NCBI GenBank assembly: GCA_026026165.1
Contig: JAPEUD010000012.1
Span: 1 to 64,000, forward strand
From: Sarea resinae
Lineage: Eukaryota
Direction: 5' to 3'
DNA length: 64,000 nucleotides
Shown here: piece after piece, positions 1-64,000 of the stretch
Numbering within the stretch: position 1 is the stretch's first letter
How the letters are laid out: each line of letters begins with the position of its first letter
Notes under the pieces: generated by a model
Seen by the model: the letters and a program-made list of their open reading frames with translations, nothing else
Database searches by the model: none
Told to the model about the DNA's origin: nothing
Made by a program: the position numbers and the translations under genes

Positions 1-126
1 CCCTAACCCTAACCCTAACCCTAACCCTAACCCTAACCCTAACCCTAACCCTAACCCTAACCCTAACCCTAACCCTAACCCTAACCCTAACCCTAACCCT
101 AACCCTAACCCTAACCCTAACCCTAA
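1..126 (+). repeat. Telomeric repeat tract (CCCTAA)21, left chromosome end
   Basis: 21 perfect CCCTAA units from base 1; complement of TTAGGG, the standard Pezizomycotina telomere repeat. Confidence 0.99.
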
Positions 127-1850
127 TAGTAAAGCAGTCGCCTAGTTAGCAGCACTATATTAGCTTAGGCTAGAGGATAGCCTTAGCAGCCTTAATCGCC
201 TAGTGCGCTATCTGCTAGAAGTAGGCGATTATAATTAGCTTGCTATAGAAGCGCAGCGACTAAGCATTGTTAGCCTAGCTTGTTATAGCTATACTTAGCT
301 GCTATATACTAATGTACTTAGTGTATATAAGCAGGCTAATTATTATACTTATTAGGCTTAGCAAGCTGTTAGTAAGGAATCTCTTACGCTAGGCTAGGAA
401 GCGCTTCTGCTTAGCTAGGCCTTACTACTGCTACACTACTGCTAGCAGAAGCGCTTTAGCCCTAATCACTTGCATATAGTAGACTACTCTAGCTAGCTAG
501 TAAGAGTAGTGCGTTGCTATATACAGCTAATTAGTAAGAGAGTTAATGCTAAGTATAGTAAGAAAGTAGATTAGCGCGCTGTTAAAGAGGTCTACTAGCA
601 GCAGTAGGTGAAAAATTAGCGCCTATAAGAAGGTAAGGACTTAGTTAACCTATAAGGACTTATCGCTATCTAGCTTAAGCGACTCTTAGATAGCCTACAG
701 GCGCTTGTTTTGCTCTGCTATTAGATATAGCAATTTGTTAGCATCTTTTAGCTGTGTGTTAGCTGCATCGTTGTTATTAGCTGTAGCAAAGGTGCAGTAG
801 GTAAAGACACATAGGTAGTAGTAGATTAGACGCGCTTAATAGTTAGTATAGCGCACCTAGGCCTTAGCGCTCTACAGCTAACCTAATAGCTTTAGATACA
901 CCTTAGTGCGCTTCTTACTACGCAGCTAGCAGCAGAGCTTATATAGTAAGGTTGCTAGCCTAGCTATACAGCGCTTAATTATTAGGCAAGTGACTTTAAC
1001 TACCTAGCTTAAGATGCAGTTAAAATCTTACCCTTGTTGCTACTGCTGCTCTTACTGCTGCTGCTAGCTAAGTCGCTAGTTTAGTAGAAGCTTGCTAGTG
1101 TAGAGAAAGTAGGCTATATTCTAATAGCGTAGGTAGGTTAGCTAGCCTATACAACTAAACTAGCTAGTCTAATTAGTCTTCTATACCTTGCTCTTAATTA
1201 GGGCCTAACTCTGCTTATATATAGCCTGCTAAGTATTAAATTCACGCTAGATCTAGCTTACTATATTAGTGTCTTTATAACTTAACTATATAGGCAACCT
1301 AGTTAAGCAGCCTAGCTTAGAGTTAAAAGAAGAAGAAGAAGAAGAAGAAGAGAAAGAGAAAGAGAAAGAGAAAGAGAAAGAGAAAGAGAAAGCATACTCT
1401 CTTTAATCTGCTAGCAGCAGCTGCATAAGGAAATATCGCTGCAGTCTACAGCTGTTAAAGAAGGTCTGCACTCTTACTAAGTGCTAATGTGTCGCTTTTT
1501 TTAGCTGGCTAGCCTGCTACTAGTGCTGCTTATTGCAATGCTTCTGTATTACTAGTTAACTAACACTAATATAGCGATATTAGTTAAAATTATCGCATTA
1601 AAAGGCGTCTAGTAGCGTTCCTAATGCTAGAAACAGCTAGCTATTAACTAGTAGTAATTAGATGTCTTATAGTTAAGCAAGGATATAATTGCGTAGGCTA
1701 GCTACAATTAGCTGCTACTGCTTTACTAACATGCTATAATAATGCTTAAGATACTAGTTAAGGTTCTAAATCGCATAACTATGTTGCTAGTATAGTAGCA
1801 CCTAATAATCTAGTTTATAGACTAGCTAGTTTACTGTAATAGTTGTAGTA
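127..1850 (-). pseudogene. RIP-inactivated 5' half of a telomere-linked RecQ helicase (TLH / DUF3505-type) gene, truncated by the telomere
   Basis: The minus-strand translation is full of TAG/TAA but still recognisable. Near 1.5-1.83 kb: LVYKLDY*VLLY*QHSYAI*NLN*YLKHYYS...DAF*CDNFN*YRYISVS*LVIQKHCNKQH (DUF3505-like Cys/His pattern). At 130-850: DLFNSALIYFLTILSINSLTN*LYIATHYSY*LARVVYYMQVIRAKALLL and RFLTNSLLSLISIIISLLIYTK. Reverting transitions gives DPFDSALIHFLAVLGID...LAGVVYC.RV..AEALLP and FLADGSPSPMS.MISLL.Y.K, as I recall them from fungal TLH proteins. 5' boundary approximate. Confidence 0.75.
1325..1392 (+). repeat. Compound microsatellite (GAA)n(GAGAAA)n
   Basis: Pure purine tract read directly from the sequence, inside the TLH relic. 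Confidence 0.95.
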
Positions 1851-1940
1851 GCAGCAGCTGCTACAGTTGCTATAGTAATAGTAATAGATAGTTAAAGGGC
1901 GTGCATGCGCTTACTACTACTAACTAAAAGGATTTAGTAG

Positions 1941-2820
1941 AAGGTATAAGTTAAAGGTAGCCTCTAACTAAGGCCTTATAACTCTAGGAGGTTAAGCACG
2001 CTAGAACAGCTCTAATAGTAGTAGGAGATTATTAAATCTAGTTGTATATAGGAAGGCTACTACCTATAGGTTAGAGATTAGGCTAGTAGCGTTAGATACA
2101 ATGTCTTACTAGTTTTACATTAGCTTAATCCTATGCACTACCTTAATTGCACTTTCTACTAGCTAGGCTAGCTAATAAGCGATGCACACGCGCTAGGCAG
2201 TTAATAAACAAACACTAGACACTTACTTAGGATTATTTATTATTTCACTAGCTTAGCTAGCTAAATAGCTAGCAAGTAGGGCAGGCAAAGCGCTTACAGC
2301 CTAGAGAGAGGTTTTTCTGCTAGACTATCTAGAAGTTTAATTGTTAAACAGCTGTATTAGATAGGATAGCAACTAGCTATACAGTTAGGATACTACTAAG
2401 GCTTGCTTCTCTTAAGGTGCTACAAGGGGTTATCTAGGGCGCGCTTGCCTAGTTAGTTAGTCGCTTAGTTGCTATTTTAAAAAAAGTAGCTATAGCTACT
2501 AAGAGTGTTACCTAGGGCTACTACTAAGGGTTGTTACTTAGGGCGCGCCTGCTTACTCACTTGCTTAGTCGCTTAGTAGCGATGCAGTTAGAGGTACAAG
2601 TAGAAGGTAGCTCTAACTAAGGTTAAGCACTAACTCTAGAGAGTTAAGCAAGCCTAAACAGCATTAATAAGAGGAGATAATTAATTAAGTGCTATAGAAA
2701 GGCGGCTCCTTAAGAGTTAGAGATGCAGCTAGCAGCGTCTGAGGCGATTTCGACGCGCTAGCAATTGCTTAATCCTACTCTGCTTAATCCTACTTTCTGC
2801 TAGCAAGGCAGGCTAATTAA
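1941..2820 (+). repeat. Degenerate subtelomeric direct repeats: ~240-bp unit at ~1941-2180 and ~2591-2820, with a ~100-bp tandem pair (~2390-2470 / ~2495-2580) between them
   Basis: AAGGTATAAGTTAAAGGTAGCCTCTAACTAAGG vs GAGGTACAAGTAGAAGGTAGCTCTAACTAAGG; GCTTAATCCTA...ACTTTCTACTAGCTAGGCTAGCTAAT vs GCTTAATCCTA...ACTTTCTGCTAGCAAGGCAGGCTAAT; TAGGGCGCGC...TTAGTCGCTTAGT occurs twice. Confidence 0.8.
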
Positions 2821-3745
2821 GGGCTAGGCAGTCAGGGTATGTACCTAGTATATCTCCTTAATCCTAGTAGGATCAGTGGCTGCAATGCAGTTAGGTTGTA
2901 TAACAAGAAACAACAAGGTGAAGAAGGGTTTATTATTCACTATAAATCACAAATAAGACTATAGAAGTAAGAGACCTAGACAACAGAAATAACAGTGTAG
3001 AGGTGATGCTAGTGACTATAAATCGCAGATGCAGCTACAAGACACTAGCTAAGATGTGAGAATAAATTTCGAGTATAAGCTTTGTCCTTCCTTGGTAGAG
3101 CAGATAGTAGTGTTTAATTCTCGGTGTATACTGTATGGTCGCGCTTTCCTATGCCAACAGCAGACTGCAGGCTGAAGCTGTGGACTGTCCTCGATCATGA
3201 TTCGTCTGTCAAGCGACCGAGCTGTGATCATCCACGAACGAGGATAGAAGTTCTCACGAATTGATTCTCGTGTATCTTGGTAGGATGGCCATTGCGTTAT
3301 CTCGGTGAGATGCGATAATATTAGATTAGACTAGATAGATCGATAGAAGTGCCACGACTGCAGACAAGGGGTGCCTATTTGGCAATCCAAGTGGGTAGGC
3401 TCCTGCATACAATGCGGGCGACCGAGGTACTAAAGCAGTGTATTTGGTGGGATCGGCTCTCGAATCGCCCATTGTCCGGGAACTCGATTGAGGCTGCTAT
3501 AATTGCCATAATCGAGACCCTGAGAAAAGAATTGGACGGCTTTTCGACCGTATCGTACGACTAACAATTCTGTGTTGAGTGCATGCTCGGATTTGGCCGA
3601 TCGACGATGAGGAGACTGGTTGCTGCCTGGATAGCAAGTCCGGCTTACGTCAAAGTACAAGGAAGGCTTCACTCCGCGCCACGCCCCGCATCCGTCTCTT
3701 TATTAGAGTAAGAAGGAGCAATGATCTGGCATCCGAGCCGTCAGC

Positions 3746-5522
3746 ATGGTTCACCGTGGACCAGCCCCGCGAGCTTGTCAGACCTGTCGCAAAAGTAAAG
3801 TCCGGGTAGGCGTGCTAGAACCGTCCGCTAGGTTGTCCTGTATGGATGCCGTGGCTCATTCGCTGATTATCTCCTCTTCCTGTTCAGTGCGATTTGCGGC
3901 CTGGAGGATGTCTTAATTGTGCAAAACGGGAACGGCCATGTCCTGGATATCCAAATCGAATCGACCTGGCTTTCCACGATGAGAGTGAGGTTGTCGCGAG
4001 GAAAGCCGATGCCGCACGCAGAGCGAGAGCCACGGTTCGTTCGAAGAACAAGCAAGCGACGTCACAGGAGCCCCTTACGACGCAGCAGGGCCGTCAACTT
4101 GTCCAAATCTCAGTGGCTTCAAAGTTGCTGGTCCCCTCATACGCCCCGAGTCCAGATCCCGATGACCTGGCCCTATCATTCTTCTTCTCGCACCATGTGG
4201 TTGGCGGAGGGAGTCGCATGAGGCTCCCCAGTGACCCCCATCAAGACACTGACAGCGATGGAATTACCGATGCCTTGCTCGCCAGCATAAAAAGTGTAGG
4301 GCTTGCTGGCTTCTCGAATCTCTCGCAAGTTCCCGGCCTTCGAAGAATGGCAAGAAAACGATATACAGAAGCAATCGGTCTCGTCAATGCCGCTCTGCAA
4401 TCTCCTGCGGACGTGAGAAAGGACAGTACACTACTCGCTGTGATTAATCTCAGCCAGTTCGAGACCATTGCTGGTGGACCCCAGCGGTCCTTGTTAGCGT
4501 GGACATCCCATATCCAAGGCGCGGCCGCGTTGCTCAATCTGCGAGGGCTGGAGCAGTTTAAGAGACCAGAGAGTCTTCGTCTATACTTCCAGGCCGCGAT
4601 GGACCTTGTGACAAGCTGTCTGCAGCAAGGAATAGCAGTGCCTGACCATATCGTCCACTTGTCTGCGGAGAGTGGAAAATATGTCAACACAAAAGACCCC
4701 GCATGGCGCGTGTTTCGGACCAGGATTCTGTTCGCCAACTTCTGCGCCCATCTAGGTCAAAGGCTTGTCACTGACGATAGTATTATGCTGGAAAGAGCGC
4801 TGGAGCTCGATCAGATCGCTTCTTCTATCTTCTCCGAGGGGGGACGCAGTTGGGAATATCAGACCATCTATACGGATGCCGACCGAGACATTGTCTTGAC
4901 CGGGTGCTATCATATATACAAGAATTTCATGGCCGCACAGGTCTGGAACGGGGTACGCACGATGAGGATGACACTAAATCGAATAATACGCCATATATTA
5001 CTAGCAGACTCGGTATCCAACAATCCAAAGTATTCCGGTTCGAAATACACAGAGCAGCTTCAGCGGTCTACAGGAGCTTTATACAAATGGCAAGCAGACA
5101 TCATTGCTAGCGTGCCGCAGCACCTAGGTTATAGCTCACCCGATAACCAAGGGCTTGTAAATGACGAGTACTCGGTATTCAAATTTCCTTGGTCGAATTT
5201 TGTCACGGCTAGACATGATTTAATACACGCGTCGAAGCCGGCCTTCACTTCTCAGATTCCACTGATTCGCACCACGGGTGGCTATGCGATCCACTGGTCA
5301 CTTTTCATTGTCGGTTCGATTGAGATTGCTACCGTGGCAGTGCGACGCTGGGTACTCAAAATACTCCGGCTGATGGGCTACTCAATGGGCATTCAACAAG
5401 CACTCATCCTGGCCGATGCGCTGGAAGGGAATTTCGCAGAAGACGGTAGAGCAAGTGATGACTTTGCGTACCGGCATTTCCCGAAGTTAGACCTGTCTCA
5501 ACCCAGCGTCTCCGGCCTCTAG
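3746..5522 (+). CDS. Zn(II)2Cys6 transcription factor (2 exons: 3746-3805, 3888-5522; ~564 aa)
   Basis: Splicing the GT..AG intron 3806-3887 gives MVHRGPAPRACQTCRKSKVRCDLRPGGCLNCAKRERPCPGY, a complete C6 cluster. A fungal TF middle domain follows (WTSHIQGAAALLNLRG). Confidence 0.93.
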
Positions 5523-6293
5523 CATTATATGTTGGGGTCAAGCAGTGCCGAGAGCCTCAATGGAATAATATTAAAGCTAGACAGGTTTGTGGGTTGCAGC
5601 TAACAGTGGCCGTGCTAGTTTTGGAAGGCGTTACATACTTGTATTAGTGAGACTTGACTTCTCGCGGAGTATTGACGGCGTAATTGTTTTCCATGCGAAT
5701 AGGTCGAGTGAGCTGTGTAGTCGTAATCCAGGCGAGGGTGAGCTTTAGTTTCTTGCATTTGTTACTCCCTCAAATTCGGTATCTCGACGGTGTCCGAGAA
5801 AATGCCTGAGAGATGCCCTGATTAGTGTTGTTGTAAGCGGTCCCTGAGATACGTCATCCGTCATCCGCGCCTCACTCACCTTGAACCCCACACCCCGCAT
5901 CGTGACTTCGGGAACGGACCCGGGCACTAACATTGCATTTGACTCCGTCATCCTAATTCGGTCCTTGGTGTCACACCTCGGGATCCGCCCCGAGTCTTAG
6001 CTCAGTGCCGGAGTCCAGGTCCGGGGCTAGTTTCGGGCGCTAAGAGACCCTCGGTTCTTTCCTAGCTGGTTGGTATGCGCTTGTCGTGATTGTCGAGGTT
6101 TGCCTTCATCATTTCGGATTCGCATGTAAGATTTCAATACACGCATATCATACGTTAATGGTACGCTGCAGACCATGCGCTTCTTTCGGGTCTCGGATGC
6201 GAGTCCCCGAAATACTTGCTTCTTTTCCTTACGTTTGTAAATGTAAATGCTACGAACGAGGCGCGAGCAGAGATTGCCACGGTTATCCTCACG

Positions 6294-7374
6294 ATGTCAG
6301 CTCCGTTCGCTCGTCTCGTCCGCTTCAAGGACCCACAAGGGCAGGTTCACTACGGAGAGGCCCCAGCAAAGGCAGAGGATTTAGTAGGAGCCGTCGTTCC
6401 AGTCTACGATGGAAAGGTCCCATGGAATCTGACACCGTCCGAGTCTTCATCCGAGATCGCTGAGGTGTTTTATTGTTGAGCGCCCCGACAACGGCTGGTC
6501 TCTGACTGTTGCAGGTGCTATGTCCGTTGCCATGGACACCTTTGATTTACGGTATTGGATTGAATTACAAGCAGCATATCAAGGAATCGGGGGTAAATCG
6601 TCCAAAATGCCATCTTTTCTCCTCTGGCGCGGTTTGCTAAAAGACTATTCTCGTATAGCACCCTGCGCCGACACATCCTGTCATCTTCACGAAGCCACCA
6701 GGTAGGTGGATACGGCAGGCCTCGATTAAACAAATACTTGCTGATGAGGGAGCAATAGACGCCCTGGCGGGACCCTACGAGGATGTGCCAGTAAATCCAG
6801 AGTGCCCGAACATGGATTACGAGGTAATCAAACCATCCATCTATCTCTTCTAGATTGGCAGCCTTAGCCACCATGACAATCGAACCAGGGAGAGTTGTGT
6901 GCCATCATTGGTAAAGACTGCAAAAACCTGTCCCTGACCGAAAACTATCTCGACTACATCCTCGGTTTTACGGCGGGAAATGATGTCTCCTGTCGGTACT
7001 GGCAGATGCCCCCACAATCCGGTAACCAACACGGCTATGCTAAGTCCTTTGACAAGTTTGCGCCCATTGGCCCCGTCATCGTCAGTGCCGCGACTATCGG
7101 CTCGAAGATTGACGATCTCGAGCTCATAACTACGGTCAATGGTGAGAAGCGCCAGAACACGCTGATTGGGGATCTTTTGTTCTCTGTACGTGACTGTTTG
7201 AGCCATCTGAGTCGGGGGACGACGCTGAGGAAAGGGACAGTCATCATGACAGGGACGCCGATGGGGGTGGCGGCGTTCATGAGCCCGCCAGCTTGGTTGA
7301 AGGATGGGGATGTAGTGGGGGTTGAAATTGAAGGAATTGGGACGCTACGGAACAAGATGGTCTTTGAAAAGTAA
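6294..7374 (+). CDS. Fumarylacetoacetate hydrolase (FAH/FAHD) family protein, 5 exons
   Basis: Spliced motifs RLVRF, GIGLNYKQH, PVIFTKPP, DYEGEL, GFTAGNDVSCR, KSFDKFAPIGP and VIMTGTPMGV; four GT-AG introns. Confidence 0.92.
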
Positions 7375-7945
7375 ACATGTAAATCTCATCATTGGAAATA
7401 CAACACCATCTCAATGTGTATCTGCGTCTTCAAAATCAAACAAGTGCACCAGACTAGTAGCCCTTCTCCTGTTGTATGTGGCCATGAACTCAAAGATTCA
7501 TGTGGACGGCATTGCAATGATTGAAAAAGGTAATGACATTTATTCTCCTATCTTCTCAACCCTTGTCATAAGGGGCACCAAACAGTGAGATAAGCTCGCA
7601 ATTGCAGAAAACCATGACAGAAGGTCCGTCACCGAAGTCGGACATCTGGAGACAACCGGCTCAGACGGATGAGCTCGGCATTGGTCCCCGAAGCTGCTGA
7701 TGGACCCGCACTCACAATAGCGTAGCTAGCAGCGGGGATATCGAGATATTCCGGAACATGCATCTGAGCCCCCTTCCCCCCACATCCTCTTGAAAGGGTA
7801 GGGAGAGGCCGAAGCGGAGTATTCGCTCTCATTGATATCCTCTACCTTCCTTTTATAAAATTAAAGCCTCGCTATTGTCTATATTGAACGACCACGGACG
7901 AAATTGCTTTCATTTTCAGTTCGATTCTCACCGCTCGAGCAATTA

Positions 7946-10197
7946 ATGGCTCGGCCAATGGCAACCACACCGGATTTCCCAGCTGGCAAGATTAGCGTTG
8001 CCGCATATCTGTTTCATCGGCTTGGTCAGTTGGGAATCCAACACGTCTTTGGCTGTCCCGGAGACTTCAATCTCAATCTCCTGGACCACCTATACACGAT
8101 CCCGTCGATGCACTGGGTCGGCACATGCAATGAACTAAACGGTGCCTACGCCGCGGACGGCTACGCGCGCACGAGAGGCATCCCAGGGGCCTTGATCACG
8201 ACGTACGGTGTCGGGGAGCTGTCGGCGATCAATGGCATCGCCGGCGCCTACAGCGAGCACATCCCCATCATCCACATCGTCGGCACGACGTCCCGCCTCC
8301 ATCAACGCGATCGCATCATGATCCACCATACCCTGGACGAGGATTGGGATCATACTCTCTTCCAGAAGATGTCGGAACCGGTACGGTCGGCGGCGGCCTT
8401 CTTGACAGACGACGCCGCTTTCGTCTCGGAGATCGATCGCGTTGTTCAAACGGCCGTCAAGACTAGACGGCCAGTCTATCTCTTCATCCCCATGGATGTC
8501 CCGGATGTCCTCGTGGATTCGAGCCTGCTCTCGAATCCGCTGGACCTAGAAATCCGCAACTCGGGGCAAGAAGACGTCGAGGACGAGCTGGTCGAGGCCA
8601 TCGTCGCCAAGTTTGAGAAGGCTTCGATCCCGGCTGTTCTTGTCGATGTGCTGGCGCATAGATACGGGGCCGTCGGCATGGTCGAGGAGCTTCTACGCCT
8701 GACCGATCTTCCTGTAGGTTTTCCTCTATCTCACGACGGATACAGAGACGAACGAGAAGAATGACTGAGCAATACCATCCCTTCTAGGCGTACGTGACGC
8801 CACTCTCGAAGTCGGTTATCGACGAGACGAGTCCAAACTTTGCTGGTCTGTACAATGGCCAGCTAAGCCCGTCCGCGTCCGTCACGCGCGCCGTCGAGAT
8901 GTCCGACCTGCTTTTCCATATCGGCCCGCTGCCGTCGGATTCCAACACGGGCGGGTGGAGCCAGCACCTCGAGTCTGCGAACCTGGTCGTTTTCCACCCA
9001 CGCTATGTCTCCATCGCAGGCGACCGCACAGAAGGCGTGCATTTTGTGCCGGTGCTGCGGAAACTCGTGGCCGCGATTGAGAAACGAGGCTTGCATCTCC
9101 ACGAGAGCAAGCCAGGAAAGAATGCGGTAGGTGAAGCTCCACAAATGACGTCGACTTGTGACTGACGATAATGCTGCACTGCTAGGAAACAAATGGCACG
9201 AACGGAGGAACAACAAACGGGAACCACGAGGGCGAGACACTGCCGACAGGACCACTGGAGCAGCATCATCTATGGAAGACATTCGACCGCTACCTGCAGC
9301 CGGACGACTGCATCATCGCGGAAGTCGGCTCGGCGCAATACGGCACTCTAGACTTCCACCTGCCTCGCGGATGTCAATTCTTCACGCAGATATACTTTAG
9401 CTGCATTGGCTTCACGGTCGGGGCCCTGCTGGGCGCACTGGTTGGGAGAAAAGAGCTTGGGCGCACCGGACGCGCGCTCCTGTTCGTCGGCGATGGCAGT
9501 CTGCAGATGACGGTGCAGGTAAGCACCTGAAACCCCCGCCTTTAATATACCACTTTTCCTACCCGTCTCCTCTCGATTGACTCGCTACTTTGGCTACCTA
9601 CTGACTGCAACCACACACACAAAACAGGAGCTCAGCACCGTCTTCCGCAACGGCTTCAACCCGCTCATCATCCTGATCAATAACAGCGGTTACACAATCG
9701 AGCGGATCATCCACGGGCCAACGCAGCTCTACAACGACATCGCCGAGACGTGGGACCACGGACATCTGCTCCGCTTCTTTGGCGCGCCCGAGAAATCCTG
9801 CAGCTACTCGGCGCACACCTTTGAAGAGCTCCGTGCCGTGCTTGACGTGGATCCAGCCTTCTCGTCCGGTGCCCACACTTCTACGATTGCCGCCACTAAC
9901 GAGGAAAACAACGACGAAGATGACGCCAGGTTCAACGACGCCCTCTTTCCCCGCCTCCTAGAAGTCCACCTCAACCCCTTCGATGCTCCCTGGATGCTGA
10001 CTGCACAGATCAACATCACACAGCCGCGCGCCGCGGCCCAGCTGCGGGCCTGGGACCAACGCTGCGGCCGCTCACGAGCCGTGCTGGACTCGAATCTGTT
10101 TGATTCTCCGTTCGCGCTGCAAGACTCGCCCAGCATGAGAGTCGTGCGTGAGAGAGCTAGTGAGGGGTTGGCAGCTGAGCCCAATGGGCTGAAATAG
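7946..10197 (+). CDS. ThDP-dependent 2-oxoacid decarboxylase (pyruvate/phenylpyruvate decarboxylase family), 4 exons
   Basis: FGCPGDFNL, CNELNGAYAADGYAR, TTYGVGELSAINGIAGAYSE, IHHTL and the ThDP motif FVGDGSLQMTVQ...LINNSGYTIE; TATAAAA at ~7854. Confidence 0.93.
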
Positions 10198-10576
10198 CCT
10201 GTTTCTGATTTGGAAGAGAGAGATGGTGGTTAGACGATAGACCTGTGTGGTAGGCTGCTAAGCAGCGAGTACTATCTGTTGATACTAGATATCTATTAAT
10301 CTAACCCGATTCAATTTTTTAATATTGTATGCGATCATCACGAAATCAAAAGATCATACGAATCTAATCGCTTGATGATTGTGATATAAGATCTGGGATA
10401 ATTATCTGATCATACAAAACAAAGGGAAAAATTCCATTGTTGTTGGCAAATCAGACCTGTCCTTTCATAATACGTTCGTGCACTGCAGAATTCCTTCGCA
10501 ATCGTACACGGGTAGACATACGTCCGCTTTCAAGGACAGGTCGCGGGCATCCTGAGACGTACTTTGTACGTAGACT

Positions 10577-13500
10577 CTAACCGCTGGAAACGACCATCCC
10601 ACCTTCTATCCCATTACCACCACCACCGTCGCCGTCGCCGTCGCCGCAACTTGGCATATCAAAGGTTATACCCGCCATGTCCCACTCCGCAAAGCCGGGA
10701 CTCGTAGCATTGATCCCCGTAGTGGCTGTTGCTGCTGTAGTCGCTGTATGGGGATCATGATCATGGTGATCTTGATGCTGTTCCAGGTGCACAAAAAGAT
10801 GTGGAAAATGGTCTGACATGGGGTTATCATGGTAAAGATTGTCAAGTGAAAAAGATGAAGGTGAAGAGTCGGCAGCAGCAACGGCGGTTGCGGCAGTGGC
10901 GACGCAACTGGTATGATGTTCGGAAGTCGTGGACGAAGTATTAGCAGCGGTGACGACGCCCCGCGCCACCCTTTCGAACTCAACGGCATGTCGCAGATTC
11001 ATCAGTCCCGGCGCCAGAAATTCCAGATGGCCGAACAGACCATTGATGACACCCATGAGGGCCGTGTCTTTGGGGGCGGCGGCAGAAGTCGGATTAGCGA
11101 TTGTATGAGTGAAGAGAGTCAGGAGGGCGGTTAGAGGGAAGTAGACAAGGAGCCTGTGGTTTGAAACAATTTAGTAGAACGAATTGAAGGGTAATTGGGT
11201 TTAGTGGACAAGCTCGAATAATAGAATATTGGGGAATGGGCAAACGAACCAGCTGGGCGTACTGGCCAACACTTCGATATATTTGGTGGAGAGAACCATC
11301 TGCCTCGCACTCTCTAGGCTGCGTGAAACCGAATGCCTTCTCCACGCCGGTTGCTCCTGATCGGCTACCAGACTTCGGTCCTCGTCACAAAACAAATACG
11401 GCGCCGTAAACCGCCTATGGAGCGCGCACACGGCATCGTAGTACGTGAACCGCAAGAAAAGCGCTTGGTTGGGATGACTATGTGGGCCCATTCTAGCCAA
11501 GCGGATGGGTTTGTTCGGATGGCAGAAATCCGGAAGACTGTCACGCCAGAGGCAGAGATCACGCTCAATGGCGTCGCGAGTGGGAATCAGTGATACAATA
11601 TCTTTGGTCAGGGAAGAAGCCGAGTAGAACCGACAGCAGATCTTGGAGATTATGCGAGCTAAGCGTGTGATTTGAATGAAGATAGGGTGCGTGTTGTCTT
11701 CGTTTTGGAGAGGTCCGGAGGAGGATGGCGGTCTGCCTGGAGGAAAAACACAGCTGACGTCATCATCATTAATAGCCTATTGTGTTCAGAAGATTAGCTG
11801 GATGTGTAAGTCGAATGGGAGTATTTGACACCGAATACTGTATTCCTAAACGTTTGTAGGGGAACTCACCGATGGTCGTCCAGATCGAAGAGAAACAATC
11901 TTATCTAGTACATAAGTAGACCAGAAAACATTACTCCTCTCGTCGATTTGCTCTGTCGTCAGCCCACAGTCTGGATAACACCGCTTGTGTAACCCTTTTG
12001 CCTGTGCGACACGGGCGGCGAGTGAAGAGAGCATGTAGTCCAATTGAGGCGTAGCGACGCCTTGTCCAAACACACCCTACATGCAGACGACAATAATTAG
12101 CATAGGGTTAGCTTCAGCGGAGTATTACAAAATATACCATCACACAAAGAGCCTGGATAGAAGTCAGCTCTAGAAAACAAACCAGAGGAGAAGTTGCTGT
12201 GAGGATTCGCATTACCTGGACAGACATCAAACTCGTTCTGCTGTGTACCAGCTCCATATGAACAGCGAGGGCATTCTTGAAATAGCCCAATGCTTCTTCT
12301 TCAGCGGATCGAAAGTCGTAGGTACTTTCGGCGGCAAGGAACGTTCGGCATCCGATAGCTAGCACGGCGTTGTAGAGGGCATACCAGGAAATGTCGTCTA
12401 TCCCCTTGCCAACTAATGTTGCACCGAACATAGAGTCAAACTTCTCCTGAGAGATGATATAGACAACGCTATTTCATCCCGTCTTTTTTAGCGTGTTGCA
12501 AAAAAGCCAATTCTGGGGTTAGGAACTCGCCTTTGCACGTGAGAGAAATATGCTACCATTATCCAAAGTCAGCATATCGCAAGCCTCATCATAGCCAGGC
12601 GGGAAGAGAATTGCCTTTAATGTAATGCCTTGCTAGGTGTGGCGCAGGCAATTGAGCTCTTGACTCGTGCAAGCCTTTAAGACTAATACTATCTCTTAGA
12701 GCTCCGGAGACTTTCAGCTGCGACATGACGCCTATACTGAGCTCTCGTAGCGGGTTCAAGTTGATGGACGGGCCAAGACGGTCTGATATCCACTTCAGCC
12801 CGGGATTTGATAGTAGCGATAACCCAGAGGAAGGACCTAGAGCAGAAGATCCGACTGTCAGTCGAGATTTGGTAGGATTTCTGTTTTGACGAGTCCAAGT
12901 TACCTATGTATTCCTGTTCGTCCTGAAAAGGTATGAGCGATCAACATCTCCATAACGCAAGGACTTGGGGCTATACGTCACCTCGGAGTCAAATAATATG
13001 AGATGTGCTCCGTGAGCGCGTATCTGTTCTGGGTCTCGGTCCCACAAGATGTTATCGATCAATTGTCCTTGACCAGAGTTACTTGATGGTCCCAGCGGCC
13101 GCGACGACGGCGGAGACTTCGGAGTGAGAGGACCGATCTCGAAATTGTCCATCTGCGAGCCTTGGTCGCACGTCCAGGTGAAGTCGATAATATCTCCGTC
13201 ATTTATGATTGCATCCATCCCCGCTGATATTGCCGTGTCGATCGAAGGACTCTTGCTAGATTGGTCTGCTCGTGCAGGCCCTACAGGCCCTACGCGGTAT
13301 GGTTGAGGCTCAGATGGAGGCGTCGCTTGAATCTCGATCGGCTCGGGGATTTGAACCAAATGATATTCCTCTTGGCGAAACTTGTTGTTGAAGAAGAACT
13401 CCATTCGATCGACTCGGCGTTCCAATTCTAGATCCGAGTCAGTCAAATTCCAGCGAGCGCAAAGGTCCGGCACAAGGAAGATGACAATACCCGAGTTGCT

Positions 13501-13753
13501 CTGTCTTCGCCCATAGCGCGAGCTTTCGTAGACACATGTGGTTTGGTGTTTCTGGCGGGGCGGTCATCAGACAAAGGGCTACTTTCGAAGACGATTGTTC
13601 CTCGAGAACGTACCTGACAGTAAGAACAGGATGGCTTCTGATGATCACCTGTTGAGAACGATGTCGATCAGCACAGCACATTCAGAGTCTTTGGGGTCCG
13701 ACATCCAATGGCATACATTTGACCTTCTTCACTCGACAAGTGGTACAAGCCAT
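10577..13753 (-). CDS. Zn(II)2Cys6 / Fungal_trans transcription factor, many short exons
   Basis: Three exons join to MACTTCRVKKVKCDHQKPSCSYCQKHQTTC. Then EYIGPSSGLSLLSNPGLKWI, LARHYIKAYFSHVQ, ERSNVFWSTYVLDKIVSLRSGRPS. The frame is continuous if two GC-AG introns are accepted. The start could lie in a further upstream exon. Confidence 0.88.
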
Positions 13754-14359
13754 GTCTGGCCTCGGCCTTTCCGATATCTAAACGTGCTTAGTCAGGAGCG
13801 AGCTCCAGGGAAGAGTCCAAGGCTATCGAGGTAGAAGGTGTAAAAGCATCGTTCGCCGCCAGGTCAGACGTTCATCATATTCCGGCTTGGTCATGAGAGT
13901 CTGAGTCAACGAGGGACAAACATGGAGCGATGAACGACGTCGGCTTGCAAGTTGACAGATGCATGGAAACCAAAGAGGGTACTCGTCCGGGGACGAGACG
14001 ACCCTTGCCCCCTCGACAGTGCTCTAACCGGAACGGAGGGGCAACAAAGGGATTTGCGGGGTAGCGAGCAACTAGTCGACCCTGGACCGAGGAGCCCGCC
14101 CGCTAAGCCTGAGTGCGGGGTAGGGAGCGTCGGCGGCGTACGCGGCTGAGACACCGCACTGGGGACTGTCGTCCCTTCTCATCCCTGCGCACATCCACCT
14201 GCCCAGTGGACGTATGTGTTCACATTGATCCGCTACGGCAGCAGCCACGCTTCTTCCATGACGCGTCAGGCTGGGCACATCCACGAATGCCATTGTTTTG
14301 GGATTTAGGGTTTAGCTACATGGACAAACATGGTCATATTCTATTGCCGCCCTCTATTT

Positions 14360-14936
14360 CTATTTCAGCGCCGCCGCCAGGGTCCCCATGTCCTGTGGAG
14401 ATGGTGTTTCGTCAGTCTCGATTAGAGTGTGGCTCGGATTAAGGATGTCTTTGTCCTACCGCCCAGACCTGGGAATAGCTCAGCCTCGGACTTCCCGATT
14501 CGTCACTCGCCTCGTCCACGACCATACGAGCGGTAAACTCTGAATCCACCGTCTTGCCATTTCTCAAGCCCATCTGGACCTTGCCAATCAGCATGACGTC
14601 TCGACCTTCGAGGTCGGCGACGTAGGCCTTGAGGATCTCGTGACGTCGCGTCTCGATGACCCTCCAAGCATTATCCCGGGACCGTCGAATCTCTGCCAAC
14701 CTGGATCAGTCGCGAAGGACGTCACCCAAAACTGGTCACTCGATACCTTGAGAGCCAGTGAATTTGGATCCAACCCCCATCAGAGTGGCTTCTTCTGCAA
14801 AGACTTCCTCGGCGAGCCTGTCTCCGGCTTCCGGACTGTTCAAATCGGCGAGGACGTAGAAGCGCTCGATAAGATGCTGAATGGACGAGGGGATGGGATG
14901 TGCTGGCCACACCGTATTCTCTGTAGTATAACCCAT
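14360..14936 (-). CDS. Small SnoaL/NTF2-like fold protein (3 exons, ~150 aa)
   Basis: MGYTTENTVWP...IERFYVLAD...VFAEEATL / EIRRSRDNAW...RRHEILKAY...SEFTARMVV...YSQVWA / DMGTLAAALK*; GT-AG introns join the ORF-track pieces. Fold assignment is from pattern recall. Confidence 0.72.
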
Positions 14937-15461
14937 GGCCGAGAGAGTGATAAATCGAGGAATAAACAGCAGACTTTGATGTCTGTTTGAGCAAGGTACG
15001 GGGGGGCGGGGCGGCCGCTGAATGCTATAAGGTGGGCCACTGTCGAAGATGGACTGATATCCGGGCTCCTCGGGCCCGAACCCCGAACGTGGACCCCAAA
15101 TCGGGACCCCACCCCATTGCTACTGGAAATATGATATCCGGCGATGGTATCCGGTAATTACACCTTGACGTACTGTGAGGCTTTGCTGGGGTCAGTGCCG
15201 ATACCGATAGAGCATGATACGGGTTGAGCGTGTAGAGATGCGCAGAAAACCTGGTTCATTGAGCTTAAAAAGCCCCTAGTGAACACGTAAGAAGGACCCG
15301 GTGCCTGACACTGCCGCTTCACTGGAGAATTGCTTCTGCTTGTATTTATATCAGGACGAAACATATTCTTGTCGCAGACACACAGAACTCCGATATCCTT
15401 CATACCCGAGCTCCAGAAATATACATCTTCAACCTCCATCGATCTCATTTTTCTTTTCAAC

Positions 15462-16190
15462 ATGGCCGCAGACTTCGACGCACCGGTATCCAAAGTTCTG
15501 AGGCCGTCCCATCTGGCCCATGTGGTCCTGCGAACGAGCAACCTGCGACGCATGGTCTCCTTCTACACCACATTCCTCGGCGGCACCGTCACCCATGAGA
15601 ATGAGGTGCTCTCATTCATCACCTACGACGAAGAGCACCACCGCATCGCCATCCTCGAGCTTCCTGACACCGCTCCCAAGATCGCCACCTCGAGCGGCTT
15701 GGACCACATCTCCTTTTCCTTTGACACGTTGGCCGACCTCTTCCTGAGTTATCGCCACCGCAAGCAACATGGCATCGAGCCGGTATGGTGCGTGAATCAC
15801 GGCCCTACCACCAGCATCTACTACAAGGACCCCGACGAGAACGTCCTGGAGACCCAAGTTGACAATTTTGACACCGTGGCCGAGGCATCCGAATTCATGC
15901 GAAGCGCCAACTTTGCCGAGAATCCCATCGGCACAGACATTGACCCGGAAGACTTGATCAAACGCATCGAGAGCGGCGAGGACGAGACCTCGCTGAAGAC
16001 TAGGAATGAGATCGGGCCTCGTGGGGTCCCAGATTTTTCGGCGATGAAGGCAAAGGAGTGGAGGACTCCTGGAGAGTCGACGCCAAATGGAGTAAAGAAG
16101 GCGTTGGGATCCAGCCAGCCCAACAAATTCTGTGGGTTCCGAGATTTTGTGGGGCTGAGTAGAGCTCGCATGAGCTCTGGTTCGATCTAA
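15462..16190 (+). CDS. VOC/glyoxalase-family protein, extradiol dioxygenase-like (biphenyl-2,3-diol dioxygenase III-related)
   Basis: First ATG at 15462. PSHLAHVVLRT, FITYDEEHHRIAI, GLDHISF and WCVNHGPTTSIYYKDPDENVLETQVDNF provide a His/His/Glu metal triad pattern. Confidence 0.87.
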   Translation: MAADFDAPVSKVLRPSHLAHVVLRTSNLRRMVSFYTTFLGGTVTHENEVLSFITYDEEHHRIAILELPDTAPKIATSSGLDHISFSFDTLADLFLSYRHRKQHGIEPVWCVNHGPTTSIYYKDPDENVLETQVDNFDTVAEASEFMRSANFAENPIGTDIDPEDLIKRIESGEDETSLKTRNEIGPRGVPDFSAMKAKEWRTPGESTPNGVKKALGSSQPNKFCGFRDFVGLSRARMSSGSI

Positions 16191-16548
16191 AGTTTCTTCT
16201 CTATCAAGCAGTGAATTGTGTAGGAAAAGATATCGTGGGTTGGACTCACAGAAATGCACTGGGTTTGAGAGGCAACGAGATTGTATATTAGCTGCGCAGC
16301 GTTCAGTCAAGAAGACTCAGGCATGCATTTTGAGGCGTCTAATGTGAAGGGAAAGTGTCCGAATATTACAGGTTTATATGATAATGTACCGTATTTTCGA
16401 GGATATATAGCCAATTTCGAAATATAGTCACTTATCCTTTTCTTTCAATTCCAAATCCCGTAAGACCACGTCTTGATGTCGGGTATTGCACAAGAAAGAT
16501 TCTATATTCATAAGCTATCTAGTCAAAACTCAAACTTTCTTTCTTGTT

Positions 16549-19083
16549 CTAAAGCTTAGCCGCCAAATCGGCCTGGTCGGCCTTCTCGATGTCAAAGAAC
16601 CTCTGATAGCTGGCAAAAGACGCCGGGTTGGCGACGGCACCATTCGGTTTCAACGGCTGGCCCGAGACGATTTGCTTGACGGCTAGCTCGATTTTCTTCC
16701 CGTTGACCGTATAGGGAATCTCGGTGATCTCGAAGATGTATTTTGGCACATGACGTGGAGAACGTGCCTCGCGAATTGCCTTCTTGATCTCTTCGCGCAG
16801 CTGCCGTGTCAGTCGAGAGCTGGGCTTCATTTTAACGAAGAGCACGACAGCCTCATCATTGTCCTGGGGACGGCGTTGCCCGACGCAGATGGAGTCGTCA
16901 ATGTCGGGAATTTTCTCGACGATAGCGTAGATCTCGGCGGACCCGAAGCGGACTCCCGAGGGATTGAGCACGCCGTCACTGCAGTAGCAGCAAAGTCAAT
17001 AGCCGCTCCTCAAAACTAGAGGGCTGAACCACTTACGATCTTCCTAGCATAAGGATTCCTTTCGTATCCGGCACCACCATTACGAAGTCACCTTGGCACC
17101 AGACACGGTTACCAAAGCGCTCAAAGTACGAAGACTGGTACCGCTTCATGCCGTTCTCGCCCCAAAACATAACAGGCTGGCTCGGGAACGGCTGCAAACA
17201 GACAAGCTCTCCGGGCTCGCCGGTTTCCTTGATCGACACGACCGTGGAACTGGTGTTGTCTACGATGTCTACGGCCATTCCCAGACTGTCGCATTGGATC
17301 TCTCCAGAGTATACGGGAAGCGTTGGGCTTCCAGTGACCACTAGGCGTTGATAATCAGCTCCTAGACATAGTGCCAAAGTCGTTAACGTTGCTTACGAGA
17401 ACAAGCCATGTCCGTCCCACCACTCATAGATATAAGATGTATGTCAGAAGGGAACCCATGATCATAGAACCAGTTGCAGACGTCGGCCGTCAAGGTGCTT
17501 CCAGTAGAGGTTACTGTTCGGAGGCTGGAGAGGTCGATTAATTCTCCTGCATCCGGTCAACTCATCGTTCCTGTTGAGATGTGCTAGCAGAACCTACGAG
17601 GTTTTAAGCCCGAGCTCTTCAGGTCAGATAAGAATCTAGCCGATGTTCCGAACATCGTGATCCTAAACAACAGCCAAACTCAGTAGCTATCCTGCCTGTG
17701 AGATAAAAGCGTCGAAAATCTACTTACTTGAGCTTAGCAATAAGCCGGAGAAGGACAAGAGGGTCCGGTCTCAGTGGCGACCCATCATATAGTACTACGC
17801 TACCACCGGTCGATAGTCCGCACAAGGCAAATGCCCACATAATCCAACTAGTCTAGCATTGCAGACGTATTAAAGAGTGTCGTACTAAGGAAAGCCAAAG
17901 GCCGAATATAGGAGACTCACTGAAGTATACTGGAACAAGACGTCACTTGGCCCTACACTAGTATGGAGGACCAGATCTTTCTTAATTTGGAGAAGCATTC
18001 CCTATTCTCGACCAAAAAAGACGGTCAGTACAGTTCCTTTATGAAGAAGAACGGATAGAGACGTAGACTTGCCCCTGCACTATGGACGATGCATTTAGGC
18101 GGACCAGTCTGCACAACCTTGATTTAGTTCTCGTACTGGTTCTTTATCAGAGGCAATACTGTACCGTGCCCGAAGAGTAGACGATGAGACCGGGATGATG
18201 AAAGGGCAGTTGCTTGAAATGCAGTTCCCTTCCGACTCCTCGTTCGAGGAAGAGATCCCACGAAATCAATTTGATCTCAGGATCTTCCCTCATCGCCCCG
18301 TCGTGGGAGAGGAGGATGATGTTTTGAAAGTCCTGCATCTTGGACATGATCTTGGCACATTCTCTGTTCTTCGGCATGAGATCGCGTAGTTTTCCATTAT
18401 AGAAGACGGCCTTCTCAGCAAAGAGAAGCTTCGGACGGATCTGCAACAAGCGGTCCAGAATGCCGTCAACGCCCATATCGGGTGACGTCGTCGACCAAAG
18501 CGCTCCAATTGAGATGGTAGCGAGGCAGGCCACGACCGTTTCCAGTCGGTTAGAAAGAATTCCAGCCACCCGATCATCTGTGCGCACGCCAGACGATATC
18601 ATGGCGTCCGCGACCCTTTGAACCTCGGATTGTAGTGTTCCCCAAGTTATGTCTTTCAGATTCGTAATGCCCTCCCCGCACGTATGTATCGCAACCGCGT
18701 TTGGATCCCGACCCGAAAGCATGTTCTCTACAATGTTGAGGCGAACCTCGGGGAAAAAGGACGGAGGGGGGAACATAAGACGCCTGTCCTATTGAGAGAG
18801 ATTAGTCGGCGCATCATGAATCAGAAAATATGTGCAGGAAGGTTACTTTAGCTGATATAGACACAGTCGGACGTCTGTCGGACTTGATTTCAAGGAAAAG
18901 AAAAAGGTCCACCCAAAAGTCATCGGCCGTCTTCTCACCGACCGAATAGGCATGTAAATCGGCATAGTCCTTCAAATTGGCTCTGTGTCGACTATTGACG
19001 AATGCGCGGAATCGGTCCGTTGCGGTTGCTGCAACTCGTGGCTTCCACAGCAGACGTCGCTCAGAGTCATTCGATGCCGCCAT
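16549..19083 (-). CDS. Acetoacetyl-CoA synthetase (AACS), multi-exon, C-terminal AKL
   Basis: LWKP...DYADLHAYSV, LWSTTSPDMG...DRLLQIRPKLLF, YSSGTTGPPKCIVHSAGG, QYTSTSWIMW, SMSGGTD, PFPSQPVMFW, VWCQGDF, GRSDGVLNPSGVRFGSAEIY, TVNGKKIELAVK. Confidence 0.95.
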
Positions 19084-19765
19084 GGTGAAGGCAACTATAG
19101 AGCCAGGAAAGAAAAGAATGAAATGTCAGACCGCGACAGCAGGCCCCGTATTTCCAATTCACTGTTTGAGGCAAAATCCCCAATGGCTACTGCTGCGAGA
19201 GAAGGCGGCGGATGATGGCACTGATGGGTGTGGTACTGATTGGCGTGATAGACTGATGCTTCTGGATGGCCTGTGGAAGGAAGATGTCCAGGTCGAGAAA
19301 GCCGAGGCACCAAGCTACTGTCGAGAACGTGTAACCTGTCGAGAGCCAAATCCATAACCGACGATAGGCCGCCCGCCAAAGGTGGGGTCTATGCTGATCG
19401 ACTGATTGATCCGGGGTAGTAATCCGAGCGCCGAATGCACGCACCGTAGCGTCCGTCCGGGGCCCCGCGTTTCGCTACTCGAAGTGAAATTCCAACATAT
19501 GCAGGGATTATGTTGACGACCGAGATGGAATCAAGAGAGACCTGCCAGATCACAGTCACACAACACACATCACAACATGCCGGGGAGATGTCCTGATTAT
19601 CGGGCACAATGTCCCGGTATGAGACTAAAAGCTGGAAAAGACATGGTCCTCGTGTTGAGAGACGAATATGTTATATATCTTACATATACCGCCTTTATTT
19701 CGGATGCTGGTGTCTGGCACGCTTAGCTTTTCAAAGAAGAGCTATACAGTCAGCACTTCTTCAAG

Positions 19766-21713
19766 ATGGTCTCTCCGATTGAAGTCCCCGTGATTATCAT
19801 CGGCGGTGGAGGCTGCGGCTTGAATCTTTCCGTGTTCTTATCGAACCTGGGCGTGGAGCATTACCTTTTTGAGAGACATCCAGGAACAGCTATCCTCCCC
19901 AAAGCCCACTACCTGAACCAGCGTTCTATGGAGATCTTTCGACAGCATGGAATCGATGACATCAAAGCTCAAGGCTGTCCGGCACGTAATATGAGCCAGA
20001 TCATATGGCAAACCTCTCTTGGTGGCCAAGGTCCGTATGATCGCCGAGTCATTGGTCAGTTGGACGCGTTTGGAGGGGCAGAGCATTCCGCGCATGCGCA
20101 GATATATCGGTGCGTACGATTCTCTTTGCTAAATGGATAGTCCTCTCTGACTGCGCTTTAGCAAAGATTCGGCCGTCGTCTCTTCCAATCTCCCACTGAT
20201 TCGGTCAGAACCCGTCTTTCGCGCTGCCGCCGAGAAGCGGAATCCAGGCAAAGTGCTCTTCAGCCACGAGGTCACCGATCTCGTCGATAAAGGCGACTAT
20301 GTCCTGGTTAGTGTCAAGGATTCAAATGACCAAGTCGTGGACTATCATGCTCAGTACGTCGTTGCCGCGGACGCGGGGAAAACAGCAGGGCCGCGGATCG
20401 GGGTCCAAATGGAAGGACCGACAGGAATCGTCGACTTTGTGAGCGTTCACTTCAAGGCCGACCTGTCAAAATACTGGGACGGTATGATCCCTCTCATCTC
20501 CACGTCTGCAATCTATCTGATTATAGAGATTATAGATCGAGCTCTGATAACGCACTTCATCAACCTCGAAGGCGGATCTATGGCCAACTTCGACTGCGGC
20601 GCTTTGGTTCAAATGGGACCAACGTGGGGCAAGCGTTCAGAAGAGTGGACCATACACTTTGGATTCGACCTGAATGATAAAGAGAGGTTCAACGAGGCTG
20701 CACTTGTTCCTCGCCTTCGCCAACTGCTCAAGTTGCCTGATCTGGAGCTTGAAGTGCTTCATTACAGTCATTGGGTTCTAGAACGCGTACTGGCGAACAA
20801 GTATCGCGAAGGAAGAATATTCATTGCTGGCGATGCAGCTCATCGACGTCCACCAACTACGGGCCTTGGTCTCAACACAGCTATCGAGGATGCGCTCAAT
20901 ATTGCCTGGAAATTATCCATGGTTGTCCACGGAAAAGCAAACCCTTCACTACTAGATACATACGAGAGCGAGCGTCGCCCAGTTGGAAAACGAAATTCGG
21001 ACTGGGGACTTTTCACGTTCTCCCATTTCAACGTCCTCAACTCTGCAATCGGGCTAATACCGGGACAAGTAAAGGCCAACAACCAGCGCTTTGCGAACAT
21101 CTTCGAAGATTCTGCTCTGGGAGACAGCATCAAAGCCCAGATTCAGCGGACCATCGAATTACAGAACATCGAGTTTTCAGCCCATGACATCGAGCTTGGG
21201 TTTCGCTACGAAAAAGGCGCCGTGACTCCTGACGGTACAGATCCGCCGCCGGCCGATCCTGTTGGACAGATATACTACCCAACTACTCGGCCGGGTCATC
21301 GACTGCCACATGCCTGGTTGGAATTCAAGGGGAAAGTACTATCCACGCATGATCTGATTGGGAGATCAGGGAATGATTTCCTATTGATCACGGACGAAGA
21401 TGGTGATGAGTTGGTCAAGGAGGCTGAGACTTTGGCAAAGCGCTTCGCATTAACTATCGCCGTGGCACGCATTCAACGTCATCGACATAGCGACGGCTCG
21501 GACCTCTACGACGATCGTGATGGTCAATGGGCTCGAGTGCGTGAGCTCGGTGCTGGAGGGGCTCTTCTCGTCCGACCTGATAACTTTGTCGCTTGGCGTA
21601 GCAGGGCGGCCGGCCAGATAGAAGGTAAGAGCTTGACAGACAATTTGACCCAACTTTTACACCACGGTCAGGCGCGGCTAGTCAACGGTCACCAGATGCG
21701 ATTAAAATATTAG
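19766..21713 (+). CDS. FAD-dependent aromatic monooxygenase (PheA/TfdB, 2,4-dichlorophenol 6-monooxygenase-like)
   Basis: IIGGGGCG, ERHPGTAILPKAHYLNQRSMEIFRQHG, VVAADAG, AGDAAHRRPPTTGLGLNTAIEDA, PGHRLPHAWL, LVRPDNFVAW. Introns at ~20110-20161 and ~20482-20536 (second approximate). Confidence 0.93.
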
Positions 21714-22151
21714 GATCTGAATATTTCTTCCTTCAAAGTTTGGACACTACGGATCTATCCATTGTTTATTATCTTGCAATCCAATTATATGATTTTTGTC
21801 ATGTTTTGTCTATAATACATGTCGTTGGCCTCAACTCCAAAAAATCCCCCCTTTGCCTTAGAGCGAACGACGTTGCTGGTTTCGGCTACTCCGTACTAGT
21901 AGCTAGGGGGGGTGGGGAGGTGTGGGGCCTAGGGCGTAAGCATGCCGATCCTTGATTCGTTTGCTGATCGCCAACGACCTGGCGAAATCATTGCCCAATT
22001 TAGTAAGTCTGACAGTCACGTCGATCAGCTGCCGTATTCTCCATAAAGGGTGAAGAGCTTAGGGTTCGAATATAAGCATCTCGTGTCTTCCCTCTAGCAG
22101 TGTCATTACTACCGTCAACACCCAGCTCGCTCGCAAGATTCTCGGCGCAAC

Positions 22152-23545
22152 ATGTCAGCCCTCTCTGAAGCCACAGCAGCCGTCAATGCCGCACTCGACT
22201 CCCTTCCAGCCAGTACAGCCAGTTTCGACGAGAGCGAGCGTACGGCGGCCCTTGCGGCCTGTCAGCGCCTCAAAGAGTCGCTGCAGAGCACACGAGAGGC
22301 TTGCTTTGACATTGCTTTTGTTGTGAGTCAGCCCTGCATGCCCTTTGAGCCGCTTCTTCTCGGCGGTCTAGCGATCATGTATCGCTGATCCGCGGATAAA
22401 TCCGTCTGCACCAGGCTCAGAAGCCTGCAGCCGTGAGAATCGGCATGGGCATGGGAATCTTCAATACTATGGCTGCCGCAAGGGGCGCAGCGACAACAGC
22501 GAATGAGCTGAGTGAGAAGACGGGCGTGGAGGCTTTGATGATCGGTATGGTTTTGCTTCCCGTGGCAAAGTAGCCGTAAAGTTGACTCCAACTAAGTGAG
22601 GGTGATGCGCATGCTTGTTGCCATGAGAATATTTGAGGAGACTGGGCTGCAGACGTACAAGTCGCTGCCGCTCGCTGGCGCATTTGTAGACGGGAGCCCC
22701 ATGTCGTACGCCCTGACTCATGTGTTTGTGCCACCAGGACCATCCATTGCTATCTCTTACTGACACGTTGGTCACACAGAGGCGGCCACGAAGAAGCCAT
22801 TGTCAAGCTGCCTGTCTACCTCGAGTCCACCGACTATGCCACTCCTAGTGACGCCTTTCACGGGCCTTGGCAATACGCGATGCAGACGGACCTGCACCAC
22901 TTTGATTGGCTCAAGACGAAGCCGAAGCTCCAAGCCGCTTTCAACAACGTTATGGGCATGCGACGTGCGGGCCGCGGCGAGGAGTGGTTTGACTTTTATC
23001 CTGTCGCCGAGAAACTGCGCGTGGAGAAACCTGATGACGTGCTGCTCATCGACATCGGCGGAGGCAGAGGGCATGATCTGGTTGATTTCCACCGACGGCA
23101 TTCAAATTTACCAGGGAAACTGATCCTACAGGACCTACCTACCGCCATTGACGATATCAACGAGCCGCTACCTAGCAGCATTGAGGCGCAGAGACATGAT
23201 TTCTTTACACCACAGCCAGTCAAGGGCGCGAAGGCGTATTATCTGCGGACAGTATTACATGACTGGCCAGATAAGCAGGCGTTACAAATATTGAGGAACG
23301 TCCGCGAGGCGATGTGCAAAGGTAGTGTTCTACTTGTGAACGAGAACTGTCTCCGGGATCGAGACGTGCCCTTGTTTGAGGCCCAGATGGATTTTACCAT
23401 GATGGTGTTGTTTGCGAGTTTGGAGCGGACAGAAGTGCAATGGCGGAAGCTGCTAGGGGAGGCGGGCTTCAGGGTGACGGGAGTTTACAGGCCGCGGGTA
23501 GTCATGGTCGGGAGCGGGACGTTATTTGAGGCAGTCGCTGCGTAG
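22152..23545 (+). CDS. SAM-dependent O-methyltransferase (Methyltransf_2 / COMT-like), 4 exons
   Basis: LIDIGGGRGHD, LILQDLP, HDFFTPQPVKGAKAYYLRTVLHDWPD, ERTEVQW; TATAA at ~22071; the N-terminal exons splice in frame. Confidence 0.93.
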
Positions 23546-23966
23546 GAAAGACTAGGGGTGTAAGCACGAGATCCTTAGCTGGCCGGCATCTGCGACCAGT
23601 GAGAGCCCCGGGACCGTAGCGAGCCTTGGGAGGACCACTTCCAAGAGCCCCCCGATCCCAGAACTTTTCAGTGCCATCGAGTTGATTGCTCGTTTGATAT
23701 TGAGAGGGATGCAGTACATCCTGTTGGGTATCAATGCATGAACGCATGGGGTGTAGATTGGGCGTAGCCAATCGCTGAGTCGGTGGTGTCACACAACAGG
23801 CCGGCATGGCACTTCGGACACAGGCACTGTCCGTCCCCGTTGACAGTTGAATGTATCAGCGTGGTTATCACCAATTCAACGGCAATTGACTTTCATCTTC
23901 CACTTCTGTTTTCCAAATCATAGGCTTGTGGATGCTACTACTGACCTTTCGAGATTGATTGTCGAG

Positions 23967-25742
23967 ATGAAAGAAAGAGGGGACGTAAAGATGCAGAGCA
24001 CGGTAGGTAATCCTATATACGCCTTTCGCGATGTGTTAGGGAAAGGGAAATGTCTTGTGGCCATCGAAAATATCTCCAAGGGCACGAGGATTCTTTCCGA
24101 AAAGCCCATCATTAAAGTCCCTCAACATGAACCGGAGAGTGAACAGCTCCTGGCATCCGTCTGCCAGCAAGTCGATGCCCTCAGCGAACATCAGCGGCGA
24201 GCCTTCCTTTCCATGCACAACATCCATGTATATAGGAATGCTGCTGAGCAGTATCTCGGGATCGAACAAACGCCCTCCCCTTTGAAACCGACGGAAGTAA
24301 AAGCGGGGTGTTTCTCGAAGCATGCCGTATCAACCACGCCTGCGATAACAACGCACAGAAGAATTGGAACGAGAATATCAAGCAACACACGGTCCATGCT
24401 CTGAGAGACATTAGCGAAGGTGAAGAGATCACGATATACTACCTAGGCATCCATAACAGCCGCGAAGCCCGTCGTGAGGCTCTTCAGGCAGGGTTCGGCT
24501 TCACCTGTTCTTGCCATCTCTGCTCTTTGCCGCCGGAACAGAGCCGAGAAAGTGATAGCAGATTGGATGAAATTTACCGTTTGGACAGCCTCATCGACCG
24601 AGGTGGCATAGAGGGAATTTGGTCCTCCCCACTACGGACCCTCCGCTATGTTGATCAACAGGTCTGTCTCTACAACGAGCAAGGACCAGATGATGCTGGA
24701 TTGGCGCGGGCCTTTTTCGATGCGGCGCAGATCGCTATTACCCACGGCGACTTGGCAAGAGGGCGCATCTTTGCGGAGAGGGCGGTGTCTGCGTGGCGGA
24801 TAGCCAATGGCGGCGACAGCACGGAAGTGGTCGAATACGGAATTCTAGCACGGGACCCCTCGAAGCACGAGCTCCACGGAATTTCAATGAAGTGGAGGAC
24901 GACAATAGACGAAGCCCCGTGCGGACTTGAACCGAAGGACTTTGAAGACTGGCTATGGCGGAGGGAGAAGCCAAAACACCCGGGACAGGTTGCGGATCTT
25001 CGAAGCCGCACGACCTTTCCTTGTTTCATTGACCTCCCAAACATGAACGACGTTGATCCGGACTTCTGTGAGAGCAGCGACATAGTTACCCACCGACCGC
25101 GGCGCCATTGGTGCTTCTTGAGAGAGATTGTGGATTTTGTCACGCTCGTGCGTTTGCAGATGGAGATCAAGGATGTTGACGGCACGCAATTCCCGCTGTA
25201 CTTCTATACCGATGGCCGAGGCAGTGAGTTGGCACCTGCACAGGTTCAAAGGGGTTACACGGTCGCAATTCTCAACGCACAACGTCGCGCATTTGTGTTT
25301 GATAAGCCCGGTATCCGCCATGAGGATCCTCGAATGATCAAGGTACCACAGCAATTTGCAGCCTCCAGCTATCTTATTCAATTAAGCTTGATCCATGTTC
25401 GCTAACAGTGACGCCACGCAGATATTTCCACTATCACTGGATAAGTTGCTGGCGTTGAACGATCAGGTCCAACAGTTCTCAACAGAGCTTGATGGAATCA
25501 GAATGTGTCACGGGTGCAGTAAGAAGACAGCCTGTCTGCAACGATGTAGCAAGTGCTTGTCTTTCTGGTATTGCGACAGGGTGAGACCGCTTTTGAAAAC
25601 GTTCCCTATATTATGGAGACTTAGATGCTAATAGAAATGTGACAAGGCTTGTCAAATAGTTGGATGGAAGAAGAAAGACCACAAAGCTAGTTGCAAGCTC
25701 CTTAAGGATCCTGATTTGCGAGAGCTATTTGTTATTGAATAG
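23967..25742 (+). pseudogene. SET-domain / MYND zinc-finger protein with frameshift and premature stop
   Basis: GKGKCLVAIENISKGTRILSEKP, then a frameshift at ~24263 (YLGI to RTNALP...RINHACDNN), EEITIYY, FGFTCSCHLC and MYND CHGC...CSKC...YCDRACQ...HKASC. The TAG at 25740 sits where a Trp codon (TGG) is expected. Confidence 0.8.
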
Positions 25743-26726
25743 AACAAATTTAAATTATTCGCTCTACAAGGAAGTCAGGTTTGGTCAAGGTCGCTGCAGA
25801 TAAATTCCTTATAAATTAGAAAGAGATAAGAGCCTGTGTACTCACTTGACGACAGATTATCAGCCGAGGACAGCATGCCGTGCTATTTCAAACATCGACA
25901 AAGTTATCGGAAGAGCGCGGTTTGCCAAAGTTTCTCCTCTTTATAAACCGTGAGCAGCCTTGGAAGCAACTAGAAGGTCAGACTCTTAGGAAGTGAAAAG
26001 GAGCTTGGAGTCCTACATGATTATAGTCGAGCAAAGGCTGTAACCCGAATGGCGATCAAAGAGAAAGTCTAGAGAAGGCGACGACACATTTCTCAATCGA
26101 AGACTCGGTGACGTTCAGTCGAAGCATTGCAGATGTGGTGTCATCTCCAGCTGTAAGGTGGCTTGTTACTGACCAAATCCGTCGAGTCTCAAGAATCCCC
26201 TGCTCAACACGTGCCAAGACACGTAAGAAGCAAGAACGAACTGTGGGTTAAGAAGCAACATGAGGTGTATCGAATATTTTAACGATAATCATCGAACGTC
26301 TCAATTTATGCTACGGATTGAGGCCCAAATGAGTCATCCTGTAATTATACCTCGGTATTCCTTGCTGTCTGACAGGGACGACGTTACGTCTCTCACCGTC
26401 CCAACAACCCATTCATCCTCGAACGTCAATTTTTGGTCGAATGTCTCGAGAAGGGCCTGGTTGGCCTGCTACTTGGTGAGAATGTACCTATCTTGATCTC
26501 GACGGCCTCGACTACCTACCTTACCTACCTACCTCATTATCATAGTCCTTCCCCTACCTCCACATCTCGAGGTCGTAGTCATTGACAAACCGTCGAATCA
26601 TCAGCACCACGTTCAGAGCAATTTTTAAGACCCGTATTATACTGATCTTGCTCTGAACTCCAAGTCACCAGGGATCCCTCTACTAACGGCCCTCTATCGC
26701 TTCGCACCCCGCCTCGGAAGAGACGA

Positions 26727-28260
26727 GTGACGCCCCCACAAGCGGATTGCGAGGAAGCATACGCTGGCCCAGCGATTTTCACTAATTCTTTAGGAATTCA
26801 TATATTATCTTCGAGCTCGCCCGAACCCCCTAAAAAACGATTACGAAATATCAGAGGCGTATCGGAAGAATTCAGAAGAGTTTTGACGGAAAGCGACGAC
26901 TCTTCTGACGCTGCCATCGAATAACCTGAGCATCAGGCGGGTGGGCCAAATCTATGCAAGCTTCCACATCAGTCGATCATCAATAAAGACCGCAGCGACC
27001 TGATTTATGAGTGGCACCCTCTGCTTACTAGGGAAATCCAAACTACTTTATTAGCATGAGATCAGATTGATGGGCTTGGAACTTTGCCGACGTGCCTGCA
27101 GTCGATCACTCTCTGCTAGAAGTCTGGCCCGAATTACAAACACAGATCCTTGCAGTCCTTAAAGGCAAGGCTTAGCTAGCGTTACAAGTTCTCAGAGGAG
27201 AAAAGTCAGAAATCCTTTACGATAATTCCACTACTGTCGTTGTCACAGCAAGGGATGACTCGCCTAGTACGTGGACACCAGTGCGAGAGCAAATCGTTGG
27301 ACTTCTAAACAATCAGACATCGTATAAGGTAGCCGTCGAGATTAGACAAGGCGAGATACGCGTCAACAAATATCTACCAGACGAAGCCTAGCAGGAAACC
27401 ACCCTCGCAGGCTATAGCACTGGCCCCGCGATTCCCGTTATAATTCATCGGCACTGGGTGGATTTTTGGATGTTCAGGACTCTTCAACAAGCGAATGGAA
27501 AGCATATGGATTGACGTGTTACCATGCCGTTGCAATTAAAGACAGCGAAGGAAATTTGCCCAACCCTCGTAAGTTCAAGTCTCTCAAGCCTCGTCGCTTT
27601 TCTCAGAGCTCAAATCTTTCCGCGAGCATGGCATTAGTCCTGGCGAGGGTGTAGACTTACAAATTGACCAACCAAGCTTAGCAAATCACATCCGACATAT
27701 TCAATCGCTAAGAAATGGAACAGCAAAGCTAGGAGATGGGATCTACCGGAAGGTTTGAGATGCTTTGGCAAAAGACGACTTCGTTTTACCATATGAGAAC
27801 AGAGCTTACGAGTTTACCCTGACTTCAATCGAGTACTTGCGGAGACTCGTCGACAGTGGCGAGAGGTTCTGCAGTGAAGGTAAGGCATAGCTCGGACATG
27901 TCTGGGCCGCCTCGGGAACAAGGAATGTTAGCGTTAGCAACTATGAGATCTCCGTTGATTGGGCGCTCCTTAAAGTTGAGTCATCTCGTGTAGATAGGGC
28001 GACTAATTCCGTAAGTCTTGCTTTGTGTGCTACATATACCTCAACAAGTCAAGCCAGCTAACCAAAAAAAAGGCTACCGGGTAGAAAAGGCCTTGTAAAA
28101 GAGCTTCGGATGCTATACAACCTAATCTCGTCAAAAATGACCACTGCAGAAGAGACGCCCAGAATTAATGACGACTTATTACAAGTAGGTAGGACCTCTA
28201 GCCTGAGATGTGGGGAGTATACGGGCCTTCCATCCACTCTGATGCCTAATTAGTAGGTCT
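26727..28260 (+). pseudogene. Degraded trypsin-fold serine-protease-like fungal gene
   Basis: Ordered remnants ALGGFLDV (~27450), GLTCYHAV (~27510), VDWALLKV (~27955) and QVGRTSSL (~28182), interrupted by TAG/TAA. No GDSG motif found downstream. Confidence 0.6.
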
Positions 28261-28619
28261 AAAGGCTGATCATGTAAAAGTGCTCAGCTACGGTGCAAGG
28301 TCCTCCGGTGAAAGCAAATCGGTATGAAAAGCTTCGTTCTGTCAACGACATGCTCTCAGAAATCTAGCTACGGTCAGGTCCAATATCAGAGACTATCCCG
28401 GCTATGCAAAGCTCAATGAATCCCGACCGCTGATGCTCTGCAATAATAGCTCCACAAGTTTGCATTTCTTTTGGAAAAAATGCATCAGCAACTGATCATT
28501 GTCGTCCGCTTCAATTTCAAGCTCTGCCACCTGTGCAGTCGTGTATTAAGCAGTGGCGTTTGTAGCGAGAAGCAACAACCAGAGGGGATCATGTAGCGGG
28601 CAGTAAAGGTGAGTCATTT

Positions 28620-29520
28620 CGAGAAGGATGTACCAGAGGTAGTGGCGTTGATGCAGATCAGGGGAGGTAGGGCGGTAAGGTCATCACAGCGAATTAGCAG
28701 CCGGCTGAAGAAATTCCAGATGCGCCTGCTGATCAGTTTACACTGAACTTTAGGTCTCCCACAACGACGTGATGAGTCGCCTGGAGATCAGCAAGAACCT
28801 TGGCCATCGGGAATCTCGAGTTCTCCTTCGACTCGATGTAGTCGGTTTTTCTGACGAGAAAAATGCCTCTCTAGCTCTGGACCTACCGACTTTAACTCGT
28901 GAGTCTTTATGTAGGAATTCCAAGTTACTCCGCGTTCTCACCAAACTCAAAATCCCGATCTTTCCTTCTTCACTCAGTGCTGCCACCGGTCCATCGGTCC
29001 AAACAGTCTAAAAAGACGTTGGATCGGTGGCAGGAATGAGCCGAAGAAGGACACAGAAGACATGGTGGCTCATGATACCATTGCTCTACTCCAAGAAAAT
29101 GTGAGATCTAGAGAGGAGACACTGAAAATCTGGCATCAGTAATCGTGGGACTCTGGAACCCAAATCGAAGTGGTCAAGGAAGGTCACGATAAGGCCTCCA
29201 AGAACTTTCAGAACCGTGTGGAAGAGCTTAGTGCGGGAATCCTGTTCTTGCGTGCTGAAGTTACGGATGTTCTCACGGCCATGATTGCACGAAACCACAC
29301 CGCCTCAGATGACGCGATCCGTAATCTTGAACAACACGGCTTACACCTCCTTGGCCAATACATTGAGCAAGCCACAAACAACGTTGAACCGCAGATAGCC
29401 CCAGATCCCAGCCTAGAAAGCCCTGATCCCGTGGCGGAGGAAAATGTAGCGGAGGGGAATCTGGTAGCCATGGATTCAGACCCGAAGTTTGACGACGCCA
29501 GCTCAGAGACCGATGAATGA
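28620..29520 (+). pseudogene. Fragmented hypothetical gene with coiled-coil-like and acidic C-terminal segment
   Basis: Protein-like ORF pieces (28769-29011, 29170-29520) separated by stops; no family recognised. Confidence 0.35.
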
Positions 29521-29949
29521 TGGCAGTTCAGGGAATTGCTTCGTTCGTGCGCTCTGTTTTTCATGCGTTCCGTTTGCTTCCTCTACACTTTTTCCTTAGT
29601 TATGCATTGACTAGTTCAGCAAGGAGGCTGATTGCTTTCTTTGTGTGCGGGCAAATGGAATGTATGCAAGGTCATGACCTTGGGTAGCGCCCCCTTAAGG
29701 ACTTGCTCTTAATTCGGCTACATATTGTATTCCGACAATAAAGCGGCCATTCTCTTCCCTCCGATCCCAGTCTAAACAGAACACGCTATCAAGCCCTGCT
29801 GATATATTAAAGATACCGCTCAAGGCATCATCAGTATCTGCTACTATCTTGCTTGAGTTCAGGTATTTAGATTCTCACAAGATCTTCCTATACTCCTAGG
29901 TATGCATCTCTTCTTATATCGACAGAGATGTCTTTATTATGCAGCTTTA

Positions 29950-31620
29950 GAGAAAGCCTTGCTATTATATTAGCTACCTTACCTATCACTCTCGAGCCAA
30001 CATCTTGTCGGTTATCTAGGCAGTGCTAGTCTATAGACAAAGCTACGCGCTAAGATCCAATATCTATAAAGTAGATGGTTTCGACTATTTAGACCAATAG
30101 ACTAATAGACTGTTAGCAGCACTGTTCTTACCTTGTGACGGATCTATTGTCTTTATCGGCGCCTCCCATCCTTCTTCTGCGGCCAGTTCCTTCAATATTG
30201 TGACTTGAGCCTTAATCGGTGTCAAGACTATGATCTTTGACTGGTTTATCCCAATGGCCGCAAGACCTCGCACTAGAGCACTGACAACTTGAGCTTCTTT
30301 TTTATTATGTGTGCTCTTATGGGCGACCTCGAAACCTTCCATGACTTTCAGGATGTACTTATTGCTTCTGATTCTGAATGACCGGGTAGACTCATCGAAG
30401 AATTCGAGCCTGGCTGTTCGTTGGCGATAGTCTTGTTGGAACGGTCTCATTTTGGTCGATGGGTGCGCGATCAGCCTGTTATCGTGGAACACCCGACTCG
30501 TGGTTTTAGCAATAGTGTCCATGGTCTGATATTGCGTGTTGAGCAATAGGTACAGCCATCTGTGTTCGATGAGCCTCCTATTTATGCTATGTTCCTATGC
30601 CCGCTTTCCCGCCGCAGTCAATATGACTGGTGTATTCTGAAAATCGTCACCAGTCAAGTAGATACCTCAGATCAGAGGCTGATTAACTAAGGGCAAGATC
30701 AAGTCAGCGTCTGTAGTAAAGCCAACCTTATCGACGATGGAATAGTTGGCTTTGAATTATCGAAGTAGGTTGATTCTGGCGTTGCCATAGGTAGTCGGTC
30801 CAGTCCAGACCCTTGGACCGGACCATTTGGACGTTGGCAGCGCTGTTCGTCATCAACCGACGTCGGAAGATCTGGTTGAACGAGTAAACTCGGCGCGCAG
30901 GAAATGGCATTCGGTTGGCAGCAAAGATCTGTGCCGTCTTACCTAACAGCAATCCGCTTCTCCTCATCTTCATACCCAATCAACTGATAGATCTCTTCGA
31001 ATATGTCCTTCTTTTGACGCATATGCCAATACAGGTTTCCACCATCAAGGACTTTCGTGACAGGAGGATTGTCCTTAATGAACTCTGGCGACGTCACGAA
31101 TTCAGAAGGTATGATAAAGTAGTAGTGATCTTCATCCTCCATGGAACGAGGGTAGTCGTCTCCGACTATGACGTAGGGATACTGCAGGTAATCCAGTTTA
31201 TACACGTAAAGCATGAGGACATCAGTACCCTTAATTATACTGAGCCCGGCCAGGACTATCTCTTCGATGGATCCGTTCAGCTCGGGCAATTGTACCGGCA
31301 ACTTGTTCTCCGACCAGAACTTATCTTGTTTCTCTAGAAGACTAATTGTATTGTATGAAGAACCGGTCACCTTAGAACGTTTCTGCCGAAGAGGGTATAT
31401 CATTCCCATGCCCCTAATCAAGACCATATCAGAATAGCGCTTCAGATGTTCGGTGGAGGGAGAGATAACGAGAGACTCCGTCCAGACCCTGGTTAGTCTC
31501 GGCCACAATGATGTAGTGGACATGCGGCAAGTAGGACTGCTTAAAGCTGAGACATAGGTGAGCTGTCGTTGCCGGTTTCCCGCATCCGGGGCCACCTTTC
31601 ATCAATTCAAGCCCTAAGAA
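29950..31620 (-). pseudogene. Upf1/Sen1-like SF1B helicase (AAA_11/AAA_12) pseudogene
   Basis: Motifs in order: Walker A KGGPGCGKP (~31600), Ia IVAETNQGLD, degenerate Walker B SIVDKVG (~30730), IYLTGDDFQNTP, LNTQY, NKKEAQVV, IIVLTPIKAQV, KTIDPSQG. Several stops and frameshifts. Confidence 0.8.
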
Positions 31621-31737
31621 GACAATGTCAACAAGCCTGAACAAGGTAAGGCCTTTCACTCAATCAATAAACACACGAGGCAGAAGTGTCTGAACGAATC
31701 ATGTGAATCTAAAAGCTGAACTGATGATCTGAAGAGG

Positions 31738-31768
31738 AAAGAAGAAGAAGAAGAAGAAGAAGAAGAGG
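31738..31768 (+). repeat. (GAA)n microsatellite
   Basis: Direct read. Confidence 0.9.
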
Positions 31769-32269
31769 ATGAATCGTGAGTTAGGTAGTAGATCAAGCAA
31801 GCTACGGAAGTGCGTAGAATATTCATGGATTGATTCACTGCAATGCCAATTCACCTCAGGGACTACACGCAAACCTAAAAGGCCTTCCAGTAAAAGTTAG
31901 CCAGAATGGCCATGGCAACTCCTATTCTGCGGACTGCTGCTGTCGTCATACGTCTGAATTCACCCGCCATACTTTGTGAGAAAGACGGATGATCGAGGTC
32001 CTATGGGTGCTTCACGGCACCCCAGGCTTCGACTCTTATTGGTAGCGTTACACCAACAACGTCGTCAAAGCTAGACATGGCCATCCACTACGTAAAGGAC
32101 TGGATCTTATCCTTGAACGTTTGACGAAAAGCGCTAAGTGTTCCGATGTAAGCTCGGCTCATCACCCTTTGGAAATCTACATATTGAGTAAGGGACTCGG
32201 ACTGATGCCATCCCGTACCGATCCGCTCAAATATGAAGATTCAAAAGACCAGTGACAGCACCGGGGTAG

Positions 32270-32332
32270 GGAGACAAGGGAGACGGTGGAGACAAGGGAG
32301 ACGGTGGAGACGGTGGAGACGGTGGAGACAGG
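32270..32332 (+). repeat. 9-bp minisatellite GGAGAC(GGT/AAG) x7
   Basis: GGAGACAAG GGAGACGGT GGAGACAAG GGAGACGGT GGAGACGGT GGAGACGGT GGAGACAGG. Confidence 0.92.
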
Positions 32333-33148
32333 GAAATGGCGGACAAGAGACGCAATTTCCAGCGAGACACTCTTGCAGTCGGGTTTTGCTCGCGCAATTT
32401 ATATATTACCTTACCCCTACAGTATTGCCTACTTTCCCGCGACCAAGATCATGGCCATCAGACTAGATGGCTTAGATAGCAAGGATAGATGGCAGACGCA
32501 CATAAATGAGGATTCGATCTGCAATATTGGTTTCTATTTTTTGGGGACGGGGAGGGGGGGGCTATCTAGGGTATGTGCATGTGCACGTACATCCATGACT
32601 GAAGAGAAATGAATTGGAATCGCACTGGACGTCTTGGGCGTTATCATCATCATAGCTTGTTCGGATGATCAAGATGCACCCCACCCCCGGAGCCTTTGCT
32701 GGGCGTGAAAACCAAAAGAGATGAAGTACAAAAGAGATGTGCTATCCGAGTGTGAATGGAGTTCTCAAGCTCAAGCTCGTGCCGGCGCGCCCTGCCGCTG
32801 ACTGGGTTCCAGATCCGCCCATGCCGTACGTGGGCATCCAGACAAGACACGATTGGTTCCGGCGTCCTCGTGTCAAGTTGTGGGATTTGGAAGTCTCGTG
32901 ATGCTTGATGGTGCTGCGACTGCCGTGTGACCAGCATTGGTTGTGAATCGACCAAGCTGTCGTGCTATGAGGGGATTTTAAATCAAGGCGCAGCGTGTGG
33001 AGGAACCTATGACTGAAATGTTGACGGGCAGACCGCACGGCCAAGAGAGCCTCGGGCCTTCTTCAGATTAGTCTGAAAATGCTGGCTGTACCAAAGCGCG
33101 TGAAGAAGGACAAGATCTCGCAATATCAGGACCCATTCTCCCAAGGCA

Positions 33149-34102
33149 TCAGTAACCCCAGCACTCGAGACGGTGAACTGGACGACATTGCTGCCACTGA
33201 TCCAATACTTTCCACACGCCACCCGGCGCGTTCTCCGCGTCGAAGAGGCGGCCGGCTGTAACGCCTAAGTGATTCCTCACTCTCTCCGTCCAAACTCTTT
33301 CGAGTTCAAAATAGGTTTTCTTCCATTTCCCCCGTTGGCCATGGCTGAAACCAACCGGGGGCGTCTGGCCAGGCCCGGCGTACATTTGTGGTGGGGGTGT
33401 AGTCAAAGGTTGAAGCCGCCATTTGCAGAGCGAGCGGAGGAGACTGTGTTCTGATATAGGAGTCCAGCGGATAGTTTGACGCATGACGTCGTTGTTTACA
33501 TCTGCATGGTAGAAAATGGAGAGAAGAAGGTAGTATGATCTTGTGAAGCGGGCTCGTTCGGTGGGCGTGAGCTTCTTGGGATACGAAGCATGGTCGGGCG
33601 GGTTATCGTGGGAAAGGTAATATTCAAATGATTCGAAAGCGAGGGTGACGGCGTGGTCGTTTGCGAGGATACGATGGAGACGGTGTTCCAACGTGGGGTG
33701 CGGTTGCTGCGGTTCCTCACCCGGTTTGAAAGTCTTAGATCCCAAGGATTCTGTAAACTCTGAGAACTCTTGTGCTGTGGCTAGACCCTGAGCTTCTGGG
33801 AAACAGAATATCAGGCGCGGAAGGAGTGTGTCGAGGATGGTCTGCGCGTGTGACTTCCAGACATTGTGGAGGACCGGAGCTGTCAGCATTAGAGATCCGA
33901 CGTCCGTGAAGGATGCCATCTCTTTGAAGATGGCGAGGATAAGTTCTGGCGGGAGAGTGGTGAGGAATGATGGCGATGCTGTCGATGCTGTCGCTTCTGA
34001 CGACAGAGGCGATGAGAGTGGTGATGATAGTGATGACAGCGACGATAGAGAGGGGGATGATTGTTCTGCAGAGACAGGAGTAGGGGATGAGGTTCGATCC
34101 AT
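33149..34102 (-). CDS. F-box-like domain protein
   Basis: 317-aa ATG-initiated ORF with a Ser-rich N-terminus, then FLTTLPPELILAIFKEMASFTDVGSLMLTAPVLHNVW (F-box-like) and LTPTERARFTRSYY. Confidence 0.68.
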   Translation of the reverse strand: MDRTSSPTPVSAEQSSPSLSSLSSLSSPLSSPLSSEATASTASPSFLTTLPPELILAIFKEMASFTDVGSLMLTAPVLHNVWKSHAQTILDTLLPRLIFCFPEAQGLATAQEFSEFTESLGSKTFKPGEEPQQPHPTLEHRLHRILANDHAVTLAFESFEYYLSHDNPPDHASYPKKLTPTERARFTRSYYLLLSIFYHADVNNDVMRQTIRWTPISEHSLLRSLCKWRLQPLTTPPPQMYAGPGQTPPVGFSHGQRGKWKKTYFELERVWTERVRNHLGVTAGRLFDAENAPGGVWKVLDQWQQCRPVHRLECWGY

Positions 34103-35041
34103 GATGTTTGAAGCTCACGAAGCACCTCGGAGACAGAAAGAGACACGGTGAGGTAGGTAGGACCTGAGATGGAAGGATGAGTTGATGCCGATGCTGATAA
34201 GGGATTAATCTTGCCCAAAGTTGCACGAAAAATCCAAGGCGGGCACGGCCTAGCTTGTAGTTCTGAACTGCTTGGATCCGGTGCTCGAATGCACTGCGTC
34301 AATTCACTCTTCACGATAGAAGTCACAAATGCATGCTCGGTATCTCCCACCTCCCACCTCCCACCTCTCCCCTTTCCCCCCTCTCATCTCACCTGATAGA
34401 TGGACGAGCTGGATCGACAAGTGTGTGTGAGCGGTGGGGATACTGGAATTGCGGAAATCGATAAGATTAGATGATCGGCGCCGAGGCTAACTCCATGGAC
34501 TTCTCCGCGATATTGGGTTAGATAGAGCCTTCACCATTCCACAACCTCATTATCTCACTGCCTCATAGCCTCACAGCCTCACAGCCTCACAGCCTCTCCC
34601 AGTGAACGGCACTTTTCCGAGTAGACACTATGCGAATAGTGCAAATACATCTCATTCAGTCCAGTACTACCCTGACGATGTAGTAATGGACAGGAGGTTA
34701 TCTCCATCTCCCTCGCTAGCTAGAGAGAATGTATAGATCTCAGCAACACCGAGTTCCACCTTGCACGATGCCCTTATCTGCTAGATAAATTGTGTCCCGC
34801 CGCATCTCAGATACACGACCCAGGCAGGTCCCGACACGATCTCTATCATGATTTCGTGCATCAGGTCAATCAGTCCATCTGGCCATCGTGATGCTCGCTC
34901 CAGGCTGCCGTCGTTGCCTGATCATTGAAGCGAGGGGCACAGCAGCTTGGCGCTCAAGCACTCATCCTTAATACGCCGACTTCCCATTTCTCTGAAACGT
35001 TGTGCCAACACCAGACGCCCATCTTGTTCATCATCTCCACC

Positions 35042-38000
35042 ATGCTTCATTCCAGGCTCCCCGGGCTATGGCCGCTGAAGCCACCCAAGCCTGGTGCCCC
35101 GGAACCATTCAACATCATCGAGTCCCTGACAGCTATCTCGGAAACATGTAAAAGCATCGCATCGCTCTGTTCCGTCTATGGGGACTATACTGATAATGCC
35201 GCTGTCGATCGACTCGCCCTGGCTTCCAGTACCTACCGAAACGATGCGGACCATTTGGTGGGATATCTGAGAAAGAACCCCGCACGCCTGTTGTCTATCA
35301 GACCGCTGAGTAACAGAGACGGCCCCGCCGAGGAAGCTCTTGAGAAGCTCGAGGGGATCAAGCGCAAGCTCGAGACTGGTGTGGGCGCGAATAACGGGGA
35401 GGATTACGAATTACTTTTGCAATGGCCGTTCGCCGAGAGGGATCTCGACAACCAGCTCGCGGGATTGAATCCTTTCAAGTCCATGATGATATTGATTTCA
35501 AAAGCCGATGAGATGTTGTCTCACTGACCAACCGCTTCCGCTGCTGTTGCTGACTTTATCAGGCACGTCAATTTGGCTATCCGGCAAGAAAGTCGGCGCG
35601 TCAATGATTACGCATATTATAGTAAATATATTGGAACTCCAGAGACAATTTTCGCTAATCATGGCCAGATAGTGATTACTGGTTTGATGCTCCAGATTAT
35701 CAAGCATTTCACCGTTCTCTGCGGGAAGAGCGGGTACTAGGGACTGGAGAATCGCTGTTGTCCGACGGTCTGTATGCCCGGTGGAAGAAGGAAACGAGCT
35801 CACTGATGTGGTTATTCGGCAACCGTGAGTGAGACCCTCTCCGAAGCAGTTCATTAATCTGACCAGAATAATAGCGGGCTCGGGCAAGACCTTCATGTGG
35901 TCAGTCTTCTATTCGCTGCCTAGGACCTTTCGTCACAGCCTGGCGGTCTGCAATTTTAGAACCTCTCACGACCTGATGCTTTACGTTTGCTGACACTCTG
36001 TCTCAGCTCGAGTCTGGTCGATGCTCTTCTCCACGATCAGGAGGTCGGGGAAGCATGTGCCATTGCGTACTTCTATCTCGATTCGACGATCTCCACCGAT
36101 CAGCGATATTACTCCTACGAGGGTTTCATTCGGACGATCGTTCGGCAAATGAGGTACCAATCTAAAAAGGCAGCCGCGATTCTGGAGGGGCATTGCGACG
36201 ACACTCAGACTCAAAGCCGGGCCAGGGGGCCAACACCAACGTCTAAACAAGATTTAAAGATAGTGTTCCTCAAACTTGTCAAAGCTTTTGAGAGTATCTA
36301 CATTGTTGTCGATGGCGTCGACACCTGTGATGAGCAGAATGAGATAATCTCAAATATCTCCGACATGTTCGCTCTGGGCATCCACAGCTTGCACTTTCTC
36401 ATCTCTTGTCGGGACCAGAGCCTTACACCTCGCCTCCAAGCTGGAAACACGCATCAAATAAATCTTGATCACATGAACATAAGCAAGGACATTGAATCGT
36501 ATGTTCGGAGCAACCTTGAGCGCAATGATAAATTTCGAGGTATAGCATCAGACCTCAAAGAAGAAATGGCCAAAGCCCTGCTTGCCGAATCCCATGGACG
36601 GTACGTTTATGTGAAATGGTCCTGGGTAGTTAATTGGTCTGTCACTGACGACCAGCAGATTTCAGTGGGTGGATTGTCAGCTTTTCGACCTCGGTGAAAA
36701 CACTCAAGCAAACGAGATCAAAAGAGCATTGAGGGCCATGCCAAAAACCTTGGACGCGACGTACTCTCGTGTTATCTCAAATCTAAACCCCAAATACCGT
36801 CGAGATGCCATCAGACTACTCCAGTGGCTATTTGCTGCCAGGCGTGTCCTCCGACTTAGCGAAATGGTGGAAGCGCTGACCGTTGATTCGGAAGACTGTT
36901 CGAGACTCGGCCGCGATGATCGGCAACTTTATTGCATGGAAGTGATCAGCCAGTGCTCGACTTTGGTGGACATCTCGATGGTATGCCATTACCCATCCGA
37001 TCTCGAGATACGTCTCGGCCATTCCTCCGTCCGAGACTTTCTATCCTCAGGTGAAGCATCGGAAGGATCGGTACTGTCGTCCATGTTTGATCCTGGCATT
37101 GCCAATGATGCGGTCACGCGGGCGTGTATTCATTACTTGCTCCGCCTGGAAGAGGACGACATCGCCAACATGACGAAGGAAGATCTGGAGCTGAAGTATC
37201 CACTAACAGGGTACGCCATGACTTACTGGACGCATCACGCTCGAAGAGCAGTGCCGTCGGATGCTCTTTGGCAGCTCTGCCTCGAATTACTGAAGCCAGA
37301 TACACCGCAGTACGAACTCTGGGCTTCCAATTTCGATAAATCCATGCCTCGGCATCTGGTAATATACCGAGAAGGCAAAACCCCCCCTAGTCACCCTTTG
37401 TACTATCTTTCGTTCGCAGGCTTGGATGATTTAGGAGCCAAGTTCTTACTCGATAAGAGGATCAAGGAAGACGCAATTTTATTGTTCCATTCTTTGATTG
37501 CCGCGTCTTACCCGGGACAGACCAGTGGCCCACGTCAGCTTCTCGAGCACGGAGCGCAACCGAATTTCCCTCCTGGATTACAATCAGGCCATAATAGCTC
37601 ATCAGCTTTGTCAATCACCCCTCTTGACATGGCAGTGAGCCGTGACAATCTGAATGTGGCTCGACTACTTTTCGATTATGGAGCACACCATGGCGGGAAT
37701 AAAGGTAGCTTTCACGAGCTGGAGCTTTTTGTTGCTTCGCAAAGAGGTTCAGTAGAAATTGTTAATTTGCTCCTCGAGAGGGGTGCTCCTGTCGATGCCC
37801 TATCGGGAAGGCCGCTAGCGCAAGCAATCTTCCAAGCAGCAGCCAATGGTCATGAAACCGTCGTGAAATCCCTGGTTTCTGCGGGAGCCAAGGTAGGTGC
37901 CGAAGTCATCAAAGAAGCAAGCAGGAGAGGATTTGAGTCTATAGCAAGATATCTCATCTCACAAGGCGGAAAGAATGACTTAGCTTCGCTCAGCTCGGCT

Positions 38001-39680
38001 GCGTATCTCGGACTGGAAGACGTTTTGAAGGCGATGCTTGCTGAGAGATCGGACGAGGACAGTAAAGAATGGCAAGAAAGAGGTCCGCTAGCAAGTGCTG
38101 CAAGTGCGGGACGGGATTCCATTGTCAAGTGGCTCATAGAGGCCGGAGCAAACGTGAATCCGTCGATTATCTGTGGGGTGAAGGGATCTGGGGATGATTA
38201 TTATATGATCTCGGCCCAAGGGCAAAGAATTGAGCGCTGGGGTTATTTCAAAAACACCGTCAGCACACCACTTCAGGCAGCAGCATTAGCGGGACATGTG
38301 ACGACTGTGCGGCTGCTATTGAGCAAAGGGGCGAATATCAACACCCAGGGTGGATGGTTCGGTAATGCTCTGCAAGCTGCAGCTTACGCCGGTCACCTAC
38401 CTGTCGTCACTGAGCTACTCGATCACGGAGCCGACATCGACGCCGAAGGAGGAGAATATGGTTGTGCGCTTGTAGCTTCTGTCAAGCGTGGGCATCTAGA
38501 TGTTATGCGTGAGCTCCTTGATCGAAAATGCAATCCAGATATCCAAGTCCAGCTAATCGGCTGTGCTCTCACGGACGCCGTGGACAGGGGACAAAGAGAG
38601 GCAGTGCTGGAGCTCCTGAAACACGGGGCCAACCCAAACGTCGATCGAGACGATGATCTCGATGGTTGCGCCCCGTTAGTCAAGGCCGTCATGAAGCTCA
38701 GGGTGCAGCTGGTCAAGGACCTATTGGAAGCTGGAGCAGATCCGAACAAAAAAGATCTTATGTGGGGCCTTCCCAAAACTTATAAAACCGCATTCCAGGC
38801 TGCGTGCAGCCAGACTTTCGAATGTATCGGAGCCTGTTCGAGCGGTTGTTTTCTCCATGATACCACTGAGCAAGAGGAAGAGGATATCGATCTCGAATCC
38901 AACGACCAAGCCATCGAGCAACGATTCAATGAAATATTGGGGCTACTGATTGACGCTGGCGCCGATGTCAACCTCGACGGCCTACCTCTTCGCGACGCCA
39001 TCATCCCTGAAAATAATACATACACGATCTGCCTCCTCCTGGAGCACGGGGCCGACCTGAATAAGCGTTTCAAGTTGGAATACGAGCACAGTGTAAACGT
39101 ATCGGGAGATGTGACGCCGCTTCAGTGGGCAGCCATGCAGGATCACTATAGCGCAATCGAGATACTTGTTCAACACGGCGCAGACCCTATGGTCTGTACC
39201 GAGTCCGGCGAGACGCTCTTGCACATGGTCTTCTACAGCAAGTACTGCAGGGCCAATATCTGTAAGCGCTTGATGGACGAGCTGGGCATCTCGCCCCACA
39301 CGGCGGCCTCGAACGGCGATCTGCCTCTGCACATGGCAAGCGCGCATTATCGCGAAGACTCAGTGAAACTCTTTCTCGAGCGCGGCAGCGATGTCAACGC
39401 GGCCAACAACGCCGGCCAGACGCCCTTGCACCTCGCCGTCAGCGTTCCCTATCCTGGCAACCCGTCGTTGATCAAGCTCCTGTTGCAGCATGGTGCTGAT
39501 GCGAATGCGCGGGATGGAAAGGGGTTGACGCCTCTCATGGCGGCTGAAGCACGCCTAGCGCTGTACAGGTCGAGCCCGGAGGCGCACATCGAGCAGTTCA
39601 TCGAGGCACTCGAGGCCCTAATTGAGGTGTTGAAAGTAGAGTACGAGTGCAAAGCTAGGGACGAGGAGATGGTTCTTTGA
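35042..39680 (+). CDS. Fungal NLR-like STAND protein: helical N-terminal domain + NACHT + long ankyrin array
   Basis: N-terminal helical domain with LQWPF. P-loop MWLFGNPGSGKT formed across intron 35825-35874, Walker B IYIVVDGVD, GRFQWVDCQL across an intron, PKTLDATYSR. Many TPL..AA..G / LL.HGAD ankyrin units follow in the 3-kb last exon. Confidence 0.9.
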
Positions 39681-39742
39681 GGGTTGTACATTTTGTACGC
39701 TTTGATCTATCGAGTGCGGGATGCAAAGAGCGATGCTGCTAA

Positions 39743-39802
39743 TGGTCCATTGGTCCAAATGGTCCAAACGGTCCAGAGGTCATAGATCCGCAAGTGGTCC
39801 AA
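39743..39802 (+). repeat. Short degenerate GGTCCA-core tandem repeat (8-9 bp period)
   Basis: TGGTCCAT TGGTCCAAA TGGTCCAAA CGGTCCAGA...TGGTCCAA. Confidence 0.75.
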
Positions 39803-41472
39803 TCTAAGGGTCGAGGCAGACTATGTAGACGGTTCGCAGCGCTTGGAAAGAGGCTTGATATAGTGTCCCGGAACTATTTCTGGATCTAGAAGAGCAAAGA
39901 AGCACTGCCAAAATTACAATTCCTTCATATAGTTTTTCGAAAGTGATTGTAAGGACAGCAAAGTAGAGAGAAATATTATTGACGCTAATATTAAAGGTTC
40001 TAGTAAATACTCTGCAGGCTAACCTTAAACTGTTCCTACGTGCGCCATCTGTGGAAGGCAATACAGCGGCTGTAGAGCTTGAAGAGAGCCATTGCGCCCT
40101 TGAACTGATTGGTGTATAGAAATGTAGAGACGTAGTTTGACGGCTACAGGCCGCAGCGATAGGTAAGGTAGATAGAATAATACACGGGCTTATTCGACAT
40201 GATTATCAAAGACAGGGCAGAGAGGGTGGTATGATGCAAGAAATCCAACACATGCTCCTGTCGCGATCAAAGCTGCAGAATGACGAGTATGGGTGATGTT
40301 AACAAGGCTGACAGCGAATAACAGTAGTATCAGAATCGAGATGACACTGGTGACGCCCGACTGGTACTACCCTAGCAACTGCATGCACAGCACGGCTCAG
40401 CTTTCTTGCCTGTCGCCGAGACCATGTCATTTGAGGACATGATCTCTCCAGCGATCGATGGATCGCCACGGGGTTCCCTGATTGGCAGGGTCGGGATCGG
40501 GGCCTCAACTAGCTTTTGAATCGCATCCGCCGGCGACGGAACCCTCGTCGGTCGTGGCAGTATTGTATGCATGGAATAGCTGATCCTTGGCCGCGTATGG
40601 TCCATATATCTGACATGCGCCGGTGTGGGGAAGGGAAGGGCCCGTTGAGCCCGGACAATGCGCACCGGTGGCGAGGCATGAAGAGAGAGAGTGAGCCGTG
40701 GTAGTGCTGACGAACGGTTGCTGGATCTCTGGGGTAATTTGTAAACGGGACCGTTCAAACGGGTCACGCTGCTCTTGGGCACCATGGATCTTCAACACTG
40801 GGGGCGGTCAGGACCTGGTCCTCGGTTCCAAGAATGGACTTAGTAGGGTATGAAGTACGAGGACTTTGTTGATGAGCTCCGATCTTGAGTCTGCGAGTTC
40901 CTCCTGATCATCCTATTTTTATCGACTGGGGCTCTACCCGAACACATCACCTTACCCTACACGTGGACCGAGGGACGCGGACGTCAGTCAGAAGAGACGG
41001 GTAGCTTGAGACGGGTAGAGGTACCTTACATACAGCCAGAAGTCTCGCAGGAATCCTGTAGATATACTCAAGAACCTCTGATGTCGACCAAACAGCGGCT
41101 CAGAGCTGACTCAGATCGTATTCTACCATGTCCAAATCGCGGACCGTGCCTTAGCCACTCCTGAATGGCAGAGTTCCCGAAGTATCGGAGTAAGCTCAAA
41201 GCCACTTGCCTTAGCCATGCTTTCCCCATGTCGCGTGGTATTGAAGCATCCACCAACGTTGCTTCGTATCGGAATACGGAGTGTACTGTAGCATCACGCT
41301 GGCCCTCTTTATGCTATTTCCGTCTTTTCATAGGTCTTGGCTTCATTCGTGTATATAAAGAACGGTTCGGACTGCGAAGGCGTATCTCCTGGCAGTCAGA
41401 GCCATTATACCATCTATATCTCATTAGCTCGACCTCATACAAAGAATATCAGTCCGTTCAAAGCATACAGAC

Positions 41473-41940
41473 ATGCATTTTCTCAGCACCCTCCTCCCCT
41501 TCCTCGCGGCTGCCACGGCGGTCAACGCCGCCCTCCAGGTGAAGGTGGTCGTTGGAATGTTCAATGATGAAGACAGGTAGGCCCTTAGGTCTAGCTGAAT
41601 TGCGAAGCCGTCAGTCGAACACCGATCTGATCAATTGTCCACCAGCTATCCCACACCCGTCGCCTACGCCTTTAATGAAGTTCCCTGCATCTCAAGGGTG
41701 GAGCTCGCGAACTACGTCCAATACAGCATCTGCGACGGCACCCAGTTCAGCGTTGAAGGGCAAAATAACCTGACGCTTCAAGGGTGCCCGGCCGTTGGCT
41801 CACCGCCGACCCAGATCCTCCAGAATGGGACCGTTGTCGGCAATTGCAGCACGTATAACACGAATTGGAGCTGTGGCGCGTGCGCGAGTTCGAACGAGAA
41901 CGAAGTGCCAAGTATCGATGGCTTGGTCGTCTGTGGCTAG
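41473..41940 (+). CDS. Small secreted cysteine-rich protein (2 exons 41473-41576, 41646-41940; 132 aa, 7 Cys)
   Basis: Signal-peptide-like MHFLSTLLPFLAAATAVNA; the GT..AG intron keeps frame into SYPTPVAYAFNEVPC...GLVVCG*; TATATAAA at ~41352. Confidence 0.8.
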
Positions 41941-42758
41941 AGTGCGCATTTAGAGGAAGTGGAACTTTAGCGGTGGAGAGCTTCTTGCGGTCGCGGTGTT
42001 GGGGATTCTAGCGAACATGGCATCAAAATTCCTGTCTTCTTCAATCATTCGTCTCAGTAATGAATCTCAAAAGTCTCTCACCATCACGTAGATGGTGGCC
42101 CATGTCATCATATAAACCATGAAACAGAACTCCAGAATTCTTGGCCTTGTCGTTCTGTGACCTGTTGATGAAGCCAGTCATTTGCAAAACTCGGGAACGG
42201 ACGAATTGACAGATTCAGCCATCAGATCACGTTGACCAACGATACACTTGTAAATCTTATCGTATAATCCCAGAATCGAATTGCGATCATCAGGGGGCTC
42301 AAATAGTGGAGCGGTGACCCTGACCTGACGTCCGAAATTCTGGTATCACCATTTATCGTACATCGAGGCCCGGGACATTGGGTCCACTGCGTTTAGGATC
42401 GCTAGTCGCGCCTGAGGTGCTTACCGTCATATTGTTGTTCTCGATGGAGCGCATGCGGCGGATACTGTGAGACGTTCGACGAAAAAGGAAAAAGATACAA
42501 CCGAGGAGTCTTCGAACATCTTTTGTTGAACGTCTCCGATGTGACTGAGACTGCAACTGTTGACTCATTGACCGATCGACTTATGTACTCATCTTATCTC
42601 AGTCTTCATCTTGGACCTGTAAGACCTGCCATGTAGCGCTATGGTCGAGCATCCTGAGGTCTCAATAGATCTCATGGAATTCACTCGAGATACGTAGCGT
42701 GGACACGTTTTATCACATTGATATATACATGAAATCATCTAGCCCAAACACTTTCCCT

Positions 42759-45219
42759 CTATACCGCATCGCCAGTCTTCTCTGCCTCCAATTCATCCTT
42801 GGTTGCACGTGACTTAGCCGCTGGGACCAGCTTGTCGGCATATTCGGCCTCCAGCGCATTCATCTGCTCCTCCGTTTCATTGAGATGATGATAGACAATG
42901 TAGAAGAGGCAGCCGGCCAGGAAAGAAGACACAGACAGCCCCACGAACATCCATAGTATCTTTGGATCTTTAAGAGGGAGTCAGTACGTTGTAGAAGCCT
43001 TAGAGTTCATGGGAATTCAACTTACCAACTGCCACTGGCGTCAAAGCTTCTCCAAGAGCCGATCCGAATGCGTTCGTAAGCAAGTACATGGCTTGCACGA
43101 AACTCTTCATCGAAGGTGGTGCTTTCATGTACGCATACTCCAACCCAGTGACGCTTGCAAAGATTTCCGAGATACCGATTAGCATATATGCCGGAGTTTG
43201 GATGGCGATATGTATCTTGTTGGGCTGAGTTTTCCCGTCAACCATAGAAGCATCACAGAGAGGGTGCTTGTAGCATGGTCCAGCATTGTAGATCAGATGT
43301 TGCACGATAGCTGCGTAGGCCATTGCTATGGCGCCGACAAAGAAACCGACCGTGATGCGTGTGATGGGCAAGAACGGGATGTGGAGCTTGCGGAGGAGAG
43401 GGTAGACGAGACGATCAAGAACGGGGATGAAGACTATGATGGCGATTGGGTCGAAATTCTGCATGAGGTCATTTGGAATTCCGTGACCTTGCATCTGGCC
43501 AGCTTGTCTGGACAGCTATCAGCAACTGCTACTTTTTCAGGGAGCAAAGGGATACCCACGATACGAAATTGTTACTGAATTGTCCTGCATGAATGAGAAT
43601 CTGGTTAGCAAGTGTTCATAGTATTCTCAATTGTGGCGCAAAGACCAAGGATAAAGGCGACGAAAGAAATTGACGCGGAAAATGGTAGTGTTCAAGCAGG
43701 GGTGATGGAGGACAGCAAGAGCTAGGGGCAGGAGGAGCTAGGAAAGGTGCGCGGCTACCATAGACGACCCAGTATACTGGATAGAAGATGAAGACTCTGC
43801 AAGCGACAAGAGCCCGTTTGAGTTCGTCGATGAAATGGTCGTCCCAGTGGATTTTGTATCTGCCCTCGGTACCTGCCTGCAACTGGTACGAGGGTTTCGG
43901 GGCATCCATGTTCCTGTTGATCACCATGATCCAGATTGCTTTGAAAGCGTCCGTGATGATAGACCCCTTGGGTGGGCGAACGACGTAGAATTTCTTCCCA
44001 AGGACCAAGACCGCAAAACCGAAGCCGAACATGCAGAGGGCCAGCAGATATGCGCTCCAGAAGCCGACATCCTTCTCCATATAAGGCGTTGCGAGTAGAG
44101 AGAGTGAGCCAACATTGATACAGAAATAAAAGATCATGTATATCCGTTGCACCGTTGCGGCAGGGTCCAGAATTATACGCTCTCCCGTCTTCAGCGTCTT
44201 AACCGCCATCTTCTTGCGAGTGTATTGTTCGGCGATGAGAGGGCTGACATTGGACTTGATGCCGCCGGTTCCAATACCGATGATGATGACGGCAGCGATG
44301 AATCCACCCAAGCCGGCACCGTGTCGAAGGCAGACGGGCAAGGAAGTCACGAACAGAATGAGCAGTCCGGACATGTAGATGATGCAGAATACAACTGATA
44401 CATTTAGTATGAACTTGGTTTTGAAGGATACCCCGAACAATGGCGGTCTTACCGATTGTATAATACTTTCCGAGGTATTGATCAGCAACGATGGCACCTA
44501 GGATGGGAGTCACTATTGAGGTCAGCCGGGCGATTCTCGATAGCGTGATCTAGACTCGAAAAGCGAATAAAGTAGCACTTACCATAGCACCAGAACTGGA
44601 AGAATGTACTCAAACTATCTATTGTTAGCTTGTTTGCATGCAGGTCGAGTACCGAGGAGGCAAAGGCCGTGTTCGATGGGAAGGAAAGGGAAAAGAGATT
44701 ACCCAGTGGCACCAACATGTCCCATGCCTATGAGCGAGTTAGCTTATCTTCGGCTTCCCCTTCTATCAGGAGTGTCGCCTTACCTAGAGCGCCACGGCCA
44801 TCGGTACCGTCGAGGGGCCTCTGAATGTAATTCTGAAACAATCCTTGGACACCGTAGTAGGTGAATCTCTCACACAGCTCCACGACTGCCACGAGCCAGG
44901 CTGAGATGGGAAGGTTTTCGGCAACATGTCGCAGGGTCTGCTTCTCCTCTTCGGTTGGCTCGCCGTCATCCGCAGTCATGAAGCCCTTTTCGATGGAGGA
45001 TGACTCGGCCACGAATTTCTCATCGATGACCCCTTTCTCCGAGATCAGATTGTTGGGGCCGTCGATGGCGCCGCCGGTGAAATCCATAGGGCGATCCTTG
45101 TGCAAGCTGGTCCGCACAGGAGCAACATATTGCGAGTGGATCCTATGAGGCAAGTCAGCATAACTCGCATGAGCGTCGAGCGAGACCCACTCGGCGACAT
45201 TACTCTCGTGCTCAGCCAT
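42759..45219 (-). CDS. PTR2: POT/PTR2-family proton-dependent oligopeptide transporter, multi-exon
   Basis: ELCERFTYYG, TPILGAIVADQYLGKY, GIGTGGIKSNVSPLIAEQY, FYFCINVGSL, PNDLMQNFDPI, EIFASVTGLEYAY.KAP.SMKS. Exact start uncertain. Confidence 0.93.
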
Positions 45220-47773
45220 GACTGCAAATCAGTGATCGACCAGAATGTAGCGAGAGGAAGAATGAAAGAGACGATGGGTCGGAGTTCTGGAAGGATGGAA
45301 GGTGATTCTTATTCTCCCGGCCCCCAAATGCAAGAGGTCAAGCATTTCCACATCCATGGCGCCACGCGGGCCAGGGTTACACGAGCGCATCGGTCCATGA
45401 AGATAAGAAGGCGACTAGAAGGTCGAGAATCACCTTCTGTCTCTTGGCATTGATAGAGCTCTTGGCTGGGCACCGGCTACCGCGAAGTTGATATGCGATC
45501 GGATCCGTACAGGCCATGCGGGCCATACAGAGCATGAGCAGACTAGCCGACCAGGGACCAAAGCCGATTGTGTTCTTTATCTTTGCGGGGCACGAGGAAG
45601 AGTGGTGTGTCCATCTCCGCCTCTCGTTCGAGCAAGGTTCTCGATTGATTTTCCGTCGCGATTCCTCGCTATTCCTCGCTATTCCGCTTGGCGACGTCTT
45701 GGCTCTTCATTAGTGGTCGTCTAACTCTCCCCTAGCGTCCCCTTCTCGTGCAACGGTGCCTTTCTGGAAAGATTGGACATTCCGCATCTCGTGTCCGCGG
45801 CCCCAGGGTGGGTTGCAATGAATTCCATGCCGCTCGCAGGCAGCATGCGAGCCCTACCATTCGTGCAATTTGTGCAATGCAAAGCGAGGGATCTGTTCAT
45901 GGGCCTGGAAGGTCGATAGGGTGGGAAAGCCTTGGCGAACGCATCCGGAAGCTTGACAGACGGAGCGGAAAGGCCTTGGCATCGGTGCTGGCGATGAGTG
46001 GAGGGTCGCATCTGTCGGGATTTGCTTCCTCCACTGTACTCTACTGTAGTACTCCCCAACCAGACAGCCTGAGTCGTCTGCCTACCTACCTACCTTACCT
46101 GCGCTGCTACATCGTACCGCCTCGCACACGCACAGGCCCATTGAAGCAAGGAAACCGGCGGGGGATCCTAGATGCCCTTCATTCCTACACCTCGAATCGA
46201 TCTACAGATGGCTGTCCAGCCGCAAGGCGTCGTGCTGTCCTGTCTGTCTCTGGAGTCGAACACGAGATTGCCTCGGGACAGATGCTGAAGGGGCTCTCGG
46301 CTACTAAGGTATAGTCAGTGATAACGTTCAGGACGCTAGCTGCGAGTTAGCTGAGACCTTATCGATCCTGTGCATCCTTGCCGTCACTTGGAAGGCCTCC
46401 AACGTCTTTTGACACGTTCTAGTGCCCCTTGCGGCGCGTGTATGATTAACGTACATACTATGGAGTAGGTAGTAAAGCACGAAAGAAGGCACTTTTCTTC
46501 ATTTCTCTCGCCACGGGCAGCGCAAATGGTTCTTTCGTCTACCTCTCACCCGGCAGCGTCGCCAGCTAAGGAAGATTGCGGATATCACTTCCCAATGTGT
46601 ATCGCCTCGGCGGCCCTAAGGCTCTCGATCGACTTGGCAAAGCAATCGGCCGCCAGCCGCTGCTAAGCGACGAGTCGACAACGGCTCAATCACGGTCAAT
46701 TGAAATCCCATTTGTCAGGCCCGGGCGCCAAGGAGAGCGAAACAGGCAGGTCGATAATAACGCCGAATAGTGTAAATGGACTACTTGCCGCCTCTGTTGG
46801 CTTGCACTCGTGTTTCTCACTTCCTGTGCCGCGTTTGGGGTGCAGAATTGTGCCGAGCTCGTGCTGTAGACTGATTGAGGCTCTGTAGAGACGGGTCATC
46901 GAATATCTACTCCCTGTCGAAGCAGGCCCCTTGTTCTCTACTTGATTTGCCTTGTTGATTCTTGTGTTGCGGTGTCAGACCGCACGAATTGACATCTCTC
47001 GAGCGGATGTGGGCTTTGTAAGCTTTCTGCTCACGATCGCTCGGGATGCGTGAGAGGAGATCAGTCCTGACAGAAGCGGTAGAGGAGCTTGAGGCGGCCC
47101 TCAAAGCCAGATATCATGCCGAAGCCACGCTCACAAGCCAAGTCGTTCATGATCATGGCCACAAGCTGGTGATCTTTTCATCAGGCCAGAGCTGAACTCC
47201 TTGCTCGGCGCGTAGCACGGGAGCGATATGAACACGGCCATCAATTGAGAGTTGATGGATTCCAGAATCAAAATCACGCGGCAGGCGATCTATCGCGTAG
47301 GCTCTGACAAAGAGTCTATGGATTCCATTGAGAAGTCGACTTTCGCAGCCTCGAAAGTAGTCACAGAGCTTCAAAAACGACAGAGATAGATCTGATGAGA
47401 CGAAGAGGCTTGAACTTACTGGAAAGCTTCCGTGACAGACTGTTCTGATATCTCCTTCACAGCAAGAGATGAAGAGACGAAGACATTTACTGACATTCAC
47501 TATTTCCCTCCGTTGGGATTCACCATATCTGATGCTCTTGAAGCTATTGACACCTTTCAGGGCATCTCCATTCCATTATCACATTCACTCGCCGTGTCTA
47601 GTCTTCAGTTGCTTGCATGGATACCAGCCTCCCACCTCATAAAAAGCTTTCGAGTCGTCCATATTCTCTTACCATCTCTTTTCCTTCCACTCACCTTCTC
47701 AGAACATATCAGTCGACCTCAGCTTCTACACTTCAAGAACCAACAAGATTGAACGGCCTCACTCCTCGGCAGG

Positions 47774-48408
47774 ATGCCTAGCATGTCGGGGAAGCAAGTC
47801 TGGATCGTGAGCATGGTGGCGAGGCTATCGAAGCTCGCGAGAGAAAAGGGCTTGATCACCAAGGACGAGTGTGATGAACGCGGAATCATCAAGGAGGAAG
47901 ACCGGCCCGAGATCTGGGAATCTTTGGTAAGCTTACTTTAGAAAGGAGATCCGAGGGACCGCTGATGGCGACTAACCATCACGCCCTGAGCAGTCGGAGA
48001 TGTGGGATACCATGGGCGAATACTGGGCTGTCGCGAATGACTGGAAGTTCGTGGTGAAAGACGGCAAGGTCTCTACGGTCACCTGTCTCGATGGGAAATG
48101 TACGTGGCATCTTCTGCGCTGAAACATTTATGACTGACACGTGGTGGCGGCTCAGACGGAGACATGACGGGCCCAGAGAAGAGAATCAGACGGAAGATAT
48201 TCGTGCAGAGTAAGTACAGCAATCTAGTCATCCACGCTACATTGTCCGAGCGTCTACGGGCTCACTTCCATTGTCCAACGTGTTAAGTGAGGATAAAGCG
48301 CTAATTCTCTGTTCAGGGAAGAAGGATGGGAAACCGGCGATAAGGACAGAGACAACAGAAGTAATCGAGCCGTCTGATGAAGTTTCTCCAGAACAGCCCC
48401 TCTCGTAG
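47774..48408 (+). CDS. Orphan 4-exon hypothetical protein (134 aa), not in ORF track
   Basis: Exons 47774-47926, 47994-48099, 48156-48209, 48317-48408. Introns GTAAGC..CTAAC..CAG, GTACGT..CTGAC..CAG and GTAAGT..CTAAT..CAG; all phases close to one stop-free ORF. Confidence 0.72.
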
Positions 48409-48429
48409 GCTTCTCTGCCACTCGGGCTG

Positions 48430-49700
48430 AGGCCGATTTCGGGTAGACGACTGGAACTGTGGACGGAACAGCGGACGCGATCTCAAGCGCGGAGATCCTC
48501 GCGAATCTCGCCACCTGCCTTCGTCTTTTCGCATGTTCTCCTTTGCTTCTACCGTTACCACGTTTTCCATCCCGGCGCTCTCTGATCCGTAGGACCAAGT
48601 CTTCGGCTTCTAGATAGTCTCTCAGATCATAGCTTGATTAAATGACTGCTAAAACAAGCTCAACCAGCTAGCCCTAGCCCTAGCCCCTGCACTAGCATCA
48701 GCACCTGCACTAGCACTGGCAATCCCTAGCGATACCTTGTTTCTACTGTAGGTCATTGACTTGATCCCACGCTGCCCGGTTTTCTTGGGCTTCTCGTCCA
48801 GCCAAGCTTAGCTTTGTGGCCCTTTGTGGCCTGACCCTCTTTGGGGTATTTGAAGACGCTTCCTCCAGCGCCGGGCGTTTCTTCTGCCTTACTGTCCTTG
48901 TACAAGGATTTTGTAATTGCCTTGGCTCTTAAAGAGCCTCCCCTAGAGAGGCAAAAGAAGCAAAGCTAGCTGTTACTAGAGTTGCTCTAATAGCTATGTT
49001 CCACGCTCAAACCCTGCCTGTTATGTGCCTCTAATATCTATCGGCCTCTGTTCTAAAAGCGCTATCTAAGAATTTAAGAGCCTACCTTAATGTCTACAAA
49101 GGAATCAAAGGCCTGCTGGCATTGTAGCTAGTTGCAAACGAATCGCCCCTGGTCTAGCGGCTAGGATCTACTGCCGGGTTGGGGTCGGAGGGGCAGGGCT
49201 AGGCTTAGGATTAGACTGCGAACGTATTTCTTCCCCTAGGATTATCCGCATTTCTAGGAGTCTGGGCGCGCCCCTGTCTTTGTCCTTGCCCTTGCCATTG
49301 ATATTGTCTTTATTATCATTATCGTTATTCAAGATTGTTAGTTGTCTTGTTTGTCTTCTTCCTCTTCTTCCTTGTCCTCTTCTTTATTGTTAATAGTAGT
49401 GTCGTTGTTATCTGCTCTCACAGTCATCTGCTTCAGTCCACTATTAGCAAATAATATCTTTATTTTCAACTCTAAGCACTTATAGAACATGACTTACCAT
49501 TGCTGCTGTAGCTGCTTCTATAACCGCTGCAGCGGCTTCTGCTGCTGTGGCCTTAGTTCCTCTAGTCATAGTCCTTGCCGCTGCCGCTGCAGCCCCTACT
49601 GCTACCGCTGTGCCTAGGTCGTCTCTGGCCGCTGCGGCTGCCGCGATGCCTGCTTGAAGCGCCGCCGCCTCACGCTAGCGCTGCCTTTGTTTACTTCCTA
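48430..49700 (-). pseudogene. RIP-damaged gene relic with Ala-rich N-terminus, acidic tract and a C2H2-like zinc finger
   Basis: ATA GGA AGT (probable former ATG) at ~49700, many in-frame TAG, donor GTAAGT at ~49497. RFVCN*LQCQQAFDSFVDIK/RH at ~49146-49025 fits C-x4-C-x3-F-x5-hydrophobic-x2-H. Confidence 0.6.
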
Positions 49701-49990
49701 TACCTATTATAAGATAGTATCTAGAGGAAATTCTAGGGAGGAAAAGCAGGCGGTTTGTAATTAGCAAGTTAGAACTTAAGAGAAAAGAAGAGAAGAGTAT
49801 AAGAGAAGCTATAATGTTACAGAAGTACTAGTAGGTATTAGAGTCTAAGTTATTATTTTTTTCTTATTACCTTAGCTTAACCCTTAAGTAGCTTAGTATA
49901 ATATAGATATAGAGACACTGTATAGTATTAGAATAGAGTGCTATATTAATCATATAGTAGGCTTATTGTTAATTCTTACCTCAAGTGATA
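49700..49990. other. Internal AT-rich RIP-like island
   Basis: Very TA-rich tract with few CA/TG dinucleotides, like the subtelomere. Confidence 0.75.
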
Positions 49991-50561
49991 GCAGCTACCT
50001 TGAGAATCTAGCTCTTGTGAGCGGACTAAATCAGCTAGGTCAGACAGGATTCCAAGATAATCGTCAGGTTGCAATAGCGAAGACACAGGAGCCAAGAGCG
50101 TCGATTGTCGATTGACGCGAGGATTGAGGTCGCGAAGGTTCAGATGTCTGAGAAATGAATCTCCCTTTTCCGTCACGAGGCCTTAGACTCTTGCGTTTAA
50201 CTGGTGCCGTGTTGATTCCGTACAGACGCACAGGTCAGTCCTATCGGACAGATCGGCGGCGTACGTTTCTGGTCTTCAGTACGATTTAGCTCGAATTTAA
50301 CATGGATATTGAATTGGGTGTATACTAGATCAGTCAGCTTGTGATCCCCTTGGTATCTGTAGCGAGTATCAGCTGCAGAATCCTTTTGTGTGCGAATTCA
50401 TACGGTTGTAAACTATTAGATAGTCTTAGCAGTTAGTCGTCTTCTTAAAACTAGGAGAAGATATCTTCTAACTGTTTTTAAATACCCTGAGCTCTCTTCT
50501 GTCTAGGAAGGAGAACAGTGCTATCGATGGCCTGATCTAGAGAGGCTATACATTATCCACG

Positions 50562-50665
50562 TGTTCCAGACGTTCGAGCCGTTCAAGCTGTTCAAGCCGT
50601 TCAAGACGTTCGGGACCTTTGACCCGTTCAAGTGATTGATCCATTTGACACGTTCGAGCCGTTGG
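50562..50665 (+). repeat. Degenerate 9-bp minisatellite, consensus CGTTCAAGC
   Basis: CGTTCGAGC CGTTCAAGC TGTTCAAGC CGTTCAAGA CGTTCGGGA ... CGTTCAAGT ... CGTTCGAGC. Confidence 0.85.
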
Positions 50666-51183
50666 AGAAGAGGTAGCTAGTCTATATCACCGACGAGTAA
50701 AACAAAGACAGACAGATAGATGGATATATAAAGAGATAGAGGAGAGTAAATTAGTAAGTAGGTAGGTAATTAGGTAAGTTGGTAGGGAGGGAGAGAACCG
50801 GGGAGGGAGAGAACGAGGAGAACAGACTATACCTTACCTACCCCCTGGGTTAGTTACCTGAGAGGAAGAGCGCAGTGAATCGTTGATTCACTGAACAATT
50901 CCATCCCCAATCTATTCCATTCCAATACGTTCAAGTACCTCATAGTCATAAGAGAATTGCCCCAGCAGATCCGCAAGACCTACCTATACTGATAGATCCA
51001 AAAACAATCACAGACAGCTTCAGTTCAGGTGGTAAAGAAGTTGAATTGTATGGTATATCCGCCCAATTTGGTATCGATAGCTAAGACCCTTCAAAAGCCA
51101 AATGACAAAAATGACACCTCACTCCTGCCGGTAACTTCATCCGCAGATCCCATTCATCGCCATCATCATCATCAGCGTCATCA

Positions 51184-52829
51184 TCAAAGGTCATCTTCAC
51201 TCCATTCATCCCCTATGCCAGGCCCGGCCCATCGTCTCGGCCTCAACGACCCCCCAATCCAATTCTTCACCGTACAATCCCCGTTTCCTTGACAGATCTT
51301 CTTCCGCCCCAAGTTCTTGAATCGCGGTCCAAGAGGACCGTTGACGTAGTGATATTGCCCCGCGAAGCGATACTGTCGCTTGTCGGACAGAGGATAAGAT
51401 TTGTCGCCCCAGTGTCCAGCAAAGTAGAACCACTCGGTGGGTGCCGAGGGTGTAACGTTGGACGAGCGGAGAGTATCGGATAGATAGTCGTAGGTATAGG
51501 CATGGGAGTTGAGAAGAGGATCCCATAGCGGGCCTCGGTCGGTGAAGTCGTGGAGAAGACCCCATGGCAAAATGTATTCATGCGTGCCGGGCGTGGCATA
51601 CATGGCATGAGTGCCGATGGCGGAATAGACGACGGGCTATCACAAGTCAGCAGCTACTCCTCAAAAGTTGACGACAGACGTACCCTCTTCCCAATCTTCT
51701 CCACCGCTTCATAACTATACGCTTCACCGAAGAAATGCTCGCTGAAAAAGACCGCCTTTGGTTGGCCATTGTAGAATCGCACGAGAGAATGCTCCCAATC
51801 TCCCACGTGGTTGCCAAAACGGACGTTGAGGACAATGTTTCCAAGGTTGTAGCTGTAAAAATAGAACCAAAATGCGTCCACGACGCCGTCGCCCTTGTCG
51901 ACCACGATGAGAACGGCCGGGGCATCACTCCGTCCTCCACGGACTCTCTTTCCCAACGATCTCTTTGGCGTTTCCGGCGCTTCGTCCATTAATTCTTCGC
52001 CCTCGACCGTGTCGGTGGGAACAGGCGCGCCAGACCCGGTGGGATTTGGACGGAGTCCGCCAAGATTCCGAACGCTCCCCTCACCGACGTCAAACCAGCC
52101 TTCTCGCCCATATTCCACGTCATCCGGAAGCTCGCCGTCAATCCGACCATCCCACTCCGCCCAAGCCGTCTCGTCCTCATCGTCTGCCCATTCTCCCGGG
52201 GTATTCGGTATGTTCTTCTCTCCTCCTAGCCACTCGGGCCGCTCTTCCACATCGTCGTCGCTCTTCAGGAAGACATATCGTCCCCGGTTGTATTCATTCA
52301 ACCTGTCCAGATTGGTCAGGTTCGGGTGGTGTCGTGTCACCGGGGTATAATTCAAATGCGGGGTGACGTGATTGAGGTGCTCTTCGATGTCGCAAGGCCA
52401 AAACTGTTCGCCGGAATTCAAATGCACGAGCGGGGCGTAATCGAGCACAAAGCCCGGTATCTCTCGCAGGACGCGTTCGTCGTCGGTCCAGTCTTCGGGT
52501 CTGGACTTCCCCTCGTGCCAAGCCGATTTCCATATATCGTCCTCGTCTGGGTGTCCCTGTCCCAGCGAATGCTGCTGTTTTCGCCGCTTCTGTCTCGCGA
52601 GACGTAGCTCACTGGAAGCTAATCGGAAGTGGGCAACCCCACAGAGACCGAACCACTCGCACGCCTTGCGATCGAGCCACGAATGCGAAGTGGCAACCCA
52701 GCGGGCCTCGTCATTGGCCTGCTCGCGGCCGGCGTGGCCGGGATTGAATTGAGCGTATAGTTGAGAGAGGGTGATGTAGCTCAGCACGGTCGAGACGATG
52801 GCTACGACCAGCCGACGTGTTTTCGGCAT
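51184..52829 (-). CDS. VPS62: Vps62/TDA6-family protein (intron ~51638-51682)
   Basis: IPGFVLDYAPLVHLNSGEQFWP, VDAFWFYFYSYNLGN, RFGNHVGDWEH, YSAIGTHAMYATPG, DFTDRGPLWDP, YVNGPLGP. First in-frame ATG is 52829, but the frame stays open to 53183. Confidence 0.88.
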
Positions 52830-53347
52830 GAGATCAGACGTTAAGGATGTATTCGCGGTCGAAGGGTCGAGGACAGCGGCGGAGGTGGACAGGAATTCTT
52901 GCTCAGATGGTCCGCGAGGCTCTGCAGCCGGCCGTCCGTCATGTAGAGGATGCTGCTGACTCGGCGAATGGGAGATGACGATGTGATCCGGGACACGGTC
53001 GATGTCCGCGGCGGCGTCTTCGGAATATTCGCTGTCGTCGAGAGTAGGGGCTGTCGTAGTCGAAGGAGGGGTGGCTGAGGAGCGGTGGATGGCAGGATGC
53101 GAGGTCAAGAGAAGTGAGGTCGAAGGAAAGAGCGGAGCAGATATCTGAGCTCCATATTGGTGATGAAAGGGCAGGGCGGCCACTGTCGATCAGAGTCACG
53201 ATTATGGTTAGCAAAGCGCACCGCACCGCATGAACGCACGAAGGCGCGAGAAGTGGTTGGACACGATCGGCCAAAATTAGTAAGGCTCAGGCCCATCGGA
53301 CTTCAAGCGGAAGAGGCATTATGCTGACGGAGCGCTCGGATCATTTT

Positions 53348-53410
53348 GGGAAGGGATGGGAGGGATTGGAGGGATTGGGGGGGGGGGGGGGGGGGGGGGG
53401 GAGGGGTGGG
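53348..53410 (+). repeat. G-rich tract including a G25 homopolymer (53377-53401)
   Basis: GGGAAGGGATGGGAGGGATTGGAGGGATT(G)25AGGGGTGGG. Confidence 0.9.
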
Positions 53411-54996
53411 ATCTAGGCCAGGGGAATCCGACACGAAAGGGCAAGACAACAACAACAACGACGACCGGACATGGTGATCTCAGACGAGGGCATCGAGGGC
53501 ATTGAGGGCGAAAGGCGGGCGGGATTTGCACATGACGGATGAGGTATCTTGCCATTGCAGGGAAGGGGCCCATCACGCCCATCACGACGCCCGGAAGGGA
53601 CGGGATGATGCTCGACTAAGGCAGAAACTAGGAGTAGGTGCAGAACGTACTTGTGTACGGTTGACGGGTATGAAGTGCTACGGAGTAGCTCGCGGCACTA
53701 CTGTGACTAATCGGACAACGAATGGTCAGCGGTGGGACCGGTGGAGGCGGTGGATGCGAATGGATGCGAATGGATGCGGTCTGAGACGATCCCATCGACA
53801 ATAATGAATCGAGGGAAAGCGGTCACGGATGGGGCAAGGAGGCTGCCACTCGCCAAAGCTTGGCAGTGTACAGTAAGTATGTAGAGAGTATTCGTCCTGG
53901 GCGCCCAAGACGAAGAGATGGATTGGATAGGTACCTTACTAATGGAGTACGCCGTACGAGGACTCGTACTCCAATCGTGCCGGGACAGAGCCGGTTTCAG
54001 CGATTCAGGACCTCCTAAACACGTCGAATGGCGGTGACGTTGACGTGAGGGGATCGAGAGCTCCAGCGGTCTCTGTCTCACTCGGTAGCCGCGACGGTAC
54101 CGGAGTCACGACCGACGGAAGCCCATCGTACCGAGGACTTGATCGCCCGACGCGCTGGCTGGGCCGCACCAGGTAGCAGTACGAGTGCCTACAACGTAGT
54201 CGCATTTACTCACCTTGGTCGCTGACTAACTCCGAGACTCTGTCCTGATCACCTAATCCACGAGGCATCTACGGAAGGTCGTGACGTTGACCAAGACTGA
54301 CTCCCACTCCCGACTAGAGTAGGCTCCCGATCGACTAGGACCTGCCTCGATCTCTCGGCTGGCTCTCAAGTGCGTCCATTCTCGGTGAGGGCGAAAAGAG
54401 ATTGAATGGCTTCGGCGTCCAGAATACTTCTCACCATGACACCGGTGATGCTTCGGCGATAAGGCAAATGGCGCGCGAGGCCGGCAGCAAGGCTGACAAG
54501 CCCGACGCCGAACTGCACGTCCCTTCGGTACAGTACTACTCCGGAGTCGTAACCGCGAGAACGACATCGAGGATTGATGGATCCATTGACCCTAAACCCG
54601 AGTCTTGTCGACGGAGTACCATAGCAATCCATTCTCGGCATCCATCATGATCATCATGGTAATGTACTCCGAGTAAGCTAAGCAGCCAGCGTCCATCCGC
54701 CGTCACGTAGCGGGGTCGAAGCTGGAGGCGTCGAGTCGAATGTTCAAGCTGGAGGTCACGGCCACGGTCACGACCAGGGCCGATCACGTGGAGTACTTCG
54801 TCCTCGTACCATGTACCGTCACGATGCACCTCGTACCTTAGCTCCCGGCATCATTGACAGGCCATGAACGCCCACTCCAGCTCCACCGTGGTGGTTGGTA
54901 TCTGCTCCAGATACTACGAAGTAGCCATGCGCCTGCGAAGACAAAGTACCCGGCTTGATTAGCTTCGCTGGCCACACACACACCCCGGTCCCCATC

Positions 54997-56532
54997 ATGG
55001 CGTCCCAGCCCTCCTCCATCCCTCTTGAAGACGCTGGCCTCCCCAACGCTCCCCCAGCCAGCCCGCCAGCAACCGTTGGGCAGAAGAGACGGGCAGAGGC
55101 TGACGATGAGTCCGACTGGGAATATGAATACGACGAGAACGAGACAGAGGTGCGCGCGACCCATCTGACCACTTTCCGCATGTTCGAGCGGAGCTGAGCT
55201 GAGCTGACCACTGCACCGCCGCAGACTCACTATGTGACCCTCGACCTGTCCGCCTTCACTGCCCCAGCAAAGTCCAAGAAACCCGCTGGGAATGCCCCAA
55301 GGCACGATGAGCCGGAATCGAAACCGTCCCAATCTCAAGATGGACGGAGAGAAGACGGCGACGACAACAACGACCGCGAACCTCGGGAGGCTACCAGCTC
55401 TCGAATGCCGCAAGACGACGTCGAAGCCCCGAATGTTCGTGATCGAATACAAGTCCTAGGTCTACACACGCCCCATCCCATCATATCCTACCAGAACCGC
55501 ATCTATCAAGGCGACTGGACATCGACGATTGGAACGGATCTCCTCTTCAGCAAACCTTCGTCCGCTTCCAAAGATGCGTTGCGTTCCGGACCGGGATACG
55601 ATCTTGTCGCAGCCTCTTGCGCGAAGATCGTAGGCAGGCAGGTACACCTGGTCGCAAAAGAGGATTTCCGAGATCGCAGACCGACTCAGCTTGAGTATGC
55701 CCAGGCGCAGGAGACGGGGGTGGCTGAGCCGGCCAGACCGAGCGCCGTTGAGATTCCAGTGCCGCCAGGTGCAAGCCAGGGAAGACGGAACCAGGCGAGG
55801 TTTCTCGAACGACTGATGAAGGCCAAGCAAGCCCGAGGCGAGACGGACAGCGTGACCATCTTCAGCAAGAGAAGAAACACGGGTATGGGGTGGAGATCTC
55901 AAGCAAGCGAACGCATGAACGCCAATGCGGAAGAGACCGAAGGATCGAGGGAGGGTACGCCAAGTCAAAGATCTCAAGAGTTGGAGATACAGCAATACAC
56001 TCCCTCCTTCTTTGCGGGGGAAGACGCACAACCACAAGCAGAAGCACAGACGCCAGCTTCGGAGACGGAACCAAGACCCAAAGGCAAGTCCGGGCGACGG
56101 CCAGGCAAACAGCAGAAGAACAGGGCCATCGGAGGATTATTCAGGGACTACCGACCGACCGAGGGCGATGAGCCCGGTGCGGATATTCGCTACCATGGCA
56201 AGCTCGCGCACGAGGTGGTGGCGAGTTCGTCTCTAGGCGCCGCGAGCCCGGACGATGATATCCAGACGCCACAGGCCTGGGACGAGCCAGTGCGCCCGAC
56301 GCCCATTGATCATGCAGGCCATGGCAAGGTCCACACTCCGCGAGTCTTGGAAGGAGAGAGCGCAATACACAGTAGGCGTGAGGACCAGACGGAAGGCGGC
56401 GGCGATGGCGATGGTGGTGCTAATGATAATGACTATAATATCAACGACAATGTCCCCGATCCTGGCAATAACAACAGGACAGGCGAAGGAGACATTGGCA
56501 ATAGCGAAATCCCTATCTCAGACCCGACATAA
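54997..56532 (+). CDS. TFIIIC triple-barrel (TFIIIC subunit 6) domain protein (intron 55150-55224)
   Basis: DWEYEYDENETE/THYVTLDLS and IQVLGLHTPHPIISYQNRIYQGDWTSTIGTDLLF; QARFLERLMKAKQARGETDSV. Confidence 0.82.
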
Positions 56533-57635
56533 TCATAATCATCCGCATAGAACCCCAGTCCTTCTCGTTCACCATCTCTCTTATAGCCGAAACTCATCTA
56601 TATCAGGTCAATCTTATATCATCTCCAATAGCTTCGCTGCGCTCTTACCCCCTCTCCGTTTCCCTAGGAACCTTATTTATTTCAAGAAGTGCGATCGCAC
56701 TGCCATCTTCCATCGTGAGTGATCTTGTTCGCTCTATTCTGAATAGCGAGCGGGATTGGCTTTTGGGGTCTATGATGCGGCTCGTAGGCCGTGAGTGAAT
56801 AGTCAGGGAAAGGGAAAAGGGGAAGAGAAGAGAGACAGCGAGAGAGAGAACTCGAAGCAACTACGGTTCTGTTTCTATTCTTCTTCCTATTTGTTTAAGT
56901 AGAAGTAGGAAAAGATGGAATTAGAAAGACAGCCAGACAGACAGACAAACACATGAGGAATAATTACTTCGCACATAAACACTAATTCGATCGAATCAGT
57001 AATACTTTGAGCCTAGTCAAGATAATTGGCAATGTAGCCCTGCTTCAAGTGGAGACCTAAACCCAAGTCTGCACTTTGAAAGGGACGTGTGCTGAATTTC
57101 TTGTTGAATTTCTTCTGTACCAGTGGGAAAGGGAAAGCAAAGGATCCTGCTCTCTATGCATCTGTATAAGCTTTACAGAACGCACATCCTGATCTGATGG
57201 ACAAAGTCCACTTGTGTTGATGAGGCTATGAACGTCGCCGAGTTGCTCTTTTGCTCTTCACGGATCAATCAGAACGGACTTATTCGGGATGACATTGGGC
57301 TTTGCATGACGGACGATGGGGTACCCCAGGGCGGTCCGTTGTGCGCGGCACTCGCTTCCGAGTCCCGATCAGATATCCGGGGTATTTCCATATCAGCCGA
57401 TCTAGATCAGGAGAGCTCGACAGCATCAACATATTCTTGCGGGTTGACTAATCTGTCTGAGTCTTCCTTTCCTTGATCACGGTCATTTCATGTAGTTCAT
57501 CGTCGGGATTTTTGCATCGCATCGGCAAGCAAACTTTGAGCGTCCATCTATCTCTATTGCGAACATTGTATCCATACCACTCTCGAATCCCCCCTCTGGA
57601 ACAACTTGCGCGTCTCCCTTCACCTCGCCATCAGA

Positions 57636-58109
57636 ATGTCCAGAACCTTCTCCCGCTCCGAGGTCAAGGCGCATGGCACCGAAGACAAGGGCCTTTATAT
57701 CATCATCGATTCGGACGTCTACGAGATGTCAGGTATGTCGCCTGCGCTGATTCAGACTTTCTCGTGCCCGCCCGGCAGCCCGTCCTCAATGCTTCGACGG
57801 CTTTGACGGGATGGCGAGAAATAAGGGCTAATGTCTATCGTAATCCTAGGATTCATCAACGAGCATCCCGGTGGCCAGACCATCCTAAGAAAGTTTGGAG
57901 GAAAGGACGCTACGAAGGCTTTCTGGAGGGTATGACGCCCCTCTCGATTTCAAAACATTATGATCTCTTCTCGTAGCCTTTGTGGCGGATGCATATAGGC
58001 TGAACGCTGACGGTCGGGAATTGATTTCTAGTTTCACAATGAAAACGTCTTGAAGAAATACGGCGACCGATTGCGCGTGGGCACATTGAAGGAAGCGGCC
58101 CGATTATAA
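57636..58109 (+). CDS. Small soluble cytochrome b5-like heme protein (3 exons, 84 aa), C-terminal ARL
   Basis: Exons 57636-57732, 57850-57929, 58032-58109 give LYIIIDSDVYEMSGFINEHPGGQTILRKFGGKDATKAFWRFHNENVLKKYGDRLRVGTLKEAARL*, with HPGG and the second heme His. Confidence 0.92.
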
Positions 58110-58912
58110 TCATTCGGTGGCTTGGGTTGAGGAAGAGGCCGTTAGTCTTTGGTCCGTCTGCGAATTGGAAGGAGGCGGCGAGAATGCGTCGATTTTCTAT
58201 ACGGATTTGCTGCATTTGGTTGCGCGAGGTTGCATCGGGTAGTTGGATAATGTGCGAGCGGTCTTAAGGAGGGCAATGGCTTTGCTGCAGCAGAGTCTTT
58301 TCGAGGCTCCGAGATGAATGAGAGTGGATGGTCATCTTCGAATATTCCGACGAGTGGTACGCAGCTTCTGGGACGAGGAGCCCGGGAAGAGCATATAACC
58401 AGGCCGTCACATAGCGCTGTCTTTTATCCTTGGGTGTGGCTGCTGCAAGCTGGAGAGATTACAGAGCAATACCAGTCATTGAAGCCAATCTCTCGCGGTG
58501 GTGAGCAATCATCGCAATGATGGATGAAGATGTCGCAGTGACAGCTGCCCATGGAGGGCGGCTACCAAGTATCTGCTCTTATCAACACGTAGCCACGTTG
58601 TGGCTGAGGAAGAAAAGGGACTTGAGTGACATGCACAAGTACACCAAGATTGGCTCTGTTCGAGGTGGAATCAAGCATCAAGCCACCTTGCACTTTACGT
58701 AGCGCAACATACAATAATCCTCAACCTCTGCTTGACATGCTCATCGCGACGCCATAAAACTCTTTGAGCTCGGGACCTGCCTACTCTTCGCCAGCTGGAG
58801 CCGCCAAGAAGGCCTGGTCAAGTTGGGGAAAGCCGCTCGTCACTGAGGCGTTTGCACGCTTCTATCGTTTCGGCCACCCCTGCTCGCGGGCGGCTGCCGC
58901 CGTATTCATTTC

Positions 58913-60325
58913 ATGATGCTTTTCCTCCCGACCATTTTGCTACTATGCATCCTGCCGTTGGCGTTATGTGCAGAGGACTACTATAAAGTGCGTGCCTATC
59001 TCAAGACTTTCCGCGATTGGAGGGAGAGCAATCCCCTGGGAGCTTTGCTGATCAGACTCTCAGTTGCTGGGAATAGACAAGTCGGCGTCGGAGCGGGATA
59101 TCAAGAAAGCATATAGAACGTTGAGCAAGAAATACCATCCAGACAAAAACCCGTACGCCTTCCGCTCTTTTCTCTCCTGCTCCTGGGCCACTAGGATCAT
59201 AATAACTAATCTCTCCTCTCCAGCGGCGACGAAAGCGCCCATCAACGCTTCGTCGAGATCGCCGAAGCTTACGATGCCCTCTCGGACGAGGAGACGCGCA
59301 AAATATACGACCAGTACGGCCACGATGGCGTCACGCAGCACAAGCAAGGCGGCGGCCCCGGCGGCCAACACCACGACCCCTTCGACCTCTTCTCGCGCTT
59401 CTTTGGCGGCGGCGGCCACTTCGGCCATGGATCGCCAGGCCAGCGCCGCGGTCCGGACATGGAACTCCGCGCCGCCATCCCGCTGCGCGATTTCTACACG
59501 GGGGCGACGCATGATCTCGGGTACGAGAAGCAGATGATCTGCGAGAAGTGCGAGGGCAGCGGGTCGGCGGACGGCAAAGTCGACACGTGTCAGCAGTGTG
59601 GGGGCCACGGGCGAGTCTTGCAGAAACACATGCTTGCGCCGGGCATCTTCCAGCAGGTCCAGACGAGCTGCGATGCGTGCGGCGGCAAGGGCAAGACGAT
59701 CCGACACAAGTGCTCCGTGTGCGGCGGCGAGCGCATCGTGAGGAGGCCGAACACGGTGACGGTGGACATCGAGCCGGGGATGCCCAAGGGCCAGCGCCTG
59801 ACGTTTGAGAACGAGGCCGACGACCATCCCGACCACGTCGCCGGCGACCTCCACGTCGTCATCCTCGAGGACGAGCCCCGGCTCGGCGACTCGGACGACA
59901 CGCGCACCGACGGCACGTTTTTCCGGCGCAAGGGCGACGACCTCTTCTGGCGCGAGGTTCTCAGCCTCCGCGAAGCCTGGCTCGGCGACTGGACGCGCAA
60001 CCTGACCCACCTGGACGGCCACACCGTGCAGCTGTCCCGAAAGCGCGGCGAGGTCGTGCAGCCGAACGCGGTCGAGGTCATCAAGGACGAGGGCATGCCG
60101 CTGTGGCGAGAAGACCGGTCCCACCACGACCAGGACCACGCCGAGACGCATGGCCGGCTGGTGGTCGAGTACGTGGTCGTGCTCCCGGACAAGATGGACA
60201 AGGGCATCGTGAAGGAGTTCGAGGCCGTGTGGGCCAAGTTACGCAAGAAGTCCGGCGTGGACCTAGGGAAGGATTCCGGCCGGCCGAATGGGGGGGCTCG
60301 GGGAAAGGGCCGCGATGAGCTTTGA
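58913..60325 (+). CDS. SCJ1: ER-lumenal type I DnaJ co-chaperone
   Basis: Signal peptide + AEDYYK, J-domain HPD, four CxxCxGxG-type repeats, C-terminal RDEL retention signal; two introns. Confidence 0.93.
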
Positions 60326-60586
60326 TTGCTGTGCCCTTCTATTTTCCCTTCTTGTTTTCTTAACCTTTCTCGGCTCCCCCTATTTCGATTTCGGGGGCCT
60401 GGCGGCAAAGAGCCGGTATGCATGGCGTGGGCTATCTCCGTGCTCTGTTTTATTCTCACTAGACGGGTACGGGTATCTGTAGAGCGCAGGTGAGCGCGAG
60501 GAGGAGGAGGAGGAGCAAACATCTGGTGCCCTGGTGCCCTGGTGCCTATTATATTTCCACTAGACTGGTACAGGCATCTATTGGTA

Positions 60587-60623
60587 GAGCGCAGTTGAGC
60601 GCAGTTGAGCGCAGTTGAGCGCA
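60587..60623 (+). repeat. 10-bp tandem repeat GAGCGCAGTT x3.7
   Basis: Direct read, in a low-complexity intergenic region that also has C15 at 60755-60769. Confidence 0.85.
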
Positions 60624-61556
60624 CTTCAAGTACGACGAGGAGGAGGTGAAGGTGGAGGTGAGGACAGGGAGGAGGCGGAGGAGAAGGAGGAGAACAAAAT
60701 ACCGTGGAGAATAAGGGCACGACCCAAGAAATAGACCAAAATCCCCTTATCAATCCCCCCCCCCCCCCCTCGCGCGCCCCTCCTTTGAGTGTAAATATAC
60801 GACGACACACCCGTGTGTGCCGTGCGGGTGTGCGTGAATGCGTGTTCATATGTTCATATATTTATATGTTCATATGAGAGAAATGAGAAAAGTATATGGA
60901 AGTGCTAATGAGTTGGATTTCTTGCTTTTCCTATTTATGTATGTGTATGTGTATGTATATGAGGAAGCTTGCTCTATCAATCTAGGTAGGGCTTGTGTGT
61001 GTATAATGTGTGTATAACGTGTGTGTGGGTGATATATGCGCTCTCCTTCGCTGTCCAGAGAGATAGATAGAGGGATAGAGATAGAGATAGGGATCTTGGT
61101 GGGCCGTCCCTAGGGACCTACCTACCTTAGATACGTCTTGTTTAGTGTTTCCCGAGGTCGATGGATGAATGAGCTTCAGGAAAGGGGGGAAAGGGGGAGA
61201 CGTGTGCCGCTGTGCGGATAGCTTAAATAGCCCCCCATACCCTCCCCCCCAGCCTTCCGCATTCAACCCCTCATCCTCTTCCTCATCTTTATCCGCGTCC
61301 TTGACCGTCCTTTTTGAAATCCTGGTCCTCTCCTGTATACTTCTGGACTCAGCCACGCAACGCCCTATAGGTCTCGTAGCTCAAGGCCCTGTCTTCGCGT
61401 TGGGGTGATAGGACGGGAGGAATGGAAAAGGGATGGGTTGCTTGCTTCGTGTCGTCGTTTGTTGTATCTGTCTTGTTTGTCGTGTCTGTCGGGTGCACCT
61501 TGATTGTCTCGTTCATCGTGTCCGTCCGGGGCGCCTCGATGGTCGCAATAGTGAGA

Positions 61557-62837
61557 CTAGGACCCCTGCCCGATCATCACGCTCTCGCCGCCACCGTACC
61601 AGAGCGTCCCGCGCCGGCATTCTAGGCCCTTCTCTTCGCCGACGATCCACTCGCCTCCTTTGCCCCCTTCTCGTTCCTCCTCTGGTCCTTCCGCGGGCCA
61701 GTACTCCGAGCGCAACCACTCGTTGATGCCCTCGATACACTCGACCCACTTCGCCACCTTCTCCGCATCAACGGCAGAGTCGGCGGCCGAGACGCTAAAA
61801 TCCGACGAGGAGATGAATCGCGCGATCGTCAGGTGTGCCGAGGGCACGACGTAGCGCTGGTTTATCTTCACGGGCTTGCAGGGCGCCGGCGGACTGGTGA
61901 CGGCGGTGAAAAGGTCGCGTCGGAGGTGGTGGTAGGTGTATGCGTCGTCGTCGGCGATCCTCCCTGCGTTGCCATCCGTTTGGTTCCCGTTGATGCCATC
62001 ATCCGTGCGAGCCCCGGGGTCATCCGAGCTTAGCCCTTCTCCGGCGGCGGGTACGAACGAGAGAGCTAGTGCGGCGGCGTCGAAGGAGACCATGGGTTTC
62101 ACGAGTCTCGGGCGGTGTGTGAGGGTGTAATTGGTGAGGTCGTCGAGGTGCGGGGAGAGAGCGGCGATGAGCGAGGAGATCTCGGCTTCGGTGACGGAGA
62201 AGGCGAGTTCGAGCGCCGTGAGATGGAGATTTGGAGGGGGCATTGTCCAGAGATCTGGATGGCACATGGACACGGACGAGTTTAGATTGGGACCATAGTT
62301 TATGCTTGCGGGGGCCGGGGGCCGGGGGATAGGGAGGGTCTCGACGTACGAGGTGCTACTGCTAGTAGTTTCTGCTGTATCGCAGCGACGAGAGACCGGA
62401 TGCGTTGGGGCGGTCGCGCCCACAGTGTGAGGCAATGTCTGTCGTCCTCCCAGCCGGGCTCGAGGCTTGGGTCGACAATGCGCTGGAGGTGTGGATCTAA
62501 GATCGGGCCCTGGAAGTCGGGTGACAGGAGCTTGCTGCGTTGGAGGGCGTTGCGCGCAGTGCGATGTTTGGCGTAGAGGGATTGGAGGGTCCCCTTTTGC
62601 AGAGTGAGATGTTAGTGGGACTTCTGTAGATGATGGGTAGGGGCAAGAAAAAGATGGAGAGCAGGCTTGCGGGGGGAGAGGGGGAGGGGGCTTTACAGGA
62701 TCGTTGTTTGACGCACTGATGAGGGCGTCGTATGGATTTCCTGATGGCAAAGAGGAGGTGGGCGTAGAGATGCCGGTCAGGTCTTCGTATTTGTTCTGCG
62801 AGTCCGCGGACGGGAAAGGTGAACTGGGGGCGGGCAT
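61557..62837 (-). CDS. 2H phosphoesterase (RNA ligase/cyclic nucleotide phosphodiesterase-like) fungal protein, with introns
   Basis: Two HxT motifs (NLHLTALEL, SAHLTIARF), RLVKPMVSFDAAALALSFVPAAGE, YTYHHLRRDL, GLECRRGTLWYGGG. The ORF track reads through two introns and has the middle exon out of frame. Confidence 0.8.
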   Translation of the reverse strand: MPAPSSPFPSADSQNKYEDLTGISTPTSSLPSGNPYDALISASNNDPVKPPPPLPPQACSPSFSCPYPSSTEVPLTSHSAKGDPPIPLRQTSHCAQRPPTQQAPVTRLPGPDLRSTPPAHCRPKPRARLGGRQTLPHTVGATAPTHPVSRRCDTAETTSSSTSYVETLPIPRPPAPASINYGPNLNSSVSMCHPDLWTMPPPNLHLTALELAFSVTEAEISSLIAALSPHLDDLTNYTLTHRPRLVKPMVSFDAAALALSFVPAAGEGLSSDDPGARTDDGINGNQTDGNAGRIADDDAYTYHHLRRDLFTAVTSPPAPCKPVKINQRYVVPSAHLTIARFISSSDFSVSAADSAVDAEKVAKWVECIEGINEWLRSEYWPAEGPEEEREGGKGGEWIVGEEKGLECRRGTLWYGGGESVMIGQGS

Positions 62838-63223
62838 CTCGTGTAGGTGTAGAGGGTAAAGAGTCGGATGCTATGTAGTTGGGTGAGGAGCGGAAAAGTC
62901 TACAGTAAACGCAAATGCCTCAAAGGGCGTAAAGATAGAAGCGGAAAGCGAGACAAGGTGGTCATGAGAATTGAGGATCGTCTATGTCATATATTGTGAA
63001 GATTCAAGAGAGCATCTTGGACGGCATATGAGATTGGCAGCCCACGTTGCGGTTCTATTATTGGATGTCCGTGCTTTGGGCTTCGGCGCAAACTGATAAG
63101 ATAAGGGTACATTGACGCACGCAAGGGTCCAACACCCTGAGAGACACCCAAAAGAAGCACACAGCACGACAACGGTATTGGCACCGTCGTACACTACAGC
63201 ATCATTTCCAGCATCGTTTTCTA

Positions 63224-64000
63224 CTACAGCATCGATTTCTTGAGACTACTCTGTCTAAGTCGACTCAAATCATTCACTCGCGCCCAATCATACCACTCCT
63301 TGATCTTCCCCACCAGCCCGTCAATCTCGTCCACCGTGTTCCCCGCATGCAGACATATCCGTACTCGTTCGCCACCTGGCGGTACTGTAGGAGGCACGAT
63401 GCCTCGGACCATGAACCCTGCCTTTTGGCAATAATTGGCAAGACTGTGGGGATAGGGTGTTATAACGAAGAAGATGGGCGACTTGGGACACTCCGGCGGG
63501 ACTCGGAGGAGGGTGATCCCATTGATTTTGTCTGTAAGATCAAGGGTCAGGAGGGTCGTGTAGAGATGCTGGAGCAAGTTTTGCAGCCGTGCTTGGAGCT
63601 TTTAAAAGTGTCAGACTAAAAGGCCTGAAGGATCATCTACAGACGTCTGGCGACGTACCGGGATTATTTCGCCTCTCCTCAAAAGGTTGTATGCCGCTCT
63701 AATGGCTGCTAGAGATGGAAATGACATGGACGTTGTATAAATTAGAGAGCGCGCGTAGTTCAGGAGATATTGCCGTGTAAGACTAGAACACAGTAGAATT
63801 GCTGAATACGTCAGAGAGACTCCACGAATAAGAGTAGAGACATTTACCTCCACCTGAACCTAAAGCCTTCCCAAAGGTATGAAGGCGAGCAAAGACTCTC
63901 TTTTCAAGACCTAATTCGCACACTCGGCCACGACCCGAAGGCCCAAATACGCCAGTTGAATGAGCTTCATCCACGACAATGTAGCCATTTCCCAATGGCA
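63224..64000 (-). CDS. bioF: 8-amino-7-oxononanoate synthase, 3' part (runs off the window)
   Basis: IVVDEAHSTG, LHTFGKALG (PLP lysine), YLLNYARSLIYTT, IVPPTVP, RVRICLHAGNT. Confidence 0.92.

Follow-up and report, generated by a model that had tools for sequence, protein, structure and literature searches.

A subtelomeric gene cluster of Sarea resinae that probably opens the ring of a phenol by an unusual route

Do the nine genes that lie next to a chromosome end of Sarea resinae serve a common function, and if so, on what kind of compound do they act? Our answer, drawn from protein families and gene context, is that they probably form a catabolic cluster for hydroxylated aromatics, with the stepwise route proposed below (rough probability 0.6). 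That the cluster is a catabolic ring-cleavage module of some kind is very probable.

Layout and transcripts of the locus

The window, that is, the whole 64-kb stretch of DNA analysed, opens with the telomere repeat (CCCTAA)21 (positions 1..126, no strand), followed by AT-rich, stop-rich DNA up to about 2800, and the cluster starts 3.6 kb inward of the repeat. Positions 3746-23545 hold nine intact fungal genes with introns. A Pfam search of 139 stop-to-stop ORFs of at least 70 aa from the 3-27 kb interval returned only Fungal_trans_2, FAA_hydrolase, TPP_enzyme_N/M/C, Fungal_trans, Glyoxalase/VOC, AMP-binding(+C), FAD_binding_3+Rng_hyd_C, Methyltransf_2, and SET, the last lying outside the cluster, farther along. 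All six enzyme families are represented in the cluster by intact genes, and no transporter gene was found among them. Two gene pairs are divergent, the start codons being ~525 bp apart for NTF2-like/VOC and ~670 bp apart for AACS-like/monooxygenase. The original prediction of nine contiguous, intact, telomere-proximal genes with two Zn2Cys6 regulators and these two divergent pairs (SnoaL/VOC and AACS/monooxygenase) was thus borne out by the repeat, Pfam, and the gene models.

One wood-decay metatranscriptome contained spliced RNA contigs of three cluster genes, encoding the FAH-fold, NTF2-like, and PDC-like proteins. Contigs on TF2 (10371-10685), VOC, AACS-like (16481-16978), and the monooxygenase, the latter crossing 21303-21793 unspliced, were present in the same RNA run.

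Conservation of the gene set in fungi and bacteria

The gene neighbourhood was counted at 30 distinct fungal VOC loci, each of at least 8 kb. The partners found were a monooxygenase at 16 loci, FAH at 9, NTF2-like at 5, a ThDP enzyme at 4, TF2-like at 4, and AACS at 2, the AACS (2/30) and ThDP (4/30) partners being confined to a minority of related loci. One locus (L027) combines TF, VOC, FAH, AACS, and FMO, and another (L032) PDC, FMO, NTF2-like, TF, FAH, and VOC. At least 10 named ascomycete genomes have VOC and FAH on one contig or with adjacent locus tags (e.g., FE257_008256/008257).

VOC-FAH-type operons were also seen in three bacterial phyla or classes. A Rhodococcus rhodochrous plasmid shows the order VOC-FAH-acetoacetate-CoA ligase-FAD monooxygenase-NTF2, then malonic semialdehyde reductase and an E1-like ThDP protein, and R. 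koreensis has AACS-FAH-VOC-FMO plus malonic semialdehyde reductase. A lichen-derived Paraburkholderia has 2-oxoacid dehydrogenase E1+E2-VOC-FAH-NTF2-FMO; a Streptomyces locus has FAH, VOC, FMO, and the IOR family; a Sphingobium locus has FMO, FAH, CoA transferase, NTF2, VOC, and a beta-keto-acid cleavage enzyme. Bacterial locus L071 holds IOR, AACS (813.7 bits vs a cut-off of 639), VOC, FMO, and FAH, and bacterial locus L072 an ALS-like ThDP enzyme, VOC, FAH, and FMO.

The grouping exceeds chance, for the neighbours of VOC homologues from other fungi and from bacteria belong to the same partner families: a VOC/FAH/monooxygenase core with recurrent NTF2-like, AACS, and ThDP/2-oxoacid partners is conserved in both. 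The original view of the genes as one functional unit gained support. That the genes are chance neighbours with no joint function is highly improbable. Subtelomeres gather unrelated accessory genes, and two members of the cluster are not conserved partners (see below), but partner genes are found again in other fungi, with 58-70% identity, and in bacterial operons, and a single RNA run contains transcripts of several cluster genes. Synteny in fungi and bacteria contradicts this reading. Our literature search found no study characterising the recurrent VOC/FAH/monooxygenase set, and the module is best read as a conserved, uncharacterised catabolic route common to many ascomycetes and bacteria.

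The two exceptions are TF1 and the O-methyltransferase (OMT). TF1, a Zn2Cys6 regulator with a Fungal_trans_2 domain (3746..5522, + strand), was modelled with exons 3746-3805 and 3888-5522 and intron 3806-3887, its six-Cys pattern spanning the junction. The OMT (Methyltransf_2, 73 bits; ~22152..23545, + strand) lies at the cluster edge. Each was found beside 0 of the 30 related loci, which leaves a conserved core of fewer than nine genes: the predicted nine-gene cluster stands as to gene content, but not as to these two as conserved partners. The second regulator, TF2 (10577..~13753, - strand), was recognised by its Fungal_trans domain and N-terminal Cys pattern, its exon structure being a rough model only. 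Its relatives adjoin VOC in four fungal loci (L027, L032, L050, and L058), and TF2 is the likely pathway regulator.

The closest PDB matches of the OMT were MpaG' (2.6e-44) and LepI (7.5e-40), relatives of the secondary-metabolism type, on which the original prediction was silent. They are consistent with a biosynthetic cluster without a core synthase, in which a phenolic would be hydroxylated, O-methylated, and cyclised by the SnoaL-type protein rather than consumed. Polyketide clusters often contain SnoaL/NTF2-like proteins and PheA/TfdB-type monooxygenases (fold matches of an NTF2-like homologue include SdnG, NsrQ, and SnoaL2), and the subtelomeric site and two cluster regulators would also suit such a role. 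Yet Pfam found no PKS, NRPS, or terpene synthase in the whole 64-kb window, as originally noted for the cluster; the OMT is missing from 30/30 related loci; conservation extends instead to FAH, AACS, and 2-oxoacid enzymes; and the bacterial operons pair the module with IclR/TetR/LysR regulators, ABC/MFS/TonB transport genes, and acyl-CoA enzymes. We consider a tailoring role very improbable.

Enzymes of the proposed ring-cleavage route

The candidate ring-cleavage enzyme is a one-domain VOC protein of 242 aa (PF00903; 15462..16190, + strand), identical to database protein P0002, for which 1572 homologues were found; it bears a C-terminal extension of ~44 aa that is missing from homologues. Among 25 aligned homologues, H20, H59/H60, H82, H113, Y120/121, and E130 are invariant, and the His/His/Glu triad, His-His, and Tyr map to predicted strands 1, 5, 8, 4, and 7. 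Foldseek on the structure model (pLDDT 79.8) returned 3b59 first, then the catalytic domains of HPCD, BphC, and catechol 2,3-dioxygenase, and the family profile aligned with residues 215-272 and 138-270 of catechol 2,3-dioxygenases. An extradiol signature was matched by 109/120 fungal homologues; of 14 bacterial VOC reading frames compared with it, 11 belong to the family, and 10 of these 11 match. The window's own protein misses one position, with Glu in place of Gly/Pro. By sequence score, glyoxalase I, FosA, and "BphC-III-related" proteins are as close to the family as proven dioxygenases. The invariant residues, Foldseek matches, and signature support the predicted extradiol-type enzyme, which the protein looks like.

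Divergent from the AACS-like gene lies the PheA/TfdB-type FAD monooxygenase (FAD_binding_3 + Rng_hyd_C; 19766..21713, + strand; ~630 aa; intron 20110-20161; stop codon 21711-21713), with PDB matches to 6u0p (3e-63) and HbpA (5.5e-52). Orthologues with 57-63% identity adjoin VOC in L050/L051 and L059, without FAH in L050 and L059, and most VOC-FAH loci have monooxygenases only 27-33% identical to that of the window.

The FAH-fold (FAHD/HpcE-like) enzyme (PF01557, 160.9 bits; 6294..7374, + strand) has 280 aa and five exons, and removal of its four GT..AG introns, as seen in the RNA contig, yields database protein P0144 exactly. We propose that it hydrolyses a C-C bond in the product of ring fission. 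The substrates of FAH-fold hydrolases are 1,3-dicarbonyls, and a 1,3-dicarbonyl arises directly from ring fission only if the ring has a hydroxyl meta to the cut. The nearest solved structures are HpcE (4.5e-41), 8sky, OPET decarboxylase, and diketo-deoxyrhamnonate hydrolase; since they include decarboxylase/isomerases (HpcE, OPET decarboxylase) besides hydrolases, hydrolysis by the FAH enzyme is not established. In a variant of classical catechol meta-cleavage, a plain alkyl-catechol would be cut by the VOC protein, the FAH-fold protein would be a hydratase/decarboxylase (MhpD/XylI/HpcE-like), and the PDC-like enzyme would replace the aldolase on a 4-hydroxy-2-oxoacid, oxidation then giving acetoacetate for the ligase. 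HpcE and OPET decarboxylase being the best solved relatives fits this, as do the SDR or other oxidoreductase genes near several bacterial loci and the name [quoted passage not shown] given to many FAH homologues by one source. However, this variant would need several additional steps encoded at other sites of the genome, and Pfam on the 3-27 kb ORFs found neither a semialdehyde dehydrogenase nor a meta-fission-product serine hydrolase nor any other dehydrogenase in the window; we regard this variant as quite unlikely.

The NTF2/SnoaL-like gene (14360..14936, - strand; three exons, 151 aa) gave no Pfam match when its exons were searched separately. It is nevertheless real, given that introns 14392-14458 and 14693-14746 are removed in an RNA contig (4 mismatches in 577 nt) and that it belongs to a family of ~150-aa proteins (289 representatives). 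Members matched SnoaL_2 weakly (16/26) or SnoaL_4 (5/26), at best at 3.1e-6, and a homologue model (pLDDT 94.7) matches the NTF2-like fold. The family was found in L005, L023, L032, L055, and L058, and we propose that the cluster's member is a tautomerase or isomerase.

The PDC-family ThDP-dependent 2-oxoacid decarboxylase (7958..10197, + strand; ~666 aa, three introns in the model, of which ~9516-9624 is removed in an RNA contig) carries TPP_enzyme_N/M/C in order, matches yeast PDC at 1.6e-66, and has a copy with 61% identity in L032. The AACS-like gene (16549..~19094, - strand; ~8-9 exons, N-terminal boundary approximate) had NF002937/TIGR01217 as best NCBIfam for each exon (169.7, 106.3, 148.6, and 27.9 bits) and matched PDB 4wd1 at 2.1e-22, and its homologue P0242 aligns along its own residues 8-683. 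Its identity to matches named acetoacetyl-CoA synthetase is only 35-40%; it falls in a group of other fungal proteins to which it is 54-58% identical, and two of these bear the NCBI label acetoacetate-CoA ligase. By family assignment, the ligase is a member of the acetoacetate-CoA ligase family, in line with the original call.

These two members had seemed odd, and were predicted to take the products of an FAH cut to a 2-oxoacid and a 3-oxoacid. The bacterial loci carry equivalents that are non-orthologous, both for the 3-oxoacid (AACS; CoA transferase plus beta-keto-acid cleavage enzyme) and for the 2-oxoacid (IOR family, E1/E2 dehydrogenase, ALS-like ThDP enzyme), and this joint occurrence points to products of those two classes, which on balance we favour. 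For plain pyruvate, bacteria would have no need of dedicated 2-oxoacid enzymes, whose presence hints that the 2-oxoacid may be a different one.

Substrate and comparison with known systems

In the proposed route, the monooxygenase would hydroxylate a phenol to give vicinal hydroxyls plus a further one (1,2,4-trihydroxy type), and the VOC protein, as a metal-dependent extradiol dioxygenase, would open the ring beside the diol. The resulting 2,4-dihydroxy-6-oxo-dienoate, whose keto form is a 2,4,6-trioxo acid, would probably be ketonised or isomerised with the help of the NTF2/SnoaL-like protein. The FAH-fold enzyme would then hydrolyse the beta-diketone C-C bond to pyruvate or a homologue and acetoacetate or a homologue, the AACS-like ligase would activate the 3-oxoacid, and the PDC-family enzyme would decarboxylate the 2-oxoacid, likely under the control of TF2. 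The compound broken down is probably a plant, wood, or lichen phenol; that it is of the resorcinol/orcinol/alkylresorcinol type is a tentative suggestion.

A hydroquinone-type substrate is an unlikely alternative. Here a p-dihydroxy ring (gentisate-, homogentisate-, or methylhydroquinone-like) would be formed by the monooxygenase and cut beside one hydroxyl by the VOC protein, FAH would hydrolyse a maleyl/fumaryl-acylpyruvate or -acetoacetate, the ligase would take acetoacetate, and the PDC-like enzyme would act upstream on an arylpyruvate. Acetoacetate is the hallmark FAH product of the homogentisate route, and PcpA and LinE are bacterial VOC-fold hydroquinone dioxygenases. Moreover, maleylpyruvate/fumarylpyruvate hydrolases are among the solved FAH relatives (6jvv, 8.1e-20; 4maq, 2.7e-21), and the best NCBIfam for the PDC-like N-terminus is indolepyruvate decarboxylase. 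Against this, the nearest VOC folds after 3b59 are extradiol catechol dioxygenases, neither an aldehyde dehydrogenase to finish the arylpyruvate route nor a glutathione-dependent isomerase is present, and the malonic semialdehyde reductase of both Rhodococcus loci better fits a resorcinol-type cut.

For hydroxylation followed by extradiol cleavage of a 2,3,5-trihydroxy-aryl compound, two published accounts offer precedents. In that on hcdABC, a hydroxylase yields a 2,3,5-trihydroxy-aryl compound that undergoes extradiol cleavage (PMC6222606), and in the other, methylhydroquinone is converted via trihydroxytoluene to 2,4,6-trioxoheptanoate (PMC8571283).

Layout, gene models and transcripts of the cluster

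Twenty-one perfect CCCTAA units (1-126) stand at the start of the window, after which AT-rich, stop-laden DNA extends to about 2800. This subtelomeric stretch (127-2800), with a GC content of 0.39-0.45, was dense in TAG- and TAA-containing words and held no open reading frame (ORF); it looks like the outcome of repeat-induced point mutation of former repeats. Nine genes with short fungal-type introns occupy 3746-23545. Pfam, run on 139 stop-to-stop ORFs at 3-27 kb, returned in order Fungal_trans_2, FAA_hydrolase, a three-domain ThDP enzyme, Fungal_trans, Glyoxalase/VOC, AMP-binding, FAD_binding_3 with Rng_hyd_C, Methyltransf_2, and SET. The ninth cluster gene, a small minus-strand gene for an NTF2-like protein, was placed between TF2, one of the two Zn2Cys6 regulators (TF1 and TF2), and the VOC gene. 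The original prediction had described a telomere-proximal nine-gene set with two divergent pairs, NTF2-like/VOC and AACS-like/monooxygenase, and this layout was borne out by the telomere repeat, Pfam, and the gene models. It had also claimed an absence of PKS, NRPS, and terpene synthase genes, and as a matter of fact Pfam found none in the 64 kb among ORFs of at least 70 amino acids (3-27 kb) or at least 115 amino acids (25-64 kb). Nor did the window hold any of three enzymes that mark the classical meta route, namely its serine hydrolase, its semialdehyde dehydrogenase, and its aldolase.

The other 40 kb of the window contained a helicase fragment (AAA_12, 30088-30594), an NLR-like NACHT/ankyrin gene (35960-39677), whose NPHP3_N/NACHT-type N-terminal domain precedes numerous ankyrin repeats, as well as genes for a POT transporter, a TFIIIC subunit, and DnaJ. 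A SET-domain gene (23967-25405) lies directly after the OMT gene, and could either mark the border of the cluster or have to do with chromatin control of a subtelomeric cluster.

Gene ends were set from gene-finder models, homologues, and RNA contigs, the latter drawn from a single public metatranscriptome run that bears the label wood decay metagenome, in which contigs 95-99% alike to the cluster were found. The VOC gene (15462-16190, plus strand) is a single exon, and its product is identical to P0002, a database protein from a 516,356-bp contig. The FAH gene (plus strand) was placed at 6294-7371 by tblastn of P0144, a 280-aa protein recorded under a metagenome-assembled genome with the label Sarea resinae, on a contig of equal length; one RNA contig had four GT..AG introns removed, and the resulting exon join gave P0144 exactly. 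For the NTF2-like gene (14360-14936, minus strand, 151 aa), two introns were spliced out in an RNA contig with 4 mismatches over 577 nt, and a third contig showed the ThDP gene spliced over an intron of 109 nt. In the AACS-like gene (minus strand), residues 8-683 of the fungal homologue P0242 aligned across 19056-16552 with an unbroken frame order; a putative joint at 17340/17398 was set aside on account of its non-canonical CT..CG ends and one extra letter. The RNA contig on the 3' end of the monooxygenase (FMO) gene ran unspliced up to the stop codon at 21711-21713 (plus strand), and an intron of TF1 (3806-3887, plus strand) splits the six-cysteine zinc cluster. More RNA contigs lay on TF2, the 3' part of VOC, and the 3' end of the ligase gene. 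This run gave no cover on TF1, OMT, most of the PDC gene, and the 5' part of FMO, which is no evidence of silence. Given the identity of VOC and FAH to database proteins, the RNA splices, the P0242 alignment, and the TF1 zinc cluster, all nine genes look intact, the exon structures of TF2, PDC-like, and OMT being partly verified.

Incidentally, the summed contig depth in the same wood-decay run (X1) peaked (46.9) at 15022-15687, with many loose ends. Several other organisms of this sample appear to express VOC homologues.

The VOC protein and its partner enzymes

The VOC protein had 1572 detectable relatives, the best of which (66-72% identity, about 200 aa) came from Eurotiomycetes, Sordariomycetes, Dothideomycetes, and Leotiomycetes. 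Its fold was assigned by PF00903 (51.3 bits vs a cut-off of 20.6) and by a model (pLDDT 79.8) showing eight strands and two long helices in VOC-fold order, that is, paired beta-alpha-beta-beta-beta modules. Foldseek matched this model with a probability of 1.00 to HPCD, BphC, and LapB. The first rank went to 3b59, an uncharacterised Mn-bound two-domain protein, followed by the catalytic domains of homoprotocatechuate 2,3-dioxygenase, BphC, and catechol 2,3-dioxygenase. Residues H20, H59/H60, H82, H113, Y120/Y121, and E130 were invariant in 25 aligned sequences. H20, H82, and E130 fall in predicted strands 17-25, 79-87, and 128-134 (strands 1, 5, and 8), and the other invariant residues were modelled in strand 4, in the loop before strand 7, and in strand 7 itself. 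We take this placement to be the ligand and second-sphere layout of type I extradiol dioxygenases. HMMER alignments to 3b59 and to catechol 2,3-dioxygenases suggested that H20, H82, and E130, as a 2-His-1-carboxylate triad, correspond to the metal ligands of the solved enzymes.

A His-His-Arg motif was present in all 120 VOC homologues. The extradiol signature, a PROSITE-type pattern scored here on VOC-family relatives, was matched by 109 of the 120 fungal homologues. Of 14 bacterial VOC reading frames tested, 11 belong to the family, and 10 of these matched it too. The window protein itself misses it at one position, with Glu for Gly/Pro. Speaking against a dioxygenase, glyoxalase I, FosA, and "BphC-III-related" proteins scored in sequence profiles about as well as proven dioxygenases. 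The nearest solved chains were 3b59, 9u42, and the "BphC-III-related" 3ey7, to none of which the listing assigns a reaction. Collectively, sequence and model give good, yet not conclusive, support to a one-domain extradiol dioxygenase. We noticed that about 44 C-terminal codons (16056-16190) extend beyond the point (...PDxxxM) at which all 24 aligned homologues end. This tail is predicted to be disordered (pLDDT below 50) and is spanned unspliced by an RNA contig; it could reflect a lost stop codon or be a lineage-specific addition.

The FAH protein matched PF01557 with 160.9 bits on its last exon and is a 280-aa FAHD/HpcE-like member of the family. P0144 aligned to 24 solved FAH members, and a Glu-x-Glu and an Asp, presumably the metal ligands of the family, were identical in the three printed alignments. 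Its best solved relatives were of two kinds, HpcE and OPET decarboxylase on the one hand, diketo-deoxyrhamnonate hydrolase and acylpyruvase FAHD1 on the other, and NCBIfam matches all fell under their cut-offs. Since both kinds scored in similar measure, the reaction type may be either that of a hydrolase or that of a decarboxylase/isomerase.

When the exons of the AACS-like gene were scored singly, acetoacetate-CoA ligase models NF002937/TIGR01217 came out best (169.7, 106.3, 148.6, and 27.9 bits), with three times the bits of acetate-CoA ligase (at most 52.5); the family cut-off of 639 applies to the full-length protein, and model positions ~276-421 lay outside the scored exon pieces. The best solved relative was also an acetoacetate-CoA ligase. 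Identity reached 54-58% with one fungal protein group, two members of which are labelled acetoacetate-CoA ligase at NCBI, and only 35-40% with matches named acetoacetyl-CoA synthetase. The ThDP enzyme carries TPP_enzyme_N, M, and C in order. It matched yeast PDC at 1.6e-66, and PDC, branched-chain, and indolepyruvate decarboxylases at 1e-66 to 1e-50, as against about 1e-10 for acetolactate synthases, so that it is predicted to be a decarboxylase of the PDC/indolepyruvate decarboxylase family.

FMO combines FAD_binding_3 (178.2 bits) with a C-terminal aromatic-ring-hydroxylase domain (59.4 bits). Its closest solved relatives were 6u0p, named 2,4-dichlorophenol 6-monooxygenase (3e-63), and the 2-hydroxybiphenyl 3-monooxygenase HbpA (5.5e-52). 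The nearest matches of OMT were MpaG' and LepI, both of which act in fungal secondary metabolism. Scored exon by exon, the NTF2-like gene had no Pfam match even at E = 1. Its family comprises ~150-aa proteins (289 representatives), and weak matches were obtained among 26 aligned members to SnoaL_2 (16/26) and SnoaL_4 (5/26). The homologue P0272, 52-54% identical to the window protein, was modelled as an alpha+beta cone (pLDDT 94.7) that Foldseek matched to SdnG, the KSI-like 4h3u, NTF2, LinA, and SnoaL2 at about 1e-6. The earlier "SnoaL" label is therefore acceptable at the superfamily level.

Conservation of the gene set in fungi and bacteria

To follow the cluster in other fungi, we collected DNA around VOC homologues from metagenome contigs and queried it with the window exons and further queries. 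Of 170 pattern matches, 119 were confirmed, and 80 loci were retained. Thirty-eight loci were at least 8 kb long, and 30 were counted as distinct after merging eight look-alike pairs, recognised by their shared match positions and identities. A PheA/TfdB-type monooxygenase accompanied VOC in 16 of the 30, FAH in nine, an NTF2-like gene in five, a ThDP enzyme and a TF2-like regulator in four each, and AACS in two. OMT and TF1 were each found at 0/30. Individual fungal loci held a regulator, a P450, VOC, FAH, AACS (60-70% identical), and a monooxygenase (L027), or PDC (61%), a monooxygenase, an NTF2-like gene, a regulator, FAH, and VOC (L032), and two more (L023 and L055) combined VOC, FAH, and an NTF2-like gene. 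Orthologues of the window FMO (57-63%) adjoined VOC in L050/L051 and in L059, in all cases without FAH and in L059 together with a ThDP enzyme; the window FMO is of a different clade from the commonest monooxygenase partner.

Named genomes gave the same association. VOC and FAH carry adjacent locus tags in Aspergillus nanangensis (FE257_008256/008257) and Cercospora kikuchii (CKM354_000403300/000403200) and close ones in Neonectria magnoliae (QQZ08_008361/008359). They lie on a contig of the same length or carry neighbouring tags in A. unguis, A. pseudodeflectus, A. floccosus, A. turcosus, Stagonosporopsis vannaccii, Fusarium agapanthi, and Dactylonectria macrodidyma. Among the 26 AACS proteins returned, co-location with FAH was seen only in A. 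oleicola, on a 25,292-bp contig. This count is thin because the AACS search returned just those 26 proteins, the window's own being missing.

At least six paralogous VOC loci with differing neighbours (L002, L011, L027, L057, L058, and L059) share the record prefix of one fungal metagenome-derived assembly, which suggests an expansion of the family within single genomes. Cytochrome P450 genes recur near the VOC module, in fungal L027, L050, and L055 and in Rhodococcus L085, where a PDR/VanB-type reductase and a flavin reductase accompany them. These P450s may be O-demethylases or side-chain hydroxylases feeding the pathway.

The VOC family was also found in bacterial operons, at 40-50% identity. 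One bacterial contig (L071) carried an IOR-family 2-oxoacid oxidoreductase, YceI, an acetoacetate-CoA ligase (813.7 bits vs a cut-off of 639), VOC, a monooxygenase, FAH, an acyl-CoA dehydrogenase, and IclR. A 139-aa ORF between its AACS and VOC genes was unlike the NTF2-like gene and belonged to no Pfam family. Others grouped a monooxygenase, FAH, and VOC (L066); TetR, an ALS-like ThDP enzyme, VOC, FAH, a quinone oxidoreductase, and a monooxygenase (L072); FAH, SnoaL_4, VOC, and a monooxygenase (L064); or a ThDP enzyme, an SDR, and VOC (L080).

A plasmid search with the window VOC (E <= 1e-10) returned 26 records, from which 11 regions were fetched. Six of these were annotated and motif-bearing: FAH and an FAD-dependent monooxygenase were present in 6/6 and an NTF2-family gene in 4/6. 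On the Rhodococcus rhodochrous plasmid the order was VOC, FAH, acetoacetate-CoA ligase, monooxygenase, and NTF2, then malonic semialdehyde reductase and an E1-like ThDP protein. R. koreensis carried AACS, FAH, VOC, a monooxygenase, and malonic semialdehyde reductase. In a Paraburkholderia lichen isolate, 2-oxoacid dehydrogenase E1 (mdeB) and E2 directly precede VOC, FAH, and NTF2, with a monooxygenase gene ~1.5 kb beyond. An IOR-family gene follows VOC and the monooxygenase on a Streptomyces plasmid, and in Sphingobium a CoA transferase and a 3-keto-5-aminohexanoate-cleavage-family protein stand amid FAH, NTF2, and VOC. In two unannotated records, FAH adjoins VOC. The VOC proteins encoded on plasmids from Agrobacterium, Priestia, and Bradyrhizobium, with an identity of 27-33% and without the motif, were kept out of the counts. 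The clustering is thus conserved, VOC occurring with FAH and monooxygenase genes in fungal loci and bacterial operons, in line with the co-occurrence that the original prediction had proposed to check.

A more distant arrangement was seen on a Bradyrhizobium guangxiense plasmid from a peanut root isolate (L091, 6349-11248), where a carotenoid-oxygenase-family gene directly precedes a VOC gene of 27.8% identity without the extradiol motif. NTF2, MFS, and FAH genes lie nearby and an IOR-family gene upstream. The carotenoid-oxygenase family includes stilbene-cleaving enzymes, and this locus may be a stilbenoid-degrading variant with the same logic.

Proposed route and comparison with known systems

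Monooxygenase, VOC, and FAH genes recur together, in many cases joined by one for an NTF2-like protein, and this core marks what we predict to be one pathway. The cluster is, as judged from its genes, a conserved and so far uncharacterised putative extradiol-type catabolic module. This part of the original interpretation stood; its substrate class is still conjectural, and OMT and TF1, which it had counted in the pathway cluster, are absent from the 30 related loci.

FAH-fold hydrolases cut 1,3-dicarbonyl compounds. To our knowledge, extradiol fission gives such a compound directly only from rings that carry another hydroxyl in the meta position relative to the cut, such as 1,2,4-trihydroxy rings. 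For a resorcinol-type substrate, the order of reactions would be flavin hydroxylase, one-domain VOC extradiol dioxygenase, NTF2-like tautomerase, and FAH-fold acylpyruvate-type hydrolase, the last releasing one 2-oxoacid and one 3-oxoacid from a 2,4,6-trioxo acid. Ring substituents would then be mirrored in the side chains of the two products: orcinol would yield pyruvate and acetoacetate, resorcinol pyruvate and malonate semialdehyde, and beta-orcinol 2-oxobutanoate and acetoacetate. That ligases, semialdehyde reductases, and dedicated 2-oxoacid enzymes accompany the core would follow from such substituent-dependent products.

Partner enzymes at VOC loci did vary by lineage, both for 3-oxoacids (either AACS or a CoA transferase paired with a beta-keto-acid cleavage enzyme) and for 2-oxoacids (PDC-like, ALS-like, E1/E2, or IOR). 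These non-orthologous swaps are what one would expect of a hydrolase whose products are a 2-oxoacid and a 3-oxoacid. Pyruvate and acetoacetate had been deduced as products from the PDC-like and AACS-like genes of the window. The two acid classes fit the locus pattern, yet for some substrates the 2-oxoacid may be larger than pyruvate, as the dedicated bacterial 2-oxoacid enzymes hint. Malonic semialdehyde reductase and acetoacetate-CoA ligase, annotated in both Rhodococcus loci, fit with resorcinol (through malonate semialdehyde) and orcinol (through acetoacetate) as alternative inputs. Overall, we give roughly one chance in three (about 35%) to the module being a cross-kingdom, previously unrecognised central pathway for resorcinol-type phenols, with the route and split products proposed here. 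Our hypothetical substrates for it, of lichen, wood, and resin origin, would be resorcinol, orcinol, beta-orcinol, 5-alkylresorcinols, and 3,5-dihydroxyphenyl units derived from stilbenes.

Fungal aromatic catabolism is described as running through a handful of central pathways, mostly intradiol or cupin-based. According to the available text of a 2025 cross-kingdom survey, VOC-type extradiol dioxygenases of fungi still await study, and the characterised fungal extradiol enzymes for lignin-related catabolism are of the homogentisate type only (PMC12420386). Our literature search found no paper tying genes to fungal orcinol or resorcinol meta-cleavage. A 1986 paper, referenced in PMC8484666, reportedly described orcinol degradation by Aspergillus niger. 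If true, our proposal would supply the genes for it, as well as the first VOC-type extradiol central pathway in fungi. The cluster offers a testable gene set (hydroxylase, dioxygenase, helper protein, hydrolase, and two funnelling enzymes), with orthologous sets in culturable Aspergillus, Fusarium, and Colletotrichum and on Rhodococcus plasmids, where genetics is easy. Were the substrate resorcinolic, the pathway would matter for how lichen depsides, cereal alkylresorcinols, and the stilbenes of wood and resin are turned over, and would provide enzymes that make building blocks of the pyruvate and acetoacetate type directly from such phenols.

Two systems were set aside as relatives: the riboflavin-to-acetoacetate/pyruvate pathway uses other enzyme types in the published part consulted (PMC12746152), and the available text of a preprint on a stilbene-cleavage cluster mentions neither glyoxalase/VOC nor FAH (10.1101/343673). 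The nearest described fungal system is the 1,2,3,5-tetrahydroxybenzene (gallate) cluster, with a flavoprotein monooxygenase, an FAH-like protein, a short protein lacking any known domain, and a regulator, the FAH-like and short proteins being likened to ours by description (PMC10832562). Acetopyruvate appears near the end of that route, ring cleavage is attributed to a DUF3500 protein, and the text available describes no VOC member (PMC10832562). DUF3500 was found neither in ORFs of the window nor in those of L023, L027, L032, and L055, and membership in the tetrahydroxybenzene cluster was ruled out because the window lacks it.

In Pseudomonas putida ORC, orcinol is said to be converted to 2,3,5-trihydroxytoluene, 2,4,6-trioxoheptanoate, and small acids (Chapman and Ribbons, 1976). 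The proposed order here is alike: flavin hydroxylase, extradiol cleavage of a 2,3,5-trihydroxy-aryl ring, and triketo acid hydrolysis. Reportedly, however, its hydrolases give acetate and acetylpyruvate, then acetate and pyruvate, and no acetoacetate; that pathway is bacterial and known from enzymology rather than from genes, with no AACS, ThDP, or NTF2-like member described. The Mhq route of a fenitrothion-degrading Burkholderia leads from 2-methylhydroquinone via trihydroxytoluene to 2,4,6-trioxoheptanoate, and the reference list of that paper cites the P. putida orcinol pathway and work on mhqA/mhqB (PMC8571283). Here too, a monooxygenase and an extradiol dioxygenase yield the same kind of triketo acid. 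No Burkholderia record was among the 26 plasmid matches to the window VOC (E <= 1e-10), a search that lends no support to kinship with MhqB.

The one-domain (class I.1) extradiol dioxygenases BphC2 and BphC3 of Rhodococcus globerulus P6, reportedly described by Eltis and Bolin in 1996, combine a single ~190-aa VOC catalytic domain with the His/His/Glu triad and the extradiol signature; the window VOC would resemble them in domain and triad, and departs from the signature at one position. In the homogentisate pathway, FAH releases fumarate and acetoacetate, and the window is predicted to share this use of an FAH-superfamily C-C hydrolase to free acetoacetate after aromatic ring cleavage. The homogentisate enzymes are a cupin dioxygenase and a two-domain ~420-aa FAH, whereas the window encodes a VOC protein and a 280-aa FAHD/HpcE-like one.

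Finally, the hcdABC genes of Pseudomonas mandelii 7HK4 encode an FAD hydroxylase that forms 3-(2,3,5-trihydroxyphenyl)propionate, whose ring is opened by a type I extradiol dioxygenase to a 2,4-dihydroxy-6-oxo-dienoate, and a hydrolase then gives an acetopyruvate-type acid and succinate (PMC6222606). As far as the available text goes, HcdB is of type I, class II, unlike the one-domain window VOC; HcdC is a putative hydroxymuconic-semialdehyde hydrolase rather than an FAH-fold one; relative to the central carbonyl, the cut falls on the side opposite to the one proposed here; and no ligase, ThDP, or NTF2 member is part of the operon (PMC6222606). Yet the succession of a hydroxylase, a type I extradiol dioxygenase, and a hydrolase is the one proposed here, and hcdABC, as described there, offers a precedent for the chemistry proposed for the window (PMC6222606).
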